A stretch of DNA of 64,000 nucleotides from Bacilli bacterium (GTDB lineage Bacteria; Bacillota_I; Bacilli_A; RFN20; CAG-449): assembly GCA_048359995.1 (NCBI GenBank), contig DBGCPK010000005.1, positions 56,585 through 120,584 on the forward strand. Direction: 5' to 3'. Positions 1 through 64,000 of the stretch are shown here, piece after piece. Positions within the stretch are counted from its first letter, which is position 1; each line of letters opens with the position of its first letter. A program made the position numbers and the translations under genes. The notes beneath the pieces are model-generated. The model ran no database searches and was not told the DNA's origin. It saw only the letters and a list, made by a program, of their open reading frames with translations.

Positions 1-2
1 AT

Positions 3-905
3 CGACGCCTTTTAAAAGAAGCGGATTGCCCTCTTACGGTCACCGAAATGGTTTCCGATTGCGCGTTGATCTACGGCAACAAAGAGACGATCGATATGAT
101 TCGCGCGGAAAAAGAAGATCATCCTTTAAGCGTGCAGTTGTTCGGCGGTTCTAAGGAAACGATCCTCAAAGCCGCGGAGGTTCTTTTCTCTTTGGGAGGA
201 TTCGAAATACTGGATCTCAATCTGGGTTGCCCCGTCCACAAAGTCGTTAAAGGCAACGCAGGATCCTCTTGGTTAAAACCCGAGAGAAGAGGCGAACTCG
301 CGGATATGGTGAACGCGCTGGTTGCTCTAAGCCCCGTTCCGATTACTTGCAAGGTGCGGTTAGGATGGGATGAATCGTCGATCTGCCTGCCGGAAACGTG
401 TTCGATTTTGGAACAGGCGGGCATCAGCCTCATCGCCGTGCATGCCCGAACCCGAAGCCAGATGTACTCCGGAAGCCCACAATACGAAATATTGAAGCAA
501 GTCAGACCGCAGGTCGGAATTCCGTTGATCGCCAACGGAGATATTCGAACTCTTGACGACGCATTGAACGTGATGAAAACGACGGGGTGCGACGGCGTGA
601 TGATCGGTCGAGGGGCATTGGGAAATCCGAATCTGATACGTCAGATCGTCGGATATTTCAAAACGGGAAAGAGAATTCCGGACGCGTCTTTTGAAGAAAG
701 GATCGAAGCATTGAGAAAGCATTACGCGTATTTAAAAGAACTGAAAGGAGAAAGCAAGGCAAGCGCGGAAATGCGCGGCTTGGCTTCGCATTATCTGAAA
801 GGAATTGAAAATGCGCGGGAATTTCGAGCGAGGCTTTCGACTATGCGAAACGAAAGCGAGTTTCAGGAAATTCTTTCTATGTGGACAAAAACCAACCGGC
901 GGTAG
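3..905 (+). CDS. dus: tRNA-dihydrouridine synthase (Dus family), 5'-truncated by window edge
   Basis: ORF runs open from the window start. Translation carries Dus/TIM-barrel flavoenzyme motifs (LNLGCPV..KVVKGNAGSSWL, HARTRSQ, IANGDI). Confidence 0.85.
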   Translation, partial: RRLLKEADCPLTVTEMVSDCALIYGNKETIDMIRAEKEDHPLSVQLFGGSKETILKAAEVLFSLGGFEILDLNLGCPVHKVVKGNAGSSWLKPERRGELADMVNALVALSPVPITCKVRLGWDESSICLPETCSILEQAGISLIAVHARTRSQMYSGSPQYEILKQVRPQVGIPLIANGDIRTLDDALNVMKTTGCDGVMIGRGALGNPNLIRQIVGYFKTGKRIPDASFEERIEALRKHYAYLKELKGESKASAEMRGLASHYLKGIENAREFRARLSTMRNESEFQEILSMWTKTNRR

Positions 906-1118
906 ATTCTTTTACAAAGTCGGTGAAACAAAAAGAGGGATTCCGACAAATCATCGGCGGGATTTTTGGATATAAAACGGCAAATAAAGCGAAAGAGAGT
1001 ACCCAATCTTACGTCATCAACAATCAAAAAGAGAATTATTCTATAGGGGATTGCTCAAAGGGCATTCGGGATCCGTTCTCCAAAACAAAGACGGATATCC
1101 CGTTTTTTTCGCTTTTGA

Positions 1119-1394
1119 AAGAGGGATGAGGAGACCCACACTGCATATGGATATGATTGTATTATTGAAAAAGAGTATTACGAAATTGTAAAAATATTTG
1201 AACAGGGTGAGGAGTATGTAGAAAAGCATTTGTCGCCACAAGAAGTTGTGGTCAAAATTCTAGGCGAATTTATTGGAGGGCTGAATTCCGAAATAAGAAG
1301 TTTCGAGATCGATCTGCTTCCGCTGGAAGAGCAAGCAAGTATATTGCGAGAGCAAGAACGTATGCAAAAAAAAATTAAATATAGGAATGCTTAA
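1119..1394 (+). pseudogene. Start-less 91-codon open frame, C-terminal fragment of an unknown protein (gene remnant)
   Basis: 91 sense codons with no ATG/GTG/TTG start near the 5' end and a TGA just upstream in frame. Its stop abuts the convergent recombinase stop. Confidence 0.3.
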
Positions 1395-2018
1395 CTATGT
1401 TGTTAGGCATCCCTTATTTTTTTCGCTTAAAATACGGTTCATATGATAATAAAAATTGCAACGTTTTAGTCCGGACAATTTGATGGCTTCAGCAATTGAT
1501 ATTTCTTTTTTGCTTACTTGATAAACAATTTTTATTAATTCATTTTCATAAATTCTTTTAGGGCGACCAAATTTCACCCCACGATTCTTTGCGGCAATAA
1601 TTCCTTCTTTTTGCCTTTGCCGGATGTTGTCGCGCTCGTTCTCTGCAACAAACGATAGAACTTGAAGAACAATATCCGATATAAATTTGCCAACGAGTGT
1701 ATTTGCTTTGGTGCGCGTATCCAAAAGCGGCATATCTAGTACTAAAATATCCGCTTTGATTTCGTTTGTAATATAACTCCATTCGTGAATAATGGAATCA
1801 TAGTTTCTGCCAAGACGATCTATTGACTTGATGATTAGCAAATCATCTTGTTTTAATGTCTGAAGTAATTTTTTATAATTCTCACGTTCAAAATCTTTAC
1901 CGCTTTTTTTGTCTGAAAAAATGAATTTAGGATCAATGCCATAAGCAGTAAAAGCATCAAGCTGTCTTGCTATATTTTGGTCGGTTGCGGATACTCGTGC
2001 ATAAGCATAAGTGGACAT
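1395..2018 (-). CDS. Small serine recombinase (resolvase/Hin-type DNA invertase family)
   Basis: N-terminal catalytic motif YARVSATDQ with the active-site Ser, and a C-terminal HTH. About 207 aa. AAGGAG RBS 6-8 nt upstream of the ATG at 2018. Confidence 0.9.
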   Translation of the reverse strand: MSTYAYARVSATDQNIARQLDAFTAYGIDPKFIFSDKKSGKDFERENYKKLLQTLKQDDLLIIKSIDRLGRNYDSIIHEWSYITNEIKADILVLDMPLLDTRTKANTLVGKFISDIVLQVLSFVAENERDNIRQRQKEGIIAAKNRGVKFGRPKRIYENELIKIVYQVSKKEISIAEAIKLSGLKRCNFYYHMNRILSEKNKGCLTT

Positions 2019-2111
2019 TTGATTTTTCTCCTTGATTATATAAGGATAGCACAAAAGGAAAATTCAAAAAACTAAAACATATGGTTATAGCGGCGCTTAC
2101 AATTAAAAAAA

Positions 2112-2128
2112 GTAGACTTTTTCTAACA
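2112..2128. repeat. Left inverted repeat (IRL) GTAGACTTTTTCTAACA of candidate invertible switch
   Basis: Perfect 17-bp reverse complement of 2206-2222. Confidence 0.85.
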
Positions 2129-2205
2129 GCATACTTATCGACGAATTAGTACAAAATTCGACATAATTGAGTATAGTATAAATTAATTTCTATTGCAAGT
2201 GTTTG

Positions 2206-2222
2206 TGTTAGAAAAAGTCTAC
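2206..2222. repeat. Right inverted repeat (IRR) TGTTAGAAAAAGTCTAC of candidate invertible switch
   Basis: Perfect 17-bp reverse complement of 2112-2128; the two copies are separated by 77 bp. Confidence 0.85.
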
Positions 2223-2392
2223 CTTTGCTAACAGGATAGTTAGTTCTTTTGATGAAGTTGTGGAGATTTGCTCGTAGCTTTGGGCTCGGCAAAAATTGCA
2301 ACGGACATAAATTATTATTGTAGTGCAGGATATTCCAGCATGAAAGGGCGAAGCATACCTTTTCGCTTAATTGTTGGTATCATGGAGGGGAT

Positions 2393-2968
2393 ATGGAAGA
2401 GCCATATTGGTGGTATGTATTGCATGTGCGCTCTAACAAAGAGCATCGTGTTGTGGAAAGTTTTCAGCAAGCCTTTAACCAAAAAGGACTTGCATACGAA
2501 TTATACACTTTTTGTCTTGAGTCAGAACACTTCTATAAAGACAAGCAATCCCAAACATTAGGGCGAAAATATATTAAAAGGCCATTATTTCCTGGATATG
2601 TTTTTATAGAAACTAATATGCCATCTAAAGAGTTCATAATGACCTTTTTTTATGTGTTTTATGATTCTGCTGATATAATCCGTCTTTTGCGATACGGAGA
2701 TTCGGATGAAATTGCATTAAAAAAAGAAGAGCGGCAACGTTTTGAATTCCTTTTTAAAGGAAAAAGGGCGATTGAACACTCTATTGGTTATATTGAAGGT
2801 GATAAAATCATTATCACAGGCGGAGGACTAATGGGGCTTGAAGGGTATATCCGAAAAATCAATCGACATAACCGCACTGCAGATGTAGAGATAAATATGT
2901 TTAATCAAAGACAAACTATAAAAGTTGCACTTGAAATTGTGTCAAAATCAGGCAATCAAAAAAAATAG
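2393..2968 (+). CDS. NusG paralog (LoaP/UpxY-like specialized transcription antiterminator), NGN + KOW
   Basis: WYVLHVRSNKEHRV and PLFPGYVFIE NGN-domain motifs, and a C-terminal KOW-like GDKIIITGGGLMGLEGYI. GGAGGGG RBS. It is the first gene of the long co-directional cluster. Confidence 0.8.
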   Translation: MEEPYWWYVLHVRSNKEHRVVESFQQAFNQKGLAYELYTFCLESEHFYKDKQSQTLGRKYIKRPLFPGYVFIETNMPSKEFIMTFFYVFYDSADIIRLLRYGDSDEIALKKEERQRFEFLFKGKRAIEHSIGYIEGDKIIITGGGLMGLEGYIRKINRHNRTADVEINMFNQRQTIKVALEIVSKSGNQKK

Positions 2969-3037
2969 TCTTAACAGATTATTTTTTTGCTTTCTTTATG
3001 TAACGAGCGTTCCAAATAGGATTTAAGTACTAATGAT

Positions 3038-3571
3038 ATGAAAGAAGAAATAATAAACGCAAATGAAACTACCTTAAAAATTATTTTTGGTTGCTTAGTT
3101 CGTAACGGAGTAGAAAATACTACAATGCGATCGATATGTAATGCGACAGGCTTGACCGCAAGCAGTTTATATTACCGATTTAAGGACAAGGATGAAATTA
3201 TTTTAGAGGCATCCTGTTATGGGCTTAATTCCGTAACAAAAGAATTGTTTTGGGTTGTAACTGAAAAAATTAATAACTTCCAAGTTTTAATTGCTTTTTT
3301 GAAAAATGTTGATACTAGGAAACAATCTATAAAGCTTATTTATCAAGTTTTAAGTAGCCCTAAGTATGGTGAAAAATTTAGAAAAATGACGCATTCAACA
3401 CCGATGGTAATATATAAGTATACTGGGATGTTGTCAGAGAAACTCAATTGCTCGACAGAAGATTGTTGCTATATGTCGGACTTACAATTGCCGTTATTCG
3501 TGAATATGCAATATGGGAAAACAGGGAAAGCACGAAGCGAAAACTTAAATTTATTTACGACAATTGCTTAG
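3038..3571 (+). CDS. TetR/AcrR-family transcriptional regulator
   Basis: N-terminal HTH TTMRSICNATGLTASSLYYRFKDKDEI, typical of TetR; 177 aa. Confidence 0.7.
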   Translation: MKEEIINANETTLKIIFGCLVRNGVENTTMRSICNATGLTASSLYYRFKDKDEIILEASCYGLNSVTKELFWVVTEKINNFQVLIAFLKNVDTRKQSIKLIYQVLSSPKYGEKFRKMTHSTPMVIYKYTGMLSEKLNCSTEDCCYMSDLQLPLFVNMQYGKTGKARSENLNLFTTIA

Positions 3572-3620
3572 CCGATTGCTGTAAAAATGAAATTAATGAT
3601 TAATTTGGAAGAAACAACAA

Positions 3621-4661
3621 ATGCTTACTGATTATTATTATAATGAATTGTCCGTCCCTGAACAGGGTGCGTATAATAGTATTAGATTTGCTTTAAACAA
3701 TTCAGAGACTGAATGCACTGTAACTGGAATTAGTTCTAGTGAATCTGCTACACTTGTTTGGAAAGCCGTTGTTTTTGATCATCCGGAAATTATTAATTAT
3801 CCTGGACTGTTTTGTCAGCCGGTAGGTAATGGTGAGAATTTTAGGTTCAGATTTCAATATTCCCAGATTGATAGATATGCTTATGAAGAAAAACTAAATC
3901 GGCTAATAAACAAAATTAACAATAAAATGTCTGCTAATGCGTCAGATTATGTTGCTTGCAAAACAATATTTGATGAGTTAGCATCTTTTATTAAATATGA
4001 AGAAAATGTTTTAGAAGAGTATTTGAACCTTGAGCAAGAGAATTCTTCAGAGACAATAGATTTTATGCGAGACCATAGTACTTCATTTTCTCCATACGGA
4101 ATTCTAATGAATTCTAAAGGAGTGTGCCAAGGAATAGCCAAACTTTTTAAAATTATTTGTGACAGATTTGGCGTTCAATGTGCGTGTGTTGAAGCTAAGA
4201 CATTAAATTGCGGAGCTAATTCGGCAAGCAATCACATGTTAAATGTTGTAGAAATAGATGGGGAACGTGCTTTTGTCGATATAGCAAATAGTTTAAAGAT
4301 TGAAAATCTACCCGTTATTAAATATGATTTTTTCCTTATGCCTCAGCGTATTATCAATAAGACCTTTACAATTATTGGTGAGTTTGGATGCCGTAATGAG
4401 TCATTAAACTATTTTGTTAAAAATAATCTCCGTTTTACATCAATAAATGATTTAAGACGTTATCTTTTATCATATACCTATCGCTCAACGAATGGCGAAG
4501 TAAGGTGCCATTACGATGGAAACAAATTTGATGATAAAAAATTGGAAGACTTATTTTTTTACAATATAAACTACCATTGTCAAGATGGGTATTATATGCA
4601 ATTTGCAAGTGTTAAGAACGGATTCTGTACCGGTCTTATTAAATCAGATTCGGAGGTTTAA
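3621..4661 (+). CDS. Transglutaminase-like cysteine protease superfamily protein
   Basis: Cys-His-Asp arrangement: GVCQGIAKLFKIICDRFGV (Cys), NHMLNVVEI (His), AFVDIA (Asp). Confidence 0.55.
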   Translation: MLTDYYYNELSVPEQGAYNSIRFALNNSETECTVTGISSSESATLVWKAVVFDHPEIINYPGLFCQPVGNGENFRFRFQYSQIDRYAYEEKLNRLINKINNKMSANASDYVACKTIFDELASFIKYEENVLEEYLNLEQENSSETIDFMRDHSTSFSPYGILMNSKGVCQGIAKLFKIICDRFGVQCACVEAKTLNCGANSASNHMLNVVEIDGERAFVDIANSLKIENLPVIKYDFFLMPQRIINKTFTIIGEFGCRNESLNYFVKNNLRFTSINDLRRYLLSYTYRSTNGEVRCHYDGNKFDDKKLEDLFFYNINYHCQDGYYMQFASVKNGFCTGLIKSDSEV

Positions 4662-4664
4662 ATT

Positions 4665-6908
4665 ATGGAAGAAAGCAAAAAAATGAAATGGCAAAAGGAT
4701 TTTGATACTTTTTTCCCGATCTATAACTCATTTATCTTTGAAGGGTTCATTGATGATGATCAGCCATATGAAGACGAAAATGGAGAAATTAAATATTGTA
4801 GGCTTTATGACTATTTTGATAAAGTCTACAGCAATCATACCGATCCAACAAAACGTAAACGTGTAATCATCTATGATCCTACAGAATCAGATGATAAACG
4901 GTTTAAGATTTGCGATGATGATTGTATGCAAGAAGAAGTTGTCGATGAATCAGCAGACAATTTTGATGGAAAACTGAAAAAAGTCATGAATTATATGTCA
5001 TCGCAAATGTCGCAACATTTTTGGGATATAGTACATGATGATGATTTGGACATGCTTTTAATAGATCATAAATCATCTGGTCCTTCGTTAGATTTTTCTC
5101 GTATCCATTACGCTGTTACAGAGGGTAGTGGCCGTATTGCTCCATTCGAAATTCTTGATAAATTTAGAGATATTTTTAATAACCTGTTTGGTAATCCGCA
5201 AAATGGTGAACCAAGTGGGTATTTGTTTGTAATTAAAATGACATCACGTCTTTTATCGCGTGATGGTGCGTCCAACGGCTTGAGCGGTGAAGAGTTAATG
5301 ATATTTAGACAGTTGCTTAACATTGCCCAAAGTCTCGATACTGAAAGCGATAACGCCACGCAGCAACATCAAAGTAATAAGATCATCATTCTTGCAAACC
5401 AAGTGCGGGATTTGCCTATGTGGTTTACAGATGAAATTGCAAATCCGTTTATCAAGCTTATCAATGTATCAAGACCTTCTGAAGAAAATAAACTTGATTA
5501 TTTTAATGAAATGCTTGATAGCGGTTGCTTTAGTCCGCAATTTGTAGCTCGCTATAATGAGATTGATAGTGCTAGTAAAGAAAAAGATGCGCAGGCTAAG
5601 CGTAATCCAGTTGAAAAGAAATTTTTGGCGTATACAAACGATTTTAGTATGAAAATGCTAAGACGTTATAGGGCGTTTATTTCTAATAATCCTATAGATG
5701 ATCCGGCTAAATTGGGCTTTTCAATATCCACGTTCCGTGCCGGTGATATGACAAATCCTTGGGATGACGAAGACCGCATAAAGGATATGCTTAATATCAA
5801 ACAAACGGTAAGCAAAAAAATACAAGGTCAAGATTTTGCTTTAGATACTGCGCAAGCCATTTTAACAAGAGCCGCAATTGGACTTGACCGTGCTGAAAAT
5901 CCTAATGCTCCGCGGGTTATCTTATTTCTTGCCGGTCCGACAGGTACAGGTAAGACTGAACTATGTAAACAAATTGCGGAAAGTATTTTTGGCAGTGAAG
6001 ATAGAATTGTAAGATTTGATATGTCCGAGTATGGACAGGAAGAATCAGATCAAAAGCTTTTTGGTGCGCCTCCAGGATATGTTGGTTATGAAGAAGGCGG
6101 AAAGTTAACAAATGCTGTTAAGAAAGAGCCTTTTTCTCTTATCCTTTTCGATGAAATAGAAAAGGCTCATAATTCTATTCTCGATAAGTTTTTACAAATT
6201 CTTGGTGATGGCAGATTAACCGATGGCAAAGGAGAAACTGTTAGATTCACTGATTGCATTATAGTTATCACTTCAAATGCCGGGGTATTCTCGTTTGACG
6301 GAATGCCGCAGGAAGAAATCGACAAACTCATGAATGGCGATACAAAACCTGAAGGCGAAATGAATATGGACAGAGTTGCCCAGCTTGAGGAAGAATTGGC
6401 TGACGCTAATGGCAATATTTCCGAGCAATCATACTCAGAAATTTACGCAAAAGTAAAAGAACATTTAAGATACAATGTAAAGTCTTATTTCCATTGTAAA
6501 TTGAAGAGACCTGAGTTATACGGTCGTATTGAAGATTCTATAGTTTATTACAATTACATAGGAAAAGAATCAGTTGCAAAAATTGTTAAATCCAAAATTT
6601 CCGACGTAATTAAATCTACAAAAGAATCAATGAATGTTAACGATATTATATGCTCTGACGAAGTAAAAGCGGCAATTGCTCTCTATTGCCAAGATTGCAA
6701 AGTAAGAGCCTTAGGTGCGCGTGGTATTATCAAGAGTACCGGTAAATTATTCACTGGTAGCTTATCTAATTTCCTTTCTGATTATGTTCGTGGAGAGAAC
6801 GGAAAAAGTAAGGGCGATTTATCAGGAAAAACTTTAAAATGCACGTGCAACGAAATAATTTCATCGGCCTATGATATAGTTTGGAGTATCAATGATTGTA
6901 GTATTTGA
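4665..6908 (+). CDS. AAA+ ATPase with ClpA/ClpB D2-type domain (C-terminal) and unknown N-terminal region of about 400 aa
   Basis: LAGPTGTGKTELCK Walker A, a GAPPGYVGYEEGG sensor motif, Walker B LILFDEIEKAH, and LQILGDGRLTDGKGETVRFTDCIIVITSN. All are hallmarks of the Clp/Hsp100 D2 module. Confidence 0.8.
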   Translation: MEESKKMKWQKDFDTFFPIYNSFIFEGFIDDDQPYEDENGEIKYCRLYDYFDKVYSNHTDPTKRKRVIIYDPTESDDKRFKICDDDCMQEEVVDESADNFDGKLKKVMNYMSSQMSQHFWDIVHDDDLDMLLIDHKSSGPSLDFSRIHYAVTEGSGRIAPFEILDKFRDIFNNLFGNPQNGEPSGYLFVIKMTSRLLSRDGASNGLSGEELMIFRQLLNIAQSLDTESDNATQQHQSNKIIILANQVRDLPMWFTDEIANPFIKLINVSRPSEENKLDYFNEMLDSGCFSPQFVARYNEIDSASKEKDAQAKRNPVEKKFLAYTNDFSMKMLRRYRAFISNNPIDDPAKLGFSISTFRAGDMTNPWDDEDRIKDMLNIKQTVSKKIQGQDFALDTAQAILTRAAIGLDRAENPNAPRVILFLAGPTGTGKTELCKQIAESIFGSEDRIVRFDMSEYGQEESDQKLFGAPPGYVGYEEGGKLTNAVKKEPFSLILFDEIEKAHNSILDKFLQILGDGRLTDGKGETVRFTDCIIVITSNAGVFSFDGMPQEEIDKLMNGDTKPEGEMNMDRVAQLEEELADANGNISEQSYSEIYAKVKEHLRYNVKSYFHCKLKRPELYGRIEDSIVYYNYIGKESVAKIVKSKISDVIKSTKESMNVNDIICSDEVKAAIALYCQDCKVRALGARGIIKSTGKLFTGSLSNFLSDYVRGENGKSKGDLSGKTLKCTCNEIISSAYDIVWSINDCSI

Positions 6909-7425
6909 TGAACAATTAAAAGAAGCGCTTGAAAACGCCCAAAAGCTAAAACTGGCGGGAGAAGAAGAACTTTCAAAACAAATGTGTTTAAAATGCGTTG
7001 AGAAAGTTGCGTTATATAATGGCATTGATTTGATTTCGCTATTTTATGAGGACAAAGTATATGACGAAATAAAGGATGTGCCAGATGCTTTAAAGTACAT
7101 TTTTATAGCAAAATGCGCAATGAATGCGTATGACTTAATTTACTCAAAAAATCCGGCGAGCGATTCCGCATCTTCGTGGGCCAAGTGTGATAAAAACAAT
7201 AGCAATAGACCGCTTAGAGGTTTTTTTGAATGGTTACAAAGACGAAATCGATCAGTAGAAGAAAGGGATTGCAACCAATTCAAAATTCTGATCAATGCAA
7301 TGGTTGATTCTGACAATATTTATTTTAAAATGTCAGACCGAGTTGCTCAGTTGCCTTTAGTAGATATATTGAGCATGATAGTATCTGGTTCAATTACCAT
7401 TACTTCCGACGGAGAACTAAGATGA
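6892..7425 (+). CDS. Hypothetical protein (177 aa)
   Basis: ORF overlaps the upstream gene by 17 nt and the downstream gene by 4 nt (translational coupling); no recognisable motif. Confidence 0.55.
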   Translation: MIVVFDEQLKEALENAQKLKLAGEEELSKQMCLKCVEKVALYNGIDLISLFYEDKVYDEIKDVPDALKYIFIAKCAMNAYDLIYSKNPASDSASSWAKCDKNNSNRPLRGFFEWLQRRNRSVEERDCNQFKILINAMVDSDNIYFKMSDRVAQLPLVDILSMIVSGSITITSDGELR

Positions 7426-9191
7426 TTAGCGTAGTAAGATGTAGTAATAGAATGTGTATACAACTCCCAAAGGGTGTTACATGCAAGATTGGGGATATAA
7501 TTCCTTGCCCTAAAAGTTGTACATGCTTCAAAAAAGTTGAATCATTTTCCGTGGCGTCGGTATGGCAAATGGATGAAAAAAAATCCAGCAGTACGGCCAA
7601 ATATTCTGATGAGGAAATTAGAGCATATTGGGGGCAAGAGAATACGTCATCAGCTTCTTCTACCGATAGTGATATGCAAAGTTCAAATGTAGGCGTTAAC
7701 TCGTCCAATACTGCTTTGGGTGTAGAGCGACACGATAATAATCAAGTTGTAGCGAATGCCAATGAATTTGTAAGACAAAAGTCTTTCGGCAGATCACAGC
7801 GTTCTCAGTCCAATAGTGTTCCCGAAGCCGATGCAATATTGAGACCGCAAGAAAATTATGAAAAAATTGAGATTGGTGGTATGCAATTTACTGATAAAAT
7901 GACGATACTATCGTCGGAAATATCGCAGCCTCTCAGAAATGCTTTGTGGTTTATTTTCTCGCATTGGGAAACTCGTTCAGTTTTTAAAACAGAAACAGAA
8001 TTACGTGATGATTTTATTTGGTTGATAACATCGACTTCTAAACGCACTTTTAAGAAAAGTGAAATTGATGCAATATTATTAAATGAAGAATATGGACTTT
8101 CAGAAAAGTTCTTTTATTTGTTTTACGATATTATCTATCGCTACGAGCCGCCTAAAGGGTTTTACTGGTGCGATAAAGTTCTCTCACCTGATCCTTTAAG
8201 CTCATATTTTAGAGATAAAAAAGATTTTGTAGTTAAGTATTGTAATGCATACGCACAAGGCGAGCAATTTCGTTTGTTTTACATGGCACATAAAAAGGAA
8301 ATTTTACACTTTTTAGGCAGCGATAATGAAGAAAAATTGTTTGAAGACATGACATTATCTTTAGCTAAAGATGTCGGAGAAATTGTATTGATAGATAAAT
8401 ACAATAATTACATGCCGATAAATATGGGTAAGATTTCTTCGTTTATTATTAACATGCAGCAGCCAACTGAATTAAACAACATGAGAAACATGGTTAATTT
8501 TTTGGAAAAATATCGTGTAACACGACTTGGCGTTGTTCCTAGAGCTATTGAATACCCGTTCGAAAAATCTGTCAGGGATGATTTACAAGAAGATGTCAGT
8601 ATGTATGCAACTCTGCGATTAAACTCTTCTGCAAGCTACGCATCGGAATATGATTGCTTTGTGACACTCTTACATGAATATGTTAAGGTATTTAATCCCA
8701 GTGAAATTAAAATAGGTGAATTAACATTTACCCAAAGCAATTTTTCTCACGAATTAGAAGAAATTGTAAAAAACCTTTGCAAATCTTATTTTGGACAAGT
8801 CGCAGATGATGTGTTTGCAGACTATAAAAGTCGCGCATGGCTTGCGAAAAGCATATATGACAGGAACATTTTATCGACATATGTGTTAGAAAATAAATCC
8901 TACGTCGATAAGCTTATGAAACTAATTTCTAATCCAACATTAGAGCAATATATATCAATGTTCGATGATTGTGTTATTCAGTTGCATTATAGAGATTTAA
9001 CTATTCATGAATATATTGCAGAATTAGTGAAAGAAGATATTTATACGGTGTGTGGAGAATTTAGAGAAGACAATATTATTCATGAATTCTTCAATTACAA
9101 AATAAAAAATTGGTCTAAAACAAATTTGAGTGAACTGTTTAATAAATATCAGCGGCAATATGAAGCATTCATTAAAGGAGACATACTATGA
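7422..9191 (+). CDS. Hypothetical protein (589 aa) with Cys-rich N-terminus and Ser-rich linker
   Basis: ATGA overlap with the upstream gene. The N-terminus CSNRMC..CPKSCTC suggests a small metal-binding motif, followed by a low-complexity S/T-rich linker and a globular region. Confidence 0.6.
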   Translation: MISVVRCSNRMCIQLPKGVTCKIGDIIPCPKSCTCFKKVESFSVASVWQMDEKKSSSTAKYSDEEIRAYWGQENTSSASSTDSDMQSSNVGVNSSNTALGVERHDNNQVVANANEFVRQKSFGRSQRSQSNSVPEADAILRPQENYEKIEIGGMQFTDKMTILSSEISQPLRNALWFIFSHWETRSVFKTETELRDDFIWLITSTSKRTFKKSEIDAILLNEEYGLSEKFFYLFYDIIYRYEPPKGFYWCDKVLSPDPLSSYFRDKKDFVVKYCNAYAQGEQFRLFYMAHKKEILHFLGSDNEEKLFEDMTLSLAKDVGEIVLIDKYNNYMPINMGKISSFIINMQQPTELNNMRNMVNFLEKYRVTRLGVVPRAIEYPFEKSVRDDLQEDVSMYATLRLNSSASYASEYDCFVTLLHEYVKVFNPSEIKIGELTFTQSNFSHELEEIVKNLCKSYFGQVADDVFADYKSRAWLAKSIYDRNILSTYVLENKSYVDKLMKLISNPTLEQYISMFDDCVIQLHYRDLTIHEYIAELVKEDIYTVCGEFREDNIIHEFFNYKIKNWSKTNLSELFNKYQRQYEAFIKGDIL

Positions 9192-11092
9192 GCTCAATCG
9201 ATAAATATGTTGAAGGTGAAGCCAGATCATACAATCCTAGAGTTAATGTTGTAAAAAGGGGTGGTATGATAAATGGTTATATCGGTGGCAATTTAGTTTT
9301 TTCAATCGCAGACCGATATGGATATTTAAGCGATTCCGAACGCAGTACGATTAGAAACTCAATTCACGAGTATGAGGCAGAAGAGCAAGAGCGTATAAGA
9401 AGAGAACAAATACGCATTGAAAATGAACGCGTCGCTGTGCGAAATGCGCTTAGAAGCTCTGTAGTAGCTACAAAAAATAAAATTAGAGAATCATACAGTA
9501 ACGCTCAACGGGTAAGTCAAGAAGTAGCATCTTCATTGAGCGTTAAGTCAGTTTTGGATTCATTTAAAAAATATAATATTTCTTCATACATAGAACGTGC
9601 ACAAATTTTGGATCGCAAATTAAAAAGTTGTGTAGAGAGATTAGATGGTGAATACAGAAAAAAAATGCAAGAAGTCGAGTCGCTTGAAAGAACAATACGT
9701 GAAGATTCGACGAGACAGACATATATTCAACAGCAGGATTCCTTAAAGAAAATACACGTAAATTTTACTAATGTTGAATTTCCTGTTTCGGAAATTGAGC
9801 AATTAAAGTTTGAAATTGAAAAACTCAGAGAAGCTATTTTGAAAATCGAAAACATCGAAAAAGAACTTAGCAACGTGGCCAATGATGGGCTCATAGGCTC
9901 AATTGCTGCATCAGCTCTTAAAGAGATTAGACAGTTCAATATTAGTTCATTGGATGATGTAAATAAACTCCTTATTAGTGTTCAGGAACATCTTGGTGAA
10001 ATTCGCAATTTGAAATTTCACCAACAAAGCAAGGAGAGAAGCGATCAAATTGCTTTGTTAAACGGTATATTAAAATCGTGCTCGCAATTGCACGAATATT
10101 TGATTAGCCAGCCCTATGAAGCTACAAATAATCGTAGCGAAATAGTTGAGACAGCTAATCGGGTCTTAGGTATTTATTCAGAACTTGATACAGCTACTTA
10201 TTCTACATGCAGCAAAGAAAAAATTAAAGATGCATATGAATTGGTTCAAGAGGTGTTGGTTGGCTCGGCATCTAATGCTCAAACTCTTGAGTATTTAAAA
10301 CGGTTGCTTGAAGAAGGATTTGTATTTAAGCGCGACGACCAGCTTCAAGCAGATAATTATGCGGACTATATAAAAAAATACAACGAAATGATTGAACGCG
10401 GCGTGTCGATCGAAGAAATTGAAGTTTTTGATCCAATTAATTATTCAGAGCAAAAAAAGCGTCTCAATGAAAAACTGCTTGGATTAGATGTTCAAGAGGG
10501 AATAAATAGAACGCGCACGTCCTTTATGATGGCTTGGAAAGTTATGGAGGATATGGGATATCGTCTTCTGTATCAAAATATGGGAAGCGAAGGCGCAGAC
10601 GCATTAGCTTGCGAAGGTTTATTTGTTAAACCCGGTTATGAGGGGGTTGTATGGCAAGTTGTTGCTTCAGATTGCAATATAACTCGAAAGATAATAGGCG
10701 TTGAAAGGACAAGCGGTTTATCTACTTCAATCCAAAGAGTTAGAGAAGTCGCAGAAATAACAGAGCGCGACGGTGAAGTACAGGAATTCTTTGAGCGATA
10801 TGCAGAAGAAGGCGGTGGTGAACTTCTAGTCACAACTGATGTATATACTGGTTCTCCGGAATGCGAGCAAGCTATTCAAAGCAATGGATGTTTCAAGCTG
10901 TCAGAAGAAGGCGAAAAATGTTTAGATAAATTAGTGGAAACCGATGATGAGAATGCTAAAAAGAAAGGGCGCTCTCGTCTTAGAGCAGGAGAAGGAACAC
11001 CAGTCCAAACTCACGGAGTATCTCATAGTGTGCGTGAACAAGAGTCGCTGAGCGCTAATTCTAGAATAGTTGCCCAAAGAGCTAAGAAGTAA
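9188..11092 (+). CDS. Hypothetical protein (634 aa), coiled-coil rich
   Basis: ATGA overlap. Long heptad-like E/K/R/L-rich stretches and no catalytic motif. Confidence 0.6.
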   Translation: MSSIDKYVEGEARSYNPRVNVVKRGGMINGYIGGNLVFSIADRYGYLSDSERSTIRNSIHEYEAEEQERIRREQIRIENERVAVRNALRSSVVATKNKIRESYSNAQRVSQEVASSLSVKSVLDSFKKYNISSYIERAQILDRKLKSCVERLDGEYRKKMQEVESLERTIREDSTRQTYIQQQDSLKKIHVNFTNVEFPVSEIEQLKFEIEKLREAILKIENIEKELSNVANDGLIGSIAASALKEIRQFNISSLDDVNKLLISVQEHLGEIRNLKFHQQSKERSDQIALLNGILKSCSQLHEYLISQPYEATNNRSEIVETANRVLGIYSELDTATYSTCSKEKIKDAYELVQEVLVGSASNAQTLEYLKRLLEEGFVFKRDDQLQADNYADYIKKYNEMIERGVSIEEIEVFDPINYSEQKKRLNEKLLGLDVQEGINRTRTSFMMAWKVMEDMGYRLLYQNMGSEGADALACEGLFVKPGYEGVVWQVVASDCNITRKIIGVERTSGLSTSIQRVREVAEITERDGEVQEFFERYAEEGGGELLVTTDVYTGSPECEQAIQSNGCFKLSEEGEKCLDKLVETDDENAKKKGRSRLRAGEGTPVQTHGVSHSVREQESLSANSRIVAQRAKK

Positions 11093-11685
11093 TGCAGATA
11101 GAAAGGGCTATGCTAGGGATAAGAACTTTAGGTCCCGGCAATAGATTTGTTATTTGGGTTAATGGTTGCTACCGTAAATGTGCTGGTTGCGTTTCAAAAC
11201 GCTTACAAGCTTTTAACCCTTTTAATGAGCAAGACGTTATTAAATATATATCGCAATTTAGCTTGAGTGAGATTGCCGGGGTAACTATATCTGGGGGAGA
11301 GCCTTTTGAACAGTATACAGATTTATGCAAAGCCGTTAAATACTTTAATCAACAAGGCATTGAGGACATCTTAATTTATACTGGTTATACTTTTGATGAG
11401 CTGAAAGATAAAAAAAACGCAGAGATTAATTACATTTTAGAACACATCGCTGTTTTAATTGATGGTCCGTATGTTCAAAAACTAGATAGTGGATATGGGA
11501 ATCTAAAGGGTAGCGATAATCAAAGAGTAATCATTTTAAACCCCAAAGTAAAACGGCTATATGTTGAGTATTATAGTCCGACTCGAACAATGCAAGAGTT
11601 TTATATCGGCAATATAGTTTTGGCAGCAGGTATTCCCGATGAAGATTATATTAAGAAATTTAGAAATGCAAAAGGAGATCAATGA
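11092..11685 (+). CDS. Radical SAM protein, NrdG-like (anaerobic RNR activase family) small activase
   Basis: DGPGNRFVIWVNGCYRKCAGCVS contains CxxxCxxC and closely parallels the NrdG motif GPG..SGCxHxCPGC. Also a GGEPF SAM-binding motif; 197 aa. Confidence 0.7.
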   Translation: MQIERAMLGIRTLGPGNRFVIWVNGCYRKCAGCVSKRLQAFNPFNEQDVIKYISQFSLSEIAGVTISGGEPFEQYTDLCKAVKYFNQQGIEDILIYTGYTFDELKDKKNAEINYILEHIAVLIDGPYVQKLDSGYGNLKGSDNQRVIILNPKVKRLYVEYYSPTRTMQEFYIGNIVLAAGIPDEDYIKKFRNAKGDQ

Positions 11686-13691
11686 TGGCAGACTCAACTT
11701 TATGTACCGCTGAATATTATTTTGAGTACAAAATTGAAAGAGTTTCTGGAGATGAAAAAGCGATAAAGACTCCTAAAATTTATTTTGAGAGAGATTACCG
11801 CACCTCAAATCTTCCATATACGATGTTTGCAGTTCCTGAAGAATGGTTAAATCAACAGGATCTTGTGAATAGTCTTAAGGGCGAAACAGATGCCGAGACA
11901 GTCAAAAAGATACTCTCAAAATTACCATATGACACGATAAACGTTGTGTTTGATATTAAAGGCATAGCCTGCGCACCTTTAGGCGATGTTAAAAGTATTG
12001 AATACGAAAAAGCAGAGATTCACTTGCCTGATCAAACATTTGAAAAGTTTTATCAAGCAGGTTGTCGTCTTACAATTGAAAACAATAATTCCGAAGATCA
12101 TTCAGGAATAGGTGTCATTGAGATGATTAAAAATAAAGTTACAGTAGCAAAATTTTTCTTTGCCGTCAACTTTACGTTCCGAAAAGATATATCTTATGAA
12201 TTAGAAGTTTCGGGTAAATCTGTAAACATTGAATTTAAATGTAAAGACCGTCCTACTGGTATAGAGGTCGTCATTGTATATAACAAGGATAGGCTTCCTT
12301 GTTTATGCAACGATATGGGCGTTAATATGGTAACGTCGCCGTTTACTTTGGATTTCTCCAAAGGTGAGACATTTCGCAAGACAATACCACTAACAGGTGA
12401 AGCTGCAGCGCAAGGGAATATTTTCTCTATTGCAATAAGAAATCGGCAAATGGCCAAGTATTACATTCTAAATTGCGAAAAGAATACATCTCTTCCGAAT
12501 CAAAGCGATAAAAAAATCAAATCGACTGTTAGCTATACATGTCCATTTTGTCATAAGAAGATAAATTATAGTATTTCAAAAAGCGCCAGATACAAAAAAG
12601 GTGGTACATCGTGTAGCTCAATTGAGGATGCAAAAAGCGGTAAGAAGATACCCACAATTTATAACAAACACAAGGCCAAAGTTAAAAAATGTCTGTTCTG
12701 TTCTGAAGATTTAATGGTAAAAGATAACTCTAGTTTTCAAGATTTAAGAAGACGATTGCTCCCGCTCTCATTCATGGAGCACGACAATTATAAAATTGCT
12801 TTTGCCGGTTCAACAAGAGCTGGTAAGACAACTTATATTTCCAGGTTCTTTGGTATCTCAGGTGACACAAGAATTAGTATGCCAATGACAATGGCTACAA
12901 ATAGCCTAAAACGTTTTGGAATCTATATTAAGTCTGCACCGATACTAGAAGTTAAAAGGGGTACTGAAGGTTATCAATTAACGGACACTAATTGGCCAGA
13001 TATTCAGAAAGAATACATAGAACGTTCAATAGACCTAAATGCAAAAAAATATCCTGAAAGAACTACGACTGGTGATTATACATCATATCCTTTTATTGCT
13101 GAAGTAAACGATAACGCTTATATTTCCTTTTATGATATTGCCGGTGAAGATGCACAGCATTCTATGCTTATTAAGAACATTGCAAATGGTGAACTTATAG
13201 GAATCTTTTGTTTAATTAACGGAAAAACAGATATCGGTGGCAATAGTGATGTTATTAATATGTTAAAGGGTGCAGCACAGAAAGATAAAGACAAGCGCGA
13301 TGATGTTGTAGTTGATAAAAGGTGCCCAATAGCAGTGGTAGTTACAAAAATGGATATGTTAGAGCCTGAATTTGATCCGAATTGTCAATGTTTAAGAAGT
13401 GACTATTTTGATGGCGGCACAATATATGAAGGCAGTGAAATTGAAAGAGTCATAAATATTTCAAGTGAAGAAATTAAGTCGTATTTAAAACAGCATGCAT
13501 TATTGCCGGAATTTGAAGGTTTATATGAGAACGTAAAATACTTCGGGGTTTCATCATTCAATTTTATGGACAGCATACATAATAAGTTGGAGGATATAAA
13601 TACGCCAGGAAAAGTTAAATTTGAATGTTCATCAAAACGAATGGAGCTTCCTTTCCTGTGGATGCTTAAACAATTTGGTGTAATTAGATAA
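11682..13691 (+). CDS. P-loop GTPase (TRAFAC class) with N-terminal domain containing a Cys4 zinc ribbon
   Basis: G1 AGSTRAGKTT, G3 DIAGED and G4 TKMD in the correct order and spacing. An upstream CPFCHKK...CLFCSED Zn-ribbon. Confidence 0.7.
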   Translation: MMADSTLCTAEYYFEYKIERVSGDEKAIKTPKIYFERDYRTSNLPYTMFAVPEEWLNQQDLVNSLKGETDAETVKKILSKLPYDTINVVFDIKGIACAPLGDVKSIEYEKAEIHLPDQTFEKFYQAGCRLTIENNNSEDHSGIGVIEMIKNKVTVAKFFFAVNFTFRKDISYELEVSGKSVNIEFKCKDRPTGIEVVIVYNKDRLPCLCNDMGVNMVTSPFTLDFSKGETFRKTIPLTGEAAAQGNIFSIAIRNRQMAKYYILNCEKNTSLPNQSDKKIKSTVSYTCPFCHKKINYSISKSARYKKGGTSCSSIEDAKSGKKIPTIYNKHKAKVKKCLFCSEDLMVKDNSSFQDLRRRLLPLSFMEHDNYKIAFAGSTRAGKTTYISRFFGISGDTRISMPMTMATNSLKRFGIYIKSAPILEVKRGTEGYQLTDTNWPDIQKEYIERSIDLNAKKYPERTTTGDYTSYPFIAEVNDNAYISFYDIAGEDAQHSMLIKNIANGELIGIFCLINGKTDIGGNSDVINMLKGAAQKDKDKRDDVVVDKRCPIAVVVTKMDMLEPEFDPNCQCLRSDYFDGGTIYEGSEIERVINISSEEIKSYLKQHALLPEFEGLYENVKYFGVSSFNFMDSIHNKLEDINTPGKVKFECSSKRMELPFLWMLKQFGVIR

Positions 13692-13703
13692 CGGGGGTAT
13701 TTT

Positions 13704-16184
13704 ATGATACAATATCTTTATTTTCATACTGGCAAAGAATATGTTTCAAAACTTAGTCTTGGAAGATCCGAGGAAGGCTACTCGGACAATGAAATGCTTT
13801 TTGAAACGGTTCGAAAATCCGTGGAAGGGAATACATTTACATATGCGCCTGTTGGTAGTGAAGATGCGATTTTTATGCAAGCTTCAAAAGGTCCGGATGG
13901 CTTATTTACAAAAGGCTTAAGGGGTAACATAGGCGCCATTTCGAATGCTCCGGCAAAATACATAGATAAGTTTGAGAAAAATCCGTTACCAACCTATTGC
14001 AATTCAGAAAAATTGCCTGAAGGGGAACTTCCACCTATAGGCAGACTTCAAGATGACTTCTCATTGGCAAGAGATTTGCATCATATTTTTCCCAAATTAG
14101 TTGATATTCTTCTTTTTGGAAACACAAGTAAAAACATAGTAATTTTGACTGAAACACCTTTGAAAGCTATGAACTATATTAAAGTTCTAAGTGTGCTTTT
14201 GCCATTATCTTTTATGAAGAAAATCGGCTTTTGCATCGGCGCAGCCAATATCCCTGATGAAGATTTTTCTATCATAAAAAATGATGGAAATACTGAGTCA
14301 TTATCTATACGTATTTGGCTTCCAGAATCAAGAAATTATATTTTTGAGTCTCTAGCATCATATTACTATGTATTTGATACTAGAGCGCAAGGTGAAAACT
14401 ATCGTGATAATTACAATCAAGAGCTTAGTACAACAGCTAAGGTTTTAGATGAAATAAATCTCTGCGACCAAAATCAAACAAAGAGGTTTTCTGACTATAT
14501 AGCAAGTGCATTTGATTCACATGGTAATTTGAATGCCGCAGTCTTAAAGAGAAACTCAGCATTGTTCATGTTTGAAGTCAAGCGGGATGTAGATTCTGCA
14601 AAGGAAATTTTGAATATGGGCTTCGATGGGGGCGATATACAAGAACATGCATTTACACGAGCAGCCTCAATATTATTACGCCAAGAAAATATTCAATATT
14701 TATCACTACAAAATAAAAATGCGATAGTATTGGGATATAAAAAGAACAATCGTATTGCTCAAGAACTTGAAAGCTCTTTATTTGACTATTTGTCAACCAC
14801 ATATGCATCACTCGTGCCCGATGAGAAAAAATTGTTTGCCGAAATGGTCTATAATGACGTATCTGGCAAACGGTTGAATTCCTATTTAAAAAAATCGCTA
14901 CGCGGTGATTTCCAAGCAAGAGTAGATGCATTTGATTTTTCAAGTAAAATTTTAGATGTCGCGTTAAAACAGTCAGGCAATAATCTATACTCGATTAAAG
15001 ATTTGGTTAAGACAGTAGTGGAATTCTTTGATATTGGTGATTGTTTTAGAATCATTCCACCTGGTCAAATGACATCAGGTGAAGCCTTCTTTAACTGCAT
15101 TCCACAGTATGAGAGGACTGAGTTACGGCAACTTATGACGGCCATATTACTTTCTTCTGCATACAAAAAATTGGTGCCGGAAGATCATTGTGAAATCAGA
15201 TTGAGAGGTTTTAAAAAGATATTGCCCAATATCGATGAGAAACATATAAATCAGTTTGAATTCATTTTGGGAGTAAGAAATAAAATTCTTGAAATATCGG
15301 AGTTAATACCTGAATTGGATATTGAAAATCAGTTTGATTTCTTATTTAATATTAAGTTCGGTGAATTTTTTGTTTCAGAATTTATACAGAGGCTATCCGT
15401 TGAAGAAGCGTTAGATGCAGAAAAGCTTGTAAAAAGTCGTACATCACAACGATTATTTTATGAGAGTATGTCTACTGCGATCAGAGCAAAATTATTGGAT
15501 ATTAAATTTGTCAAAAAACATATAAAAAGTGGAGCCGTCGCATCTGAACGATACATAGAATTTTTCAGAACATTACCCCAAGACAAAAAAAGTGAAGCCG
15601 CAGAGATTGATTCATATCTTTCCGAATTGAATCACGAGTTTGACATTAATGAAGAATTCGGCCATTATCGTTATGGTTTTGCTCAGGAATGTTATAATAC
15701 ACTTTCTGCTGATAACCAAAACGAAATTAAACAGAGTATAAGTCAACGAAAAGCAAAAGATACATCATTGGATGAGAGATTACTTTTTGTTGAAGAGATA
15801 ATACGCGTTTTTGGTACGATTAAAGGACATAAAAGAAAAGGAAGACTTTCATATTGCGGCATATTCTTATGGGCTTTTGGGTTTAGCCTATTGTCTATGC
15901 TAATCTTGAGTCTTCCTGCTATTATTTTTCCGGCAAGTTTGGGAACGTGCGATTCCGCACATATCTTGGAAAAGTTTATATATTACTTTAAACCGTATTT
16001 ATTGGCTTTGCCTGTTTATGTATTTTTGCTTGAACTGGTAATTTATTTTTGCTTTAAACAAGGCAACAGATTGAAAAGAGCAAACATTATTACAATTCTT
16101 TGTGGAATACTTCCGATAGTGATTTTTACATTATCCTGTGTTTTCTTCTATTACATTAGAATTGATTTACCTTTTAGTCTGTAA
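13704..16184 (+). CDS. Large hypothetical membrane protein (826 aa), soluble N-terminal region plus about four C-terminal TM helices
   Basis: C-terminal 150 aa consists of hydrophobic helices (GIFLWAFGFSLLSMLILSLPAIIF, YLLALPVYVFLLELVIYFCF, IITILCGILPIVIFTLSCVFFYYI). Confidence 0.6.
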   Translation: MIQYLYFHTGKEYVSKLSLGRSEEGYSDNEMLFETVRKSVEGNTFTYAPVGSEDAIFMQASKGPDGLFTKGLRGNIGAISNAPAKYIDKFEKNPLPTYCNSEKLPEGELPPIGRLQDDFSLARDLHHIFPKLVDILLFGNTSKNIVILTETPLKAMNYIKVLSVLLPLSFMKKIGFCIGAANIPDEDFSIIKNDGNTESLSIRIWLPESRNYIFESLASYYYVFDTRAQGENYRDNYNQELSTTAKVLDEINLCDQNQTKRFSDYIASAFDSHGNLNAAVLKRNSALFMFEVKRDVDSAKEILNMGFDGGDIQEHAFTRAASILLRQENIQYLSLQNKNAIVLGYKKNNRIAQELESSLFDYLSTTYASLVPDEKKLFAEMVYNDVSGKRLNSYLKKSLRGDFQARVDAFDFSSKILDVALKQSGNNLYSIKDLVKTVVEFFDIGDCFRIIPPGQMTSGEAFFNCIPQYERTELRQLMTAILLSSAYKKLVPEDHCEIRLRGFKKILPNIDEKHINQFEFILGVRNKILEISELIPELDIENQFDFLFNIKFGEFFVSEFIQRLSVEEALDAEKLVKSRTSQRLFYESMSTAIRAKLLDIKFVKKHIKSGAVASERYIEFFRTLPQDKKSEAAEIDSYLSELNHEFDINEEFGHYRYGFAQECYNTLSADNQNEIKQSISQRKAKDTSLDERLLFVEEIIRVFGTIKGHKRKGRLSYCGIFLWAFGFSLLSMLILSLPAIIFPASLGTCDSAHILEKFIYYFKPYLLALPVYVFLLELVIYFCFKQGNRLKRANIITILCGILPIVIFTLSCVFFYYIRIDLPFSL

Positions 16185-16201
16185 GAGGAGGGAATAGAGA
16201 A

Positions 16202-17155
16202 GTGGCTAGTAATAAAAAGAAAGATAAAGCAATAGGCGCCTTTTCAATTATCGCCATCATTCTATGTGTTTGCGCACTTTGCCTTGGCTTCATAAAAAGT
16301 CAGTCTGAAGATTTGTACTTCAATCTTGAAAAGGCAAAACAGGTTGAAATATCTAGTATCGAAGATATCATTGCATTAGGTGAAGCAATCTACAACGATG
16401 AGTGTGTTCTAACCAAAGATATTCATATTACTGAAAATGGTTTTAGAATCGGAACAACTAAAAGACCGTTTGCGGGAACATTTGACGGTAGAGGACATAC
16501 TATATATTTGGATTACAATTTCGCTAATCAAAATACATCATTATTTAGCTGTATTGAAGCTTCTGGAGTGATTAAGAACACTCGATTTGTATTTGGCAAT
16601 ATAGCGGTTGAGGGTAATACATTTGGTGGCATTGCGAAGATCAATTACGGAACAGTTCAAGATTGCAAGATTGAATGTGCAGATATCAAAATCGATAATA
16701 ACATAGGTATCTATTCACCTTGTGTGATAACCAACAATGGTACGATAGCAAATATAGTAGTGGATTGCTCTTTTTCTAATTCACAAATATATGACAATGA
16801 AGCATCGATATTATTTGGCGGCATATGTACATATAATTATGGAACTGTAAAAAATTGCATTGTTGCCCCGACATTCAATAACATTGTTTGCTCGGATGAA
16901 TTTAAGATTCTTGTGGGAGAAACAACTAATGTTGGAGTAAGTGCAATTTGTGCAGTAAACACGAGTGAGGCATCAACTACTAACTCGGTGGCAATTCTAC
17001 AAACCGGTGTATATACTTCAGACAAGAATAGTGGATTAAAAATCGCTAGCGATTATAGTAGTATTACCAATGAGGACACGATTTTCTTTGATTTGGATTT
17101 CAATAATCGTGTTTGGGAAATTCAAAACAATAAACTAGTTCTTATAGAGGGTTAA
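16202..17155 (+). CDS. Membrane-anchored surface protein with parallel beta-helix-like repeats
   Basis: GTG start preceded by GAGGAGGG. N-terminal signal-anchor helix. GTFDGRGHTIYLDY-type repeat motif, followed by N/G/T-rich beta-strand repeats. Confidence 0.55.
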   Translation: MASNKKKDKAIGAFSIIAIILCVCALCLGFIKSQSEDLYFNLEKAKQVEISSIEDIIALGEAIYNDECVLTKDIHITENGFRIGTTKRPFAGTFDGRGHTIYLDYNFANQNTSLFSCIEASGVIKNTRFVFGNIAVEGNTFGGIAKINYGTVQDCKIECADIKIDNNIGIYSPCVITNNGTIANIVVDCSFSNSQIYDNEASILFGGICTYNYGTVKNCIVAPTFNNIVCSDEFKILVGETTNVGVSAICAVNTSEASTTNSVAILQTGVYTSDKNSGLKIASDYSSITNEDTIFFDLDFNNRVWEIQNNKLVLIEG

Positions 17156-17159
17156 GAAT

Positions 17160-20100
17160 ATGAACGACAAAATTACTGCAAAGAATGGAATAATTAAGAT
17201 ACTTTCAATTATCGTTGTTGCGATATTAGCAATTGCGGTAACTGTTATTGGCATCTTATTGCTCAATAAAGATTCAAACACTGAAAATGCAAGCTATAGC
17301 ATCATTGTCGATGATGAAATTACAATATATGAGGGAGATACATTTACTTTAGTTCCATATTTGGTAAACAAGGATGGAACGGTAGTTGAATCTCGCTTTG
17401 ATTATTCGGCATCTGATAAGGCTATATCTGTTAATGTTGACGGTGTGATTTCCGTAAACTCAATTCCCGAAAATGATGTCCACGTATCAATTTATGAGCG
17501 CAACACGTCTACAACTGCTGAAGTAAACGTTAATATCGTCGGTAGACTCACTAAAGTCTTGGGCATTACTTTCAGCGATTTAGCTGGAAATAAGATGTTG
17601 GTGTCGGGCACACAGAATTTAAAATTAGGTGAAACTTATATCATTGACGTAGTGACTGAACCACGTAATGTCGAAATTGAGAATTATTGTCTTTTGCAGG
17701 CTCTGAATTCGAGCGGTACTGAAAAGAATGTATTTGAATTTGCATACACCAAAACTAATGTTAGTATGACGGCAGTTGGTCTTGGATCTGGAACATTGCT
17801 GCTCGATATAACAAATGACGATAATCAGTCCATATACGATACTGATTTCGATTTTTCCGTCTCGATGTCTGATGAGAATCTTAGCGAAGAGATACTGAAT
17901 AGTACTAATACAACTTTATTATCAAAAGAAGAGCTTAACAAAATTGAAAAAGTTGAGTTGAGTCAAAATGTTTCAAATTTAGATGGTTTACAAAATTTAA
18001 CATCATTAAAAACGGTTGTATTTACAGCTGATGAGGTAATGAATATTGAGAATATCTCTCAGAACTATTGTTACAGAATTAAAACAAATTTGTTTGAGAA
18101 TTATCTAGATGCGAATAATTGGGCAGATTATTTAAAATGTATAATTCCTTATGAAGAAAGTGCTGATGAACTTTTTATTGTATATCATAATGCAAAGACT
18201 GCAACAGGAGAGGAAAATGTTGTATATGAAAGGTTAGAGAATATTGCAAATTTTCCTACTTATATTTTTGAGGGATATACGAATTTTGGATGGTTAGATG
18301 GAACCGAAACAGAGGTATCTTTATCTCAAGTTAAGGCTTCCGTAAAGAGTAATGGCATACATTTATATGCCGGTTGGAATCCTATATCATATAAAGTTGT
18401 TTATCACATTAGAGATTCTGAGGTCGCTAACAAAGAAGAGATCTTTTATTACGATACAGAATATTTACTTAAAGTGCCTAACGAGATTGATAGTTCAATA
18501 ACTCATACTGGATATAAATTTGCTGGTTGGACACGTAATAGAAATTCAAATACTTTCTCACCTAATGTGCAATTTAGGAATGGCGACGCTATCTCTAATT
18601 TAACTAGCGAAGCTGATGCTATTATAGATTTGTATGATATTTGGGAGCCAATAGAATATACGGTTATTTTTTCATCTGTCGAAGGGATGGAAGAGATTGC
18701 AGACCTTACAGCAAAATATAATACAGCATATACGTTACCGACACCATCTAGACCCGGTTATGCATTTAATTATTGGAAGCTTAATAACGGAGATATATTG
18801 AATGCAGGGATACAAGATCCTAACCTTGATTCCGAATTAAATTTATCAAGTATTGAAGGCGCAGAAATAATTCTTACTCCAGATTTCACTGAAATAACCT
18901 ATACAATAACATTTAGGCTAAATGGAGGTCAAGCCCTTCAGGATCTGTCATTTGTAGATGGATACAGAAAGACATTGTATTATGAGGAAGAATATACTTT
19001 ACCCTATTTAACTAAAGAAGGGTATACGAGATATTACTGGCTTTGTGCTGAAAATGGTAAACAATATAAACTAGATGAGAATAACAAAGGACCAAAACTT
19101 TTACAAGAATTTACTACAGCATGCGAGGTAACATTCTCTGCGGTTTGGACGTCAGCAGAATACAGTATTAATTATGATTGCAATGGTGGTAATATTGCCG
19201 GAGATAGTTATGTGACAGATACAAGATTTTGGGACGATGGTGGTTCCTTGTTAACGCCTCAAAGAATAGGATATACTTTCGTAAAATGGCAAGATATTGA
19301 TCATGAAGATATTAGCTATGTTCCCGAAGATGCCGGATGGACAAGCAACTTAATTAAGTCTGCGCAAGAGGATGGTGCCGAATTCAATTTTAAAGCCGTA
19401 TGGCAAATAAATTACTACGATCTCACTATATCAACTGGTGCGGGAACTAGCTTATCTGTTAAAGTAAACGATCAAACTAAACTTGACGGTACGTATAGTG
19501 TCGCATATAATAGCACAATTACTGTTAGTTATAGTGCAAATACAGGGTATAGTAATGCCGAATGCACTTTCCCTGGCGGTAATATGCCTGCTAATAATCT
19601 AACAATAAAGTCTAGTGCTACAATCAATAAACATAATGTAACAATCATTATTGGCAGTGGCTCATATATGACTGTAAACATAGGCGGGACATCATATTCG
19701 AACAACCAAACAGTTAAAAATGTAGCTTATGGAACTTCAATTTCTGTTTCAAACTATGGTGCTACTAACGGTTATCATGACGGTTGGGCTTCATGCGATT
19801 ATAGCACGATGCCGGATTATGATATTACAGTTAGCTCTGGAGCTACACCAGATTCATGTTTTACAAAGGGAACAATGTTAATGCTAGGAGATGGGACTTC
19901 AGTTGCCGTTGAAAATCTCAGAATCAACGATATAATTTTAGCATTTGATCATTCCACGGGACAGTATGTTGAAAGTCGAATACTTTATACTTATTATGGC
20001 TACGATTATGTACCGTCAATTGAACTATATTTCTCCAATAAAGCAGTTCTCGAATTCTTAAATGTAGGACATGGTCTTTTTGATGCTACGATGAATGAAT

Positions 20101-20543
20101 ATGTTCTCATTAACGCTAACAACGTGCAAGAATATGTAGGACATGAGTTCTTATATACAAGCTTTATTGACGGCAATTTTGTCGCTAATACAGTCAAATT
20201 AGAATCTTACATTGTTTCGAGCAAATTAGTTGAACGTTACGATATTGTAACGGAAAGCACATTAAATCATATTGCCAATGGATTACTTGCATGCTCGGAT
20301 ACATTGGTAGGAATTTGCAATATGTTCAAGTTTGATGATGACTTTACTTATGACATTGTGCAGTTGCAAATCGATATAGAAACATACGGATTATATACGT
20401 ATGATGAATGGAGGAAATATATATCATATGAGGATTTTGTTTCTTTCAATGGTGCATATTTTAAAATTGCCGTAGGAAAGGGATTAATAAGCGTAGATGA
20501 AATATTATCGCTTCTTGATGATTTGTCTGAAAATCGCGCATAG
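17160..20543 (+). CDS. Large surface protein: N-terminal TM anchor, Big_2-like Ig domains, LRR-like segment, multiple Listeria-Bacteroides (Flg_new) repeats, C-terminal Hint domain plus about 80-aa extension
   Basis: Repeated Y.I.YD.NGG...P.R.GYTF.GW units. Hint hallmarks CFTKGTMLMLGDGT, VGHGLF and YDIVTESTLNHIANGLLA. Confidence 0.75.
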   Translation: MNDKITAKNGIIKILSIIVVAILAIAVTVIGILLLNKDSNTENASYSIIVDDEITIYEGDTFTLVPYLVNKDGTVVESRFDYSASDKAISVNVDGVISVNSIPENDVHVSIYERNTSTTAEVNVNIVGRLTKVLGITFSDLAGNKMLVSGTQNLKLGETYIIDVVTEPRNVEIENYCLLQALNSSGTEKNVFEFAYTKTNVSMTAVGLGSGTLLLDITNDDNQSIYDTDFDFSVSMSDENLSEEILNSTNTTLLSKEELNKIEKVELSQNVSNLDGLQNLTSLKTVVFTADEVMNIENISQNYCYRIKTNLFENYLDANNWADYLKCIIPYEESADELFIVYHNAKTATGEENVVYERLENIANFPTYIFEGYTNFGWLDGTETEVSLSQVKASVKSNGIHLYAGWNPISYKVVYHIRDSEVANKEEIFYYDTEYLLKVPNEIDSSITHTGYKFAGWTRNRNSNTFSPNVQFRNGDAISNLTSEADAIIDLYDIWEPIEYTVIFSSVEGMEEIADLTAKYNTAYTLPTPSRPGYAFNYWKLNNGDILNAGIQDPNLDSELNLSSIEGAEIILTPDFTEITYTITFRLNGGQALQDLSFVDGYRKTLYYEEEYTLPYLTKEGYTRYYWLCAENGKQYKLDENNKGPKLLQEFTTACEVTFSAVWTSAEYSINYDCNGGNIAGDSYVTDTRFWDDGGSLLTPQRIGYTFVKWQDIDHEDISYVPEDAGWTSNLIKSAQEDGAEFNFKAVWQINYYDLTISTGAGTSLSVKVNDQTKLDGTYSVAYNSTITVSYSANTGYSNAECTFPGGNMPANNLTIKSSATINKHNVTIIIGSGSYMTVNIGGTSYSNNQTVKNVAYGTSISVSNYGATNGYHDGWASCDYSTMPDYDITVSSGATPDSCFTKGTMLMLGDGTSVAVENLRINDIILAFDHSTGQYVESRILYTYYGYDYVPSIELYFSNKAVLEFLNVGHGLFDATMNEYVLINANNVQEYVGHEFLYTSFIDGNFVANTVKLESYIVSSKLVERYDIVTESTLNHIANGLLACSDTLVGICNMFKFDDDFTYDIVQLQIDIETYGLYTYDEWRKYISYEDFVSFNGAYFKIAVGKGLISVDEILSLLDDLSENRA

Positions 20544-20578
20544 ATTTCTATTATCATTAAAGTGAATCGGAGGTTGAT

Positions 20579-21208
20579 ATGGCTAAAATAAAATTAATAA
20601 CAGTAAAGTGCGCTCACTGCGGTAAAGAGAGCGAGCAGACAACAGTTTATAGTAGCAGTTCATTCGGTAGTATGGATTTAGATACTAGACCGCCGATGTC
20701 CGATATGACGTTGCAATATGAAGTGCAGGAGTGTCCTCACTGTCATTTCTGCAATAATACAATTGTAGATGCTACAAATATTCCGGAGTCATTTTCTCCG
20801 GAATATGATGCACTATCAAAGGATAACATCATTTCCCAAACCGCTAAAAAATTCTTGTTGGCAGCAATGCTTCGGGCTCAAATCGGAGACAATCTTAAAG
20901 CCGGGGAGTACTATTTAAAGGCCGCTTGGGTATTTGACGATGAAAATGCTCAAGAAGCCGCTATAGATGCACGTAAAAATGCAGCAATAAAATTCCGTGA
21001 GTATGTTGATGCTACCGACGATGGTAATGTCGCCATTGTGCTAGTAGATGTCCTCAGACGTGCAGGAGATTTTAAAGCTGCAGCAGACCTCATAGACTTA
21101 ATAGGTAATACCGAAGATAAACTTTTAAACAATATTCTTTCGTTTGAAAAATCATTAATAAGTAAAAACGATACGTCCTGCCATAACATGGGAGAAATAG
21201 CTGAATGA
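20579..21208 (+). CDS. Zinc-ribbon (CxxC...CxxC) plus helical-repeat protein
   Basis: CAHCG...CPHCHFC followed by an Ala-rich helical TPR-like region. Candidate partner or immunity-type protein for the upstream gene. Confidence 0.5.
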   Translation: MAKIKLITVKCAHCGKESEQTTVYSSSSFGSMDLDTRPPMSDMTLQYEVQECPHCHFCNNTIVDATNIPESFSPEYDALSKDNIISQTAKKFLLAAMLRAQIGDNLKAGEYYLKAAWVFDDENAQEAAIDARKNAAIKFREYVDATDDGNVAIVLVDVLRRAGDFKAAADLIDLIGNTEDKLLNNILSFEKSLISKNDTSCHNMGEIAE

Positions 21209-22305
21209 TATTCGGGAACAAATACACTAAAACCCGAATATCAACGCCTTATTCGAAATTGTCCGAAATGGAATTATTATCGAGGTTTGAGAGCGATAGC
21301 TGGACTAAATTAAATCAACAGGAAAAAATCGATACTATTCAAGAATTAGAAAATCGATACGCAGTCGAGCAAAAAAGACCAGTATCTAAAATTGAGGCAG
21401 AGGACAACTCTTACAATTATGGTTCCTATGCAAAATCGGAAAATACTATCCGTATTCGTATGGAGGATAGTAAAGCAAATACATCTTATGAGATGCTGGA
21501 TTCTTACTATCATGAGAGCAGACACGCACAACAATATCAAGCAATCGAGTCGGGTAAAGGATTGGATGAGACTACACGGAATGTTTGTCAGACTGAATTA
21601 CGAGGCAATTACGTTGGCGGCGGAAAATATTATGACATGCAGACTTGTGAAATGGATAGCAATAACTATGCGGCAGACAAGATGTTGTCAAACAAAAAAC
21701 TCTTCGAGGGGGATGAAAAGTATAACGAGTATTTAGAACGACTCCAAGAACATTTCGAAGAGGTTAATAAAAGTTGTCATGAAGATGAAGATTTTAGAGC
21801 TCGTCAGCAAATTAATAATGTAGATAAGAGCTTAGCACGCGGTAGTATTACGGAAAAACAAGCAAACCAAATCAAAGAGCAAGTATACAGTGACAACGAC
21901 GATCCCGTATTAGCAGAGAGCTGTGATATTGAGGATAGACTACGAGAAGAAAACTCTGAACGTTTAGAAAATAGAAATTCAGCATCAAACGACTTGACAT
22001 TAGAACAAAAGCGCGAACAATTTTTCGAAACCGAAAGCACTGACGCTGAAACAAACTATAGTCAAAACGATATAAGTAAACGTCAACAGTTTTTTGAGAG
22101 AGATGAATCATCTGATGATCAAGAGCAAGTATCAGACAACCTAGCTAATTCAGAAGAGGACACACATAGCAAGCACGAGCAATTTTTTGAAGACAGCGGA
22201 AGCAATAATGGGCAAGGAGATGGCGAAGGAAATACTGAAGCGTTCGGCGAAAGTGAACATAGTGGCGAGAGTGAGCAATCCTCTCAAACGAATTCAATTA
22301 CATAG
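21205..22305 (+). CDS. HExxH-motif protein (putative zincin-like) with acidic disordered C-terminal tail carrying repeated [KR][HQ]x[EQ]FFE motifs
   Basis: YYHESRHAQQ contains H-E-x-x-H. The tail repeats EQFFETES, RQQFFERDES and HEQFFEDSGS. Confidence 0.6.
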   Translation: MIFGNKYTKTRISTPYSKLSEMELLSRFESDSWTKLNQQEKIDTIQELENRYAVEQKRPVSKIEAEDNSYNYGSYAKSENTIRIRMEDSKANTSYEMLDSYYHESRHAQQYQAIESGKGLDETTRNVCQTELRGNYVGGGKYYDMQTCEMDSNNYAADKMLSNKKLFEGDEKYNEYLERLQEHFEEVNKSCHEDEDFRARQQINNVDKSLARGSITEKQANQIKEQVYSDNDDPVLAESCDIEDRLREENSERLENRNSASNDLTLEQKREQFFETESTDAETNYSQNDISKRQQFFERDESSDDQEQVSDNLANSEEDTHSKHEQFFEDSGSNNGQGDGEGNTEAFGESEHSGESEQSSQTNSIT

Positions 22306-22325
22306 TTTATTTTGAGGGAAAGTAT

Positions 22326-22852
22326 ATGAGTCATATTATTGATGGATACGCAAGTGAAAGCGAAATAAGTAGTTTTATTGGTGGAAACCCCGTTGTCGCT
22401 GCCTATGCAAAAAACAAGGATAATCCAAATGAGTATTACTATGAATATTGGTCAAGTATAAAGCATCCAGAGACGGGAGAAAGGCTTCAAGCCGTAAAAG
22501 GGTACTGTAATCCTAATGATTTTAACCAATGCTATTACGCAGAATATCGAGATGCTGAAGGCAATTCTTACCATTATCTCGACTCCAGATATTATCATGA
22601 TCCGGAGTTGTGCGGCAATAAATCAATTTCACAACAGCAATCGGAAGATGCAGCTGAGTGGAAAGAAAATTTTCTACTCGAAAGCACGAAGAATTCTTTG
22701 AGAAATCATCGGGCGAAGACACATCAAAAACAAGTGAAAAACATCAGGCTTTTTTTGAAAAAACAAATGGTTCTAACGAAAGTGTTTCTAGTTCAGAAGA
22801 GTCATCTAATGACAAATCAAATGCTAATGGAAATATTAATAGTCAATCATGA
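22326..22852 (+). pseudogene. Frameshifted paralog-like gene with the same FFE-repeat acidic tail (frameshift near 22645-22665)
   Basis: Frame A (22326-) and frame B (22658-22852) are each open. The FFEK repeat motifs HEEFFEKSSG and HQAFFEKTNG are encoded only in frame B. The switch lies in an A-rich run, GGAAAGAAAATTTT. Confidence 0.5.
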
Positions 22853-23193
22853 TGATTGTTGAGAGAAATTACGCAGACAGAGTTCTCATCTTATTAAGTG
22901 AATTAGTTCATATTTTTCCAGAAGATTATCAAGCGCAACTTCAGCTTCTTGAGCAGCAATTAAATGAACTAAGCTGTGATGAGGATTTGATTATTTTTGT
23001 AATACATTTCCTAAAAAAATATTTACTTAAAAATAGCAACAAGCCCCCAAAAGCAGTTTTTTTCGAAGAGTGCAAAGAGGAAAAAGCCAGTAACATTAAT
23101 TGTGTAAACGTTAAGATTGATGAATTAATTGCGGCGCTGAATTGGTTATTAGACGGGCAAAATCAAACTGAATTTAAAGGAATTATTAGATAG
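22849..23193 (+). CDS. Small hypothetical helical protein (114 aa)
   Basis: ATGA overlap with the upstream gene; acidic/helical composition; no motif. Confidence 0.5.
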   Translation: MMIVERNYADRVLILLSELVHIFPEDYQAQLQLLEQQLNELSCDEDLIIFVIHFLKKYLLKNSNKPPKAVFFEECKEEKASNINCVNVKIDELIAALNWLLDGQNQTEFKGIIR

Positions 23194-23195
23194 CA

Positions 23196-24506
23196 ATGAT
23201 AAAACAGATACTTTCGGGGAATTTATTAGAAAAGAATAGCCCTCCAGTGATAGATGATCCACTTATCTATATTAATGGAACATGTAATGGTTCCCGCGCA
23301 TCGTTTATGCTAAATGAGAGCATTTTGAGTAAACATATGATGCTCATAGGTGGAACTGGGTGTGGCAAAACTAATACTTTTCTCCATTTGGTTAAACAAC
23401 TTAAATCCAGCATGACAGAAGACGATGTGATGATTATTTTTGATACAAAAGGCGATTATCATAGTAAGTTTTTTAATTCTAACAAGGATTACGTTTTGTC
23501 CGCATCATCTCTGTATAAACAAGACGCTTGTACATGGAATATATTTAGCGAAATTTTAGCTGACGGCAATAGAGCAAGCGAAATTGAACCTAATATTGCA
23601 GAAATATCATGGGGACTTTTTAGCGTGAGCATCGAAAAAAATAATAGTAATCCATTTTTCCCTAATGCAGCAAGAGACCTTTTTTCTTCGATTTTAACAT
23701 GTATTGTAAGGTATGCTGAAGGGAGAGAAGACTGGATATCTAAATATTTACATAATGCTTTTTTGAAAACTAAACTTGATAAAATGAATGCTAAAGCAAT
23801 TGGTGAATTGCTGAAGGACTACGATGATCAAGCTGCTGTAATGAGTTACATTGGCAATGGAGAGAATCAACAAGGGTTGGGCGTAATGGCCGAGATGCAG
23901 TCAGTTATCAGGAAAGTATTTGTAGGTGCATTCGCAGAGAAGGGTGACTTCTCCATTAGAAAATTTATTAGAGACAAAGGAGCTAAAACACTTTTTATCG
24001 AATATGACTTGTCGCGGGGAGCCACATTAACTCCAATATACAAGTTACTTATTGACCTGGCATTAAAGGAAGCAATGAGCAGAAAATGCAAAGGTAATGT
24101 GTATTTATTCTGTGACGAGTTTAAACTGTTACCTTACTTACAACATATCGAAGACGCGGTTAACTTTGGGCGTTCTTTAGGTGTTAAGGTTTTTGCAGGA
24201 CTTCAAAGTATAGATCAGCTCTATGAAAATTATGGCGAAGCTAGAGGAAAAAACATTATCGCTGGATTTTCAAGCGTTTTATCTTTCAAGGCCAATGATG
24301 AAGACACACGAACTTTTACCTCTGGATTATACGGTAAAAATTACATATTGGAGCAGTATAGAGTATTGGAAAATGCTTATGCCGAAGATAAAAGATTAGG
24401 CTCTGTTGTTGAAGATTGGGAAATTTGTAGCTTACAAGTTGGTGAAGCAGTTGTTGGGTTGCCTAACACAGCACCATTCAAATTTAAATTCGATTTATAT
24501 AGGTGA
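23196..24506 (+). CDS. VirD4/TraG-family (type IV coupling protein-like) P-loop ATPase, soluble form lacking N-terminal TM segment
   Basis: Walker A LIGGTGCGKTNT, Walker B LFCDEF, NPFFPNAARDLFSSIL (the DPFW..AA..LL motif of T4CPs), and GRSLGVKVFAGLQSIDQLYENYG (the GRS.G.....Q...QL..YG block). Confidence 0.65.
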   Translation: MIKQILSGNLLEKNSPPVIDDPLIYINGTCNGSRASFMLNESILSKHMMLIGGTGCGKTNTFLHLVKQLKSSMTEDDVMIIFDTKGDYHSKFFNSNKDYVLSASSLYKQDACTWNIFSEILADGNRASEIEPNIAEISWGLFSVSIEKNNSNPFFPNAARDLFSSILTCIVRYAEGREDWISKYLHNAFLKTKLDKMNAKAIGELLKDYDDQAAVMSYIGNGENQQGLGVMAEMQSVIRKVFVGAFAEKGDFSIRKFIRDKGAKTLFIEYDLSRGATLTPIYKLLIDLALKEAMSRKCKGNVYLFCDEFKLLPYLQHIEDAVNFGRSLGVKVFAGLQSIDQLYENYGEARGKNIIAGFSSVLSFKANDEDTRTFTSGLYGKNYILEQYRVLENAYAEDKRLGSVVEDWEICSLQVGEAVVGLPNTAPFKFKFDLYR

Positions 24507-26047
24507 TCAGAATGTTAAGAGCGATTTTTGGTTTTTTTGTCGGTCTATTTCGACGCAGTTCAAATCTTAGAAATACTGAACAGCAATTAAATAATATTGA
24601 TGTTCAGAATGAAACAAACAAAAATGTCGTTGAGTATCGGAATAATGCCATAGAAGCATTTGTTCCAAACGGAACTGAAAATATTGTTGTTTCTGGTTCA
24701 AATGAAAGTTTACGTAATAGAGTAAACTGCGCATCTGCTTGGCGTTGCCATGAGGTGGGAAGGGCAGCAGTCATTTTACATTGCAGTAATTATCAGTTAT
24801 CTGAGCTGATCGATGAAACATTTAGCGGCGAGAGGGGCTTTCATAATTTGAATAGTCGTAATCCATATTACGATCCTTTTGTTGGCTTAAACCGTTCGGA
24901 AATTTCACAGATGATTTTGAGTTCATCTGGTAGCAATTATAAAATTGAGCGAATAGGAAATTCGTATATATATGGATTAATCGATTACCTTCAGCTAATT
25001 GGTAGACCTATTTGCGTTGAAACTTTTAATAACTGCTTACGAGATAGAAGCTACGAACAAATTATGGAGCAGGCAGAACGAGGAAATATTTCCGAATTTA
25101 TTGCTAGGCGAATTAATTCAGAATTAGCACAAGGAAAACTTGAAGCTGGAAACATTGAACAATACTTTACGGTATTAAAGCAGCAAACTGGAAATACTCT
25201 AGCTGATGAATCATCCGTCTCTAATGCTATCAGTATTAAAAAAGCTTTAAGACAAAATGAAATCATAGCATTTGATATCGGTGATGCATCCAATTCATTA
25301 TTACTTAATTTGGTTATTCAAGAAATAAGAGATGCAATTTCTGCAGGACTAAGATTTACACTGATTATTGATTCAATTCCAGTTGATTCATCGGAATCTC
25401 TTGGACAGTTGATGAGGAATTTTTCAGGTATGTGCTCGTTTGTTTATTCGTCTCCAGATGCATATACAAGTGCTCAAAGTACAGCAAATATTTTTGACAC
25501 CATTCTTGGACGAGCCAATACCGTATTTGTATTGCAGCATTCATCTACTTCCAGTGGAAGATTTTCTCAGTTTTTAGGTCAATATCAAAAAATAGAAGTT
25601 AATCATACTTTTACAAGCGGAGATACATATGCAACATTTGGGCAAATTCTGCCCGGTTCATCATCTGCAAATATTTACGGAACGCAATTGGTTAATAGAG
25701 CTCGAGTAGAGGAAAACGAAATTTCATCTCAGAGTCCCGAGCACGTATATATTAAAAGAAGTGGAACCAATGAGATAATAAGTGTGAGGTGTACAGGTGG
25801 TAGCGCAAAGACTCATTACGAAACGCCGCAAATAAATATTTCACGCCGTCCTAGAGCAACCAGACGAAGAATGAGTTGGATTGTTTTTATTTTATTGTTC
25901 GTTTTCTGTTGTCCGGCTGCATTTATTTACTCGTTTGTAAAATCGGGCAGAATAGGAAAAATTGTCAGTGCAATATTCTTTTTCTTAGTGCTGGCATTGT
26001 ACATTTGTCAGATTGTTTTAATTGTCAATGGTAGGACGGTTAGTTAA
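24503..26047 (+). CDS. Polytopic membrane protein (514 aa), N-terminal TM and two C-terminal TM helices
   Basis: ATGA overlap with the upstream ATPase gene. Hydrophobic N-terminus AIFGFFVGLF. C-terminal helices WIVFILLFVFCCPAAFIYSF and IVSAIFFFLVLALYICQIVLIV. Confidence 0.6.
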   Translation: MIRMLRAIFGFFVGLFRRSSNLRNTEQQLNNIDVQNETNKNVVEYRNNAIEAFVPNGTENIVVSGSNESLRNRVNCASAWRCHEVGRAAVILHCSNYQLSELIDETFSGERGFHNLNSRNPYYDPFVGLNRSEISQMILSSSGSNYKIERIGNSYIYGLIDYLQLIGRPICVETFNNCLRDRSYEQIMEQAERGNISEFIARRINSELAQGKLEAGNIEQYFTVLKQQTGNTLADESSVSNAISIKKALRQNEIIAFDIGDASNSLLLNLVIQEIRDAISAGLRFTLIIDSIPVDSSESLGQLMRNFSGMCSFVYSSPDAYTSAQSTANIFDTILGRANTVFVLQHSSTSSGRFSQFLGQYQKIEVNHTFTSGDTYATFGQILPGSSSANIYGTQLVNRARVEENEISSQSPEHVYIKRSGTNEIISVRCTGGSAKTHYETPQINISRRPRATRRRMSWIVFILLFVFCCPAAFIYSFVKSGRIGKIVSAIFFFLVLALYICQIVLIVNGRTVS

Positions 26048-26706
26048 AAAATATAGCATCTATACTGATTTAATACTTGCTAAAGCAAATCAGTAAAGAA
26101 ACAAATTAATTTATGCAAGTTGTGCAATGATAATATCTTTAATTGTTATTTGCTGTTTGATAGTAACAAGGGTAACGATATGATCAACGGTATAAGCATT
26201 TTGATTGTATGTCGAGGAAGAATAGTTCTTCTTTATACTGCAAAATCTTTGCAGCTTGAACAATTTTATTCAATAATACTGAAAGATTTTTAATTTTCGT
26301 CAGGTGACAACTTAAATTCAGTTAAAAAAAGAAAAACGAAGAAAAGACAAAGTAAGTTCCGAAAAAAGAGACAGGGAGTTGCTATTTTCATGACAAAGTA
26401 AGTTCAGCCAGTAAAAGAATTCAATGAAACTATTGATAAAAAACAGAAATTACCTTAATATGAAGATGCTTAAAGATAGCAAAAAGACAAAGAAAAAAGA
26501 ACTCACGGAATATCGTTGCCAAACTCAATTCCGTAAATTGATGGGTATATATTTTTGTTAATTTGTCCTTGCCATATGCATCTTTAAGTTTTTTTATTCT
26601 TTATATTTTCTAATAAGTGATTTGGTTAGATGAATACCATCAAATGGATTTTTTTTTGATATTAGGAGAGTCAAGTATTTCACTTCCAAAGATAAATTCA
26701 AAGATT

Positions 26707-27535
26707 TCATATTGCAGGAAATATTTTTTTAAAATTATCAATTCCAATTCTATCTTGAATGAAATTAAATGCTGAAACAATCGTTGAAGCTTCTTTATTA
26801 AGAACTAAGATACCAATCATAAAATTTGAAAAAGGAAATAGAAGAGTCATTAGATATTGTGAATCATTGGTTTTACCAATAACTAAATCAAGTTGAGGAA
26901 TATATACTTGACGATTTTCTGCAAGAAATTTTAAATAGTCTTCATACATTCTTCCATCTCTGATTGCTTGTAATTCTTTTCTTTCTTTGTCTTTGTACTT
27001 GTAAGCTTTTCTTGGCTTCATTTTTACTTTATTTCGTAAATCATGATCTTTTATTTGAAGATATCTATTTGTTACATAATGGTAAACAGTTCTTTCGGAT
27101 ACACCTATCTCAGGATGATTGATCATAGTAGTAATGATGAATCCGACAAGAACCAGTCTTTTGACAACCATTGCATACATAAGGGAATCTAGTTAAACGA
27201 GAACAAGTCTTGATAACAAAATCTTACAAATGAGAGTAAGATCTTTCGTAATACATTTTCTACATTCATATGCACATAATGTTGAACAGACTTTCGTTTT
27301 CTTACATTCCTTTACTTTTGAACAAATACAACAATATGGACGAATATAATCACCGCGTTTTACTTGTTTTACATAACGATGCTTCCGAATTTCTTTGGAG
27401 AATGAAGTAGGATCTTTTCCAATCTTCCTCGCAATTTCATTTTATTTTGTTCCTTTTTTGATTTCAATTAAGATAGTATCTCTTTGATCGAGAGTCATAT
27501 GTGTTCCTTTTGCCATTCTTTTCCTTCCTTTCTTT
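26707..27535 (-). mobile_element. IS30-family transposase gene remnant (in-frame stops, 3'-truncated)
   Basis: Reverse-strand translation gives an IS30-like HTH (IARKIGKDPTSFSKEIRKHRY, cf. IA..L.RSPSTISREIQRN). It also gives the catalytic-core region DLVIGKTNDSQYLMTLL (cf. GHWEGDLVSGTKNSHIATLV). The reading frame is broken by stop codons and ends before the final third of the DDE domain. Confidence 0.55.
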
Positions 27536-28012
27536 TTGGCGAGGTCCATCTTCATTATACTATTGTCACACTAAATTTCACTTTTCCTTTTTTAAACTGA
27601 TTTTATGTTGGCACTTATCGGATTTTTAATTTTTATAAAAATTGTTCATCAGTTAATGCTTTGAAAATGACGAAAAGATATTGAGCATTCTTGCAAAAAA
27701 AGGGGATTGCCAAACTTTGGGTATATAAAGAAGTTGAAAATATCTGTTCGTTACTCTATTTTGCGGGTTCAACATTCTTATTATATAAATCTTTTACAGA
27801 TAACGAAAAGGCGGAAGAGCGGAGAATCAATGTGTTGTCGTTTTTCATGATAAATAAGTTATTTCACAGAAAAAAAGTTTAATTTTTTCTTTTTAACTCT
27901 GGTTTTTTACGGGAAAACGCGTCGATCAACCGGCAGTTGATTCGTTCAATTTTAATTATTTTGCTTTTTTTGCATAACTGCACTTATACTAAAAGCGAGG
28001 AGGTTGTTGAAA

Positions 28013-29026
28013 ATGAATCGAGTTAAAATGGCGGACTTCTTGGTTGAACTCAGAAAAGAAAAGGGATTATTGCAGCAAGAAGTCGCGGAAATTTTTATGG
28101 TTACGACTCAGGCGGTCTCTAAATGGGAAAGAGGAGAATCCATTCCCGACATTTCCATTTTAGAAAGAATATCGGAATTTTACGGAGTTACCATCGAGGA
28201 GATTCTCAACGGAGAACGCAAGGCAAAACCGGCTTCGGAAGGAGAAAAAGATATGGGGGAGCAACCGGAGAGGAGAAAAATCGAAATCGCCAATATCGTT
28301 GTCGCCGGAGTGGCGTTACTGCTTCTTCTGATCTTTTCATCGCTCGGGTATACGGCGGGATATATTGACGACTTTTTCGTCAGCTTCTCTTTATATGATT
28401 TGATTTTTAAAGGTACGGGATTAGGCAATATCATTTTGCTTTTGGCTTTTCTATCGATGATCGGGGCGACGATATTGGACATTTTGGTCGGCGCGGGAAT
28501 CAAGTGCGAAGGAAAATTGGGCCTTTTCCGCGATTTTTTACTCGTCGGTGTGACGGGCGCATTCTTCGGAAACATAGTCGCACTTTATCATCTGGAAGCG
28601 GGGGCTTTTATCCTCTTAATTTTATCTGTTGTTTATTTGGTTCTGATGCTGACACTTCCGTCTTATCGAAACGCGCGGAGAGAAACGATATCGAAAAAAG
28701 GTCACTTTTTAAGTACGTATATCGGCATTGGCGTCGTTGTTTTTGCCCTATGTACTCCGGCCGAAACGACGATGTCGCTGTTAATTTCATACATACCTCT
28801 TTTCGCAACGCTCGCGATCATCGTCGGCGGATATTTCGCCAAAGGAAAAGCCGTTGAAATCTTAAAGTTGATTTTCACGGCGATTTCTGCGATCTTGCCT
28901 TTTATCTACGCCATATACGGCAGCGCAGGAAACGCATTCGTCTTCGGGTCGGGCGCACTGCTGATTTACTTCGTTGTAATGCTTGCTGTTCCTGTACTCC
29001 GAATAAAAAATCTGGTGAAAGAATAG
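28013..29026 (+). CDS. XRE-family HTH DNA-binding domain fused to polytopic membrane domain
   Basis: N-terminal HTH_3 (LRKEKGLLQQEVAEIFMVTTQAVSKWERGE) and more than six hydrophobic helices. GAGGAGG RBS. The ORF track starts at TTG 28004, but ATG 28013 is more likely. Confidence 0.75.
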   Translation: MNRVKMADFLVELRKEKGLLQQEVAEIFMVTTQAVSKWERGESIPDISILERISEFYGVTIEEILNGERKAKPASEGEKDMGEQPERRKIEIANIVVAGVALLLLLIFSSLGYTAGYIDDFFVSFSLYDLIFKGTGLGNIILLLAFLSMIGATILDILVGAGIKCEGKLGLFRDFLLVGVTGAFFGNIVALYHLEAGAFILLILSVVYLVLMLTLPSYRNARRETISKKGHFLSTYIGIGVVVFALCTPAETTMSLLISYIPLFATLAIIVGGYFAKGKAVEILKLIFTAISAILPFIYAIYGSAGNAFVFGSGALLIYFVVMLAVPVLRIKNLVKE

Positions 29027-29098
29027 CGCGAAAAGATCGGGATTTTACAATGATTATCATTTATGCTATAATATCCGCACAACGAAAGGAAAATCAGA

Positions 29099-29374
29099 AT
29101 GTATAAGAAAGATTTAGCGAAAATCGTCGCGGAAAAAACCGGCGCAGCGCCGAGCGAGGTGAATCGGATTGTGAACGCGACTCTGGAAACGATCGCGGAA
29201 ACGCTTGCCGACGGAGATAAGGTAACCTTGATCGGTTTCGGAACTTTCAAGACCGCGCGGAGAAGCGAGAGAACGGGGAGAAATATCCGAACAGGAGAAA
29301 CGATCGTCATTCCTGAAACGATCGTACCCGCTTTCAAATCGGGCAAACGATTGAAAGACCGCGTGAAACGTTAA
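29099..29374 (+). CDS. hup: HU-family nucleoid-associated DNA-binding protein
   Basis: 91 aa; GFGTFKTARRSERTGRNIRTGETIVIPE beta-arm motif. Confidence 0.9.
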   Translation: MYKKDLAKIVAEKTGAAPSEVNRIVNATLETIAETLADGDKVTLIGFGTFKTARRSERTGRNIRTGETIVIPETIVPAFKSGKRLKDRVKR

Positions 29375-29389
29375 AAAAAGAAAAAGGGA

Positions 29390-29421
29390 AAAGCAAGAGG
29401 AAAAAATCTTGCTTTTTTTGT
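29390..29421 (+). terminator. Rho-independent terminator after hup
   Basis: Stem AAAGCAAGA/TCTTGCTTT with an 8-nt loop, followed by a T7 tract. Confidence 0.7.
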
Positions 29422-29504
29422 TGAAAACGAATACAAAGGATAAATTTCTTGTGAATATCCGCGCTTTTTTGTAAAATAGAGAAGAATCGTAAAGGAGACG
29501 GATT

Positions 29505-31442
29505 ATGGAAGAAAAATTGACGGATCAAGAGATCGTCCGACGGCAAAAAGTAGAAAAACTGAAAGAATGGGGAATCGATCCTTTCGGGCAGGCTTACGAG
29601 AGAACGGCGTGGTCGAACGAGATTCGGGAAAAGGTGCGGGGATTGACGCACGAAGAGGCGGAAAATCTGAACTTGAATGTGTCTGTCGCAGGAAGAATCA
29701 TGTTTATCCGAAAAATGGGAAAAGCGAGTTTTTTCGCCATTCAGGACTTAAAAGGAAAAATTCAGATTTATATCAGCGTCAACGATGTCGGAGAAGAAAC
29801 GTATACCTTGTTTAAAACGGCGGATGTCGGGGATATCGTCGGAGTCAAGGGCAAAGTGATGTTGACCCAGACAGGCGAACCGACGGTGAAATGTTCGGAA
29901 TATACGCATTTGACCAAAGCGCTCAGACCATTGCCGGAAAAATTTCACGGGTTGACCGACAAAGAAGAACGTTACCGTCGGAGATACGTGGATTTGATTA
30001 TGAACGAAGATGCCAAGAAAACGGCATTGATGAGACCGAAGATCATTCGTGCGATTCAGGAATACTGCGATGGTCAAGGTTTTGTCGAGGTTGAAACGCC
30101 CGTTCTGCAACCGATTCAGGGGGGCGCTACCGCGCGACCTTTTGTCACGCACCATAACGCGCTGAACAAAGACTTCTATCTTCGGATCGCGACGGAACTT
30201 CCGTTGAAAAGATTGATCGTCGGAGGATTGGAGAAGGTCTATGAAATCGGACGACTTTTTCGGAACGAGGGAATGGATCTTACGCATAATCCCGAATTCA
30301 CCACGATCGAACTCTATGAAGCTTACGGCGATTTGTCTTCGATGATGAAAATCACCGAAGAGATGATTCGTTTCGCGGCGAAAAAAGTTGCCGGCAAAGA
30401 AGAATTTATCGATATTTTTCACCCGAGCGGCGAGAAGATCGACCTTTCCAAACCTTTCCGAAAAGTGACGATGTGCGAAATGATCGCGGAAGAAACCGGC
30501 ATCGATTTCAAAAACCGCAGATATACGTTGGAAGAAGCGAAGAAATTGGCTGTCGAACACGGAGTAGAAGTGGAAAAACACTTTACGATCGGTCACATCA
30601 TCAACGGGTTTTTTGAAAAATATTGCGAAGAAAAGCTGATTCAACCGACTTTCTTATGCGCTCATCCCGTGGAAATTTCCCCGCTTACGAAGATCGATCC
30701 GGAAGATGATCGTTTCGTTCAACGCTTTGAACTTTACATCGGTGGACACGAATTCGCGAATGCGTATACCGAGTTGAACGACCCGATCGAGCAGAAGAAT
30801 CGCTTTCTCGAACAACTGAAAGAACGGGACGCAGGGAACGACGAAGCCAATGAGATGGACGTCGACTTCATCGAAGCGTTGGAATACGGTATGCCTCCTT
30901 GCGGTGGGGTCGGAATGGGAATCGACCGCTTGGTGATGTTTCTGACGGAACAGGTTTCGATTCGTGAAGTGCTTTTATTCCCGACGATGAAAGTCATCGG
31001 AGATACGGACGCGTTAAAAAAAGCCGAAAAGGCAATACGGACGGAAGGCAAAACGACGGAAAAGATCGACTTCTCCGATGTCAAAATCGAGCCGTTGTTC
31101 GAAGAGACGGTCGATTTCGAGACGTTTAGCAGATCCGATTTCCGCATCGTGAAAATCGAAGCCTGCGAAGCGGTGGCGAAGAGCAGGAAACTTTTGAAGT
31201 TTACCTTGAATGACGGAACGGATCGGAAACGCACGATACTAAGCGGCATTCACGAATATTACGAGCCGGAAGATTTGATCGGAAAGAAGGCGGTGGCTAT
31301 CGTCAATCTGCCTCCGAGAGCCATTATGGGCATCGAATCCGAAGGAATGCTGATCTCCGCCGTACATCGAAACGGCGATCGGGAAGGACTGCACCTTCTG
31401 ATCGTCGACGACGATATTCCCGCGGGCGCGAAACTTTATTGA
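29505..31442 (+). CDS. lysS: Lysine--tRNA ligase (class II) fused to C-terminal Myf/EMAP-type tRNA-binding domain
   Basis: Full class-II LysRS core with motifs 1-3, plus a C-terminal domain of about 150 aa (ILSGIHEYYEPEDLIGKKAVAIVNLPPRAIMGIESEGMLISA) matching the MetRS/CsaA tRNA_bind fold. Confidence 0.9.
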   Translation: MEEKLTDQEIVRRQKVEKLKEWGIDPFGQAYERTAWSNEIREKVRGLTHEEAENLNLNVSVAGRIMFIRKMGKASFFAIQDLKGKIQIYISVNDVGEETYTLFKTADVGDIVGVKGKVMLTQTGEPTVKCSEYTHLTKALRPLPEKFHGLTDKEERYRRRYVDLIMNEDAKKTALMRPKIIRAIQEYCDGQGFVEVETPVLQPIQGGATARPFVTHHNALNKDFYLRIATELPLKRLIVGGLEKVYEIGRLFRNEGMDLTHNPEFTTIELYEAYGDLSSMMKITEEMIRFAAKKVAGKEEFIDIFHPSGEKIDLSKPFRKVTMCEMIAEETGIDFKNRRYTLEEAKKLAVEHGVEVEKHFTIGHIINGFFEKYCEEKLIQPTFLCAHPVEISPLTKIDPEDDRFVQRFELYIGGHEFANAYTELNDPIEQKNRFLEQLKERDAGNDEANEMDVDFIEALEYGMPPCGGVGMGIDRLVMFLTEQVSIREVLLFPTMKVIGDTDALKKAEKAIRTEGKTTEKIDFSDVKIEPLFEETVDFETFSRSDFRIVKIEACEAVAKSRKLLKFTLNDGTDRKRTILSGIHEYYEPEDLIGKKAVAIVNLPPRAIMGIESEGMLISAVHRNGDREGLHLLIVDDDIPAGAKLY

Positions 31443-31512
31443 TAAGAACGCCGGATAACGGATTCGACACCGAAGATTCATAATCCGCTTCGGAAAGGAG
31501 TATAATGGGAAT

Positions 31513-32082
31513 ATGGAAAAAGAAAAGAAAGTCATCGTCGGCAAAGGTACTCGCGTCGATCCGACTTGCGTTTTTGAGGGGACGGTCGTCATCGGTGAAA
31601 ACTGCACGATCGGACCTTTTAACGTTTTAAAAAATATGACGATCGGAAACGGGAATACGATCAATCATTCTTATCTGGAAGATTCTTCAATCGAAAACGA
31701 TTGTATGATCGGCCCGTATACTCACATTCGGAATCAGTCGCGGATCGGATCCGGCTGTCGGATCGGAAACTATGTCGAAATCAAGAACAGCGTGCTGCAT
31801 AAGGAAGTGAAATGCGCGCATTTGAGTTATATCGGCGATTGTGAAATCGGGGAAAATACCAACGTCGGTTGCGGCGTCATCACCGCAAATTACGACGGGA
31901 AGACCAAGCACCACACGCACATCGGCAAAAATTGTTTTATCGGGTGCAATTCGGTTTTGATCGCGCCGATCGAAATCGACGACGATTCGTTTATCGCCGC
32001 AGGGACGACATTGACGTCGTCTTTATCGAAAAAATCCTTTGCGATCAGCCGCAGCGAACTGAAAATTAAAGAACGAAAATAA
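31513..32082 (+). CDS. Left-handed beta-helix (hexapeptide-repeat) acetyltransferase, GlmU C-terminal-domain-like, standalone
   Basis: AHLSYIGDCEIGENTNVGCGVITANYDGKTKHHTHIGKNCFIGCNSVLIAP closely parallels the GlmU acetyltransferase domain. There is no N-terminal nucleotidyltransferase domain. Confidence 0.7.
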   Translation: MEKEKKVIVGKGTRVDPTCVFEGTVVIGENCTIGPFNVLKNMTIGNGNTINHSYLEDSSIENDCMIGPYTHIRNQSRIGSGCRIGNYVEIKNSVLHKEVKCAHLSYIGDCEIGENTNVGCGVITANYDGKTKHHTHIGKNCFIGCNSVLIAPIEIDDDSFIAAGTTLTSSLSKKSFAISRSELKIKERK

Positions 32083-32083
32083 A

Positions 32084-32126
32084 TTAGCACTCTTTTGTTG
32101 ACATTGCTAAATTTTTGGCTATACTA
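32084..32126 (+). promoter_or_regulatory. htpG promoter (TTGACA-16-TATACT) overlapped by CIRCE-like element TTAGCACTC-N9-cAtTGCTAA
   Basis: Perfect CIRCE left half-site TTAGCACTC at 32084-32092 and a right half matching 6/9. -35 TTGACA at 32098-32103 and -10 TATACT at 32120-32125. Confidence 0.5.
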
Positions 32127-32169
32127 TTATTTGATGCTGAAAAAAGCAAACGAATAAGGGAGGCAAAAA

Positions 32170-34104
32170 ATGGAATCTAAGATAGAAACCAAAGAATTTA
32201 AAACGGAATCGAAGAGACTTTTGGATCTGATGATTCACTCGATTTATACCAACAGGGAGATTTTTCTAAGGGAACTGATCTCCAATGCCAGCGATGCGAT
32301 CGACAAGTATCATTACCTGTCTTTAAGCGACGACCATTTGGAAAAAGGGCGAACTTTCGAGATAAGAATTGCGCCTGATAAGGAGAGCAGAACGCTGACG
32401 ATCGAAGACAACGGCATCGGCATGACCTACGAAGAAATCGACAGTAATCTGGGAACGATCGCTTCCAGCGGATCGGCTGAGTTTATCAAGAAAATGCAAC
32501 AGATGCAGGAAGAAAAGAAAGAGGACGTCGACATCATCGGACAATTCGGCGTCGGGTTCTATTCTTCGTTTATGGTCGCCAAAAAAGTAGAGGTGGAGAC
32601 GAAATCGCCTTTCAGCGGAAAAGCCTATCGCTTTTCCAGCACTGGTGAAGACAATTACACGATCGAAGAGATCGATAAAGAAGACGCGGGGACTCGGATT
32701 ATTCTTCATCTGCGAGACGATCAAGGCGATGACGAATACGGCAGTTTTCTGGAAAGTTATGAAATCGAATCGCTGGTAAAGAAGTATTCGGATTATATCC
32801 GTTATCCGATTCGAATGAAAGTCAGCGAAAAAGTGAACGACGTCGATGAAAACGGCAAGGAAATCGAGGGAAAATTCCACGATGTCGTCGAAGATAAAAC
32901 CTTGAATTCGATGCTTCCTCTTTGGAAAAAGAACAAAAGCGAAGTCAACGAAGAACAACTCAACGAATTTTACAAAGATAAATTCTACGCGGGCGAAGAT
33001 CCTTTGCTTTCTTTGTTCGTCAAACTCGAAGGCGATCCGTCGTACAACGCTTTGCTGTTCATTCCGAAGAAAGCCCCGTACGATCTGTATTCGGAAAAAT
33101 ACGAAAAGGGCTTGCAACTATACACCAAAGGCGTCTTTATCATGGATAAGTGCAAAGATCTTTTGCCGGATTATCTCAAATTTGTCAAAGGTCTGGTCGA
33201 TTCTTCCGATCTGTCGCTCAACATATCCAGAGAGATTTTGCAGCAAAACGGCGAATTGAAAAAGATCGCTTCATCGGTGGAAAAGAAAATCATCAAGGAA
33301 CTCGAAAATCTGAAAGCGAACGATTTCGACAAGTATCAGGAATTTTTCAAAACGTACGGCGTTCATTTGAAATGGGGGATCTACGAGTCTTACGGAATGA
33401 AAAAAGACCTTCTTCAAGACCTTCTCATCTATTCCTCGATCAACGAAGAAAAGATGATCTCTTTAAAAGAATATAAGGAAGCGATGAAAGAGGGGCAGAA
33501 AGCGATCTACTATGCTTCCGGAAAGGACAAATCGTCGATTCTGAATCTTCCGCAGATGGACGCGATGAAAAAGCACGGCTATAATGTTTTGATTTTGACC
33601 GATGAAATCGACGAATTCACTTTGAGGATTCTCCGCGAATACGATAAAACCGAATTCAAAGCGATCACCGACGAGGATCTCGATCTGACCACAGAAGAAG
33701 AGAAAAACCGCGTCGAAGATCTGAAAAAGGAAAACGAATCGTTGCTCAATAAGATTAAAGAGACGTTAAACGGAAAAGTTTCGGATGTTCGTCTCTCGTC
33801 ACGTTTGGTCGATTCTCCGGTTTGTTTGGCTTCGACGGAAGGACTTTCTTTCGAAATGGAAAAAGTTCTCAACAATATGCCGAACGGTGAAAATGTCAAA
33901 GCGGGAAGAATTCTGGAAATCAATCCGAACCACGATCTATTGAAAGCAATCGGAAAGGTGTACGAAGACGATCCGAGTTTGATCGAAAAATACGCGGATC
34001 TGTTGTACAACCAAGCGCTTTTGATCGAGGGTCTTCCGATCGAAAATCCGGCGGAATTCTCCAAAAATATGTGTGACTTGATGATTTTATCCGCGAACAA
34101 GTAA
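32170..34104 (+). CDS. htpG: Molecular chaperone HtpG (Hsp90)
   Basis: N-terminal GHKL ATPase motifs (IFLRELISNASDAIDK, IGQFGVGFYSSFMVA); 644 aa. Confidence 0.95.
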   Translation: MESKIETKEFKTESKRLLDLMIHSIYTNREIFLRELISNASDAIDKYHYLSLSDDHLEKGRTFEIRIAPDKESRTLTIEDNGIGMTYEEIDSNLGTIASSGSAEFIKKMQQMQEEKKEDVDIIGQFGVGFYSSFMVAKKVEVETKSPFSGKAYRFSSTGEDNYTIEEIDKEDAGTRIILHLRDDQGDDEYGSFLESYEIESLVKKYSDYIRYPIRMKVSEKVNDVDENGKEIEGKFHDVVEDKTLNSMLPLWKKNKSEVNEEQLNEFYKDKFYAGEDPLLSLFVKLEGDPSYNALLFIPKKAPYDLYSEKYEKGLQLYTKGVFIMDKCKDLLPDYLKFVKGLVDSSDLSLNISREILQQNGELKKIASSVEKKIIKELENLKANDFDKYQEFFKTYGVHLKWGIYESYGMKKDLLQDLLIYSSINEEKMISLKEYKEAMKEGQKAIYYASGKDKSSILNLPQMDAMKKHGYNVLILTDEIDEFTLRILREYDKTEFKAITDEDLDLTTEEEKNRVEDLKKENESLLNKIKETLNGKVSDVRLSSRLVDSPVCLASTEGLSFEMEKVLNNMPNGENVKAGRILEINPNHDLLKAIGKVYEDDPSLIEKYADLLYNQALLIEGLPIENPAEFSKNMCDLMILSANK

Positions 34105-34236
34105 AAAGATTTTTTAAATCCTTCGGATCAAAAAAGGCTTTCTCGTCATCGATGAGAGAGTATAACCTTGCGATCGGGAGGATTTTTTTGTGAAATCTTC
34201 GCAAAGAAAACGAATTTAATCGGATAGACTCATCGT

Positions 34237-35145
34237 TTAAATCAACTTTTCTCTCAGCAGAACGGTTCCGAAGGATCGGCCGAGCCGAAGCTCGCTTAGT
34301 GCGTCATAATGATAGATATCCGGATTCTCTTTCGGTTCCCGATCGTAAGTCAGTCCTTCCGAAATCGTATCGATGAAGAAATGGAGATAAGGATTTTCTT
34401 CGGCTAGTTTCTTTTTCGCATCGTTGATCGTAGCGTAATGAGTCCAACTCGGACAGTCCGAGATTCCTCCGTCGATAAAACCTATTCCCTTTTCCGAAGC
34501 GTAGAAAGAAATTTCTTCGATAATATCCTGAACAAACTTTTTTTCCAATCCGTAGTAAGCGGTCGCATTGTTCCCCGATGCGTCGCTTTCGCCTTGCATC
34601 CAACAGAAAGCGCGGATAACGGGAATCAAATTCATCTCTTCGAGTCGATGAAGGGACTCGTAAACGAATGCGATCAATTCGGTATAGAGTTCCGATGTTC
34701 CGAATTCGGAAGACGGAGAATGCCAGTCATTGTACAGCGTTGTTCCTCCGACAGCGTATTTGATGAGATAAGTTTTCTTTTGAATTCCGGCCTCTTTCAG
34801 CGCTTCGGCAATGCCAAGCTCGATGCCGAATCGATCCGTAGAGACGCCCATTCCCTCTTTTACGGGAATAAAGCCGTCGCTTTTGTTTGTGCCGCGATTG
34901 CACGAGAAACGGATCAGCGTATTTCCGAATCCGTTTTTAAAATTCTCTCTTTGCTCTTCGTCCGTATTCTCTCTGAGATAGGAGACGTGAGAGTGCCCTT
35001 CGCAATTGGACTGACCGGCAAGAATCACGACGTCGACGATTTCGGGAACTTCTTTTTCCTCAGAAGCGACGGAATCGATGCGCAAATCGGTGACGGAGGA
35101 TTTCGAAGAGGCGAACGAACAACCGGATAAGCATAACTTATTCAT
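34237..35145 (-). CDS. SGNH/DUF303-type carbohydrate (sialate-like) O-acetylesterase, possible lipoprotein
   Basis: ILAGQSNCEG (GQSN block). N-terminal MNKLCLSGC lipobox-like, but the leader is short, so localisation is uncertain. Confidence 0.65.
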   Translation of the reverse strand: MNKLCLSGCSFASSKSSVTDLRIDSVASEEKEVPEIVDVVILAGQSNCEGHSHVSYLRENTDEEQRENFKNGFGNTLIRFSCNRGTNKSDGFIPVKEGMGVSTDRFGIELGIAEALKEAGIQKKTYLIKYAVGGTTLYNDWHSPSSEFGTSELYTELIAFVYESLHRLEEMNLIPVIRAFCWMQGESDASGNNATAYYGLEKKFVQDIIEEISFYASEKGIGFIDGGISDCPSWTHYATINDAKKKLAEENPYLHFFIDTISEGLTYDREPKENPDIYHYDALSELRLGRSFGTVLLREKLI

Positions 35146-35239
35146 AAAACGATTTCAATCTCCTTGAAAATAGAGTATAATACATTAACGTTAATGTCAA
35201 CGTTTATTGCATTTGGAATTGATTTTGAAGGGAGAAAAT

Positions 35240-36208
35240 ATGAAAAAGAAATCGAATTTGATTCGACAACAGGATATCGCCGACGCATTGGGTGTTTCCC
35301 TCAACACCGTTTCGCACGCATTGAGGGACTGCAAGGATATCTCTAAGGAAACGATCGCCAAAGTCAAAGCGAAAGCGCAGGAGTTGGGATACATATCCAA
35401 CAACATCGCTTACTATCTTGTCAACGGAAAGACGAACTTCGTGGCGATCATTTTTCCGTCGTTGCAGAATCCGTATTACTTGATTATGATCACTTATCTT
35501 TTAACCGAATTAAAAGAAAGGCATCTCGACGGACTGTTGATTCCGTTGAACAGCGTCGTCGATAGTCAGACGGTGGAAAAGGTGATGCTCAATCGATGCG
35601 GAGGTGTGATTACTTTCGTCGAATTGGAAGAAAACGTCGCTAAGATTTTCGAGGAAAGGAACATTCCCGTCATCCTTTTGGGATCGAATTCGCCGTATTC
35701 TTCCGTAGACTCGGTTTATACCGACGACGAAGACGGAGGAAAGCAAATCGGGCAAGTATTTTTATCTTCCGAGTGCAAAAAAGCCCTTTACATCGGCAAC
35801 GCTTTTACGGAAACGTCGAAGCGGAGAGCCGGAGGATTTCTCCGGTGTATACAAGGCAAAAAAGAAGCTGAAGCGTATTTCCTTTCGCTTGATGAGTATG
35901 GAAATTTTGACAAAATGTACGAATTCATCGAAAAAGGAGGATTTGATTTTATCTTTACGCACAACGACGAATTGGCGATTACGATTCGGCGGCACTTCAA
36001 TTATCCTGCAGACGGAAAAGTAAAATTGTTCGGTTACGACGATGTTTCCGGATATCTAAACGTCTGCGAGCGGATCAACAGCGTTTCTTCGTCTTATCAG
36101 GAAATCGCCCGATATACCGCGGATTTGATGAAAAAGCGATTTGACGGCGACGATGCCGAACGACCTCACCGAAAAAGATTTCCGGTCAAAGTGGTTTACA
36201 ACGTATAA
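35240..36208 (+). CDS. LacI-family transcriptional regulator
   Basis: N-terminal HTH IRQQDIADALGVSLNTVSHALRD and a periplasmic-binding-protein-like core. GAAGGGAG RBS before ATG 35240. Confidence 0.85.
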   Translation: MKKKSNLIRQQDIADALGVSLNTVSHALRDCKDISKETIAKVKAKAQELGYISNNIAYYLVNGKTNFVAIIFPSLQNPYYLIMITYLLTELKERHLDGLLIPLNSVVDSQTVEKVMLNRCGGVITFVELEENVAKIFEERNIPVILLGSNSPYSSVDSVYTDDEDGGKQIGQVFLSSECKKALYIGNAFTETSKRRAGGFLRCIQGKKEAEAYFLSLDEYGNFDKMYEFIEKGGFDFIFTHNDELAITIRRHFNYPADGKVKLFGYDDVSGYLNVCERINSVSSSYQEIARYTADLMKKRFDGDDAERPHRKRFPVKVVYNV

Positions 36209-36385
36209 AAACTCCGAAATAACTGCGTGCGTTTTCAGCTTCTATCGCGTCAACCCAAGAATGACGGCTTAACGGGAAAAGATAAATCCGTGAAAAGACT
36301 TGCGGGATTCCATTCACAGGGCGTAATTGAATTAAACATTATCAATAATGGAATGGAAAATGATCGAAAGTCTGTTACAATAAGG

Positions 36386-36400
36386 ATGCGGGAATATCCC
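36386..36400. promoter_or_regulatory. Palindrome GCGGGAATATCCCGC upstream of galT, candidate LacI-family operator
   Basis: Perfect 6-bp arms around ATA, 23 bp upstream of the galT start and adjacent to the LacI-family gene. Confidence 0.3.
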
Positions 36401-36422
36401 GCGGGAAAGTTCGGGTGCGATT

Positions 36423-37946
36423 ATGGAAATCAATCAGGCAATCAAGGAACTCGTTTTGTACGGGAGAATCCATTTGGAAATGGAGGAAATCGACGCCGTC
36501 TATAAGGAAAATCTTCTGTTGGATTATTTTCACGCCGATTGCCCTTATTCCGGAGAAATAGATACGGAATCGATCGTTTCTTTGGATCGTCCGGACCTCT
36601 TGATCGAACATCTTCGAGGCGCTTTGAAAAAAGATGTCGACGACAGGGAATTCGAAAGACAGGTTGTGAAAGCGTTGGGAATCATCACGCCTGCGCCCTC
36701 GCAGATCATCTCCCGTTTTCAAGAGTTGCAAAAAAAAGACGAAGCCGCTGCTTTGACTTATCTCTATCGATTGGGTATCAAAAACTACTATATCCGGAAG
36801 ACGGATATCGAAAAAAATCTGAAATGGAGTTACTCGACGGGGAATAACGATTTGGAAATCACGATCAATTTGTCAAAACCGGAAAAGAACAACAAAGATA
36901 TCTTAGCGTCAGCAAAATCGACGCATGTGAAATATCCTCGATGCGCATTATGCAAAGAGAATTTGGGCTATTGGGGAAGAGACGACCATCCGGCCAGAGA
37001 GAATATCCGTACCGTGCCGATGATATTGAACGGAGAATCGTGGTTTTTGCAGTTCTCTCCATATGCTTATTTTGAAGAGCATTGCATCGCGGTGAAAGAG
37101 AAACACGAAGGAATGAAACTCAGCGAAAAAACTTTCCTTCGGTTTGTCGACTTTCTGGATCAGTTCCCTTCATATTTCATCGGATCCAACGCGGACCTTC
37201 CGATCGTCGGGGGTTCGATTCTTTCGCACGAACACTATCAAGGCGGAAAACATTTGATGCCGTTGATGAAGTGCAGGAACCGATATACATTTGTTTCGGA
37301 AAAATATCCGCATACGGAGATTTCCTATCTTGACTGGTTTAATTCCTGCATTTGTTTGATTTCTTCTTCGAGAGAGGAAATCGTCGGTTTGATGAACCGG
37401 TTCTTCGAAGCGTGGAAACGTTATAATTCCATAGAAAACAAGATCATCTCCGAAGACGAAAACGGACCGCATAATACGATTACGCCGATTATGAGAAAAG
37501 AAAACGGCAGATATATCGCCTATTTGATTTTAAGAAACAACCGAACCGACGAAGAGAATCCGGAGGGGATTTTCCACGCGCATCGAGAAAGGCACAACAT
37601 CAAAAAAGAATCGATCGGATTGATCGAAGCCATGGGGTTGTTCATTCTTCCGGCTCGGTTGAAACGGCAGTGCAAGGAAATCGAAGATATCCTCATTCAA
37701 TCGGATTTCCAAGAAGAGACGTATTACGAATCTCATTCGGATATGCGCGTTCATTCCGAGATGATTCGCCGTTTGATTCGGGAAAACGGATTATCGAACG
37801 ACAGAGTTTCTGCGGAAAAAGCCGTCCGAAACTATATCAACGAAACTTGTCGATCGATTCTCGACGATACGGCGGTTTTCAAAAACGACTATCTGGGAAA
37901 TAAAAGCGCGGTTGAGTTCATCGATTCGGTGTTAAAGGAAGATTAA
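36423..37946 (+). CDS. galT: Galactose-1-phosphate uridylyltransferase (type 2, Gram-positive GalT)
   Basis: About 507 aa; N-terminus IKELVLYGRIH..ENLLLDYF, and a conserved CALCKEN...HEHYQGG region. Confidence 0.85.
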   Translation: MEINQAIKELVLYGRIHLEMEEIDAVYKENLLLDYFHADCPYSGEIDTESIVSLDRPDLLIEHLRGALKKDVDDREFERQVVKALGIITPAPSQIISRFQELQKKDEAAALTYLYRLGIKNYYIRKTDIEKNLKWSYSTGNNDLEITINLSKPEKNNKDILASAKSTHVKYPRCALCKENLGYWGRDDHPARENIRTVPMILNGESWFLQFSPYAYFEEHCIAVKEKHEGMKLSEKTFLRFVDFLDQFPSYFIGSNADLPIVGGSILSHEHYQGGKHLMPLMKCRNRYTFVSEKYPHTEISYLDWFNSCICLISSSREEIVGLMNRFFEAWKRYNSIENKIISEDENGPHNTITPIMRKENGRYIAYLILRNNRTDEENPEGIFHAHRERHNIKKESIGLIEAMGLFILPARLKRQCKEIEDILIQSDFQEETYYESHSDMRVHSEMIRRLIRENGLSNDRVSAEKAVRNYINETCRSILDDTAVFKNDYLGNKSAVEFIDSVLKED

Positions 37947-37949
37947 AAT

Positions 37950-39125
37950 ATGAATTTAGAGCAAAGAAAAAGCAAGTTAAAAGCCAAATTCCACGACCTG
38001 TTTTTACAGGAAAACACGGACTATTTTTCGTCTTCGGGAAGAATCGAACTCTTGGGAAATCACACCGATCACAATCGAGGATCGGTGATCGTCGGGGCAG
38101 TCGATCTCGACATTCTCGCGGCAACCAGAAAACGTGAAGACCGGAAGGTCGTCATCTATTCCAAAGGATATCCCAAAATTTCCTTGCAAATCGACGATCG
38201 GAATCTGAGAGAAGAAGAAAGCGGAAAAAGCATCGCCATCGTCAGAGGGGTTCTTCACCGCCTCTTTGAACTCGGTTACTGCATCGGCGGTTTTTCCTGT
38301 TATTTGGAATCTTCGGTTTATGCCGGCGCGGGAGTATCTTCTTCCGCCGCATACGAATGCCTGATCGTTGCGATTCTCAACGACTATTACAACGAAAACA
38401 GGATTAGTCCGTTGCAAATGGCGGAAATCGCTCAATACAGCGAATCGGTTTACTTTATGAAACCTTGCGGACTTTTGGACCAATGCGGCGTCGCTTTCGG
38501 TGGAGTCAATCGGATCGATTTCAAAGACATTTCTTGTCCTGTCGTAGAAAACATTCAAGCGGATTTTTCTCCGTATTGCCTTGTTTTAGTCAACACAGGC
38601 GGTTCGCACAGCCATTTGACCGAACAATATAAAGCCATTACCGAAGAAATGAAAGCGGTCGCGAATTTTTTCGGTAAGGAATACCTAAGAGAAGTCTCCG
38701 AGCCGGTGTTTATACAGAAACTGAAAGAGCTTCGCGAGCGGGTTTCCGATCGCGCCGTACAAAGAGCGATGCACTTTTTCGAGGAAAATAAAATCGTCGA
38801 AAAGGGCTTTGCGTTTTTAAAGGAAAAACAGATCGAAAAATTTCTCGAATGCGTCGATCGATCGGGAAGAAATTCGTATGAACTATTGCAGAATAACATC
38901 AACGTCTCTTCCGAACGGCAAAACATCTCTTTGGCAATCGGTTTGACCAGAGAGTTGCTTTCCCGAGGCGCGGTACGGGTTCACGGAGGCGGATTCGAAG
39001 GGACGATTTTAGCGTTCGTTCATCGCGAAGATTTAAAAGATTATCTGCAAGTGATGCGGAACGTTTTCGGAAGAAACAACGTTCACGATGTGGAAATCAG
39101 GAACTGCGGGGCTAAAAAAGTTTAA
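37950..39125 (+). CDS. galK: Galactokinase (GHMP kinase)
   Basis: ELLGNHTDHNRGSV (galactokinase signature) and GAGVSSSAAYECL (GHMP ATP motif). Confidence 0.9.
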   Translation: MNLEQRKSKLKAKFHDLFLQENTDYFSSSGRIELLGNHTDHNRGSVIVGAVDLDILAATRKREDRKVVIYSKGYPKISLQIDDRNLREEESGKSIAIVRGVLHRLFELGYCIGGFSCYLESSVYAGAGVSSSAAYECLIVAILNDYYNENRISPLQMAEIAQYSESVYFMKPCGLLDQCGVAFGGVNRIDFKDISCPVVENIQADFSPYCLVLVNTGGSHSHLTEQYKAITEEMKAVANFFGKEYLREVSEPVFIQKLKELRERVSDRAVQRAMHFFEENKIVEKGFAFLKEKQIEKFLECVDRSGRNSYELLQNNINVSSERQNISLAIGLTRELLSRGAVRVHGGGFEGTILAFVHREDLKDYLQVMRNVFGRNNVHDVEIRNCGAKKV

Positions 39126-39916
39126 GCCTCTGTTTTTTCGGAAACTTCTTTACGGATATAATCGGCATAGGCGTAATCGGAATACTCTTCGGTTCTTCGG
39201 CACATCGTCGTATAAACTTGATCTCTGATTTTTTTGGTGGCTTCGCTTACGGATAAACTCTGATCCGGATAGAAAGGTCCGTCGACGAAAGAGACGATCT
39301 TCGGTCTTTTTCCGAATTTTCTCTTCCGGTAACAGTGCGTAATGCAGAAAACCGGAACTTGAAGTTTAACGGGATATTTGAAAGAAGTTTCCCCGAACGG
39401 GCGAATTTTCGTGTAATATGGCCAAATGTGCGCTTCGGGAAAGATCGTCACCGAACTTTTTTCCGCGATTCTCTGATGAATGCACTTGACCATCGCGATA
39501 TTTTCTTTGACCGTATTGCCCAAAGGAATACCGCCGAGCATCTGCACGATGTTTCTTAATCCGAAGATCGAAGTTGCGTCGGGATGGACGATGATATAAT
39601 TTCTTTTCGGATAAGGCATATAAGATGAAGCGAAGCAGTCGTTGATGTAGCTGGTATGATTGCTGTAAACAAAATATCCGGTATGTTTGGCTTTTTTCAG
39701 TACCTTTTTGTTCACGCTTTTCTGATGATGAACGATCTTGTTGATTGGAATGATGAGAAGAGGCGCAATGAAAAAGTAGAGAATACGGCAAAGAAACCGC
39801 CAGAAAAAGGAAGTGTGAACGTATTTAAAATGTTTTCCCAACTTTTTTTGACGAATGCGGGTTTTGGCAAAATCGTCATTGAGTTCGTCTGCATAGTAGT
39901 AAGTTTTGCGCTTCAT
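39122..39916 (-). CDS. 1-acyl-sn-glycerol-3-phosphate acyltransferase (PlsC-like lysophospholipid acyltransferase)
   Basis: NHTSYINDC (HX4D acyltransferase motif) and IFPEAH; an N-terminal TM helix. Confidence 0.75.
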   Translation of the reverse strand: MKRKTYYYADELNDDFAKTRIRQKKLGKHFKYVHTSFFWRFLCRILYFFIAPLLIIPINKIVHHQKSVNKKVLKKAKHTGYFVYSNHTSYINDCFASSYMPYPKRNYIIVHPDATSIFGLRNIVQMLGGIPLGNTVKENIAMVKCIHQRIAEKSSVTIFPEAHIWPYYTKIRPFGETSFKYPVKLQVPVFCITHCYRKRKFGKRPKIVSFVDGPFYPDQSLSVSEATKKIRDQVYTTMCRRTEEYSDYAYADYIRKEVSEKTEA

Positions 39917-41062
39917 TTATTTGTCCTTTTTTCGATGTTGGGCGTAATTGTTTAAGAGAAAACTTTCCATTTTTTCCATACACAATTTTTGATCGAAAGA
40001 GAAAGCGGTATTCAAATATTTTTTCGAATATTCTTCCTTTTCTTTCGGGTGTTCGATCCAATAATCGATCTTTTCCGCCAGACTGGACGGGTTTTTGTTG
40101 GCAAAAAGCGATTTTTCGTCGATGGCGAAATATTTGGTCGCACATTTTTTTGAATCGGCGACGATCGGAACGAGACCGCAGGAAATCGCTTCGATGCAAG
40201 AAATCGATTCGATTTCGACTTCGGCAGGGTGACAATAGAGATCGGCATAATTGATGACATTGACTAAATCGGCGCGCGAATAAAAATTGAATTCGCAGTC
40301 GACGTTCAACTTTTTGACAAGACGAGTCAATTTTCCTTTATCCGGACCGGAACCGGCGAGAATCAGATGAATTCTCTCTTTGTGCTTCGAAAGATCGACG
40401 GCTTTGATGAGAACGTCCTGATTTTTTTCGCTGCAATACCGCCCGACATTGAGAATGACGAATTTGTCTTTCAGGTTTTCCGGACGCGGAGAAGGCTTCT
40501 TGCGGTAAATCTCGTTGACGCCGTTGGAAATGACGACTCCCGGAGTCAAACCGACCACGCTTTCGTAAACGTCGCGGATAAATTGAGTCGGATAATGAAT
40601 GCCGTCTACGTAGCGATAGACTCGCTTATAAAAAAATTTATAGATCAAATTATTCACTTTTTCCTGATTCTTCATGAAGAAATGCGCGGATACGTTTTCC
40701 GCCTGCGCGTGGAAACCCGCTGTAACCGGAATTTTGTGCTTTTTGCAATAACGGACCGCATAATGGGATAGAGCGAAAGGAAGCATACAATGAACCATGT
40801 CGGAATCCTTTAAGGCCTCGTTCAACGTTTTCTTGTCGACGCGGGAAAGTTTGACGCCGTTTCGGTGTACGATGGCGTTGAGAAAAAGAAGATTCAATTC
40901 CGGAACGACATAAAATCCGTCGAGGTTCTTTTTGTCGGCATCGTTGCAAACGATACGAATCTCGTGTCCTTTCGCTTTCAGATGTTTGATCAAGTTCATC
41001 GCCGCGATCGTCGTTCCGTTATTCGGTTCGCCCAGCACATCGCAGATGATCGTTATTTTCAT
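39917..41062 (-). CDS. GT4-family glycosyltransferase (likely glycolipid synthase)
   Basis: GT-B fold with the C-terminal EX7E-like region (CHPAEVEIESISCIEAISCGLVPI). Coupled to the downstream acyltransferase gene. Confidence 0.75.
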   Translation of the reverse strand: MKITIICDVLGEPNNGTTIAAMNLIKHLKAKGHEIRIVCNDADKKNLDGFYVVPELNLLFLNAIVHRNGVKLSRVDKKTLNEALKDSDMVHCMLPFALSHYAVRYCKKHKIPVTAGFHAQAENVSAHFFMKNQEKVNNLIYKFFYKRVYRYVDGIHYPTQFIRDVYESVVGLTPGVVISNGVNEIYRKKPSPRPENLKDKFVILNVGRYCSEKNQDVLIKAVDLSKHKERIHLILAGSGPDKGKLTRLVKKLNVDCEFNFYSRADLVNVINYADLYCHPAEVEIESISCIEAISCGLVPIVADSKKCATKYFAIDEKSLFANKNPSSLAEKIDYWIEHPKEKEEYSKKYLNTAFSFDQKLCMEKMESFLLNNYAQHRKKDK

Positions 41063-41229
41063 AAAACTACCTCACATATTTAATCATACTATAAAACCGC
41101 GAAATATAAGAATAAACTATTAAACTAACTTGTGAATTGTCGGTGAATTCGATTAAACTTCGAGTTTAATCGTGGAGTAAAAGTTGATTTTTTATTTATT
41201 AGGCTTTAAAATGGATTCGGTAAAAGAAA

Positions 41230-41820
41230 ATGGAACTGGGAAAGATTATCGGAACGAACATTCAAAATCTGAGAAAAGAGAGGAATATGACGCAGAGAGA
41301 TCTCGCCAATCTGTTTTCGTACACTTCCAATGCGGTTTCCAAATGGGAAAGAGGAGAGGCTTTGCCGGAAATCGCCACGCTGAAAGCGATCGCCGATTAT
41401 TTCGGCGTAACGGTCGACTGCCTTTTAAGCGAAGGCGGTTATAAACAAAAAGAGAATTACAGGAATAAAAGTTCGATTAAGGCGATGAAATTGGTCAAAG
41501 CGCTGTTGATGGTTTCTTTGGTTCTCGTCGCGGTGACCGTCGTTTTCGTCTACCTTTATCAAAATCAAGGGGCGTCTTCGCGCTGCTGGACGACGTTTAT
41601 CTGGGGGATACCTCTATCCTGCCTACCTCCGCTGTGGATATACTATCGCGAAAACAACCCGATTCTGAAATTCGTCCTGATGACAACGATCGTCTGGGGG
41701 ATTTTGACCGCGATATATCTCCAATTTATCGAATTGAATATGTATTTGATTTTTTTGATCGGCATACCTGCCCAATTGTCGGTTTTTCTTTGGTCGCAAA
41801 TTATTAAAATTCGAAAATAG
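41230..41820 (+). CDS. XRE-family HTH domain fused to membrane domain (paralogous architecture to 28013-29026)
   Basis: HTH_3 NLRKERNMTQRDLANLFSYTSNAVSKWERGE, then 3-4 TM helices. Confidence 0.75.
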   Translation: MELGKIIGTNIQNLRKERNMTQRDLANLFSYTSNAVSKWERGEALPEIATLKAIADYFGVTVDCLLSEGGYKQKENYRNKSSIKAMKLVKALLMVSLVLVAVTVVFVYLYQNQGASSRCWTTFIWGIPLSCLPPLWIYYRENNPILKFVLMTTIVWGILTAIYLQFIELNMYLIFLIGIPAQLSVFLWSQIIKIRK

Positions 41821-41917
41821 GCGATGTGCGATTTTCGATTTGTTCCGTTTAATTTTCTTTTATGTGTCAATAATTCTATATGTAGTTTCATAAATTATCT
41901 ATTGAAAGGAAATTATT

Positions 41918-43939
41918 ATGCTGGAAAAGTTTTCAAGTGGGGCGCAGAGAATTATATCTCTTGCCGAAGCCTTAGCGTTTGAATTCAATCACCCGACGGT
42001 CGGCAGCGAACATCTTCTTCTCAGCTTTTTGAAATGCAAAGATAACCTCCTGACCAAAGAATTGAGCAAATACAATATCGACTATCTAAACCTGAGAGAT
42101 AAAGTGAAAAATCTTTATCAAGGTTCGGACGATACCAATATTTACGTTCAATATACGTTTGAACTGAAAGAACTTCTGGCAGATTCGCTGAAAATCAGCG
42201 AAAAAAACAAAGAATCGCTGATCAGTTCCGATTCGCTGGCTTTGGCTATCCTGTCCAACAAAAACATCGCGCAGGAACTTTTAGCGAAGGAAGGAGTCAA
42301 TATCAACGCAATGTTAAAAGCCATCAACAATTCGAGAAAACGAAAGTCGGAACTGAATACGATCGCCGATCTCCACCTTTCCGGTGCCGATCATCGCGAT
42401 CCTCTCATCGGAAGAGAAAAAGAACTGAGACAGTTAATCAATGCTTTGAGCAGAAGAAACAAACCCAACGCGATTCTGTTAGGAGAACCGGGCGTGGGGA
42501 AAAGCGCGATCGTCGAAGAACTTGCCAGACAACTTTTGGCCAATAAAGTGCCGTCTTTAAAGGGGAAATCAATCTATGAACTCGATATTGCTTCGACGGT
42601 TTCCGGAACGAAATATCGCGGAGAATTCGAGGAGAAAATCAAAAAAATCATTCGCAAAGTGCAGGAGGACGGAAACGCTATTCTGTTCATCGACGAAATT
42701 CACACGATCGTCAAGGCGGGAGGCGCGGAAGGAGCAATCGATGCGTCCAACATATTAAAACCCTACCTGTCGCGAGGAGAGATTCAGGTTATCGGCGCGA
42801 CGACAGAAGAAGAATTCAACGCCACGTTTGAAAACGACAAGGCTTTGAAACGCAGATTTCAGATTATCCGCGTAGAAGAAACCACACCGGAGGAAACGCT
42901 GGATATCCTCCTTAAAACCAAGCCCATTTACGAGAAGTTTTACTCTATCAAAATCGACGATTATCTGCTGAAAGAAATCGTCGATGTGGCGAAAAAGTAT
43001 CTGTTGAATCAAAAATTTCCGGATAAAGCCATCGATATTCTGGACAATTCTTGCGTAGAAGCCAAAGGACATCTGACTTTGGAGAATATTTACAACACGT
43101 TGGAGAACTATTACAAGGTGGCGACCAATTATCATAAACAGGAAACGCTGAAACGTGAACTGAGCGAAAACCTGATCGGTCAGGACGAAGCGATCGAAGC
43201 GATTGTTGACGAGTTCAGAATGATTGAATTATCGCTGGAAGAAAGGGACGCGCCTTTGGGAGTTTTCCTGTTTAACGGCCCTTCCGGATGCGGAAAAACC
43301 CTTTGTGCGAAGATCATTTCCAAATGTTACTTCTCTTCTCGTCATACATTGACGTTGAATATGAACACTTATCGCGATCTCAACGGGTTAAATCGCCTGA
43401 TCAACGCTTCTTCTTCCAATTATCTCGAAAGCGTTTCTCCTTTCATAAAATGTTTGAACAATTGTCCGAATTCGTTAATTGTCATCGACGATTTCGACAA
43501 AGCGACAAACGACATCAAAGAATTCTTTTTCGACATTTTCGATAAAGGTCGCTTTTACGACAATCGGGGAAATCTGATCAATTGCAGCAATGCAGTATTC
43601 ATTCTCAATACTTCATACGTCCCCGGCGATTATTTGGATTTTAAGAATTATCTGTCGAAAACTCAAAACGAGAATAAAAACGAAATCGTGCGAAAACTCG
43701 GTAGCAGTTTTGTTTCGCGACTTACCCGCATCGTCGAATTCCGAAGCCTGAATCCGGAAACCATCAAGACGATTATGAGACAATACGCCGACAATCATCA
43801 TTTGCAATATGAGGCCGGTTTCATCGAAGAAGCGTTCCGTTTGAGCGATCTGAAAGAGTACGAAAAAACCGGTGCGAGATTGGCGTATAAGAATATGAAA
43901 AGCAAACTGATCGAAAGAGAAAAGATCAACAATAAATAG
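41918..43939 (+). CDS. Clp/Hsp100-family AAA+ ATPase (ClpC/ClpE-like, shortened and divergent)
   Basis: Clp_N repeats. D1 Walker A GEPGVGKSAI. D2 Walker A GPSGCGKT. Walker B reads VIDDFDK (DD rather than DE). 673 aa. Confidence 0.75.
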   Translation: MLEKFSSGAQRIISLAEALAFEFNHPTVGSEHLLLSFLKCKDNLLTKELSKYNIDYLNLRDKVKNLYQGSDDTNIYVQYTFELKELLADSLKISEKNKESLISSDSLALAILSNKNIAQELLAKEGVNINAMLKAINNSRKRKSELNTIADLHLSGADHRDPLIGREKELRQLINALSRRNKPNAILLGEPGVGKSAIVEELARQLLANKVPSLKGKSIYELDIASTVSGTKYRGEFEEKIKKIIRKVQEDGNAILFIDEIHTIVKAGGAEGAIDASNILKPYLSRGEIQVIGATTEEEFNATFENDKALKRRFQIIRVEETTPEETLDILLKTKPIYEKFYSIKIDDYLLKEIVDVAKKYLLNQKFPDKAIDILDNSCVEAKGHLTLENIYNTLENYYKVATNYHKQETLKRELSENLIGQDEAIEAIVDEFRMIELSLEERDAPLGVFLFNGPSGCGKTLCAKIISKCYFSSRHTLTLNMNTYRDLNGLNRLINASSSNYLESVSPFIKCLNNCPNSLIVIDDFDKATNDIKEFFFDIFDKGRFYDNRGNLINCSNAVFILNTSYVPGDYLDFKNYLSKTQNENKNEIVRKLGSSFVSRLTRIVEFRSLNPETIKTIMRQYADNHHLQYEAGFIEEAFRLSDLKEYEKTGARLAYKNMKSKLIEREKINNK

Positions 43940-44064
43940 GAAAACGAAAAAACAAGCCGAACGGAGTTTATTTTGCTTTTATTCTTTGAAAAAATCTTTC
44001 GGAACCGAAGATATTTCGCCGATTTCGGTTGGTAGCGAATAAGCATTCCGAGATTCGCCAGAGG

Positions 44065-45312
44065 TTATCGATTTCTGCGAATTTTGATCGGTCTTCCGTT
44101 TTTCAAACGCGATTTTTCCGCGGAAAAGCCGATATAATGACTTTCCAACGATTCTTCGAGAGTGGTATATCCGTCCGATTCGTCATTTTGAATCATATCG
44201 TAAAATCGATCGATCATCCGCGTCTCACCTCCGCCGTGACCGACAGAAGTGTCACCGAGTGAAGAAAGACGATAGTTGATTTTTTCGCGATCAAAAGGCA
44301 TGACTTCGATCGTATCTTTCTCTTCGGAAAAAGCGATGTTACCGTAAGTTCCGTAAAAGTTCATATTTCGTCCCCATCCGGAAGTAAAAGCCATCATTTT
44401 CAGGTCGGCGCGGATTCCGTTTTGAAATTGCAGATGAACGATTTGGTGATCGACGACGTTGTTATCGCAAGCGAATACGCATCGACCGTAAGGACCTTTT
44501 TTCAATGCCTCTGAAACGTTTTGATCGGTGACCGGACGAAGATCGGTAACCATATTCCGCCCCCAAAATCGATTTCGGATATAGATGTTCTCGGCACTAT
44601 AAGGGCAAGTCGAGTTATGCGGACAGTCGCAGCAGCGATCCGTCGCATCTTTCGGTTGGTTTTCCTTTTTGAAAAAAGACAGAGAACCGAAAGAAGAAAC
44701 GCTTTCGCATTTGGAATGCGCAAACCATTGAAATAAATCAAGATCGTGGCAACATTTAGCCAAAATCATCGGCGCGGCCTGACGATCATTCCGCCAATTT
44801 CCGCGAACGTAAGAATGCGCATAATGGAGATATTGCACTTGTTCGGTGCCTTCAAAAAAGACAAGATCGCCGATAATTCGGCTTTCAATCAGTTCTTTGA
44901 GTTTGACAAAAGCGGGCGCGTAACGGAGAACGTGACAGACGACGACTTTTTTTCGGTAGATTCTCGCGGCTCTGTCCAGTCGAAGACAATCACTTTCGCT
45001 GACCGCTATCGGTTTTTCCATCAATATGTCGTAACCGAGTTTAAGCCCTTTGATCGCATGATTAACATGATCCTTATCTTGTGTCGAAACGATCAGCACA
45101 TCACTTCTCTTTTGTCGGAAAAAATCTTCTTCTTTTTCGAAAACTTCGTCTTCTCGAATCTGAAATTCTTTCTGCGCATTTTTCCTTCTTTCTTTTATTC
45201 GATCGCAGATGGCGACGACGCTATATCGATCCGGTCTGTCTTTCATTAAACCGGCATAAAGAAACCCTCTTGCACCCATGCCGATGACCGAAACCGTTAA
45301 AATTTTTTTCAT
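44065..45312 (-). CDS. Gfo/Idh/MocA-family NAD(P)-dependent oxidoreductase
   Basis: N-terminal Rossmann motif VSVIGMGARG, and EKP in LMEKPIAV. Confidence 0.8.
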   Translation of the reverse strand: MKKILTVSVIGMGARGFLYAGLMKDRPDRYSVVAICDRIKERRKNAQKEFQIREDEVFEKEEDFFRQKRSDVLIVSTQDKDHVNHAIKGLKLGYDILMEKPIAVSESDCLRLDRAARIYRKKVVVCHVLRYAPAFVKLKELIESRIIGDLVFFEGTEQVQYLHYAHSYVRGNWRNDRQAAPMILAKCCHDLDLFQWFAHSKCESVSSFGSLSFFKKENQPKDATDRCCDCPHNSTCPYSAENIYIRNRFWGRNMVTDLRPVTDQNVSEALKKGPYGRCVFACDNNVVDHQIVHLQFQNGIRADLKMMAFTSGWGRNMNFYGTYGNIAFSEEKDTIEVMPFDREKINYRLSSLGDTSVGHGGGETRMIDRFYDMIQNDESDGYTTLEESLESHYIGFSAEKSRLKNGRPIKIRRNR

Positions 45313-45405
45313 AATTTATACCTCTTTATCAGTATAAAGTGTCACATATTGATTTTTCTATCTCACTTTTTTATAATAAATTTGCAAATATTGCTGTTTA
45401 GTCAA

Positions 45406-46140
45406 ATGAAACCATCTGTTTATGAATCTTTCCGCGATTTGGAAAGCAGCGTTACGTGCAATTTGTATGCGCACGTCGGTGTCGATACGCATTTACATCA
45501 AAGCATCGAAATCATCGCGATGATCGAAGGAGAAACCGAAATCGCGATCGGAAATGCGACTTTTCTGTTGAAAAAAGGAGAAATCGCTTTTATTCCGCCG
45601 TTTTTTCCTCATTCAATCCAAAAGCACGAATGGAATGAATATTATTGTTTAATCATTTCTAAACCATTTTATGCCCTCTATGAATCCATCTATCGCGATC
45701 AATGCTTTAATCTGCTCAAAGACATCGAATACAATCAAAGGATATTTAAACTTTTGAAATCTTTTCGACACGGAGATTCTTTGCTGTTGCAGGGACAGGC
45801 CTATACGATTCTCGGTGAAATCACATCGCATTATCGACCGGTGAAATCGACATATCGGAATGTTCAATTGATTCGGAAAATCATCGATTACGTCGAGAAA
45901 AATGTTTGTAATCCGATCTCTTTGGAATCGATAAGTAAGGAAATGGGATATAACAAATATTACCTATCGCATTTTTTCAATCGGATTTTCAACTGCAATC
46001 TCAATCAATATATCAATATGGTTCGACTTCTTAGGGTTGAACAGACACCGGGAAGCAGAACCGAAGCGATTCTCGAAAACGGCTTTACCAGCCTATCCAC
46101 GTATTATCGTTTGAAAAGAAAATGGTCAGAAAGGCAATAA
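45406..46140 (+). CDS. AraC-family transcriptional regulator (cupin + HTH)
   Basis: C-terminal AraC HTH region ISLESISKEMGYNKYYLSHFFNRIF. Confidence 0.8.
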   Translation: MKPSVYESFRDLESSVTCNLYAHVGVDTHLHQSIEIIAMIEGETEIAIGNATFLLKKGEIAFIPPFFPHSIQKHEWNEYYCLIISKPFYALYESIYRDQCFNLLKDIEYNQRIFKLLKSFRHGDSLLLQGQAYTILGEITSHYRPVKSTYRNVQLIRKIIDYVEKNVCNPISLESISKEMGYNKYYLSHFFNRIFNCNLNQYINMVRLLRVEQTPGSRTEAILENGFTSLSTYYRLKRKWSERQ

Positions 46141-46348
46141 GCAATATTTCGCGTGTCAATCTGTTTTTTCTTGCTTTGATTTCGACAAAAACGATAAGCC
46201 ATGTCAACAGGAAACAATTTTTCGTAAATCGAATACAATATCATAGAGGGCAAAAAAATTTTTACAAGATATTGCGGAAACACAAGTGAAATGATAATAT
46301 AAAAGCAGAAATAAACGAATCATCTCATAAAGAGAAGAAAGGGGAAAT

Positions 46349-46897
46349 ATGCGCGTTCCGTTCCACAGATTATCTCTTACGCTCTTATTTATAATTGCTC
46401 TTTCAGGCTGTCAACATAAAGCCGTCTACGATACCGAGATCGAAACGGGAACGTATACGGCGAAGTTGATTTACCAATCTCGTAGTTTTTCCGCAGTTTC
46501 GGGTGACTTTGAAGTCAATATCGACGAAACGAATCTGTCGATGACAGCAGGATATGTTACAGAACCTTTCGATGAACCACTATCCCCTGTAACGTTGACC
46601 AAAGAAATCTGGTCGGAAGATTTTCCGGAATTGGATTTATATACCACGCACAATTCCGCCTATCGGGAAGAAGATACATTGGATAAACTTTATAAGGCGG
46701 AAACCGCTCTCGAAGCAAGCAGAACGATCGAGAAAGAAGATCCGGACGGACGGGTTTACGATTATATCGATTATTTTGATCTATTTCGAGTCAACAAAAA
46801 GATTTATATGTTTCATCTATGGAAGAGCAATTATCGCGATGGAGAAGAAGATTATTATCCCCATATCATGCGTATCTTTCGATTAGTCAAGGAATAA
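46349..46897 (+). CDS. Lipoprotein, member 1 of tandem paralog triplet
   Basis: Signal peptide plus lipobox LSGC. Shares TEIETGTYTAKLIYQ...PLSPVTLTKEIW...RIFRLVKE with the next two genes. Confidence 0.75.
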   Translation: MRVPFHRLSLTLLFIIALSGCQHKAVYDTEIETGTYTAKLIYQSRSFSAVSGDFEVNIDETNLSMTAGYVTEPFDEPLSPVTLTKEIWSEDFPELDLYTTHNSAYREEDTLDKLYKAETALEASRTIEKEDPDGRVYDYIDYFDLFRVNKKIYMFHLWKSNYRDGEEDYYPHIMRIFRLVKE

Positions 46898-46911
46898 AGA
46901 GAGGTGAAAAT

Positions 46912-47481
46912 ATGAGAAAAGGAATCATAAAAAAAGGAAAACTTCGAGCGATATTGTTGTCTTTCGTACTGATATTTACTTTGTCAGGCTGTCAACATAA
47001 AGACATCTACGATACCGAAATCGAAATGGGAACGTATACGGCGAAGTTGATTTATCAGTATGGTACAACGTCCTATGTTCCGAGTGACTTTGAAGTCAAT
47101 ATCGACGAAATGCAATTATCCATAACAGGGTATCTTGTGGGGGTTGATAAACCTTTCGATCAACCATTATCCCCTGTAACGTTGACGAAAGAAATTTGGC
47201 CGGATGATTTTCCGGATTTGGATTTATATTCCACGCACAATTCCGCCTATCGAGAAGAAGATACATTGGATAAACTTTATAAAGTAGAATGGGTTTTTGA
47301 AGCCGGTTGTTTATACGATGAAGAAATCCTTCAAAACATTTATTACGTATATTATTTTGATCTATTTCGAGTTAATGGCAAAATTTATATGTTTCATCGC
47401 GCTTATTCGTATCGCCAAGATAAATTCGATGAGAATTGGATTGCAAAGGTAGCACGCATCTTTCGATTAGTCAAGGAATAA
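46912..47481 (+). CDS. Lipoprotein, member 2 of tandem paralog triplet
   Basis: AGAGAGGTGAAAAT-ATG RBS; MRKGIIKKGKLRAILLSFVLIFTLSGC. Confidence 0.75.
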   Translation: MRKGIIKKGKLRAILLSFVLIFTLSGCQHKDIYDTEIEMGTYTAKLIYQYGTTSYVPSDFEVNIDEMQLSITGYLVGVDKPFDQPLSPVTLTKEIWPDDFPDLDLYSTHNSAYREEDTLDKLYKVEWVFEAGCLYDEEILQNIYYVYYFDLFRVNGKIYMFHRAYSYRQDKFDENWIAKVARIFRLVKE

Positions 47482-47495
47482 AGAGAGGTGAAAAT

Positions 47496-48074
47496 ATGAG
47501 AAAAGGGATCATAAAAAAAGGAAAACTTAGAGCGATTCTGTTGTCTTTCGTACTGATCTTTACTTTGTCAGGATGTCAACATAAGGACGTCTACGATACC
47601 GAGATCGAAACGGGAACGTATACGGCGAAGTTGATTTATCAACAAGGTGCATTATCTTGGATCCCAGGAGATTTTGAAGTCATTGTTGATGAAATAAATC
47701 TGTCGACGACGGGATATGTCAAGGTACCTTTTGAAAATGAACCGTTATCCCCTGTAACGTTGATGAAAGAAATCTGGCTGGATCCTTTTCCGGAATTAGA
47801 TATATATAGTAGGTACGATTCTACCTATACGGAAGAAGACACCTTGGATAAACTTTATAAGGCGGAAACTGCTCTTGAAGCAAGCAGAACGACCGAAGAT
47901 GAAACTTCAAACGGACGAGTTTACGATTATATCGATTATTTTGATCTATTTCGAGTTAATGGCAAAATTTATATGTTTCATCTTACGGATATGATTTATC
48001 GAGATGAAGAAGACGACTATGGTCCTCATGTATTACGCATCTTTCGATTAGTCGAAGAAGACGCAAAACAATAA
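47496..48074 (+). CDS. Lipoprotein, member 3 of tandem paralog triplet
   Basis: Identical RBS/leader block to member 2 and the same conserved core. Confidence 0.75.
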   Translation: MRKGIIKKGKLRAILLSFVLIFTLSGCQHKDVYDTEIETGTYTAKLIYQQGALSWIPGDFEVIVDEINLSTTGYVKVPFENEPLSPVTLMKEIWLDPFPELDIYSRYDSTYTEEDTLDKLYKAETALEASRTTEDETSNGRVYDYIDYFDLFRVNGKIYMFHLTDMIYRDEEDDYGPHVLRIFRLVEEDAKQ

Positions 48075-48088
48075 GGAGAGAAAGCAGT

Positions 48089-49681
48089 ATGAAGAAAAAA
48101 ATCCGAAGATTTATCATTTTTCTAATTTTCACTTTATCGGCATTTCCGAATCGCCCGACTCGGATCGTGCACGCGCAAAAGGCTTCTTTACCATTACTTT
48201 CTCAAATGACGGAAGAAGAGAGCATTGCTTTTATCGAAGAAAGGGAAATTGAGATTCCTCAATATTTGATCAATATATCTCAACACGGAAAAATCATCCA
48301 AAATACCATACGCCTTGTGGAAGAAGACCCTGCTTATCCGGTATATTTTAACAATCGAGCCGGAGACCGTTTCGTGAAAGCGATCAAGAACGCGGTGAAC
48401 GAATACTACGGAATCGATTGGACGACATATACTAATCAAAGCAGAGCCGCGCAATATGTTTTACGGGAAAGTTTAGTACAGGACGAAGACGGGAACTGGG
48501 TCAGCACAGGCGGTGCATGGAAAGAGATATGGAGAAAATACAAATGCTATGCGTATGCGATTCATCGGATAGAGCAGCCTCCCTTTTATTACGATGAAGA
48601 AGAGTACAATCCGAATTCGGACGGGGATCAATATCAACCGGGAGATTTTATCGGAATAAATGCTTGGGAAGCATCGAATCACAATGTTGTTCAATTAGCC
48701 GATTATGTCAAAATGGATTTAGAAGCGATCGGATATCAAAATATCGAAATATCGGCGGAGATTCCCGAGATCACATCTGAACAAGAATTGATCTGTTTAA
48801 GATGCGGAAATGATTTTCACTTTATGCGATATGACTACGAAACGGACGCGTGGTATCATAAACCCGGGAATAATGCTGTTTTGAAGTATAAGGGCGTTCC
48901 GAGTAACGACAGAGAATGGTCGAATGAAGCCAGTTTTGAAGGGCGGACGATTGAAGAAAATAGAATTTGGTATTATAATACTAGCCCGATCTATTACATC
49001 ACCTACGATAAGAACGAAATTAAACTGGACTACGGGCAAAGTTCGGATCAGATCGCAAGGACGATCAGGGCAAGCAAGGATACGATGATCGAAGTGAAAG
49101 CGAATGTGTCGGAAGAATGCTTGATACAGCTCGAATCGTACAGCGAAATGTATGTCGATCTTTACGATGAAGAGATGGAGTGGATCGAATCGTATACGGG
49201 AACGAACGTTTGCTTTTCCAAAGAAGCGGATTACGACACGTATTACATTCGAGTGAATTTCACCAATCCGAATCATGTCGGAGGAGTCACGGTCAAAGGC
49301 CATTACCATACATATGAAGGGCATAATTGCACTTACTGCGGTCAATACACGGAAAGTCATGATTTCGGATCGCCGTATCTGTGGATCAACACGCAGAAAC
49401 ATCGTGCGAGTTGTTCCTGCGGAAGTACGAGACTGGAAGGTCATGCGGTTTCGTTAAGCGCATATCAAGCGAATGCTTCGTATTTGATCTGTCTGTTATG
49501 CGGAGGAAAAGCGGAGAGCGGTTTTATACAATTGGGCGAAAAGAATCAAGCGGAATACAAAACCGGGAACGGAAGTTTCATTTCATCGAACGGTATCGTC
49601 TTTTTAGCGGATGAGGATATTCAGTCTTACCTCGATCACACCTTAGTTTGGACGATATCGACCGGAGAAGAAGAGGCGTAG
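48089..49681 (+). CDS. Secreted hypothetical protein (530 aa) with Cys/His-rich C-terminal segment
   Basis: N-terminal signal peptide and AQKASLP cleavage-like site; HYHTYEGHNCTYCGQYTESH...CSCGS...CLLCGG. Confidence 0.6.
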   Translation: MKKKIRRFIIFLIFTLSAFPNRPTRIVHAQKASLPLLSQMTEEESIAFIEEREIEIPQYLINISQHGKIIQNTIRLVEEDPAYPVYFNNRAGDRFVKAIKNAVNEYYGIDWTTYTNQSRAAQYVLRESLVQDEDGNWVSTGGAWKEIWRKYKCYAYAIHRIEQPPFYYDEEEYNPNSDGDQYQPGDFIGINAWEASNHNVVQLADYVKMDLEAIGYQNIEISAEIPEITSEQELICLRCGNDFHFMRYDYETDAWYHKPGNNAVLKYKGVPSNDREWSNEASFEGRTIEENRIWYYNTSPIYYITYDKNEIKLDYGQSSDQIARTIRASKDTMIEVKANVSEECLIQLESYSEMYVDLYDEEMEWIESYTGTNVCFSKEADYDTYYIRVNFTNPNHVGGVTVKGHYHTYEGHNCTYCGQYTESHDFGSPYLWINTQKHRASCSCGSTRLEGHAVSLSAYQANASYLICLLCGGKAESGFIQLGEKNQAEYKTGNGSFISSNGIVFLADEDIQSYLDHTLVWTISTGEEEA

Positions 49682-49875
49682 GGATATTCGCTTTGTTTCA
49701 TCGCATTCGAATTTCTTTTTATGCGCACAATTCGGCTTAAAATGCGCGGCAAAAGCGAATGACATCACGATAAATCGATTTGTATAAAAATTCGATTTCT
49801 TTTCAATATTCTTTTCAACTATGGAAATGAAAAATAAAAAATGCTAAATTAGATTTGTTTGATGGAGGGATTCGA

Positions 49876-51186
49876 ATGATCGACCGTTACTCTTTGCCTA
49901 AGATGAAAAAAATCTGGGAGGACGAGTCTAAATTCGACGCATTCCTCCAAGTAGAAATCAGCGCGGTAAAAGCATTTTGGAAGTTGGGTGTCGTTCCCGA
50001 AGAGGATTATCGGAAAATCGCGGCGAACGCTTCTTTTGATGTAAAAGAAATCCGTCGCATAGAGCAGGAAACCAAACACGACGTCATCGCATTTACCCGC
50101 GCGGTCGGGGAAAGTCTGGGAGAAGAAAGAAAATGGATTCATTACGGTCTAACCTCTACCGACGTCGTCGACAGCGCGAACGGTTTGCTCTTTCGGAAAG
50201 CCGATGAGATCCTTGACGAAGATATGTCGGTTTTAGCGGACGTTTTAAAGAAAAAGGCTTTGGAATTTCAGAATACGCCCTGCATCGGAAGAACGCACGG
50301 AATGCACGCCGAAATCACTTCTTTCGGGTTGAAATTCGCTTTGTATTACGATGAATTGAAGAGAGATATTCGTCGATTTACGGAAGCGAGAAAAGACGTG
50401 GAAACCTGTAAAATGTCCGGCGCGGTCGGGAACTACGTAACCACATCGATCGAATTCGAACAAATGGTCGCGGATGACCTGAACTTAAAACGAGCGAAAA
50501 TATCGACTCAAGTGCTTTCCAGAGACAGACACGCTTACTATTTGAGCGTATTGGGGCTGATCGCTTCTCTTTTGGAAAAGATGGCTACCGAAATTCGGAA
50601 TCTGTCCCGTCAGGAGATTCGCGAAGTCGCGGAAGGATTTTCTTCGGGACAAAAAGGTTCGAGCGCAATGCCGCATAAAAGGAATCCGATCGGCAGCGAA
50701 AATATCTGCGGTCTATCGCGAATGATGCGTTCTTACATCGACGTAGCATTCGAAAACAATGTCTTGTGGCACGAAAGGGACATATCTCATTCCTCCGCGG
50801 AAAGAATCATCTTTGCCGACGCGACCACGCTTTTGGACTATATGCTCTGTCGGTTCACTCGGATTTTGAATGACCTCGTCGTCGATCCGAACAGAATGAT
50901 CGAAAATATTTATCTCACAAAAGGCGTTGTTTTTTCCGGAAAAGTCTTGAATTATTTGGTGAGCAGAGGGTATTCGCGCGAAGAAGCCTACGATCGGATT
51001 CAGCCTCTGACATTCGAGGCTTTGGACAAAAAGAAAGAATTTCGCCGGTTGCTCGTCGAGCATCGCGTGCTCACGGAAGCGGAATGCGAAGAAATCTTTA
51101 CTTTTGAAACCTATTTGAAAAACGTAGAAGCAATTTATCGGAGCGTAGGAATAGCGGAAGGAGAACGGGAATGGGACAAACGGTAG
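49876..51186 (+). CDS. purB: Adenylosuccinate lyase
   Basis: Fumarate-lyase signature GSSAMPHKRNP. GGAGGG RBS before ATG 49876. Confidence 0.9.
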   Translation: MIDRYSLPKMKKIWEDESKFDAFLQVEISAVKAFWKLGVVPEEDYRKIAANASFDVKEIRRIEQETKHDVIAFTRAVGESLGEERKWIHYGLTSTDVVDSANGLLFRKADEILDEDMSVLADVLKKKALEFQNTPCIGRTHGMHAEITSFGLKFALYYDELKRDIRRFTEARKDVETCKMSGAVGNYVTTSIEFEQMVADDLNLKRAKISTQVLSRDRHAYYLSVLGLIASLLEKMATEIRNLSRQEIREVAEGFSSGQKGSSAMPHKRNPIGSENICGLSRMMRSYIDVAFENNVLWHERDISHSSAERIIFADATTLLDYMLCRFTRILNDLVVDPNRMIENIYLTKGVVFSGKVLNYLVSRGYSREEAYDRIQPLTFEALDKKKEFRRLLVEHRVLTEAECEEIFTFETYLKNVEAIYRSVGIAEGEREWDKR

Positions 51187-52460
51187 TGGTCGTCGGCAGC
51201 GCGTGGGGCGATGAGGGAAAAGGAAAAATCACCAACTATTTTTCGGACAAGGCCGATTTGGTCGTCCGTTATCAAGGAGGAGATAATGCGGGGCATACGA
51301 TCGTTTTCGATCGGAAAACCTACAAATTGCATATCGTTCCTTCCGGCATTTTTAATCCGAAAGTCAAGTGCGTGCTCGGAAACGGTTGCGCGATCAATCC
51401 GGAGGCCTTAATAGGAGAACTGAATCTTTTAAAAGCGGACGGATATCCGTGCGACAACCTATTTATTTCTTCCCGGGCGCAGGTGCTGTTCGATTATCAT
51501 AGAGTGATCGACGCTTTGATCGAGAAAAAACTGGGAAATCGTCGTATCGGTACGACGAAAAAAGGAATCGGACCTTGCTATACCGACAAAGTTGCCAGAA
51601 CCGGCATTCGAATGTGCGATTTCGTCGGCGAAAACTTCGAAGAAATGTATCGTCGGATTCTGGAAGAGAAAAACCGCGAAATCGTTCAAATCGGAGAAGA
51701 ACCGATCGATTTTCGCCGATCATATGAAAAGTATCGGAAACTGGCGGAAGAAATCCGTCCATATGTGTGCGATACGATCTCTCTTATCAACGAGGAATAC
51801 GAAAAAGGGAGCAAGATTCTTTTCGAAGGCGCGCAGGGAACTCTCCTCGACATCGATTTCGGAACTTATCCTTACGTAACCAGCAGCAGTCCTTCCGCGG
51901 GAGGCGTCTGTTCCGGCAGCGGTCTCGGACCGACGGCGATACATGAAATCGTCGGCGTTACCAAAGCTTATGCGACTCGCGTTGGAGAAGGACCTTTTCC
52001 GACGGAAATGGAAAACAACTTCGGTGGTCTTGCGGAGGAGATTCGACTCAAAGCCGATGAATTCGGCGCGACGACGAAAAGAGCCAGAAGAATCGGCTGG
52101 TTCGACGCCGTTTTGATTTCTTACAGTCGGAGAATCAACTCGATGACGGGTATTTCGTTGATGCTGTTGGATATTCTGACCGGCATCGAAAAAATCAAAA
52201 TATGCGATTATTATCTGCTTGACGGAAAAAGGATCGATGCGCCGTCTCCGCGGATCGAAGACTTCGCGCGATGTCGTCCCCACTATTTGGAACTCGACGG
52301 TTGGAGCGAAGATATTTCCGAAGTTCGAAGTTTTGAAGAATTGCCTTTAAATTGTAGAAATTACATTCGGAAAATCGAAGAACTGGTCAAAGTTCCGGTC
52401 GTGATGTTTTCGGTCGGACCGGATAAATATCAAACGATAATCAGAAAAGAGGTATTTTGA
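51171..52460 (+). CDS. purA: Adenylosuccinate synthetase
   Basis: GSAWGDEGKGK P-loop and GGDNAGHT. Confidence 0.95.
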   Translation: MGQTVVVVGSAWGDEGKGKITNYFSDKADLVVRYQGGDNAGHTIVFDRKTYKLHIVPSGIFNPKVKCVLGNGCAINPEALIGELNLLKADGYPCDNLFISSRAQVLFDYHRVIDALIEKKLGNRRIGTTKKGIGPCYTDKVARTGIRMCDFVGENFEEMYRRILEEKNREIVQIGEEPIDFRRSYEKYRKLAEEIRPYVCDTISLINEEYEKGSKILFEGAQGTLLDIDFGTYPYVTSSSPSAGGVCSGSGLGPTAIHEIVGVTKAYATRVGEGPFPTEMENNFGGLAEEIRLKADEFGATTKRARRIGWFDAVLISYSRRINSMTGISLMLLDILTGIEKIKICDYYLLDGKRIDAPSPRIEDFARCRPHYLELDGWSEDISEVRSFEELPLNCRNYIRKIEELVKVPVVMFSVGPDKYQTIIRKEVF

Positions 52461-53890
52461 TGAAAGAGAGTTATGACGTCATCATCGTCGGCGCGGGACC
52501 GACCGGCATATATTGCGCTTACGAACTGATTAAAAAAGATCCGACCGTTCGGGTGCTTTTGATCGACAAGGGGCAGGATATCTATTCGAGAAATTGCCCG
52601 ATTCTCAACAAAAAGATCAAGCAGTGTCCGTTGGATATCAATGGGGAATCGGGCTGCAAACCGAGTTGCGCGATGACGAGCGGATTCGGCGGATCCGGCG
52701 CGTATTCCGACGGAAAATTCAATATCACCAGCGAATTCGGCGGTTGGATGAACAACTATTTGGATAAAGAAACGGTTCTCGATCTGATCCGATATGTCGA
52801 TGCGATCAATCTCGCGCACGGCGCACCGAAAGAGATTACCGATCCCTATACTCCGGAAGTTCTGGAAATCGAGAAAAAAGGGATTTCCGTCGGTTTGAAA
52901 CTGCTGCGAAGTCAAGTGCGACATTTGGGAACGGAGATCAATCTTCGACTACTGAAATCGATCTATGAAGAAATGAAAGACAAGGTGGATTATCTTTTTG
53001 CTTCCAAAGTATCCGAAATAATCGTTCGGGGGAACGCCGTCAAAGGCGTGATTCTGGACGGAGGAAGGGAAATCGCTGCGGATTACGTTCTTCTCGGGGT
53101 TGGAAGAAACGGCTCGGAATGGTTGAGCGCGACGTTGAGAAAGCACAAGATCCGTTTCACCAACAACCGCGTCGACATCGGCGTTCGCGTCGAAACCAAC
53201 GACATCATCATGGCGGATATCAACAAAAATCTCTACGAAGGCAAATTCATATACAACACTTCGGTCGGAACGACGGTGCGGACGTTCTGTTCCAATCCTT
53301 CCGGCCACGTCGTTATCGAAAATCACAACGGAACGATGGTTTGCAACGGTCATGCATACAACGATCCGAAACTGGGCTCGGACAACACCAATTTCGCTTT
53401 GCTGGTATCTCAGGAATTCGACGAGCCGTTTAAAGACGCCAATCAATACGCGCAGGACGTTTCCCGTCTGGCCAATCAACTGTCGGGTGGCACGGTCATC
53501 GTGCAGAAGTACGGCGACATCAAAAAAGGGAGGAGATCGACGAAAAAGAGAATCGACGAGGGATTCGTTACGCCGACATTGAAAGAAGCCGTTCCGGGAG
53601 ATCTCGGTCTGGTACTTCCTTATAACACGATGAAATCGCTGATCGAGATGATCGAAGCGTTGGATAAAGTTACGCCGGGAATCGCCAACGATCACACCCT
53701 CTTTTACGGAGTAGAGGCAAAATTCTATTCCGATCGTCCGGAAGTCGACGATTCTTTCCAGACCAAAATCGAAAATCTTTACGTCGGAGGAGACGGCGCG
53801 GGAATCACGCGCGGACTGGCTCAGGCCGGCGCCAGCGGCGTATGGGTGGCTCGTGCGATATTGAAAAAAATCGGAAAGCGCGGAGAATAG
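52457..53890 (+). CDS. FAD-dependent oxidoreductase (COG2509-like uncharacterized FAD dehydrogenase)
   Basis: DVIIVGAGPTG dinucleotide-binding motif; about 477 aa. Confidence 0.7.
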   Translation: MMKESYDVIIVGAGPTGIYCAYELIKKDPTVRVLLIDKGQDIYSRNCPILNKKIKQCPLDINGESGCKPSCAMTSGFGGSGAYSDGKFNITSEFGGWMNNYLDKETVLDLIRYVDAINLAHGAPKEITDPYTPEVLEIEKKGISVGLKLLRSQVRHLGTEINLRLLKSIYEEMKDKVDYLFASKVSEIIVRGNAVKGVILDGGREIAADYVLLGVGRNGSEWLSATLRKHKIRFTNNRVDIGVRVETNDIIMADINKNLYEGKFIYNTSVGTTVRTFCSNPSGHVVIENHNGTMVCNGHAYNDPKLGSDNTNFALLVSQEFDEPFKDANQYAQDVSRLANQLSGGTVIVQKYGDIKKGRRSTKKRIDEGFVTPTLKEAVPGDLGLVLPYNTMKSLIEMIEALDKVTPGIANDHTLFYGVEAKFYSDRPEVDDSFQTKIENLYVGGDGAGITRGLAQAGASGVWVARAILKKIGKRGE

Positions 53891-53892
53891 CG

Positions 53893-54768
53893 ATGGATTC
53901 GATAGAGATCAAAATCGGCAGAAGATATCAGAATTATACGGTCGAAGAATATTTTCTCGACTCGGGAATCGGAAAGGGTCGTATCGCGGAAATCAAGCGG
54001 ACGAACTCGTGTTTCGTCAACGGAGAACCCGCCTCGTTGGATTATCATTTGAAAATCGACGATCGGATCGAATTGAAGTTCGAAGAAAAAATCAATTTTT
54101 CCCCTTGCGATCTTCCGTTGGATATCCTCTACGAAGACGACTACCTTCTTATCGTCAATAAGCCTTGCGGAATCTTGATACACCCCGACGGAATCAACGT
54201 CGAGACGACATTGGCAAATCGCGTCGCCGCATACTATTACTCGATAAAGCTTTTTCGCGAAGTCCGATACATACACCGCATTGACGTGGAAACGACCGGA
54301 ATCGTTTTATTTGCCAAAGATTTCATCACTTACAGTCGCATGATCAAACAAATCGAAGACGGAACTTTTGAAAGAAATTATTTGGCTTTGTGTCATCATC
54401 ACTTCAAGACCAGAAGCGGAATTATCGACGAACCGATCGGTCGAGACAGGCACGCGCCGAGATACCGAGTCAGCCGTTCTCTTCACAGCAAACGCGCGAT
54501 TACGGAATACGAAGTGGTGAAAGAATATCCGAAATATGCCTTAGTCAAACTGAAATTATCGACGGGAAGAACGCATCAAATTCGGGTTCATATGAGTTAT
54601 ATGCATCATCCTCTTTTGGGCGACACTCTTTACGGAGGCAGTAAGGAACGGATGGATCGGGTGGCTCTCCATTCTTCGGAAGTCCGTTTTATTCATCCGA
54701 TCGGAAACGAATTCGTTTCGGTGCAATGCCCTTTGCCGTCGGATATGGAAAGGTGGGTCAAAAAGTGA
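53893..54768 (+). CDS. RluA/RluD-family pseudouridine synthase
   Basis: S4-like N-terminus, HRIDVETTG catalytic-Asp motif, and GRTHQIRVH. Confidence 0.85.
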   Translation: MDSIEIKIGRRYQNYTVEEYFLDSGIGKGRIAEIKRTNSCFVNGEPASLDYHLKIDDRIELKFEEKINFSPCDLPLDILYEDDYLLIVNKPCGILIHPDGINVETTLANRVAAYYYSIKLFREVRYIHRIDVETTGIVLFAKDFITYSRMIKQIEDGTFERNYLALCHHHFKTRSGIIDEPIGRDRHAPRYRVSRSLHSKRAITEYEVVKEYPKYALVKLKLSTGRTHQIRVHMSYMHHPLLGDTLYGGSKERMDRVALHSSEVRFIHPIGNEFVSVQCPLPSDMERWVKK

Positions 54769-55451
54769 TCAAAGCCGTAATTTTCGATTTTGACGGAACA
54801 CTCGCGGACACTTTGGAAGATCTGAAAGATTCGGTCAACGAAGCCCTGCGAATGTCGGGATTTACCCGATCGTATACCTATTCGGAAACCAAAGGGCTGA
54901 TCGGTTCGGGAATCCGTCAACTTTGTGCGAGGGCATTGAGTTATCGCACGCATTCGATCGAAGACGAAGAAAAACTCTTCGCCGATTTTAATCGTTGCTA
55001 TCTAAGAAACCAACTTCGACATACGCATTTGTACGACGGCGTGCAGGAAACTTTGGACGAACTGAAAAGACGGGGTGTGATGACGGCGATTCTCTCCAAT
55101 AAAAAGGAAGAAAATACGCTGGAAATCGTCGCGCATCTCTTTAAGGAGAACACATTCGATCGAATCGTCGGAAAAAGGGAAGAATTTCCGTTAAAACCCG
55201 ATCCGACGAGTCTAAATTACGTCATCGCTTCGTTGGGAATCGGAAAAGACGAGGTTCTTTATGTCGGAGATTCGGATACCGATATGGAAACCGCGAATAA
55301 TTTATCGGTCAAGAAGATTGCCGTCACTTACGGCTATCGGGACGAGAGTATTTTAAAGCGATACGATCCGGATTATATGGTCGACGATTTTCGGAAAATC
55401 CTCGGCATCGTCGGCGAATTGAACCGAAAGGAAAGCCGTTTGGAAAAGTAA
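54764..55451 (+). CDS. HAD-superfamily hydrolase (phosphoglycolate phosphatase-like)
   Basis: FDFDGTLADT motif I and GDSDTDMETA motif IV. Start is uncertain (GTG 54764 versus upstream ATG 54726, which overlaps the rlu gene). Confidence 0.7.
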
Positions 55452-55575
55452 TCCCCGTTCTCTCGCGAAGATTTCCTCGATGAGAAAAAAAGTATATGGA
55501 AATTATTCGGAGTTTTGCATTTTTTACAACATATTTACCGTAGGTTTGCTATAATTCTTTCATCGGAGGGAGATT

Positions 55576-56277
55576 ATGGCTTACATTCGAGCGAAAGAAA
55601 TCAGCAAGGTTTACAAAACCGGCGACATCGAAATCCGCGCGTTGGATAAAGCCTCTTTTGAGATCGAAAAAGGGGAATTGGTTTGCATTCTCGGGCCTTC
55701 CGGCGCGGGAAAAACTACTTGTTTGAACATTTTGGGCGGAATGGACAATGCCGACGAAGGTGAATTATTCGTCGACGGCAACGATATCACGAAATGGAAA
55801 GGAAAAGAACAGATCCGATATAGGAGAAACGACATCGGATTTGTTTTTCAGTTTTACAATCTCGTTCAGAATTTGACCGCTTTGGAGAACGTCGAACTGG
55901 CGGTGCAATTGTGTAAAGATCACCTTGATCCGACGGAAATTCTCGAAAAGGTCGGTTTAAAAGAGAGAACAGGCAATTTTCCTTCTCAGTTGTCCGGCGG
56001 AGAACAGCAGCGTGTGGCGATTGCCCGCGCCATCGCCAAAAATCCGAAACTTTTGTTATGCGACGAACCGACAGGCGCGTTGGATTACAAGACGGGGAAA
56101 CAGATTCTCAAACTGTTGGAAGAAACTTGCCGGAAAGAAAAAATGACGGTGCTGATCATCACCCATAACAGCGCGATCGCACCGATGTGCGACAAAGTCA
56201 TTCGGTTCAAAAACGGAAGCGTGGAAGAAGTCTATACCAACGAAAAACCGAAAAAAATCGAGGAAATCGAGTGGTAA
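55576..56277 (+). CDS. ABC transporter ATP-binding protein (MacB/LolD-type)
   Basis: Walker [13 protein letters not shown] signature LSGGEQQR, and Walker B LLLCDEPT. Confidence 0.9.
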
Positions 56278-56278
56278 T

Positions 56279-59116
56279 ATGAAGAATCGGATATTGACAA
56301 ATAGTTTTCGGAATGTCCGGAAATCGTTCCCGCGCTTTCTTTCTCTCTTCATTATGAGTCTCTTGGGCGTTTTCGTCTTTGCCGGTTTAAAATCTACCGC
56401 GCCCGATATGCTGAGGACGTTGGACAATTATCTGGACGACGCGGATAGTTACGATCTCAAAATCGTCTCGGGGCAAGGAATCACCGACGACGACATTGAC
56501 GCGTTAAAAGCCGTCGAAGGAATCGAGGAAGCGGAAGGTGTCCGCGCGAGGGATTTGCTCTTTTCCGTCGGCGAAGATCAGTATGTCGTCAACGTCAGTT
56601 CCTTGCCTTCGAAGATCAATCGTCTGAAATTGATCGACGGCGTTTTTCCGGAAAAAAACAATGAAATCGTCGTCGAAGAAAACTTGATCGAAAAGAACGG
56701 TCTGCAATTGAACGACCGCATCGTTTTGAATTCGGAGTATCTTCGTGAAAGCGAATACGTCATCGTAGGCACTGTCGACAGCGCCTTGTATTTCAACAAC
56801 ACCGGAACGGGGCAGAATCGGGGAAGCACTTCGGTTGGTTCGGGAACGATTCATTTCTACTCCTATGTTTTGGATTCCACTTTTCAAATGGATTATTATA
56901 CCGCCGCTTATCTGACGGTGGAAGGCGCGAAAGAAGACACGACTTCATCGGATTCTTACCTGAAAAAAATCGCTTCCGCGGTTGCTTCGATCGGCGAAAT
57001 CAAGGAAGAAAGAGAGGAAATTCGATATCGCGAGATTTATTCTTCTCTCGAACAGTCGATCGACGCACAGGAGGCGGAGGTGCTTCTCTATCTGGAAGAC
57101 TACCGAGATCAAATCGATCAGGCGAAAGCAAGTTATTTTCAAGCGGAAACGGAATGGAAAACCGCTTTGCAATCTGCGTCTTTGAGCGAAGAAACTCTGA
57201 ATCCGACGGTCGAAGAGGCGGAAAGCCGGATTTCCGAAATGAGGAATCAAATGGAGACTTTGGACCCCGAAAGCGAAGAATACGCAGCTTTGATTCTTCA
57301 AATCGAAACGGCGGAAACGCGATTGAACGGATTAAAGGCGCTTCAAAGCGCGAGGGAAGAACTGAACGTTCAAGAAGAACAAATCCGCATTGCCGAAGCG
57401 GAATACGCGGAAAGCGAAGAGGAATGGAAAGAGAAGATCGACAGCGCGCGGAGAGAATTGAGTCAATTGAAAAAGGGAACGTGGTACATCAACGACAGAA
57501 GCGACAATTCCACCTATTCCGATTATATCGACGACACGGCCAGCATCGACAATCTGGCGAGAATATTCCCGTTGATCTTTTACGCCGTCGCGGTTCTGGT
57601 GAGCCTGATTTCGATGAATCGGATGGTCGAGGACGACCGTTTGGAAATCGGAACGTTGAAATCGCTGGGCTTTTCCGACGGATACATCATGGTAAAATAC
57701 CTTTTGTTCGCGTTTTCGGCGACGTTAATCGGGGGAATCATCGGCTGCGCTTTGGGATCGGTGATCATTCCTTCGCTGATTTTCAATATCTATCGCATTC
57801 TCTTCGAAGTCCCGAATTTCAGCCTCGCGATTCATTGGATTTCGTCGCTGTTGGGAATTTTGATTTCCTTTGTCTGCGTCGTGGGAACGACCGCGTTTAC
57901 GGTAAGCGCGGTTTTAAGAGAGAAACCGAGCGAACTGATGAGGCAGAAGGCGCCGAAAGGCGGAAAGAGAGTCGCGCTTGAAAAAGTCGGATTCCTCTGG
58001 AAAAGGCTTTCCTTTTCCAATAAAATAACCGTAAGAAATCTTTTCCGATACAAGAAAAGGGTATTAGTAACCATCTTCGGGATCGCCGGCTGCACGGCGT
58101 TGATGCTCTGCGGATTCGGGCTGAAAGATTCCATATCCAATATCCCCGAAAAACAGTACAGCGAAGTATTTACTTTCGACGGTATGGCTTATTTGAATAA
58201 TCCGGACGAAAAAGAAATCGGAACGCTTTTTTCGGATCAGGCGATAGAAAAAATCACCGAAGTGGAAAGTTTAAGCGCGACGATCTCTTCCAGAGAACTC
58301 AACCTTTTCATCTGCGACAAAGACCGTATAGGCGACATCGTCCGTTTTAACGATAAAAAGGGAAACGCGTTGACTCTCGAAAGCGGGAAAGTCATCATCA
58401 GCGAAAAACTCGCGGAATTGGAGAAACTGAAAGTCGGCGACACGATTTCGTTTGTCGATATCGACAATGTCGGTTATGCATACGAAATTTCCGGAATCTG
58501 TAAAAACTACATCAATCATTACATCTTCGTCGATTCGGGAACGTTTGAAGAAAGCGGACAGAGATTTATTCCGAATGTGGTGTTCTTTTCGACGATTGAA
58601 TTGAACGAAAGTAGAAGGGATACGCTTTCCGCCTCCCTGCTCGCCAACGACGAGATCATCAACGTGTCGTTCGTGGAAGTGTTGATCGATCAGGTGGACA
58701 ATATGCTGCAATCGCTGAACAAGGTCGTGATCATTCTGATCGTTCTGGCGGCGCTTCTCTCTTTCGTAGTGTTGTACAACCTTTCCAACATCAACATTCA
58801 CGAGCGGAAAAGGGAGATCGCCACGCTGAAAGTACTCGGTTTCTACGACAAGGAAGTCGATCAATACATCACGAAAGAAAACGTTCTTCTGACGCTCATA
58901 GGCATTGCCGTCGGGCTTCTGGCGGGGTATTTCATCACGCATCTGGTGATCGCCACGATCGAAATCGAAAGAGCCCGATTTATTCGTCAAATCTTCTTTA
59001 CCAGTTATCTCTTTTCGTCGGTGATCGCCTTCTTGTTCACCTTGATCGTCAACTTCGTCACGCATTTCAGTTTGAAAAGAATCGACATGATCGAAAGTTT
59101 AAAAAGCGTAGAGTAA
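56279..59116 (+). CDS. ABC transporter permease, FtsX/MacB-type with two FtsX domains and central coiled-coil
   Basis: 945 aa; each FtsX module is followed by 3-4 TM helices; a long E/A-rich coiled segment. Confidence 0.85.
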   Translation: MKNRILTNSFRNVRKSFPRFLSLFIMSLLGVFVFAGLKSTAPDMLRTLDNYLDDADSYDLKIVSGQGITDDDIDALKAVEGIEEAEGVRARDLLFSVGEDQYVVNVSSLPSKINRLKLIDGVFPEKNNEIVVEENLIEKNGLQLNDRIVLNSEYLRESEYVIVGTVDSALYFNNTGTGQNRGSTSVGSGTIHFYSYVLDSTFQMDYYTAAYLTVEGAKEDTTSSDSYLKKIASAVASIGEIKEEREEIRYREIYSSLEQSIDAQEAEVLLYLEDYRDQIDQAKASYFQAETEWKTALQSASLSEETLNPTVEEAESRISEMRNQMETLDPESEEYAALILQIETAETRLNGLKALQSAREELNVQEEQIRIAEAEYAESEEEWKEKIDSARRELSQLKKGTWYINDRSDNSTYSDYIDDTASIDNLARIFPLIFYAVAVLVSLISMNRMVEDDRLEIGTLKSLGFSDGYIMVKYLLFAFSATLIGGIIGCALGSVIIPSLIFNIYRILFEVPNFSLAIHWISSLLGILISFVCVVGTTAFTVSAVLREKPSELMRQKAPKGGKRVALEKVGFLWKRLSFSNKITVRNLFRYKKRVLVTIFGIAGCTALMLCGFGLKDSISNIPEKQYSEVFTFDGMAYLNNPDEKEIGTLFSDQAIEKITEVESLSATISSRELNLFICDKDRIGDIVRFNDKKGNALTLESGKVIISEKLAELEKLKVGDTISFVDIDNVGYAYEISGICKNYINHYIFVDSGTFEESGQRFIPNVVFFSTIELNESRRDTLSASLLANDEIINVSFVEVLIDQVDNMLQSLNKVVIILIVLAALLSFVVLYNLSNINIHERKREIATLKVLGFYDKEVDQYITKENVLLTLIGIAVGLLAGYFITHLVIATIEIERARFIRQIFFTSYLFSSVIAFLFTLIVNFVTHFSLKRIDMIESLKSVE

Positions 59117-59132
59117 AAAAGTCAAAAAAATG

Positions 59133-59222
59133 CTTGAAAATTTTTTTTGCAAAGGGATAAAATCTTTATGAACGTGTAGCAGAAATGCGTAAGTCCGGTT
59201 TGAAGGGCTTACGCTTTTTTTA
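59133..59222 (+). promoter_or_regulatory. MATE-gene leader: candidate promoter TTGAAA-N17/18-TAAAAT followed by terminator-like hairpin GCGTAAG-(14-nt loop)-CTTACGC plus T8
   Basis: The hairpin plus U-tract (59187-59222) lies between the promoter-like element and the GGAGG RBS of the MATE gene. It is either the intrinsic terminator of the ABC operon or a 5'-leader attenuator. Confidence 0.45.
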
Positions 59223-59233
59223 TGGAGGTTACT

Positions 59234-60622
59234 ATGGAAAACAAATTAGGAGTGCGACCGATCGGAAAACTGATTTGGAGTTTGGGAATACCGATGATCG
59301 TCTCGATGGTCTTGCAGGCGGTCTACAATATCGTTGATACCGCCTTCGTTGTCAATATGCCGGAATACGGTCAGGAAGGAAACTTGGCGTTGACGTATGC
59401 CTTTCCGGTACAGCTGGTCATCATCGCGCTGGGCGTGGGAACTGGCGTAGGAATCAATTCGATATTATCGAAATATCTAGGAGAAAAGAAATACGATTCG
59501 GCGGGAAAAATCGTCGGAAACGGGCTGTTCATCTCTATCGTCATCTACCTCTTTTTCCTCTTGTTCGGAATTTTCTTTTCCGAATCTTTCATTGCGATGC
59601 AGGGAAACAATGCGCAGGCGATACGCATGGGAACGGATTATCTGAGAATATGCTGCTGCCTCTCTTTCGGAGTGATCGGATTCAACCTTTTCGAGAGGTT
59701 GTTGCAGTCGACGGGAAAGACGATGTATTCGACGATCGCGCAGATTGCCGGCGCGGTGATCAACATCGTTTTGGATTACGTCTTCATCTTTCCTTGCCAT
59801 CTTTCGGTGAAAGGCGCGGCATACGCGACGATTTTGGGACAGATTGCTTCATTCCTTCTGGCGGCGTTGTTTCATTTCTGGAAGAACCGCGAATTGAAAT
59901 TTCGTTGGAAAGACATCAAACCCGAGGGAAAATTTTTAAAGGAAATCTATCGGATCGGATTACCGGCGATCATCATGCAGGGATTGCTTTCCGTGATGAT
60001 GCTGGGGATGAATTTGATTTTGGGAACATCCGAAAAGAACGCGGAACTCCTGCAAGGTTCTTTCGGCATTTACTATAAAATTCAACAGATGAGCCTGTTC
60101 GCTTGTTTCGGGTTGAGCAATACGATCATTACCGTCGCCTCTTACAACTACGGAAAGAAAAACGCTCCGCGTGTCAAGGAAGCGGTGAAATTCGGCATTC
60201 TCGATACGATGATCGTCGCTTTGATCATTACGGCTCTTTTCGAAATTTTCGCTCAACCGATCGCGGCATTATTCGGTATGGCCAGCGGAGAAAGTTCGTC
60301 GGAAATCACGGAAGTCTGCGTAATGGCGATCCGGATCGCTTCCGTTTCCTATCTTTTTATGGGAATCAATGTCGCCGTGCAAGGCTGCTTGCAAGCCTTC
60401 CGGAAAGTGGTCAGCCCCGTCGTCATTTCTCTATTGAGGTTGGTCGTGTTCGTATTTCCGTTCGCATATCTTTTTACTCTGTCTTCTTCGCCGACAAATT
60501 ACTTATGGTGGACATTCCCGATCGGCGAAGTTCTGACCTGTTTTTTCTCCGTCGGTTTTTTGAGAAAGTCTTTGAAAGAATTAAAAGACCGACTTCCGTC
60601 TCCGGAGGTCGCGGGCGAATAA
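59234..60622 (+). CDS. MATE-family multidrug/oligosaccharide efflux transporter
   Basis: 12-TM protein with the MATE N-terminal block GIPMIVSMVLQAVYNIVDTAFV. Confidence 0.85.
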   Translation: MENKLGVRPIGKLIWSLGIPMIVSMVLQAVYNIVDTAFVVNMPEYGQEGNLALTYAFPVQLVIIALGVGTGVGINSILSKYLGEKKYDSAGKIVGNGLFISIVIYLFFLLFGIFFSESFIAMQGNNAQAIRMGTDYLRICCCLSFGVIGFNLFERLLQSTGKTMYSTIAQIAGAVINIVLDYVFIFPCHLSVKGAAYATILGQIASFLLAALFHFWKNRELKFRWKDIKPEGKFLKEIYRIGLPAIIMQGLLSVMMLGMNLILGTSEKNAELLQGSFGIYYKIQQMSLFACFGLSNTIITVASYNYGKKNAPRVKEAVKFGILDTMIVALIITALFEIFAQPIAALFGMASGESSSEITEVCVMAIRIASVSYLFMGINVAVQGCLQAFRKVVSPVVISLLRLVVFVFPFAYLFTLSSSPTNYLWWTFPIGEVLTCFFSVGFLRKSLKELKDRLPSPEVAGE

Positions 60623-60656
60623 TGATTGCGCTTCAAAGCGTTTTTAAAAATAAAAT

Positions 60657-61355
60657 TTAGTCGGAAATCCGAATGTGATGCTGTCGGATAAAGATGAAAT
60701 CGCCGTCTTCTATTTGCAGGAAGTCATACGCGTAGCGATCGTATTCGACGTCTTTTCTTAGCGCGGCCAAACACTCCATTGTCGAGTAGCAAAGGCTTTT
60801 GATTTCCTCTGAACTTTGATTGCTTCTTTCCGCGAAAATGTCCAGTTTTTCGTATAAATCCTCTTCTTTTTCGATTGAAAAAGTCAGGTAATAGTAACTC
60901 GGCCCATAGTATTTCGAACCATAATAATATCCCGAGTAATACTCTTCCGTCATGCAGATGGTCAGATTTTTCTGCTCGGTTTCGGTATAATCTTTCGTGC
61001 ATTCGATCTGAAAGTCCTCTTCTTCGAAACGAATCGGCTGATCGAAGTAGTACGAAATCTCTCTTTCCTCTTCGAAAGTAAAACGGTATTCGTTTCCGAC
61101 GGAAAATTCTCTTTCCGAAGCGATACTCAGAAGAAATCGCGGACAAATAAAGATCTGTTCTTTTCCGCTTTGTTTGTAAAATACTCCGGAAAATTCCTTG
61201 AACGTTCTTTGTTGCAAACCCAAAAGCGTTTCGTTGATTCCTGAGTTCGGTTCTTCGGAAAGAGACGAATTGTCGGATAAACCGGTAGAGGAACGGCAGG
61301 AACTTGCCGTCAGAAGGTAGAGCAGAAATAAAAGGGATTTCAAGTGTTTACGCAT
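60657..61355 (-). CDS. Lipoprotein, hypothetical
   Basis: MRKHLKSLLFLLYLLTASSC signal plus lipobox. A longer ORF upstream is unlikely. Confidence 0.6.
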   Translation of the reverse strand: MRKHLKSLLFLLYLLTASSCRSSTGLSDNSSLSEEPNSGINETLLGLQQRTFKEFSGVFYKQSGKEQIFICPRFLLSIASEREFSVGNEYRFTFEEEREISYYFDQPIRFEEEDFQIECTKDYTETEQKNLTICMTEEYYSGYYYGSKYYGPSYYYLTFSIEKEEDLYEKLDIFAERSNQSSEEIKSLCYSTMECLAALRKDVEYDRYAYDFLQIEDGDFIFIRQHHIRISD

Positions 61356-62802
61356 AGGCGACCTCCTTATACAAATTGACGATAAAATGATTGATTGTGT
61401 ATGCATTCGCCGAGATGAAACGATTTCCGGAATGTACCGAGTTGCTAATAATTCCAATCAAATAGCAGTTCGTTGTGGGTACTCCGTTAATAACGGACGT
61501 GGTTTGATGAAAAATTGGTCCACCGCTATTCCCTTCACTAATGACGAGGTCATCAGAACGAATATATTTTTTTGAAAATTCGTCGACCAATTCCAGTGAA
61601 TGATAAAGGGGATAATTAGTCCATAGAGAATTGTTTACAAATCTTCCGTCTTCGTTTTTTAATGATGGAAAACCAGCAGATTGTGCCATAGTAAAATTTG
61701 CATTATCAAAATGAGCTATACCCATATATGAATGAACTTTTATATCGCTCATTGTTTGCTTTGCAATTGATATCGACCAATCGTAAATTGCCGAAACAGA
61801 TTTTCCCGATTGAGTATCAGAACGATAGATCACAAAGGAAATAGGTAAATATGTTTTTTGAACTTCATAATTGCCGCAAAAATAATGATTTGGAGGCATA
61901 TATCCAGGTTTAAAATTAACGTTACATGTCAATGTACTTAAAGTTCTACCGGAATATTTTCTTTCATTGAAAAAAAGATGTGCGCTGGATAAAATAACAT
62001 TTTCACTTACAAACGTACCTGTTCCTCCGGTAGATAGTGAAGATTGAACAGCGCCATCGTATTTTAAATCACCGCTCATTTTAGCGATTGAACTATAATA
62101 ACTATAAGTTGGATCGCTGACTAACCGTCGATTATCATTTTCAATTCCAAAAGTATAATTAGTTTCTTCAAGTAAAGAATTGTAAACAACAGAACTTCCG
62201 TTAGAAACAACTTTACTCTCCGTTAAAACTGAAGAAGATGATGAGATGTCAAAGGATTGTATGGTATAATGATAACCTAAACTTGAATCCGAGTCTTTGC
62301 TTTGACATAAAATATATTTTTCGTGATTTGATAAATTTGTTAATGTACATTTCTTTATTTCAAGACTAAAAGAATTTTGATTTTGAGCGGTATTTGTTAT
62401 TTCAAAAATATAATCAGTGTTAGCATCTAGGTAAAACAAATTCAGATCTGCGTTTGCGTTGTTGATACGGGTTAAATAATTTTTGTCGGAAATTAAATTT
62501 TTATAGAAAAGTCGGATTGTTGCATTGGAGCCTGAATAATTCAAACGACAAATCTGTGATTCTAATGATGAAAAAGCAAAGTATTTAGTCTCATTTTTCG
62601 AGAGAAAATCTGCTTTTATTTTTTTATTCAATTCAAGGGTTTGCTCAACGGAAACGGATACTTCCGAGTCTAAAACTTCTTCGACCAGTTTTTTTTCCGT
62701 AATTGAGGAGCAAAAATTTTCCGCCTTCGATAAAACCTTTATTGTAGAAAAATTTTCTGGGATACAAAGAGAAATAAATAGAAATAAAGGAAATCTTTTC
62801 AT
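61348..62802 (-). CDS. Secreted trypsin-like serine protease (S1B, glutamyl-endopeptidase-like)
   Basis: Signal peptide; catalytic-triad context ILSSAHLF (His), DWSISIA (Asp) and GNSGGPIF (Ser). Confidence 0.7.
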   Translation of the reverse strand: MKRFPLFLFISLCIPENFSTIKVLSKAENFCSSITEKKLVEEVLDSEVSVSVEQTLELNKKIKADFLSKNETKYFAFSSLESQICRLNYSGSNATIRLFYKNLISDKNYLTRINNANADLNLFYLDANTDYIFEITNTAQNQNSFSLEIKKCTLTNLSNHEKYILCQSKDSDSSLGYHYTIQSFDISSSSSVLTESKVVSNGSSVVYNSLLEETNYTFGIENDNRRLVSDPTYSYYSSIAKMSGDLKYDGAVQSSLSTGGTGTFVSENVILSSAHLFFNERKYSGRTLSTLTCNVNFKPGYMPPNHYFCGNYEVQKTYLPISFVIYRSDTQSGKSVSAIYDWSISIAKQTMSDIKVHSYMGIAHFDNANFTMAQSAGFPSLKNEDGRFVNNSLWTNYPLYHSLELVDEFSKKYIRSDDLVISEGNSGGPIFHQTTSVINGVPTTNCYLIGIISNSVHSGNRFISANAYTINHFIVNLYKEVAYA

Positions 62803-63096
62803 CGACTAATCATCTCCATAATATATTAAACTAAATTAATTATATGCGATAAAAAATTATTTTACAAGACAATAGCTGCGTTTTGCATTTATTGGCAATT
62901 TGCCTCGAATCGACCGAAATGCGAAAGAGAATCGTATTTTTTATGCGGCTTGAAATCGAGAATTATTTTTTTTAAAAATAACGAGGGATATTTAAAATTT
63001 TTTCAAGGGATACATTAAAATTAATGAAAGAAAAAAACGGACTTTTGTTGTAACGTAAAATTGTGAAAGCGGTTACTTAACCAAAAGGAGATTTTT

Positions 63097-64000
63097 ATGA
63101 AGAAAAGATACATAGCGCTGACATTATCGGTTCTCACATTGCTGGGATTGGTCGGTTGTAACGGTACGACCGATAATTCCGGATCTTCCGTCATTCCTGT
63201 CGGAGAAAAGGGAGATAAAGGCGATCCCGGCGAACCTGGCGCGCCGGGAGAAAAAGGGGATCAGGGCGAACCGGGAGAACCTGGCGAACCGGGAGAAACG
63301 GCATATTCCAATACCATTTTGACCAACGATGACGGAGTTGTGAAAGTCGACGTCGGTTCGGCTGTCGTCGGCGAGAATGTCACGTTTACGATTTTACCTG
63401 GAGCGGACACGGCCGTCTTAGGTCTGAAACTGAACGATACGATCGTCTACGAAGCGGATTTGACTCCTCTTTCGGACGGGACGTACACTTACACGACGGC
63501 GATGGTGCAAAACGGATTCGTGGTCGAAGGAATTTTCATCGGTCCGGAAAGTAAAATCCGAATCAATTTGACCGATTACGACGCGGGAGACGTTCAAGCC
63601 AAAGTCGGAGAGACGATCACCTTGCCGAGCGCAGATGTCTACGATCGGTACGGAAACGATCTCACTTATCTCTTGGAGATCACGGATACGACAGATTCGG
63701 CTGCGCTGATCGAGGGACAGACGATCACTTCCTCCGTCTCCGGAACGCATGAAATCAAATACACGATTAAGAATCCGGAAACCGGCGATGTGATGAACGA
63801 GAAGACGGTCGAAGTTCTCTTCGCGCGGAATCTTCTGGCTTGGAACGACAATACATTTACGGTCGAAAACGAGATGGCGGTAGATGATGAACAATACATT
63901 TCTTCGACGAATACCGGCTTCGGATTGATGAAATTGAATTACGATTTAAGCGAAACTTATTATGCCGAGGCCGTGATTCAACGCGAAACGGACGACCATT
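63097..64000 (+). CDS. Lipoprotein with collagen-like G-X-Y repeat tract, 3'-truncated by window edge
   Basis: AAAAGGAG RBS. Signal plus lipobox LVGC. GEKGDKGDPGEPGAPGEKGDQGEPGEPGEPGE repeats. Open to the end of the window. Confidence 0.75.
   Translation, partial: MKKRYIALTLSVLTLLGLVGCNGTTDNSGSSVIPVGEKGDKGDPGEPGAPGEKGDQGEPGEPGEPGETAYSNTILTNDDGVVKVDVGSAVVGENVTFTILPGADTAVLGLKLNDTIVYEADLTPLSDGTYTYTTAMVQNGFVVEGIFIGPESKIRINLTDYDAGDVQAKVGETITLPSADVYDRYGNDLTYLLEITDTTDSAALIEGQTITSSVSGTHEIKYTIKNPETGDVMNEKTVEVLFARNLLAWNDNTFTVENEMAVDDEQYISSTNTGFGLMKLNYDLSETYYAEAVIQRETDDH

What the first reader, a model, noticed from the sequence alone, without database searches (positions are those of the whole stretch)
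1119..28012. AT-rich accessory island of about 26.6 kb between dus and the hup-lysS core region
Base composition and codon usage shift abruptly from the flanks to the interior. The island is bounded on the left by a serine recombinase and on the right by an IS30-family transposase remnant. Its gene content has no housekeeping function. This indicates horizontally acquired DNA.
Basis: seen in the sequence. Interest (0 to 1): 0.6.

Follow-up and report, generated by a model that had tools for sequence, protein, structure and literature searches.

The report
Acquired island with flip-switch-controlled GTPase operon
The AT-rich stretch is a real 26.8-kb piece of foreign DNA, missing from sister strains, that carries one 19-gene operon switched by a small invertible promoter, led by a LoaP anti-terminator, and built around a rare, uncharacterised GTPase-centred membrane system.

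Summary
Window 1129-27891 (26,763 bp) has GC 0.348 against 0.437 for the rest, and GC3 of 0.24-0.34 against 0.49-0.58. Nine metagenome contigs about 99% identical in the flanks lack it: dus is followed directly by the XRE-TM gene, hup and lysS, with 18 bp in place of the island.

The island is a truncated piece of a larger mobile element. Its left junction cuts a gene that is intact in a relative, and its right end holds a decayed IS30 gene.

The "boundary" serine recombinase is not an integrase. It sits beside a 111-bp invertible promoter (2112-2222). In a 92%-related element, two contigs differ only by one SNP and an exact reverse complement of this segment. Four further contigs break at the base where the two states differ. 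The window is in the orientation that faces away from the operon.

The operon begins with LoaP and a TetR regulator. It then encodes a 10-gene cassette conserved in order in about 18 uncultured gut Clostridia. Its core pair resembles the computationally predicted DO-GTPase/GAP1 "conflict" systems, with a new partner set. A 6-gene module with a soluble VirD4-like ATPase follows. The function is inferred, not shown.

The parts
1129..27891 (.). Acquired island (26,763 bp), replacing 18 bp of the empty site
   Evidence: blastn against nine empty-site contigs. GC 0.348 against 0.437.
1137..1394 (+). 3' fragment (about 85 codons) of a 142-aa gene of the donor mobile element, cut by the left junction
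   Evidence: The gene is intact in L051 at 8547-8975. Homology to the window starts at CACACTGCATATGG.
1395..2018 (-). Small serine recombinase (207 aa), predicted invertase of the adjacent promoter switch
   Evidence: PF00239, E = 2e-26. Best solved relatives are Tn552 Bin3/Sin (E = 2e-30), gamma-delta/Tn3 resolvases and a DNA invertase. The same arrangement occurs in L036, L046, L047 and L052.
2103..2128 (.). Left inverted-repeat arm of the switch
   Evidence: 26-nt arms, 88% complementary, with a perfect 17-nt core. Only two copies occur in the window, against 0.19 expected. Both arms co-vary in L036.
2206..2231 (.). Right inverted-repeat arm of the switch
   Evidence: Four Logan contigs from four samples begin at the equivalent of 2213, the base where the two orientation states differ.
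2112..2222 (.). Invertible segment (111 bp including the palindromic arm cores; 91 bp change sequence on flipping)
   Evidence: L046 and L047 match over about 3.1 kb except for 1 SNP and an exact reverse complement of this block. L048 is also flipped.
2170..2198 (-). Sigma-70-like promoter inside the switch (TTGCAA-N17-TATACT). In the window it points at the recombinase gene and away from the operon ('OFF')
   Evidence: The same position holds TTGCCA-N17-TGcTATAAT in L036 and TTGCAA-N17-TGcTACAAT in L046-L053. In L046 and L048 it faces LoaP.
2232..2392 (+). Conserved 5' leader with hairpins at 2267-2293 and 2323-2341 and a terminator-like hairpin at 2346-2368
   Evidence: Long invariant blocks between elements that are only about 72% identical overall. 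Three pairs show compensatory changes, from only 4 sequences. Terminator-like site.
2393..2968 (+). LoaP-type NusG paralogue (processive antiterminator), first gene of the operon
   Evidence: NF033641 antiterm_LoaP, 132.5 bits against a cut-off of 125. PF02357.
3038..3571 (+). TetR-family regulator
   Evidence: PF00440, E = 8e-9. It always follows LoaP in related elements.
3621..4661 (+). g1: cytoplasmic transglutaminase-fold cysteine peptidase-like protein
   Evidence: PF14381 and PF01841, both weak. NF045980, E = 8.5e-13. His205 and Asp220 are invariant and Cys169 is kept in 14 of 15 homologues.
4665..6908 (+). g2: ClpB-D2-like AAA+ ATPase with a conserved 370-aa N-terminal region of unknown fold
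   Evidence: PF07724 AAA_2, E = 2e-42. ClpB, ClpV and ClpA equivalogs match over residues 370-548 only. Very many invariant residues.
6892..7425 (+). g3: small cassette protein, no known domain
   Evidence: Conserved in position in 17 loci. No family hit.
7422..9191 (+). g4: 589-aa protein with a Cys-rich N-terminus, no known domain
   Evidence: Conserved in position. No family hit.
9188..11092 (+). g5: long helical/coiled-coil protein with a small N-terminal beta domain and a C-terminal alpha/beta domain
11092..11685 (+). g6: NrdG-like radical-SAM activase (CX3CX2C)
   Evidence: PF13353, E = 8e-31. TIGR02491 NrdG, 97 bits, below the cut-off of 126. C26, C30 and C33 are invariant.
11682..13691 (+). 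g7: beta-rich N-domain + zinc ribbon + small-GTPase domain; DO-GTPase-like
13704..16184 (+). g8: GAP1-like protein with C-terminal transmembrane helices
   Evidence: 11 of 18 homologues hit PF20014 GAP1-M. One reaches 26.5 bits against the gathering score of 24, always at about residues 115-216. TM-like segments at 715-823.
16202..17155 (+). g9: N-terminally membrane-anchored protein with repeated Asn/Gly-rich strands; read by eye as beta-helix-like, with no family match or structure model
   Evidence: TM-like segment at 7-35. Conserved in position. No family above threshold.
17160..20543 (+). g10: N-terminally anchored surface protein with Listeria-Bacteroides repeats, a Hint domain and a conserved ~90-aa tail
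   Evidence: PF09479, E = 1e-14. Hom_end_hint is weak. The Hint domain and tail are conserved in 10 of 17 homologues, and the others end in Gly-rich repeats. TM-like segment at 5-39.
20579..21208 (+). h1: DUF2225 (zinc ribbon + TPR-like)
   Evidence: PF09986, E = 1.8e-6. It also follows the cassette in L018, L022, L023, L033 and L057.
21205..22305 (+). h2: protein with a conserved HExxH motif and an acidic tail
   Evidence: HESRH at residue 103, also kept in L018, L022, L033 and L057. No family hit.
22326..22862 (+). h3: 178-aa protein, unknown
   Evidence: Weak PHROG hit only.
22849..23193 (+). h4: 114-aa protein, unknown
23196..24506 (+). h5: soluble TrwB/VirD4/TraD-like ATPase without an N-terminal membrane anchor
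   Evidence: PF10412, E = 8e-41. No TM segment. Homologues sit in kinase/PP2C/vWA/Sel1 operons, not in T4SS loci.
24503..26047 (+). h6: 514-aa protein with two C-terminal TM helices, partner of h5
   Evidence: TM-like segments at 455-514. It co-occurs with h5 homologues in about 19 of 30 loci.
26707..27524 (-). IS30-family transposase pseudogene (two in-frame stops, C-terminus missing)
   Evidence: Translation. NF033563, E = 1.2e-6, 28 bits, below the cut-off of 80.

Best explanation
Window 1129-27891 is foreign DNA. It is a truncated piece of a larger mobile element that became fixed between dus and the XRE-TM/hup/lysS genes of one strain lineage.

Nearly all of it is one 23.7-kb operon (2393-26047) under three layers of control:
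1. A 111-bp invertible promoter (2112-2222) lies between 26-nt inverted repeats. It is presumably flipped by the adjacent small serine recombinase. In the window the promoter faces the recombinase gene, which is OFF for the operon. Flipped, it faces the operon.
2. A conserved leader carries hairpins and a terminator-like stem. It is followed by LoaP, a NusG paralogue, which is inferred to make RNA polymerase read through terminators across the 19 genes.
3. A TetR-family regulator follows LoaP.

The cargo is a 10-gene cassette (3621-20543) whose order is conserved in uncultured gut Clostridia (Christensenellales-like MAGs). Its core is a zinc-ribbon GTPase followed by a membrane-anchored GAP1-like protein. 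This is the pair that defines the predicted 'GTPase-centric (DO-GTPase/GAP1) conflict systems'.

The pair is joined here by a new set of partners: a transglutaminase-fold peptidase, a ClpB-like AAA+ ATPase, an NrdG-like radical-SAM enzyme, helical proteins and two membrane-anchored surface proteins. A 6-gene accessory module follows (DUF2225, an HExxH protein, a soluble VirD4-like ATPase and its membrane partner).

Most likely mode of action (inferred, not shown): a costly membrane-associated sensor/switch/effector system directed at invaders or competitors. The surface proteins and GAP1 would sense, the GTPase would switch, and the AAA+ ATPase, peptidase and radical-SAM enzyme would act. Only a subpopulation would express it.
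For: Shown:
- The composition break.
- The empty site in nine near-identical contigs and the exact junctions.
- The same DNA at 88% identity inside a mobile-element backbone elsewhere, with the window's left junction cutting a gene of that backbone.
- Inverted repeats that are unique in the window.
- Both orientations in natural samples. L046 and L048 are flipped. L047, L049, L050, L052 and L053 are unflipped. The sequence is otherwise identical over 3.1 kb.
- The polymorphic base inside the arm swaps sides with the flip.
- Four contigs from four samples break exactly at that base.
- The arms co-vary in a 72%-identical element.
- A promoter is conserved at the same place in three diverged variants.
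- LoaP scores above NCBI's curated cut-off.
- The ten-gene order is conserved in about 18 loci in unrelated neighbourhoods.
- The GTPase fold and motifs.
- GAP1-M in the gene just downstream.
- Weak DO-GTPase1/2 matches.

Inferred:
- That this recombinase performs the flip.
- That LoaP acts on this leader.
- Everything about what the cassette does.
Against: - No experiment exists on any DO-GTPase/GAP1 system, so 'conflict system' is itself a prediction.
- The window's own g7 and g8 hit neither Pfam model at E < 0.01.
- DO-GTPase2 hits in homologues stay below the gathering score.
- No GAP1-N1/N2 domain and no FNIII-repeat component were detected.
- No PADLOC defence model matches the set.
- The cassette partners are constant rather than variable between genomes, unlike the effector sets described for these systems.
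- Two membrane-anchored, apparently surface-exposed proteins plus phase variation fit a surface structure equally well.
- The leader has no evident UNCG tetraloop of the kind bound by Bacillus LoaP.
- The promoter hexamers are individually no better than chance matches.
Confidence: 0.7

Rival explanations
1. The operon builds or displays a phase-variable cell-surface structure or adhesin. The products would be the anchored g9 and g10 proteins, with Hint-mediated self-processing. The cytoplasmic GTPase, AAA+ ATPase, peptidase and radical-SAM proteins would serve export, maturation or assembly rather than defence.
For: - g9 and g10 each have one N-terminal TM segment and large regions that are probably extracellular, with Listeria-Bacteroides repeats.
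- g10 is the most variable cassette protein (23-50% identity; alternative Gly-rich C-termini).
- Invertible promoters paired with NusG paralogues classically control surface polysaccharides (PMC11685472).
- OFF is the commonest state in samples.
Against: - No secretion, sortase, glycosyltransferase or pilus-assembly genes were found.
- The GTPase/GAP1-M pair links the cassette to predicted conflict systems.
- Relatives of h5 and h6 sit with kinase, PP2C and vWA signalling modules.
Confidence: 0.25
2. The island is simply a decayed integrative conjugative or mobilisable element. The recombinase would be its resolvase, and h5 its type IV coupling protein. The remaining genes would be incidental cargo without a joint function.
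For: - h5 hits TrwB, T4SS-DNA_transf and TraG-D_C.
- The related element has DUF3854, a RecD2-like helicase, YqaJ and DUF4313 upstream.
- There is an IS30 remnant.
Against: - There is no relaxase and no T4SS channel gene in the window.
- In L057, no h5/h6-adjacent conjugation genes were recognised after h6: a 168-aa membrane protein and a gene read by eye as IDI/Nudix-like follow.
- h5 lacks the N-terminal membrane anchor.
- h5 homologues sit in non-conjugative operons.
- g1-g10 keep the same order in about 18 loci without any mobile-element genes.
- The recombinase's neighbouring repeats invert a promoter.
Confidence: 0.07
3. The inverted repeats are a res site or operator for the recombinase or TetR, not a switch. 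The two orientations in contigs would be assembly artefacts.
For: - The invertible segment is short (111 bp).
- Contigs come from short-read assemblies.
Against: - Two independent flipped contigs and five unflipped ones come from different samples and assemblers.
- The block is an exact reverse complement with identical flanks.
- The arm polymorphism travels with the flip, and contig breaks fall at that base in four samples.
Confidence: 0.03

Closest known systems
Bacteroides capsular-polysaccharide loci (Mpi serine invertase, invertible promoters, UpxY NusG paralogue, UpxZ)
   Same: The regulatory logic is the same. A small serine recombinase and a short invertible promoter between inverted repeats control the operon. 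A locus-specific NusG paralogue is the first gene of a long operon, and a second small regulator is the second gene (PMC11685472).
   Different: - The host is a Firmicute.
- The NusG paralogue is of the LoaP type, not the UpxY type (132.5 against 47.3 bits).
- The second gene is a TetR, not UpxZ.
- The recombinase is encoded beside its single switch rather than acting globally.
- The cargo is not polysaccharide synthesis.
LoaP of Bacillus velezensis (dfn/mln polyketide operons)
   Same: The protein family is the same, above the curated cut-off. It heads a very long operon. The 5' leader has conserved hairpins and a terminator-like stem.
   Different: - loaP here is the first gene of its own target operon.
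- No UNCG tetraloop hairpin is evident.
- The cargo differs.
- An invertible promoter lies upstream.
GTPase-centric (DO-GTPase / GAP1) conflict systems, GAP1-N2 type (Kaur, Burroughs, Iyer, Aravind 2020, PMC7159879)
   Same: - The GTPase is TRAFAC-class, with a Walker-B glutamate and an N-terminal zinc ribbon.
- It is followed directly by a protein with a GAP1-M domain and C-terminal TM helices.
- The host is a Firmicute.
- Membrane-proximal and extracellular repeat components are present.
- A chaperone-type ATPase is a partner, comparable to the HSP70/GrpE theme.
   Different: - There is only one GTPase.
- No GAP1-N1/N2 or FNIII hits were found.
- Pfam scores are mostly sub-threshold.
- The partner set is not among the three described themes. 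It comprises a transglutaminase-fold peptidase, a ClpB-like AAA+ ATPase, an NrdG-like radical-SAM enzyme, helical proteins, and anchored surface proteins carrying Listeria-Bacteroides repeats and a Hint domain.
- The partners are constant, not variable.
Sin / Tn552 Bin3 / gamma-delta resolvase / Hin-Gin small serine recombinases
   Same: The catalytic domain and the size (207 aa) match. The best solved match is Bin3/Sin with E = 2e-30.
   Different: The enzyme acts, by inference, on two 26-nt inverted repeats only 77 nt apart. No enhancer or accessory sites were identified.
Type IV secretion coupling proteins (VirD4/TrwB/TraD)
   Same: The ATPase domain of h5 matches (PF10412, E = 8e-41).
   Different: There is no N-terminal membrane anchor, no relaxase and no T4SS. 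Relatives are embedded in kinase/PP2C/vWA/Sel1 operons. PADLOC's nearest model is mad8.

Membership tests
Horizontally acquired genomic island | Composition and codon usage differ from the host core | tested here: met
   GC 0.348 against 0.437. GC3 0.24-0.34 against 0.49-0.58. p = 2.7e-10. Distinct tetranucleotide profile.
Horizontally acquired genomic island | Absent from the same site in closely related genomes | tested here: met
   Nine contigs, 98.5-99.5% identical in the flanks, carry 18 bp instead.
Horizontally acquired genomic island | Integration signature (integrase with attL/attR direct repeats, tRNA target or target-site duplication) | tested here: not met
   There is no duplication at the junctions. 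The left junction is a microhomology break inside a donor gene. No RNA-family match anywhere in the window (Rfam); no dedicated tRNA scan was run. The recombinase serves the promoter switch.
Invertible promoter switch (inverton) | Inverted repeats flanking a short segment next to a site-specific recombinase gene | tested here: met
   Arms at 2103-2128 and 2206-2231, 77 nt apart, 85 nt from the recombinase start.
Invertible promoter switch (inverton) | Both orientations exist in natural populations with unchanged flanks | tested here: met
   Shown in the 92%-LoaP-identical element (L046 and L048 against L047, L049, L050, L052 and L053; exact reverse complement). All three contigs recovered for the window's own strain are in one orientation.
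Invertible promoter switch (inverton) | The segment carries a promoter that drives the downstream operon in one orientation | tested here: inconclusive
   A -35/-10 pair is conserved at one position in three diverged variants. Two of them have an extended -10. No transcript data are available.
Invertible promoter switch (inverton) | The adjacent recombinase catalyses the inversion | not testable with these tools
   Supported only by adjacency and by co-conservation of the recombinase and repeats in all related elements.
LoaP antiterminators | NusG NGN + KOW protein scoring above the curated LoaP model cut-off | tested here: met
   NF033641, 132.5 bits against a cut-off of 125, over the full length of the model.
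LoaP antiterminators | Associated with a long operon | tested here: met
   It is the first of 19 tightly packed same-strand genes spanning 23.7 kb.
LoaP antiterminators | 5' leader with a LoaP-binding UNCG-type hairpin and an intrinsic terminator | tested here: inconclusive
   Conserved hairpins and a terminator-like stem are present. No UNCG loop was recognised. Only 4 sequences were available for covariation.
DO-GTPase (GTPase-centric conflict systems) | TRAFAC GTPase with a conserved Glu in Walker B | tested here: met
DO-GTPase (GTPase-centric conflict systems) | N-terminal zinc ribbon(s) | tested here: met
   C287, C290, C311 and C340 are invariant, upstream of the GTPase domain.
DO-GTPase (GTPase-centric conflict systems) | Match to Pfam DO-GTPase1/2 at the gathering score | tested here: not met
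   9 of 25 homologues hit PF19993 (best E = 0.003) and 2 hit PF19975. Fused distant relatives reach 24.4 bits against a cut-off of 27. The window protein has no hit.
GAP1 (GTPase-associated protein 1) | Encoded directly downstream of the GTPase | tested here: met
   g8 starts 13 nt after g7 in the window, and it is adjacent in all loci.
GAP1 (GTPase-associated protein 1) | GAP1-M middle domain | tested here: inconclusive
   11 of 18 homologues hit PF20014 in the same region. One (L021) scores 26.5 bits against a gathering score of 24 over profile positions 9-100 of 101. The window protein itself has no hit.
GAP1 (GTPase-associated protein 1) | GAP1-N1 or GAP1-N2 domain, with a GASH or FNIII-repeat partner | tested here: not met
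   No such Pfam hit occurs in any member or in any cassette protein. g10 carries Flg_new repeats instead.
Type IV coupling protein | N-terminal membrane anchor, with neighbouring relaxase and T4SS genes | tested here: not met
   h5 has no TM segment. No such genes occur in the window or after h6 in L057.
Known anti-phage defence systems (PADLOC 2.0) | The component set matches a catalogued system | tested here: not met
   Only isolated domain-level hits were found (ClpB-like to PDC-M37B/DolB; h5 to mad8/HerA).
IS30 family | Intact DDE transposase with terminal inverted repeats | tested here: not met
   28 bits against a cut-off of 80. Two in-frame stops and a missing C-terminal half. Terminal repeats were not searched for.

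The most novel reading that the evidence does not exclude
The 10-gene cassette g1-g10 would be a previously undescribed machine found so far only in uncultured gut Clostridia. It would be membrane-associated and GTPase-switched, and would combine a DO-GTPase/GAP1-like pair with a ClpB-like unfoldase, a transglutaminase-fold peptidase, a glycyl-radical-type activase with no recognisable substrate enzyme, and Hint-bearing surface proteins. It would be switched ON and OFF at the population level by a serine-invertase promoter switch coupled to LoaP. If so, it is the first tractable natural handle on what DO-GTPase/GAP1 systems do.
Probability: 0.3. Interest if true: 0.75.

Novelty: new variant of a known kind. 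Interest (0 to 1): 0.6.

Why it matters
- **The island as such is ordinary.** It is a textbook case with a clean empty site.
- **A testable handle on an unstudied system class.** DO-GTPase/GAP1 systems have been predicted from genomes only. Here a divergent version comes with a natural ON/OFF switch. Locked-ON and locked-OFF variants would give a direct phenotype test.
- **A familiar regulatory design in new surroundings.** An invertible promoter plus a NusG paralogue is known from Bacteroides capsule loci. Here it appears in a Firmicute with a LoaP-type factor and non-polysaccharide cargo. This suggests the design is a general answer to running very long, costly operons in gut bacteria.
- **An orphan enzyme.** The NrdG-like activase has no recognisable glycyl-radical partner, which is an enzymological loose end.
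- **A rare family.** The GTPase has 319 relatives among 1.84 billion representative proteins.

Tried and rejected
- **Known RNA families.** Rfam at gathering thresholds over the whole window gave nothing. At E <= 1 on the leader it gave only chance miRNA and snoRNA matches to the palindrome.
- **PADLOC and PHROGs.** No system-level or phage assignment.
- **PDB profile searches for g5, g7 and g8.** Nothing significant.
- **Polymorphic-toxin reading of g10.** Rejected, because the ~90-aa tail after the Hint domain is conserved rather than variable.
- **g5 or g4 as a divergent glycyl-radical enzyme for g6.** By eye, the window's g4 and g5 translations show no glycyl-radical-type C-terminal motif, and g5 is mostly coiled coil.
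- **Cassette on known plasmids or phages, or in IMG/VR viral contigs.** No match.
- **LoaP, TetR or recombinase next to the cassette in distant genomes.** Absent, so these are specific to the mobile lineage.
- **Flipped copy in the window's own strain.** Its three recovered contigs (the window and two metagenome contigs) are identical and all OFF.
- **Organism name.** The exact-protein clusters carry no names. Relatives are MAGs labelled Candidatus Coproplasma, Christensenellaceae, Eubacteriales and Clostridia.
- **Internal terminators for LoaP to bypass.** The consensus scan found 20 against 10.6 +/- 3.7 expected on both strands. This is not decisive.

Full report
**1. The observation**

A sliding GC profile shows a sharp fall from about 0.49 to 0.32-0.40 near position 1100, and a rise back to 0.44-0.49 near 28000. 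With borders set by comparative data (below), the island 1129-27891 has GC 0.348 against 0.437 for the other 37 kb. A Mann-Whitney test on 2-kb windows gives p = 2.7e-10. Third-codon-position GC is 0.24-0.34 in all 18 island genes and 0.49-0.58 in the five flank genes. Composition-normalised tetranucleotide usage inside the island correlates only 0.25-0.64 with the core, while core chunks correlate 0.92-0.96. The shift is real and far beyond chance.

**2. The empty site**

I looked up the exact HU protein encoded at 29099-29374. This returned nine metagenome contigs with the order ftsH-dus-XRE/TM-hup-lysS and no island, plus one contig identical to the window. blastn shows these contigs are 98.5-99.5% identical to the window. 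Their homology stops at 1123-1128 and resumes at 27892.

At the junction the empty sites read ...GAAAGAGAGATG-CATTGTGGCGGTACATTG-TTTAACTCTGG.... The window has 26,763 bp in place of the 18-bp middle piece, with no target-site duplication.

**3. Where the DNA came from**

An element 88% identical to the island occurs on a 74-kb contig from another sample. There the recombinase gene is preceded by YqaJ, DUF7768, a RecD2-like helicase, DUF3854, DUF4313 and small genes, which is a plasmid- or ICE-like backbone.

Homology between that contig and the window begins exactly at the window's left junction. The 258-bp stretch 1137-1394 is the 3' part of a 142-codon gene that is intact in the relative. 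The break lies at a short GAGGATG-like microhomology.

The right end holds an IS30-family gene with two in-frame stops and no C-terminal half. The island is therefore a truncated fragment of a larger mobile element, not a self-contained island.

In that relative the backbone has GC 0.445 and the operon 0.356. In distant genomes the cassette's GC (0.37-0.64) broadly tracks that of its flanks, though several loci differ by 0.05-0.11 on one side and L027's short left flank is 0.34 against 0.64. One reading (inference) is that a low-GC lineage donated the operon to the mobile element.

**4. Gene content**

Apart from the recombinase and the IS remnant, the island is one train of 19 same-strand, tightly spaced or overlapping genes, 2393-26047. 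The family searches give the following:

| Gene | Assignment |
|---|---|
| LoaP | NF033641, 132.5 bits against a cut-off of 125 |
| TetR | TetR-family regulator |
| g1 | transglutaminase-fold peptidase-like protein |
| g2 | ClpB-D2-like AAA+ ATPase |
| g3, g4, g5 | no known domain |
| g6 | NrdG-like radical-SAM activase |
| g7 | 669 aa, no family |
| g8 | 826 aa, C-terminal TM helices |
| g9 | anchored protein, 317 aa |
| g10 | anchored protein, 1127 aa, with Listeria-Bacteroides repeats and a Hint domain |
| h1 | DUF2225 |
| h2 | conserved HExxH motif |
| h3, h4 | small, unknown |
| h5 | TrwB/VirD4-like ATPase |
| h6 | two C-terminal TM helices |

PADLOC recognises no known defence system. 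PHROGs finds nothing phage-like.

**5. The recombinase is a switch enzyme**

Between the recombinase gene (minus strand) and loaP (plus strand) lie 26-nt inverted repeats, at 2103-2128 and 2206-2231, with a 17-nt perfect core and 77 nt between them. The core occurs nowhere else in the window, where 0.19 copies are expected.

The LoaP homologue P0121 (92% identical) is carried on five contigs. Three have the spacer as in the window, and two have it reverse-complemented. L046 and L047 come from two samples. Over about 3.1 kb they are identical except for one SNP and a 91-bp block that is an exact reverse complement, 111 bp counting the palindromic arm cores.

In that element the arms differ at one base (CTTTT[G/T]CTAAC). 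This base changes sides with the flip, so crossover lies in the outer GTAGACTTTT part of the arms. Four Logan contigs from four other samples begin exactly at that base. This is what a de Bruijn assembler does when both states coexist in one sample.

In a more distant element (about 72% identity) both arms carry the same two substitutions.

The spacer holds a sigma-70-like promoter at one fixed position in all three variants:
- TTGCAA-N17-TATACT in the window
- TTGCAA-N17-TGcTACAAT in the P0121 element
- TTGCCA-N17-TGcTATAAT in the distant element

In the window and most contigs it points at the recombinase gene. In the flipped contigs it points at loaP.

The recombinase is a 207-aa Sin/Bin3/resolvase-invertase-type enzyme. 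That it performs the flip is inferred from adjacency and co-conservation.

**6. The leader and LoaP**

The 160 nt between the switch and loaP contain long invariant blocks even between the 72%-identical elements. RNAalifold predicts hairpins at 2267-2293 and 2323-2341 and a terminator-like stem at 2346-2368. It reports three pairs with compensatory change across the predicted structure, but only four sequences were available.

Bacillus LoaP needs a leader hairpin and a NusA-dependent leader terminator (PMC12691694). The layout here is compatible, but no UNCG loop is evident. The cis-element therefore remains untested.

**7. The cassette**

The g7 protein has 83 homologues in a collection of 5.8 billion non-redundant proteins, none named and none with a Pfam domain. 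It has 319 relatives among 1.84 billion representatives.

Fetching their neighbourhoods from NCBI MAGs and metagenomes shows the same ten genes g1-g10, in the same order, in about 18 loci. The surroundings are unrelated, and LoaP, TetR and the recombinase are absent. The hosts are MAGs labelled Candidatus Coproplasma, Christensenella(ceae), Eubacteriales, Clostridia and Oscillospiraceae, from gut samples.

Evidence on g7:
- It has invariant G1, DxxG-E and TKxD motifs and a four-Cys ribbon.
- Nine of 25 homologues give sub-threshold hits to Pfam DO-GTPase2.
- Two fused distant relatives also hit it.

Evidence on g8:
- Eleven of 18 homologues hit GAP1-M in the same region.
- One of them scores above the gathering score.

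A zinc-ribbon GTPase with a Walker-B glutamate, followed by a GAP1 protein with C-terminal TM helices, in Firmicutes, is the description of the GAP1-N2-type 'GTPase-centric conflict systems' (PMC7159879). Several things differ here. There is no GAP1-N or FNIII hit, there is a single GTPase, and the partner set is constant and absent from the three published themes.

Other points:
- g1 keeps its Cys-His-Asp residues.
- g6 keeps its CX3CX2C motif.
- g5 is a long helical protein with no informative fold match.
- No experimental paper on these systems was found.

**8. The h module**

h1 and h2 follow the cassette in several divergent genomes, and h1-h5 follow it in L018, L033 and L057. After h6 in L057 come a 168-aa membrane protein and a gene read by eye as IDI/Nudix-like; no conjugation genes were recognised.

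Thirty metagenome loci hold h5 homologues at 41-93% identity, most of them at 52-67%. About twenty also carry an h6-like gene and about eleven a g1-like transglutaminase-fold gene. In L074, the one such locus annotated, these sit in an operon with a Ser/Thr kinase, a vWA protein, a PP2C phosphatase and Sel1 repeats. h5 has no membrane anchor. It is thus not a conjugative coupling protein here, but part of a second NTPase-centred module of the same general flavour.

**9. Interpretation**

Shown:
- Foreign origin, exact borders and donor context.
- A naturally flipping promoter segment.
- LoaP family membership.
- A conserved ten-gene cassette.
- The GTPase fold.

Inferred:
- The adjacent recombinase flips the switch.
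- LoaP carries transcription through the 23.7-kb operon.
- The cassette is a membrane-associated sensor/switch/effector system of the DO-GTPase/GAP1 kind.

The main rival for function is a phase-variable surface structure built around g9 and g10. I cannot exclude it, and I give it about a quarter of the weight.

**10. Novelty and score**

The island itself is an ordinary, well-supported case of horizontal acquisition. The regulatory design has close precedents: Bacteroides UpxY invertons and inversions around loaP in Eggerthella. The cargo is a new variant of a system class known only from computational prediction. It is rare, and it comes with a natural ON/OFF switch that makes it testable. 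I rate the interest at 0.6.

Noticed in passing
window 45349-49681: A second low-GC patch (about 0.37). It holds an AraC-like regulator, three tandem paralogous lipoprotein-like genes (46349-46897, about 46909-47481, about 47496-48074) and a 530-aa secreted protein.
   Followed up: no
window 61348-62802 (-): A 484-aa secreted trypsin-like protease (GNSGGP motif) in the lowest-GC patch outside the island (0.30-0.32). This may be another foreign insert.
   Followed up: no
L048 1-30 (SRR9335148_73072): This contig has the switch in the ON state. It has 30 nt to the left of the left arm (GGCATGTTGGAAGTTATCCTGTAACATATA) that differ from all other copies. It could be another recombination product of the same arm or an assembly tip.
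   Followed up: no
L074 1398-13317, and about 11 similar loci among L062-L084: A separate conserved operon in the order Sel1/TPR, transglutaminase-like, h6-like, Ser/Thr kinase, vWA, PP2C, two unknowns, VirD4-like ATPase, Sel1-repeat protein. It shares three families with the island (g1, h5, h6).
   Followed up: partly
L021 and L026: Reduced variants of the cassette. L021 lacks g5 and g6. L026 has only g7, g8 and a g10-like protein without Hint. This suggests that the GTPase, GAP1 and a surface protein form the minimal core.
   Followed up: no
P0265-P0271, P0300, P0317, P0326, P0337: Distant relatives of g7 of 1050-1400 aa, with 300-700 extra N-terminal residues of unknown nature fused to the GTPase module.
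   Followed up: partly
samples ERR14047985 and ERR13998840: The same samples contain both an empty dus-hup site (L002, L004) and a 90%-identical copy of the cassette on other contigs (L034, L035). The element therefore circulates in communities where the host lineage lacks it at this site.
   Followed up: no
window 2346-2368: The terminator-like leader hairpin contains the GCGAAGC motif (stable mini-hairpin sequence, from my own knowledge). Its stem differs between the window and L036 while the flanking GGGCGAAGCATAC block is invariant.
   Followed up: partly

Follow-up and report, generated by a model that had tools for sequence, protein, structure and literature searches.

We analyzed a 64,000-nt stretch of DNA from a Bacilli bacterium, referred to here as the window, and found that it very probably carries a two-site invertible promoter (inverton) that is driven by a serine recombinase and gates a 23.6-kb operon led by loaP. 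The inverton is real: it was seen flipped in relatives, and the window's own sample holds it in one orientation. A first-pass annotation of this DNA had proposed an invertible promoter beside a serine recombinase and, with it, phase-variable expression of the operon. This proposal is supported, with relatives holding both orientations between identical flanks.

RESULTS

An inverted repeat upstream of loaP coincides with two predicted crossover sites

A perfect 17-nt inverted repeat lies between the recombinase gene and loaP. Its left arm (positions 2112 to 2128, GTAGACTTTTTCTAACA) is the exact reverse complement of its right arm (2206 to 2222), and the arms are separated by 77 nt, as annotated earlier. 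The repeat can be extended to 26 nt with 88% complementarity (2103 to 2128 and 2206 to 2231). It flanks a short intergenic segment, as inverton repeats do, and no other perfect inverted repeat of at least 14 nt with a spacer of at most 300 nt occurs in the 64-kb window. In a first-order Markov simulation using the composition of the island, such pairs of 17-mers, within the same spacer limit, arose by chance at a mean of 0.05 per 64 kb. An Rfam scan of positions 1300 to 3700 returned only sub-threshold chance matches, including one to mir-2797 (E = 0.098) that mirrors the hairpin shape of the repeat.

The repeat overlaps two 26-bp dyads, each consisting of 12-bp half-sites around a 2-bp core. 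The recombinase-proximal crossover site (2102 to 2127) reads ATTAAAAAAAGT-AG-ACTTTTTCTAAC, with its core at 2114 to 2115, and the loaP-proximal site (2207 to 2232) reads GTTAGAAAAAGT-CT-ACCTTTGCTAAC, with its core at 2219 to 2220. The dyad pattern matched these two places in the window and nothing in 100 shuffles; the scan found no further partner sites for the switch elsewhere in the 64 kb. With their inverted arrangement, non-palindromic cores, and putative cleavage positions, the two sites have the architecture of Hin/Gin-type sites.

This architecture is maintained among relatives. In every lineage with located cores, the two cores are reverse complements of each other and lie 104 to 106 bp apart, and the core dinucleotides covary across lineages (AG/CT, GA/TC, and GT/AC). 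A variable position of the inverted repeat is altered on both arms together (C/G in P0006 and A/T in P0019 and P0022), and the half-site sequence shifts alongside recombinase divergence, from GTTAGnAAAAGT to GTAGTAAAAGT. The loaP-proximal site is a good 12-2-12 dyad in all lineages with loaP-first cargo. The outer half-site of the recombinase-proximal site is A-rich and degenerate, which counts against reading the element as a switch.

The 103 nt between the two cores (2116 to 2218) form the predicted invertible segment; the corresponding 103 nt are reverse-complemented exactly between loci L039 and L044, described below. The 77-bp spacer had previously been taken as the inverting unit. This has to be revised: the exchange points appear to be the 2-bp cores in the outer part of the inverted repeat (2114 to 2115 and 2219 to 2220), giving a flipped unit of approximately 103 to 105 bp.

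Both orientations of the segment occur among relatives

In the window-type lineage, whose recombinases are 94 to 96% identical, the promoter within the segment points toward the recombinase gene in seven samples and toward loaP in six. Two sub-lineages, of the P0002 and P0003 types, each include both orientations, and three assembly sources (Logan, ENA, and NCBI) were concordant. A single assembly (WFLX01) contains both: its loci L039 and L044 have 0 mismatches across flanks of 181 and 505 nt, with the intervening 103-nt segment exactly reverse-complemented. For L016/L019 and L009/L011/L015, the differences over 3060 nt are confined to the segment. One mismatch in the inverted repeat (G/T, homologous to window positions 2122/2212) changes side with orientation, and the outer half-sites stay fixed. 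Since the mismatch swaps sides with the flip, the exchange can be placed inside GTAGACTTTT, which maps to 2112 to 2121 of the window. Collectively, these comparisons show that a segment of about 103 nt between two 26-bp dyad sites occurs both ways round in nature, with precise exchange.

Contigs were broken inside the switch in L014 and at eight similar places. Several lineages were seen in a single orientation, toward the cargo in P0006, P0019, P0022, and L045/L046 and toward the recombinase gene in P0036 and P0068. The window's own sample has one orientation in two independent assemblies, both identical to the window and hence uninformative on flipping. In natural populations, both orientations were found among the assemblies of near-identical relatives, including one assembly that contains the two together.

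The segment contains a conserved predicted promoter

The segment promoter (2170 to 2198, minus strand) consists of TTGCAA at 2198 to 2193, a 17-nt spacer, and TATACT at 2175 to 2170, and it reads toward the recombinase gene, just as first described. It is credible because it is conserved across relatives and not because of its match to the consensus; 9/12 consensus matches in this AT-rich region are not above chance (7 found versus 6.8 expected). The -35 sequence TTGC is invariant in 8 of 8 aligned lineages. An extended -10 element (TGnTAnAAT) is kept in seven relatives, and the window copy (TATACT) has lost the TG, a point against the switch interpretation. What the eight lineages have in common inside the segment is a predicted promoter of the sigma-70 type.

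By arithmetic, inversion would place the promoter hexamers at 2136 to 2141 and 2159 to 2164 on the plus strand. That strand has a weak promoter-like match inside the segment (2138 to 2167) and none between the switch and loaP. Inside the operon, promoter-like matches on the plus strand, such as those at 3648 and 4300, occur at chance frequency (80 found versus 82.9 expected); they could nevertheless be sources of basal expression.

A Sin-like serine recombinase accompanies the switch across lineages

The gene on the other side of the switch (1395 to 2018, minus strand) encodes a small serine recombinase of 207 aa, the presumed invertase. It contains the N-terminal catalytic domain of this class (PF00239, E = 1.7e-26; 93.5 bits versus a cutoff of 23.3), and the catalytic residues Y6, R8, S10, D67-R68, R71, E128-R129, and G151-R-P153 are invariant across eight lineages with 65 to 100% identity. 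The earlier label of Hin/resolvase-type serine recombinase holds for the class; the enzyme is not an orthologue of Hin or Mpi. Its closest relatives of solved structure are Sin/Bin3 (E = 1.9e-30), with Gin well behind (E = 2.7e-13), placing the closest relationship outside Hin/Gin/Cin/Pin, and the score against the model for the Mpi family master DNA invertase (NF009949) was 44.8 bits, far below the cutoff of 272. Homologs on plasmids, at approximately 50% identity, have res-type annotations. In the C-terminal region, where enzymes of this class have a helix-turn-helix DNA-binding domain, the GRP linker is succeeded by about 50 residues; the Gin alignment reaches residue 183, and no Pfam HTH model scored above noise.

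A candidate fixed promoter of the recombinase gene, the extended -10 element TGCTATCCT, lies at 2043 to 2051 on the minus strand, about 25 nt upstream of the start. By eye, a TGYTATCCT-like element occupies the same position in window-type loci, P0006, P0019, P0022, and P0036; P0068 has only a degenerate TGTTATTCT. In window-type loci, the stretch from the switch to the recombinase gene contains no terminator. Among related loci, the terminator scan missed an interrupted-stem terminator in L053 that was revealed by direct folding. We recognized no enhancer-like element of the Fis type at the switch and no obvious room for one.

In every lineage examined, the recombinase gene and a switch built to this design are neighbors, divergently arranged and with a constant separation. 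The switch was present with all eight retrieved recombinase clusters, as well as in L045/L046 from a metagenome scan, and with none of the four LoaP loci that lack the recombinase (L005 to L008). One of these switch-less loci, L006, has a fixed promoter at the switch's place, upstream of the same leader. Scanning metagenomes with the switch pattern gave 14 matches, comprising family members L039, L044, L045, and L046 and 10 unrelated long perfect palindromes; the same pattern found nothing in the viral contigs scanned.

What lies beyond the recombinase and switch differs among lineages, with at least four unrelated kinds of cargo. In other Clostridial lineages, the same switch design precedes surface lipoproteins with LRR, Big_2, or Glug domains, and in other lineages 25 to 40 nt separate it from the ribosome-binding site of one lone lipoprotein gene. 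In related elements, conjugative-element genes such as DUF3854 adjoin the recombinase gene. The recombinase and switch behave as a portable cassette, and the switch family in gut Clostridia is apparently undescribed. It is from their co-occurrence that we presume the adjacent recombinase to be the invertase.

The operon begins with a structured leader, loaP, and a tetR-like gene

The first gene of the operon (2393 to 2968, plus strand) encodes a NusG paralog, as had been recognized. The protein belongs specifically to the LoaP family of antiterminators and not to UpxY, scoring 132.5 bits against NF033641 (antiterm_LoaP; cutoff of 125), compared with 47.3 for UpxY (NF033644; cutoff of 100), 27 for RfaH (cutoff of 144), and 63.6 for housekeeping NusG (cutoff of 135.7). 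The second gene (3038 to 3571, plus strand) encodes a TetR-family regulator (PF00440, E = 8e-9) and has the same position in relatives.

The leader upstream of loaP contains four helices (2257 to 2368). In a consensus fold with pair counts, 94.7% of cells in these helices were paired, versus at most 45% when the partners were slid, and 10 pairs were changed on both sides, which was matched in 0 of 500 shuffles. A two-tier stem-loop (2257 to 2302, plus strand) has the outer stem GUUGUGG/UUGCAAC and the inner stem UUGC..GCAA. From the known biology of LoaP (PMC12691694), this stem-loop is a candidate LoaP-binding RNA; a UNCG tetraloop like those reported in that work was not recognized in the leader. 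A small covarying hairpin follows (2323 to 2341, plus strand), its stem kept via compensatory changes (UGCAGGA/UUCCAGCA in window-type loci, GCAAG/CUUGC in L029, and CGCAA/UUGCG in L028).

Directly downstream of this hairpin is a near-invariant ops-like element, GGGCGAAGCATAC (2346 to 2358, plus strand), with a GCGAAGC mini-hairpin on the non-template strand. The element is kept in seven aligned switch-linked leaders (with one A/C position) and is absent from switch-less L006; it also precedes loaP in the switch-less Merdibacter loci L007 and L008. Within it, GCGAAGCATA (2348 to 2357) is identical over 10 nt to the PSE ops of Bacteroides fragilis, CTGCGAAGCATA, and GCGAAGCA fits the GCGNAGCR core of the Bacteroides consensus YGCGNAGCR, the leading Y being G here (PMC11685472). 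The motif has a single match in the window, and the ATG of loaP lies approximately 37 nt downstream of it. At the sequence level, the leader thus has the GCG-N-AGC motif and preceding pause hairpin of ops/opsX elements. A weak terminator-like hairpin with a U-rich tail (2346 to 2368, plus strand), helix 4 of the leader, overlaps the ops-like motif and, by comparison with published LoaP leaders (PMC12691694), could be a terminator overridden by LoaP.

The cargo is a rare and unannotated system of 16 genes

The cargo proper follows as 16 closely spaced genes (3621 to 26047, plus strand), with intergenic gaps of -17 to +49 nt. They encode, among others, a transglutaminase-like peptidase, a ClpB-like AAA+ protein, an NrdG-like radical-SAM activase, a GTPase-like protein of 669 aa in which GTPase motifs were found, an 826-aa membrane protein, two membrane-anchored surface proteins, and a VirD4/HerA-like ATPase. 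Synteny with L063 covers the entire set, at 46% identity, and a core of six genes is kept in L061 at 29 to 44% identity. In a collection of 5.8 billion proteins, the family of the 826-aa protein is represented by only 17 clusters. Searches of Pfam, NCBIfam, PADLOC, PHROGs, and PDB sequences and a tblastn search of plasmids gave no match for 10 of the 16 proteins.

Two assignments of the cargo were considered and rejected. A conjugation (type IV secretion) module would account for the VirD4/TraD-like ATPase, but the VirB4, relaxase, and VirB6 families are absent. A polysaccharide or polyketide cluster, as is typical of LoaP, would be expected to contain PKS, NRPS, or glycosyltransferase families, none of which occurs among the 16 proteins; the link of LoaP to such clusters is an association rather than a strict criterion.

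DISCUSSION

In the mechanism that we propose, dimers of the adjacent recombinase would bind both sites and synapse, cut the 2-bp cores (AG at 2114 to 2115 and CT at 2219 to 2220), which lie about ten helical turns apart, and turn the segment by 180 degrees. In the orientation found in the window, the predicted promoter points at the recombinase gene and away from the operon. No terminator intervenes before the recombinase gene, so the operon should be in its OFF state, and more recombinase may be made. In the flipped orientation, transcription would proceed through a leader of about 222 nt containing the stem-loop, the hairpin, the ops-like GCGAAGCATA, and the weak terminator before reaching loaP. 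For the remaining 17 genes, LoaP would convert RNA polymerase to a termination-resistant form.

Inversion could be real and yet be catalyzed by a trans-acting recombinase encoded elsewhere, the adjacent enzyme being, for instance, the resolvase of a mobile element. The nearest characterized relatives of the enzyme (Sin, gamma-delta, and Tn3 resolvases) are indeed resolvases, its plasmid homologs are annotated as res-type, related elements have conjugative-element genes next to it, and published Clostridial invertons are mostly tied to tyrosine recombinases (PMC11892184). We nonetheless consider this explanation improbable. The gene and the switch stay together, divergently and at a constant distance, across at least four unrelated kinds of cargo; half-site sequence tracks recombinase divergence; a 12-2-12 dyad with a non-palindromic 2-bp core is the site architecture of serine recombinases; and no tyrosine recombinase is consistently close by. 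We judge it slightly less probable again that the segment flips with little effect on an operon driven by other promoters, its main output being control of the recombinase or something else. Such promoters could be sought in the plus-strand matches within the operon and the weak one within the segment, but the operon-internal matches are no more frequent than chance and none lies between the switch and loaP. Both the fixed promoter that stands in for the switch in L006 and the short distance from switch to ribosome-binding site at the lipoprotein genes point instead to the switch as the promoter of what follows it.

Two further explanations would deny ongoing movement. Most of the evidence on orientation comes from assembled contigs of different samples, and several lineages were seen one way round only, so the two orientations might be fixed, old strain differences or assembly artifacts without ongoing phase variation. 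This is very improbable given that one assembly has both orientations with identical flanks, that both occur within the P0002 and P0003 types, that the three assembly sources agree, and that contigs repeatedly break inside the switch. As for artifacts, assembly k-mers are typically 21 or more, which we assume for these assemblies; the shared repeat of 10 to 17 nt is shorter, so an inverted path needs supporting reads. We give next to no credence to a static palindrome, such as a TetR operator, a transcription terminator, or a MITE, at which nothing moves. A TetR gene is near, and hairpin shape alone is enough to produce the spurious mir-2797 match, but this idea is directly contradicted by the finding of both orientations at one position between identical flanks, and the arms stand 77 nt apart around a conserved promoter. 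Ends of a MITE or transposon were rejected specifically: no target-site duplication was seen in the flanks, all lineages have the element at one and the same position, and the mismatch changes side with orientation.

Going beyond the recombinase-driven invertible promoter, we tentatively raise a broader interpretation, which as a whole is rather doubtful. The element might be a self-contained, portable, Clostridia-specific flip cassette that works enhancer-free on a loop of exactly ten turns, with read-through feedback on the recombinase where an insulating terminator is absent. It might gate an orphan system centered on the GTPase-like protein and on a membrane protein that has a longin/roadblock-like domain, through a leader in which a structured RNA is joined by an ops element nearly identical to that of Bacteroides UpxY loci. 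The head module is swappable (TIR-Sel1 in a distant relative), which suggests that this could be a new defense or conflict system under phase-variable control. If true, this combination of structured RNA and near-identical ops would imply a shared or convergent logic of NusG-paralog recruitment across phyla.

The combination of a serine-recombinase invertible promoter with NusG-paralog antitermination has so far been a signature of Bacteroides capsule regulation. The same three-layer logic (a flip switch, a leader with hairpin and ops, and a NusG paralog first) would now extend to Clostridia, in a version built from different parts: a Sin-like recombinase beside its own switch and a LoaP-type paralog. 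The cassette family is compact, consisting of a gene of approximately 0.6 kb and a further 130 bp or so of DNA. It recurs in many gut metagenomes before surface lipoproteins, so surface heterogeneity among gut Clostridia may commonly originate from it. With its small, sharply defined sites and spacing of 104 to 106 bp, it offers a tractable model for enhancer-independent serine inversion, and the switch is a candidate genetic engineering part for Firmicutes. The arrangement also flags a rare, unannotated 16-gene system as important enough for phase-variable control.

Comparison with known systems

Like the dfn and mln leaders of Bacillus velezensis LoaP, the locus combines a first gene matching the LoaP model with a structured leader RNA, a weak terminator-like hairpin, and a long operon (PMC12691694). 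It differs in having an ops-like DNA motif instead of, or in addition to, a UNCG-tetraloop hairpin, which was not recognized here, and in cargo that is neither a polyketide nor a polysaccharide cluster. In the literature searched, we found no invertible promoter on a published LoaP operon. The capsular polysaccharide loci of B. fragilis share with it a serine recombinase and invertible promoter followed by a leader with a hairpin and GCG-N-AGC ops, as well as a NusG paralog that comes first, with its start codon approximately 37 to 42 nt after the ops, a small regulator as the second gene, and a long operon (PMC11685472). They belong to Bacteroidota rather than Bacillota, use UpxY rather than a LoaP-type paralog, and have UpxZ where a TetR-like protein is encoded here, and the cargo here is not a polysaccharide locus. 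Mpi acts globally, whereas the recombinase described here, far below the Mpi cutoff, is encoded beside its single switch.

The Hin/hix-fljBA system of Salmonella and Gin/Cin/Pin likewise pair a small serine recombinase with 26-bp inverted 12-2-12 sites and non-palindromic 2-bp cores, as in the hix dyads, and a promoter is flipped. Their segments are approximately 1 to 3 kb, compared with approximately 105 bp here. In the present case, the recombinase is encoded outside the segment, there is no evident Fis-type enhancer, and the enzyme is closer in sequence to Sin than to Gin. Sin, Bin3, and beta recombinase, from plasmids and transposons of Firmicutes, are its nearest solved and annotated relatives. 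They act at res/six sites with accessory subsites, mainly resolving cointegrates or multimers, unlike the two simple inverted sites around a promoter found here, at which no accessory subsite was recognized. Beta recombinase, helped by a DNA-bending protein, inverts as well as resolves, and a DNA-bending helper is a plausible way for the present enzyme to act on a very short loop.

Finally, fimS of E. coli (FimB/FimE) and the RecV switches of Clostridioides difficile are also short invertible promoter elements that set surface-structure expression ON or OFF. Those systems use tyrosine recombinases and larger segments (approximately 314 bp for fimS and 150 to 200 bp for the C. difficile switches). 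In the fim system, recombinase expression depends on switch orientation, which resembles the read-through into the recombinase gene proposed here.

An inverted repeat between a serine recombinase gene and loaP

The 17-bp perfect inverted repeats (IRs) reported in the first-pass annotation are present: the left arm, GTAGACTTTTTCTAACA (2112-2128), and the right arm (2206-2222) are perfectly reverse complementary and are separated by 77 nt. Allowing mismatches extends the IR to 26 nt with 88% complementarity (2103-2128/2206-2231). This is the sole perfect IR of at least 14 nt with a spacer of up to 300 nt in the whole 64 kb, and simulated sequences of island composition yield a mean of 0.05 17-mer IRs per 64 kb. 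The left neighbor encodes a 207-aa serine recombinase (1395-2018, minus strand; PF00239), and the right neighbor encodes a NusG paralog, LoaP, assigned by family match (2393-2968, plus strand). An exact 13-nt direct repeat, AAAAATTGCAACG, is found within the 3' end of the recombinase gene (1451-1463) and on the 3' side of a leader stem-loop (2291-2303), possibly by chance.

The segment occurs in both orientations among near-identical relatives

Two assemblies of the window's sample are identical to the window and are uninformative on flipping because both have the window's orientation. Dozens of contigs assembled from other samples encode recombinases that are 94-96% identical and share a layout of recombinase, loaP, TetR, peptidase, and AAA genes, and among these loci the IR-flanked segment is seen in both orientations. 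Its promoter faces the recombinase gene, as in the window (predicted OFF), in loci L009, L010, L012, L014, L019, and L039, and faces loaP (predicted ON) in L011, L013, L015, L016, L017 (same contig as L044), and L018. In L039 and L044, which are two contigs of one assembly (WFLX01), the 181- and 505-nt flanks are free of mismatches, and the 103-nt stretch between the cores in one contig is the exact reverse complement of that in the other. Over 3060 nt, the differences between L016 and L019, and between L009 and either L011 or L015, are likewise confined to the segment. Inversion is thus both precise and reciprocal, and it recurs in each of two sub-lineages.

A static palindrome or a MITE is very unlikely to explain a segment found in both orientations, and it is also very unlikely that the two orientations reflect an old fixed difference or an assembly artifact. 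The L014 contig terminates within the switch, as happens at eight similar places besides, probably because assembly graphs break where a sample is heterogeneous. Taken from the sequence comparisons, the switch is a real, well-supported inverton. The earlier proposal of an invertible segment driving phase-variable operon expression thus holds as far as near-identical relatives carry both orientations, but the window's own sample shows only one.

In L013, loaP follows an ON-oriented switch and stops sharply at about 62 codons (~2420-2430, homologous to window ~2580), beyond which lies unrelated DNA with Glug- and Metallophos-type genes. Either this locus has been rearranged or the contig is chimeric.

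Crossover sites

In the relatives, a single G/T mismatch distinguishes the two IR arms, at the positions homologous to window 2122 and 2212. Because this mismatch switches sides with orientation while the sequences beyond the IR stay in place, the exchange can be mapped to 2112-2121 at the left end and 2213-2222 at the right end. Two 26-bp dyad sites are found here, ATTAAAAAAAGT-AG-ACTTTTTCTAAC (2102-2127) and GTTAGAAAAAGT-CT-ACCTTTGCTAAC (2207-2232); a search for the dyad pattern found no further match in the window and none in shuffled sequences. Crossover sites of serine recombinases, such as hix, classically have this 12-2-12 layout around a non-palindromic 2-bp core, and cleavage is predicted at the cores.

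In every lineage with cores located, the central dinucleotides are mutual reverse complements, and they covary between recombinase lineages: AG/CT in the window type and P0006, GA/TC in P0022 and in loci L045 and L046, and GT/AC in P0019, P0036, and P0068. Two lineages have a perfect IR that coincides exactly with the core and the 12-nt inner half-site. At the variable position of the inner half-site, both arms change together (C/G in P0006, A/T in P0019 and P0022). The core-to-core distance is 104-106 bp, or approximately ten helical turns, in all lineages with cores placed (partly by hand).

Some P0068-type loci (L054, L055, L058, and L060, ~2150-2400) have an additional segment of ~106 nt that bears a second strong promoter (TTGACA, 17-nt spacer, TGCTACAAT). 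Three sites stand in a row in these loci, and since the palindromic AT core of the middle site matches neither of the outer GT/AC cores, the two promoters may flip only jointly. The switch search pattern also found unrelated perfect palindromes of 94-113 nt ending ACTTTTTCTAAC...GTTAGAAAAAGT on AT-rich metagenome contigs (L035-L038, L041, L042, L047, and L048).

The segment carries a candidate promoter

The minus-strand promoter is as first described, TTGCAA (2198-2193) and TATACT (2175-2170) separated by 17 nt, and reads toward the recombinase gene. The hexamers by themselves prove nothing, since promoter-like matches of equal quality occur at about chance frequency in this AT-rich region (7 observed versus 6.8 expected). 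An alignment of the segment from eight lineages (recombinase identity, 65-100%) showed conservation of the -35 (TTGC) and inner half-sites in all eight, an extended -10 (TGnTAnAAT) common to the seven relatives, and divergence elsewhere. Because only the half-sites, -35, and -10 are kept, the payload of the segment appears to be a promoter. The -10 of the window copy reads TATACT and has lost the TG, so this promoter may be somewhat weaker than those of the relatives. Inversion would place the hexamers on the plus strand, at 2136-2141 and 2159-2164, giving a leader of ~222 nt.

In the window's state, transcription is predicted to start at ~2163 and read toward the recombinase ATG at 2018. Window-type, P0006, and P0019 loci showed no terminator-like structure between this start and the ATG. 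In the P0068 lineage, a strong intrinsic terminator separates the switch from the recombinase gene (L053:2430-2465; GGCGCGG..CCGCGCU, then U6) and would keep the flipped promoter from transcribing that gene; a weaker terminator is located at the corresponding place in P0036 (L049:2420-2450). A TGYTATCCT element ~25 nt upstream of the recombinase start, spotted by eye in most lineages and degenerate in P0068, may be a fixed basal recombinase promoter. The OFF state would raise recombinase expression in window-type loci. Orientation counts loosely agree: promoters of lineages without the terminator face the cargo in 17/17 contigs (four lineages) and in 6/13 samples (window type), and those of the two terminator-bearing lineages face the recombinase in 12/12 contigs. 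As the lineages are few and non-independent, we offer this feedback as a hypothesis only.

The recombinase and its cassette family

All family catalytic residues are present in the recombinase and invariant across lineages. Among solved structures, it is closest to Sin/Bin3 (E = 1.9e-30), followed by the gamma-delta and Tn3 resolvases and then Gin (2.7e-13). Its score with the Mpi model is 44.8 bits (cutoff, 272), and its plasmid relatives (~50% identity) are annotated as res-type. Judged by these similarities, it is a small serine recombinase that is an orthologue of neither Hin nor Mpi.

A switch of the same design was found in all eight retrieved recombinase clusters (P0001, P0002, P0003, P0006, P0019, P0022, P0036, and P0068) and, in a metagenome scan, in L045 and L046. 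Whatever the cargo, it lies directly upstream of the recombinase gene in divergent orientation; the cargos are loaP operons of two kinds, a lipoprotein with a Glug-domain protein, an LRR_5 lipoprotein, and a Big_2 lipoprotein. The switch is missing from LoaP loci that lack this recombinase (L005-L008). The half-site sequence drifts alongside the recombinase, from GTTAGnAAAAGT to GTAGTAAAAGT. This co-occurrence across lineages is strong but circumstantial evidence that the neighboring recombinase is the invertase. The cassettes that precede single surface lipoprotein genes (Glug, LRR_5, and Big_2 at L020:2650-3000, L049:2150-2500, and L053:2150-2500) have recombinases that are 65-72% identical.

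The switch stands before a LoaP leader

The NusG paralog scores 132.5 bits, passing the NCBIfam curated LoaP cutoff of 125, and is below the cutoffs for UpxY, RfaH, and housekeeping NusG. Eighteen co-directional genes run from loaP to 26047 with gaps of -17 to +69 nt, compatible with a single 23.6-kb transcript. Between the switch and loaP lies a strongly conserved 170-nt leader that is predicted to fold into a two-tier stem-loop (2257-2302), a small hairpin (2323-2341), and a weak terminator-like hairpin (2346-2368). In this fold, 94.7% of sequence/pair cells are paired versus at most 45% with partners slid, and ten pairs are altered on both sides, which 0/500 shuffles reach. With eight sequences from few lineages, covariation gives the fold good support that is not decisive. 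According to published work, LoaP depends on two leader features, a small RNA hairpin and a NusA-dependent terminator (PMC12691694).

Conservation in the leader peaks at GGGCGAAGCATAC (2346-2358). Within this block, GCGAAGCATA equals the ops of B. fragilis PSE (CTGCGAAGCATA) over 10 nt, and GCGAAGCA fits GCGNAGCR, the core of the Bacteroides non-template-strand hairpin consensus YGCGNAGCR, with G here for the leading Y (PMC11685472). The block also precedes loaP in switch-less Merdibacter loci (L007/L008, ~5940-5990), and switch-less L006 has a fixed promoter at the place the switch occupies here. The switch therefore stands before an ordinary LoaP leader, where switch-less relatives carry a fixed promoter. 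The near-identical motif in both kinds of leader suggests that LoaP-family paralogs of Clostridia and Erysipelotrichia use an ops-type DNA hairpin like UpxY and RfaH.

Cargo and genomic island

The recombinase gene and loaP lie in a low-GC island (~1127 to ~27,900; ~35% versus 45% GC). Recognizable parts of the operon are a TetR regulator, a transglutaminase-like peptidase, an NrdG-like radical-SAM activase, a ClpB/ClpV-like AAA+ protein with one D2-type module, a Listeria-Bacteroides-repeat surface protein, a DUF2225 protein, a VirD4/TraD/HerA-like ATPase that also matches PADLOC mad8 (1e-14), and a 669-aa protein with GTPase motifs G1, G3, and G4. Ten of the 16 cargo proteins have no family match in four libraries, and the cargo represents a rare orphan system. 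The N-terminal domain of the 826-aa membrane protein weakly resembles longin/roadblock/DENN GTPase regulators.

All 16 cargo genes (3621-26047) are syntenic at 46% identity in L063:1-22300. A six-gene core (177 aa, 589 aa, GTPase-like 669 aa, 826-aa membrane, 317 aa, and repeat surface protein) is kept at 29-44% identity in L061/L062 (L061:4369-15418), headed by a TIR-Sel1 protein in place of the peptidase/AAA pair; these loci lack loaP, the recombinase, and the switch. A conserved core with exchangeable head modules, including TIR, is typical of conflict and defence systems, and our best guess, held with low confidence, is that the cargo is such a system. A conjugation module was ruled out because VirB4 and a relaxase are absent, and a polysaccharide or polyketide cluster was rejected.

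At the left border, homology to a larger element of the relatives begins at 1127, inside their 142-aa ORF; beyond this point, that element carries DUF3854 and further genes resembling those of conjugative elements. At the right end (26050-27900) is an IS30-family transposase fragment (26707-27180, minus strand) within DNA of 27-31% GC. The window copy looks like a truncated mobile-element remnant. Outside the island are a 19-nt IR (43426-43444/44689-44707; 95% complementarity, arms 1244 nt apart) and a second low-GC patch (61000-63000, 30-37% GC) with a 484-aa ORF (61348-62802, minus strand) and a 13-nt perfect IR (61108/61253), which may be another acquired element.

Comparison with known systems

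The segment is small compared with those of biochemically characterized serine invertases. Its size is unexceptional for invertons, since most of those catalogued are <300 nt (PMC11602134). In a large survey, those inverton-linked invertases that showed enrichment in Clostridia belonged to the tyrosine-type recombinases (PMC11892184), and our full-text literature search found no paper linking an invertible promoter with LoaP. The switch is part of a compact Clostridial cassette family that is apparently undescribed.

The Mpi/UpxY-like layout suggested initially is borne out in design: as in Bacteroides capsule loci, a serine-recombinase inverton is followed by a leader with hairpin and ops, a NusG paralog as first gene, and a long operon. 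Class-1 UpxY leaders likewise have a hairpin upstream of ops, and the paralog start codon lies ~37 nt past the ops-like block here versus +41/+42 in Bacteroides (PMC11685472). Unlike the capsule loci, this system is found in a Firmicute and is built from non-orthologous parts, with LoaP rather than UpxY and a recombinase far under the Mpi cutoff.

Follow-up and report, generated by a model that had tools for sequence, protein, structure and literature searches.

An 18-gene cluster around a predicted DO-GTPase/GAP1 pair: a possible new theme of GTPase-centric conflict systems

GTPase-centric conflict systems are defined by a pair of proteins, a DO-GTPase and GAP1 (GTPase-associated protein 1), and are known from computation only (Kaur et al. 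2020, PMC7159879). They combine this conserved pair with lineage-specific themes, three of which have been published (PMC7159879). No experimentally tested DO-GTPase/GAP1 system was found in the literature searched, which leaves the label 'conflict system' a prediction too.

The cluster described here lies in a 64,000-nucleotide stretch of DNA from a Bacilli bacterium (the window). The initial annotation could map it onto no described system, which no longer holds, because its genes g9 and g10 were assigned by profile comparison to the DO-GTPase/GAP1 pair of Kaur et al. 2020 (PMC7159879). With a probability of roughly 0.45, the cluster is an elaborate, undescribed theme of the GAP1-N2-like DO-GTPase/GAP1 systems, predicted to act in NTP-gated conflict or immunity at the membrane. 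Its conserved core is rare and ties proteins of the cell surface to several cytoplasmic enzymes.

Layout of the cluster and conservation of its core

The cluster consists of 18 co-directional ORFs on the + strand (2393-26047, 23,655 bp). Junctions range from -17 to +69 bp, with overlaps at 8 of 17 and a widest gap of 69 bp, in agreement with the one-strand run of overlapping genes described in the initial annotation, and a single transcript across all 18 genes is plausible. The GC content of the cluster (33-38%) is below that of its flanks (42-48%), which makes it a low-GC island; the position of this island between a recombinase and an IS30 remnant is a signal of the conflict type. Three layers were distinguished: a 10-gene core (g3-g12), an optional 6-gene tail (g13-g18) and a lineage-specific LoaP/TetR head. 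The features are as follows.

1395..2054, - strand: small serine recombinase (invertase/resolvase type), divergent from the operon (phmmer against PDB)
2103..2231, no strand: candidate invertible promoter switch in the leader 5' of LoaP (inverted repeats)
2393..2968, + strand: g1, LoaP-family NusG paralogue, a processive antiterminator (NF033641, Pfam NusG)
3038..3571, + strand: g2, TetR-family regulator (TetR_N, E 8e-9)
3621..4661, + strand: g3, transglutaminase-like cysteine peptidase, cytoplasmic, first core gene (profile matches)
4665..6908, + strand: g4, single-ring Clp/Hsp100 D2-type AAA+ unfoldase (AAA_2, E 2.4e-42)
6892..7425, + strand: g5, small orphan protein, 111-210 aa in relatives (position conserved in 19 loci)
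7422..9191, + strand: g6, Zn-ribbon head, disordered linker and orphan body of ~400 aa (conserved C7, C29, P30, C33)
9188..11092, + strand: g7, orphan coiled-coil protein with N-terminal MSSIDK and DRYGY motif (orthologue alignment)
11092..11685, + strand: g8, radical-SAM enzyme of NrdG/PFL-activase type (Fer4_12, E 8e-31)
11682..13691, + strand: g9, predicted divergent DO-GTPase (Pfam matches of relatives, profile comparison)
13704..16184, + strand: g10, predicted GAP1 with 3-4 C-terminal TM helices (GAP1-M in orthologues, hhalign)
16202..17155, + strand: g11, membrane-anchored extracellular protein with GLUG-like beta-helix repeats (TM segment 7-35)
17160..20543, + strand: g12, membrane-anchored extracellular Flg_new-repeat protein with C-terminal Hint module (Flg_new, E 1e-14; TM 5-39)
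20579..21208, + strand: g13, DUF2225 protein with Zn-ribbon and helical domain, first tail gene (DUF2225, E 1.8e-6)
21205..22305, + strand: g14, HExxH (zincin-like) protein whose disordered polar tail holds three short x-F-[FL]-x motifs (motif reading)
22326..22862, + strand: g15, small orphan protein (orthologues in L005, L010, L040)
22849..23193, + strand: g16, small orphan protein (orthologues in L005, L010, L040, L041)
23196..24506, + strand: g17, soluble VirD4/TrwB-type ATPase of the FtsK/HerA clade (TrwB_AAD_bind, E 8e-41; T4SS-DNA_transf, E 3e-22)
24503..26047, + strand: g18, degenerate TrwB-fold paralogue with two C-terminal TM helices (AlphaFold and Foldseek)
26707..27180, - strand: IS30-family transposase remnant (tblastn, 37% identity to annotated IS30 transposases)

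Domain and profile searches upheld nearly all of the earlier domain calls, namely the LoaP-like antiterminator and TetR regulator that open the cluster, the transglutaminase-like protease (g3), the ClpB-D2-type AAA+ ATPase (g4), the NrdG-like radical-SAM activase (g8), the Zn-ribbon GTPase (g9), the two anchored surface proteins, one with Hint (g11 and g12), and the VirD4-like ATPase with its membrane partner (g17 and g18). Two calls had to be changed. HExxH and repeated C-terminal motifs had been ascribed to more than one protein, but are present in g14 only, g15 having neither; and of the four large proteins that had seemed to be without known domains, two could be placed, g10 as GAP1 and g18 as a degenerate TrwB-fold paralogue.

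The order of the core (3621-20543) is kept in more than 20 independent loci of uncultured gut Clostridia, which share 29-90% identity, and this synteny reaches down to ~29-32% GTPase identity. The initial annotation had allowed for a chance mosaic of genes that do not co-occur elsewhere, which is the opposite of what the synteny search showed. Its description of an uncharacterised system of enzymes and surface proteins holds, the genes being co-inherited, and the cluster as a whole matched no PADLOC defence system and no secretion, biosynthetic or conjugation system. No experimental study of the cluster was found in the literature searched. An 18-gene unit led by a NusG paralogue is correct for this lineage (the window and locus L005), but elsewhere the conserved unit is g3-g12. 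Departures from the common order were found in L040 and L041, where g3 is positioned after g12, and in L013 and L018, from which g7, g8 and g11 are jointly absent.

Under another reading, the genes would be the remains of a degraded conjugative or integrative element, or unrelated genes brought together by chance that do not act jointly. This would agree with the VirD4-like gene and with a low-GC island set between a recombinase and an IS30 remnant. However, gene order is kept across deep divergence with the catalytic motifs conserved in every enzyme of the system, relaxase and mating-pair genes were not found, g9 had no match in 72,556 plasmids, 50,697 phages and viral contigs, and the flanking genes vary from one locus to another. 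The range of identity between loci also argues against a single, recently spread element. We regard this explanation as extremely improbable, and it is effectively refuted by synteny. The IS30 remnant, in a spacer of 29% GC, marks the 3' boundary of the island and lies outside the system.

The GTPase/GAP1 pair and the surface proteins

In g9, residues 1-270 are beta-rich, Zn-ribbons lie at ~280-345 and the TRAFAC GTPase domain spans 365-669; ribbons on the N-terminal side of the GTPase speak for membership of the DO-GTPases. Walker B of this domain carries a Glu, and DxxGE is invariant; a Walker-B Glu is the defining feature of the DO-GTPase family (PMC7159879). Pfam DO-GTPase2 matched 14 of 42 g9 relatives, and hhalign related g9 to a protein passing the DO-GTPase2 cut-off (97.4%, E 1.4e-11). 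For g10, 13 of its 20 orthologues matched Pfam GAP1-M (E 7.8e-6 at best). With the GAP1 of L040/L041, hhalign gave 94.3% (E 1e-7) and placed GAP1-M at residues ~125-215 of g10; in L040 this GAP1 scores above the GAP1-M cut-off (32.3 bits, cut-off 24). A GAP1-N signal came from comparing the N-terminal 185 aa of g10 with the proteins in the GAP1 position of tubulin-theme loci: the probability was 93.5% with an alignment of 11 sequences and fell to 44.6% with another of 9. TM segments were located at 715-808, and GAP1-C was not detected. Since the window's own g9 and g10 had no significant match in Pfam, their family membership rests on orthologues and profile comparisons, which identify them as a predicted DO-GTPase/GAP1 pair.

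As in the published GAP1-N2 type, GAP1 is directly 3' of the GTPase and has C-terminal TM helices. Elsewhere the pair is accompanied by other partners (tubulin, vWA, FtsK). Loci of the tubulin theme share only the GTPase and GAP1 with this cluster, which fits the published pattern, where the pair is constant and the themes differ between lineages; one of these loci (L035) has an FtsK-family ATPase at its end, comparable to the tail of the cluster. In contrast, the cluster lacks the hallmark FNIII-repeat protein and follows none of the three published themes, into which the remaining genes (the g3 peptidase, g4, the glycyl-radical-activase-like g8, the orphans g5-g7, g11/g12 and the TrwB-like pair) do not fit. 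Published GAP1-N2 systems are biased to multicellular bacteria, whereas the hosts here are not multicellular.

The irreducible unit is g9, g10 and the hypervariable surface protein g12, which occur alone in L018. The cytoplasmic set g3-g8 is recruited around this trio, and g11 is a second conserved surface protein beside it. The g11 protein has a FAGTFDGRGHTI cap and two GGIxxxNYGTVxxC repeats, with weak Pectate_lyase_5 matches in two members. The least conserved protein of the core is g12 (0.43 bits per residue), which is also the fastest-evolving and most length-variable (582-1785 aa, and 4421 aa in L006). Its Hint match was weak; no fewer than 10 distinct loci keep the Hint and post-Hint region (~230 aa) at the very end of the protein. 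The hypervariability of g12 in length and sequence, and the extremely rare and patchy occurrence of the component families (83, 76 and 34 clusters), are further signals of the conflict type.

Two conserved, extracellular, membrane-anchored proteins could also indicate a phase-variable, non-immune apparatus that builds or displays a cell-surface structure, with the giant adhesin-like g12 and the beta-helix protein g11 as its products. Hint autoprocessing would attach or release g12, while GAP1 with its TM helices, the GTPase, unfoldase, peptidase and TrwB-like motor would form a dedicated machine for export, quality control and anchoring. This explanation, which we consider doubtful, agrees with a Hint module that is conserved rather than cassette-like and with components that are conserved rather than variable. 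In ~8 genomic contexts the neighbours were housekeeping or envelope-polysaccharide genes (Wzy_C, glycosyltransferases, NeuB), the latter adjoining L004, L040 and L041, and no restriction-modification, CRISPR or Abi genes and no defence-island context were seen there, which also counts against a conflict system. On the other hand, the trio of L018 exists without unfoldase, peptidase, radical-SAM enzyme or motor, and the pair has wholly different partners elsewhere. Moreover, the anchors of g11 and g12 are ordinary N-terminal, Sec-compatible ones, so that a special exporter is not needed.

Core enzymes and the proposed mechanism

The g3 protein matched EDR1/CTR1 peptidase-like (E 5.7e-6) and MAG6410 transglutaminase-related (E 8.5e-13) families, and its triad is conserved in the orthologues (Cys 20/21, His 21/21, Asp 21/21). 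The most conserved gene of the core is g4 (mean identity 64%). It matched the D2 modules of ClpE, ClpC and ClpB in PDB (E ~1e-50) over residues 369-660 only, its N-terminal region of 370 aa being orphan, and 21/21 orthologues retain both Walker motifs (A and B), the GYVG pore loop and sensor-1. For g8, the NrdG model TIGR02491 gave E 1e-27 at 97 bits, under the cut-off of 126, and PFL-AE gave E 4e-11; the motifs GPGxR, WVNGC, CX3CX2C and SGGEP were each found in 22/22.

The other three proteins of this set are orphans wholly or in part. No match to g5 was found in Pfam, NCBIfam or PADLOC. In g7, MSSIDK is kept in 22/22 sequences despite 21-62% overall identity, and a profile search of PDB gave coiled-coil noise only. 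Among 1.84e9 proteins there are only 76 representatives of the g6 family, and a profile search of PDB found no relative. The head of g6 is swappable, being a Zn-ribbon or TIR: the L013 orthologue has a TIR_2 domain in place of the Zn-ribbon (E 2.5e-12), and a further relative (P0155) has a TIR-like N-terminal start, judged by reading of the sequence only. TIR heads in two relatives favour a conflict role and fit poorly with biogenesis of a surface structure, and g6 may serve as an effector or adaptor subunit. The AAA+ and VirD4-like proteins matched the PADLOC candidate-defence ATPases PDC-M37B, DolB and mad8. However, only the g6 head varies among the supposed effectors, the rest being conserved, which is atypical of conflict systems.

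In a GTPase-centred conflict or immunity system, the fast-evolving extracellular g12, together with g11, may sense an event at the surface, such as phage adsorption, contact with a foreign cell or envelope damage. The signal would travel through the membrane domain of GAP1 to its cytoplasmic domains and the GTPase switch, with a threshold set by GTP-dependent assembly. Past this threshold, effector subunits, namely the head of g6 and a g7 that g8 has modified, might be processed or freed by the unfoldase and peptidase. The outcome would be arrested growth, a remodelled envelope or, in TIR variants, depletion of NAD+. Where the tail is present, the g17/g18 motor could dock on the FF motifs of g14 and translocate or deploy it. 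In this lineage, expression would depend on the LoaP antiterminator, and perhaps be phase-variable by means of a promoter segment flanked by inverted repeats and the serine recombinase. The sensing, signalling and effector steps, like the function as a whole, are all what we infer.

Lineage-specific head and optional tail

The LoaP assignment of g1 was supported by NCBIfam NF033641 (132.5 bits, cut-off 125) and Pfam NusG (E 6e-12). Among the loci compared, only the window and L005, a relative with 90% identity to it, have the LoaP and TetR genes. Upstream of LoaP, two inverted-repeat arms of 26 nt (2103-2128 and 2206-2231) enclose 77 bp. Complementarity between the arms is 88%; both contain a 17-nt core without mismatch, which occurs nowhere else in the window (chance expectation 0 matches). 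The L005 contig starts within the right arm. Adjoining the recombinase and preceding LoaP, this segment is a candidate invertible promoter. The recombinase matched the Tn552 Bin3/Sin invertase in PDB (phmmer, E 2.3e-30), with further matches to gamma-delta resolvase and to DNA invertases. It may be the partner of the candidate switch, and its membership in the system is uncertain.

Regulation through LoaP and an invertible promoter, in the style of a capsule locus, would also suit an apparatus for surface display, and the LoaP head, inverted-repeat leader and serine recombinase resemble the regulation of phase-variable surface loci, for which the Bacteroides UpxY loci are a parallel. The restriction of LoaP and the switch to one lineage speaks against this.

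The tail is optional, yet was found only beside such GTPase/GAP1 systems. It adjoins GAP1/Flg_new systems in L005, L010, L014/L015, L040 and L041, the linkage including both look-ups anchored on g18 alone, and family sizes give a rough estimate of ~40% for the share of systems that possess it. CxxC motifs of g13 are at residues 11 and 52, and g13 recurs in L005, L010, L014, L015 and L041. No match to g14 was found in Pfam, and domain searches with g15 gave none. In g17, which is without a TM segment, Walker A is intact (GGTGCGKT), and identity to the L040/L041 orthologues is 64-65%. The g18 family has only 34 clusters, and the Walker A motif GxxxxGK[ST] is absent from g18; the AlphaFold model of g18 (pLDDT 85) matched TrwB (1e9s, E 1.2e-11, probability 1.0) in Foldseek, and also Cag-beta, DotL, VirB4 and HerA. 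With TM segments at 456-513, g18 is the predicted membrane anchor of g17.

A role in interbacterial antagonism, with g14 or the C-terminus of g12 as the toxin, appears quite improbable. In such a role, g17/g18 would export g14 by recognising its C-terminal FF motifs as coupling proteins recognise the tails of their substrates, and g12 could provide cell contact. The TrwB fold and TM helices of g18 and the predicted activity of the g17 ATPase agree with this, and Hint domains are common in polymorphic toxins. However, channel, VirB4, relaxase and WXG/LXG components were not found in domain searches of the cluster, no obvious variable toxin/immunity pairs were seen, and the post-Hint region of g12 is conserved rather than polymorphic. 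Most core loci are without the tail, so antagonism cannot be the core function. On the side of such a role, HExxH and the docking-like FF/FL repeats of g14 are kept in 5 lineages, while the surrounding tail has diverged.

Cluster layout and inheritance of the core

The cluster consists of 18 ORFs (g1 to g18) on the forward strand (2393-26047), with intergenic gaps of at most 69 bp and overlaps at 8 of the 17 junctions. Its GC content is 33-38%, versus 42-48% in the flanks. The cluster was confirmed as the initial annotation had observed it. The flanks contain the following features:

upstream flank: a Dus-like gene, and a small serine recombinase in divergent orientation
downstream flank: spacer of 29% GC with an IS30 remnant, then LysRS, HtpG, LacI, GalT and GalK

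The names of the flanking housekeeping genes were read from translations. The GC contrast and the content of the flanks indicate that the cluster is a low-GC island in the chromosome. An IS30-family transposase remnant of 157 aa (26707-27180, minus strand) lies inside the 29%-GC spacer (26048-28000) and marks the 3' edge of the island. Just beyond it, an ORF at 28004-29026 has, according to its translation, an XRE-type HTH at the N-terminus followed by many TM helices.

Almost all of the domain assignments made in the initial annotation were reproduced, namely LoaP (g1), a TetR-family regulator (g2), a transglutaminase-like peptidase (g3), a Clp D2-type AAA+ protein (g4), an NrdG-like radical-SAM protein (g8), a Zn-ribbon GTPase (g9), anchored surface proteins (g11 and g12), a VirD4/TrwB-like ATPase (g17) and the C-terminal TM helices of g18. 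HExxH proteins, in the plural, had also been listed, but HExxH with a repeated C-terminal motif was found in g14 alone. The product of g13 has a DUF2225 domain.

The neighbourhoods of g9 homologues, from 90% down to 29% identity, were compared in 6 look-ups and 33 genome loci. According to tblastn and blastp matrices, the order g3 to g12 is kept wherever the contig has room, in more than 20 loci, and the genes flanking this core vary from locus to locus, indicating that the 10-gene core is a co-inherited unit and no mosaic. A chance mosaic, the possibility that the initial annotation had held against its own reading, was rejected on this conserved order. Together with the related idea that the island is a remnant of a mobile element, it is considered very improbable; g9 had no match in plasmid, phage or viral collections.

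The system is rare. Only 83 homologue clusters of the g9 GTPase were found among 5.8 billion proteins, every one of them unannotated, and those whose sources carry names are all from Clostridia metagenome-assembled genomes. Named hosts include Candidatus Coproplasma, Christensenella, Christensenellaceae, Candidatus Ornithoclostridium, Candidatus Scatosoma and an Oscillospiraceae bacterium, and the record names give goat, rabbit, chicken and buffalo guts, among other sources.

Around the core, the loci differ in composition. LoaP and TetR are confined, among the loci compared, to the window and to L005, a relative with 90% identity. The tail genes g13 to g18 are missing from most loci; they are present in L005 and L010 and partial in L014 and L015, where the locus ends. 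For g18 just 34 homologue clusters were found, and in 5 of these the longest contig agrees in size with one in the GTPase cluster table. In two loci looked up from distant g18 homologues (L040 and L041), the tail lies directly 3' of an arrangement of GAP1, Flg_new and transglutaminase-like genes. This patchy recurrence and the L040 and L041 contexts indicate that the tail is optional, yet specifically tied to these systems. From the cluster counts (34 versus 83), it may be carried by something like 40% of them, as a rough estimate.

Reduced variants were also detected. In one locus (L018, 10001-16897) the system is cut down to a stand-alone trio, namely the GTPase, GAP1 and a Flg_new protein of 834 aa; in another (L013), g5 and g6 are present besides this trio of families. 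In both, g7, g8 and g11 are missing together. The neighbours of the L018 trio are unrelated, with a GH2 glycosidase upstream.

Relationship of g9 and g10 to DO-GTPase/GAP1 systems

GTPase-centric systems are defined by a DO-GTPase and a GAP1 protein encoded downstream of it (Kaur, Burroughs, Iyer & Aravind, eLife 2020; PMC7159879). The DO-GTPase belongs to the TRAFAC GTPases, has Glu in Walker B and frequently carries N-terminal Zn-ribbons; C-terminal TM helices are common in the GAP1 of the GAP1-N2 type, which also includes a rapidly evolving FNIII-repeat protein (PMC7159879). Three themes were described, based on tubulin, HSP70/GrpE and kinase/PP2C, with no mention of a Clp-type AAA+ protein, an activase-type radical-SAM protein or a Hint protein in these systems (PMC7159879).

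The features of g9 agree with this description. The DxxGE motif, with the Walker-B Glu, was found in all 24 sequences, as was CPxCH, and the second CxxC was kept in 14-24 of the 24. These Zn-ribbons lie N-terminal to the GTPase domain, at about residues 280-345 in the structure model. The model (pLDDT 89.4) has a TRAFAC GTPase fold, with YcjX, Arf, Rag and Rab nearest to its GTPase domain, and its N-terminal region matched Ig/FN3 sandwiches weakly. Pfam DO-GTPase2 was matched by 14 of 42 relatives of g9, always under the gathering score (best E = 0.0031).

A lead was provided by distant GTPase-domain matches in Lachnospiraceae genomes (L026-L039). The GTPase of Lachnoclostridium sp. An14 (L035) passes the DO-GTPase2 cut-off (30.8 bits versus 27) and is surrounded by Tubulin_2, vWA and FtsK genes. 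This locus belongs to the firmicute tubulin theme described for GTPase-centric systems (PMC7159879). A direct profile comparison of g9 with the L035 protein gave 97.4% and E = 1.4e-11 (hhalign), and the C-terminal motif ELPFxWMLKQFG is common to both. The tubulin-theme loci (L035, 68-18508; L026-L039) carry Tubulin_2, a weak baeRF5 match, DO-GTPase2, a protein in the GAP1 position, vWA and an FtsK-family ATPase.

For g10, which has C-terminal TM helices, the window's own protein had no direct match to GAP1-M, but 13 of 20 orthologues did (best E = 7.8e-6). Against the GAP1 proteins of L040 and L041, the first of which passes the GAP1-M cut-off (32.3 bits versus 24), hhalign gave 94.3% (E = 1e-7 versus L040). 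Residues 1-185 of g10 aligned with the GAP1-position proteins of the tubulin theme at 93.5% (E = 2.3e-7) with 11 sequences and at 44.6% (E = 2.3e-4) with nine; these proteins, encoded downstream of DO-GTPases, were taken as GAP1-N2 by analogy with the published systems (PMC7159879). The GAP1-N2 domain itself had no Pfam match in g10, and GAP1-C was not matched in any of the 20 orthologues at E up to 1; divergence beyond detection or replacement of the region could explain this. Among eight core families other than g12 that were compared profile to profile with the tubulin-theme families, GAP1 was the sole one in common. The GTPase link to these loci rests on the hhalign result for g9 and L035, separate from this comparison.

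The products g9 and g10 probably form a divergent DO-GTPase/GAP1 pair (probability roughly 0.8). Like the GAP1-N2 systems, the cluster combines a Walker-B Glu TRAFAC GTPase carrying N-terminal Zn-ribbons with a GAP1 (C-terminal TM) immediately downstream, a rapidly evolving, partly extracellular repeat protein, proximity to the membrane, and lineage-specific extra genes, among them an ATPase of the FtsK/HerA clade, of a kind also present in the tubulin-theme locus L035. Unlike them, it has Flg_new/Hint and GLUG-type surface proteins instead of the FNIII-repeat protein; FNIII was not matched in any cluster product, and its place is taken by g12, a hypervariable protein with Flg_new repeats. The cluster also adds the Clp-D2 unfoldase, the transglutaminase-like peptidase, the activase-type radical-SAM protein and the orphans g5, g6 and g7, and it has one GTPase, with an extra beta-rich N-terminal region of 270 aa, and a GAP1 in which GAP1-C was not detected. 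Its hosts are unicellular gut Clostridia, and none of the three published themes is represented: no tubulin, HSP70/GrpE or kinase/PP2C/vWA domains were found in the 18 products.

The initial annotation had stated that the cluster maps onto no described system. This holds for the full gene combination, which a literature search did not find described, and it needs correction for the central pair. In the literature searched, the DO-GTPase is essentially the subject of a single paper, and no later description of, or experiment on, DO-GTPase/GAP1 was found. The cluster is a previously undescribed version of a class known from computation alone.

Core enzymes and the tail module

The catalytic motifs of the core enzymes are intact. 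The g3 peptidase has a complete Cys-His-Asp triad. The g4 protein has a single Clp D2 ring in which Walker A, Walker B and the GYVG pore loop are conserved in 21 of 21 sequences and sensor-1 is intact; it matched Clp proteins of the PDB (E about 1e-50) over residues 369-660 only. No N-domain, D1 ring or middle domain of ClpB/ClpC was seen, and the N-terminal 370 aa are an orphan region (residues 1-370 had no recurrent Pfam match in 18 orthologues).

In the g6 protein, a long disordered linker joins a Zn-ribbon head to a conserved body; 76 representatives of the family were counted among 1.84 billion proteins. In the orthologue of L013 (840-3224), the Zn-ribbon head is replaced by TIR_2 (E = 2.5e-12), and the head of another orthologue (P0155) also reads as TIR. 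No other feature hints at function as strongly as this swappable head, one form of which is a classic immune effector domain.

The radical-SAM protein, g8, has a Fer4_12 domain of the activase type, with GPGxR, WVNGC, CX3CX2C and SGGEP each kept in 22 of 22 sequences, a motif set that we take to be the signature of glycyl-radical-enzyme activases. An upstream GxGxR motif is a significant feature of these activases, in which GGE is the SAM-binding motif. A literature search found nothing on the activase motif. The NrdG equivalog model gave 97 bits, under its cut-off of 126. As in the NrdD/NrdG and PflB/PflA pairs, g8 combines Fer4_12, CX3CX2C and the upstream GxGxR, and the gene overlaps the end of a partner, g7, with which it co-occurs. 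Unlike those pairs, the cluster has no canonical glycyl-radical enzyme or RVxG[YF] motif; a regular-expression search for the glycyl-radical loop R-[IVT]-x-G-[YFW] gave no match in the 18 products.

The g7 protein is a coiled-coil orphan. Its orthologues have overall identities of 21-62%, yet 22 of 22 begin with the same six residues, MSSIDK. A conserved DRYGY[LI] motif at residues 42-47, near the N-terminus (window 9188-9400), bears a loose resemblance to the glycyl-radical loop. Since the g7 and g8 genes overlap and are lost together in the reduced variants, being present or absent as a pair, we infer that g7 is the best candidate substrate of g8.

Searches for further domains were negative. 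The family profiles of g6, g7, g9 and g10 gave only P-loop or coiled-coil noise against PDB sequences, single-sequence searches with g8 and g12 gave no PDB match, and no recurrent domain emerged when the pooled families of g5, g6, g7 and g11 and the N-terminal regions of g4 and g9 were scanned with Pfam.

In the tail, g17 is TrwB-like, a soluble ATPase whose Walker A is intact and which has no TM segment (E = 8e-41 to TrwB_AAD_bind; it also matches T4SS-DNA_transf). The model of g18 (pLDDT 85) has the TrwB fold (E = 1.2e-11) and also matches HerA structures by fold; g18 is without Walker A and has two C-terminal TM helices. Together, g17 and g18 would be an active and a degenerate subunit making a membrane-anchored motor. 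The HExxH of g14 is retained in five lineages, and so are its three short FF or FL motifs, around which the tail of the protein has diverged.

The domain matches of g17 and the fold of g18 would together give a membrane-anchored FtsK/HerA-clade ATPase like the coupling proteins TrwB, VirD4 and TraD. In contrast to these, g17 has no TM segment, and the anchor is a paralogue lacking Walker A, with its TM helices at the C-terminus instead of the N-terminus. The cluster also differs from type IV secretion in that it is without relaxase, VirB4 or channel genes and the locus is not on plasmids; no relaxase, VirB4, mating-pair-formation or channel genes were found, either in the cluster's 18 products or in loci related to it. 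A remnant of a conjugative element was rejected, as the cluster has no relaxase, VirB4 or mating-pair genes and g9 does not occur in the plasmid collection. Delivery of effectors into other bacteria, for which the putative motor and the zincin-like g14 would be the relevant parts and a channel is missing from the 18 products, is regarded as quite unlikely.

On plasmids, the nearest relatives of g17 (35-37% identity) are TrwB-like ATPases, likewise soluble, and the megaplasmids that carry them are non-mobilizable. They each adjoin a Zn-ribbon protein and small hypothetical proteins and lie outside any conjugation locus, as in Paenibacillus sp. 37 megaplasmid pART37 (L042, 7998-11411).

The cluster also resembles SIR2-HerA/Nezha and DUF4297-HerA in having a hexameric ATPase of the FtsK/HerA clade beside effector proteins in a candidate conflict locus. 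It differs from HerA defence in that its ATPase falls within the TrwB branch, is paired with a pseudo-ATPase and would be anchored in the membrane, and in that the other partners are DUF2225 and zincin-like proteins. Searches of PADLOC-DB v2 gave generic ATPase or radical-SAM matches only (PDC-M37B, DolB, mad8, HerA and a weak pVip), and no described system was matched by several components.

Surface proteins, regulation and proposed function

Two core proteins are anchored at the surface. The g11 product is a GLUG-type beta-helix protein, and g12, with Flg_new repeats and Hint, is the most variable core component (582-1785 aa in the loci compared, and 4421 aa in L006). The Hint and post-Hint regions of g12 form the extreme C-terminus and are 31-89% identical in at least 10 distinct loci. 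The pattern of polymorphic toxins, Hint followed by a variable C-terminal toxin cassette, was not seen in g12, and the conserved Hint-containing module argues against a toxin-cassette role. A polymorphic toxin locus was rejected because the post-Hint region is conserved in at least 10 distinct loci.

The giant g12 orthologue of L006 (14233-20788), also with Flg_new repeats, runs off the end of the locus. In two other loci (L023, 15244-19179; L024, 8444-12364), g12 ends in a g11-like GLUG beta-helix ('RRFAGVFDGGGHTI...') and a TM segment, which replace the Hint module. This reading of an alignment suggests possible domain shuffling between g11 and g12.

The first gene, g1, encodes LoaP (NF033641, 132.5 bits versus a cut-off of 125; Pfam NusG, E = 6e-12). 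Two features lie upstream of it:

1395-2054, minus strand: small serine recombinase, divergent from the operon (E = 2.3e-30 to Bin3/Sin)
2103-2128 and 2206-2231: 26-nt inverted repeat between the recombinase and LoaP, enclosing 77 bp

The arms of the repeat show 88% complementarity and share a perfect 17-nt core found nowhere else in the window. The recombinase, the inverted repeat and LoaP have the geometry of a candidate invertible promoter. Promoter-like matches within the 77-bp segment are weak, on either strand; promoter and terminator scans gave no excess over shuffled sequence, the latter listing a hairpin at 2346-2368. A LoaP antiterminator is expected to have a cognate leader RNA element in its target operon, and Rfam had no match in the window. 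Scans of metagenomes for the inverted-repeat switch gave no match, and the contig of L005 starts within the right arm of the repeat.

Phase-variable surface loci of Bacteroides have an invertible promoter, a serine recombinase and the NusG paralogue UpxY. The cluster is like them in its serine recombinase, its leader flanked by inverted repeats, a NusG paralogue as first gene and a very long operon. It is unlike them in its Firmicute host, in LoaP instead of UpxY, and in a cargo that is not a polysaccharide pathway.

In several systems, envelope-polysaccharide genes (glycosyltransferases, UDP-glucose dehydrogenases, NeuB and Wzy_C) directly adjoin the cluster (L040, 11561-21527; L041, 13865-21515; L004, 1-1031).

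The most likely reading is that the whole acts as a conflict or surveillance system. The hypervariable g12 and g11 would be the surface sensor, the transmembrane GAP1 and the DO-GTPase the transducer and switch, g3 to g8 a cytoplasmic effector set, and g13 to g18 a module for effector deployment. The analysis itself shows the probable family membership of g9 and g10, the joint inheritance of the parts, their membrane topology, the intact catalytic motifs, the TIR head variant and the specific link of the tail to these systems. The kind of signal, its direction, the substrates of g3, g4 and g8, the part played by the FF motifs and the effect on the cell are predictions. The TIR head variant of g6 is in favour of this reading. 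Against it, the role of the class is a computational prediction, and the components, except for the g6 head, are conserved and not variable. Moreover, none of roughly eight genomic contexts resembled a defence island, and several adjoin envelope-polysaccharide genes. For these reasons the main rival is a phase-variable apparatus that builds or displays a surface structure, which is possible but judged doubtful.

The conflict reading can be extended to a full 'outside-in' surveillance machine, of a kind undescribed in bacteria. Through the transmembrane GAP1, the hypervariable, Hint-processed surface protein would inform the GTPase switch of an extracellular event, and the switch would then release a cytoplasmic effector complex. 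This complex might be armed by a glycyl-radical-type modification of g7 by the radical-SAM enzyme, and remodelled by the dedicated Clp-like unfoldase and the transglutaminase-like peptidase. The optional TrwB-like heteromeric motor could deploy the zincin effector through repeated FF docking motifs, and in the lineage of the window the whole system would be phase-variable. As a complete scheme this is speculative and judged unlikely.

DO-GTPase/GAP1 systems are a large predicted class of bacterial conflict systems known from computation. To this class the cluster adds a rich set of fully conserved, testable enzymes (GTPase, unfoldase, Cys peptidase, radical-SAM enzyme and TrwB-like motor) with a clear topology, parts being extracellular, in the membrane and cytoplasmic, and therefore could shed light on the working of the GTPase/GAP1 pair and, further, on whether bacteria sense invaders at the surface and signal inward. 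An activase-type radical-SAM enzyme without a canonical glycyl-radical partner would be new enzymology, and a coupling-protein-like motor outside conjugation would also be new. The host organisms, gut Clostridia of the Christensenellales type, are abundant but uncultured, and next to nothing is known of their surface and phage biology. A rare, large, internally coherent and enzyme-rich system, whose function we infer, thus offers a concrete entry into the predicted class. Some of the tubulin-theme loci in Lachnospiraceae come from cultured isolates, and could be tractable models for the GTPase/GAP1 pair.
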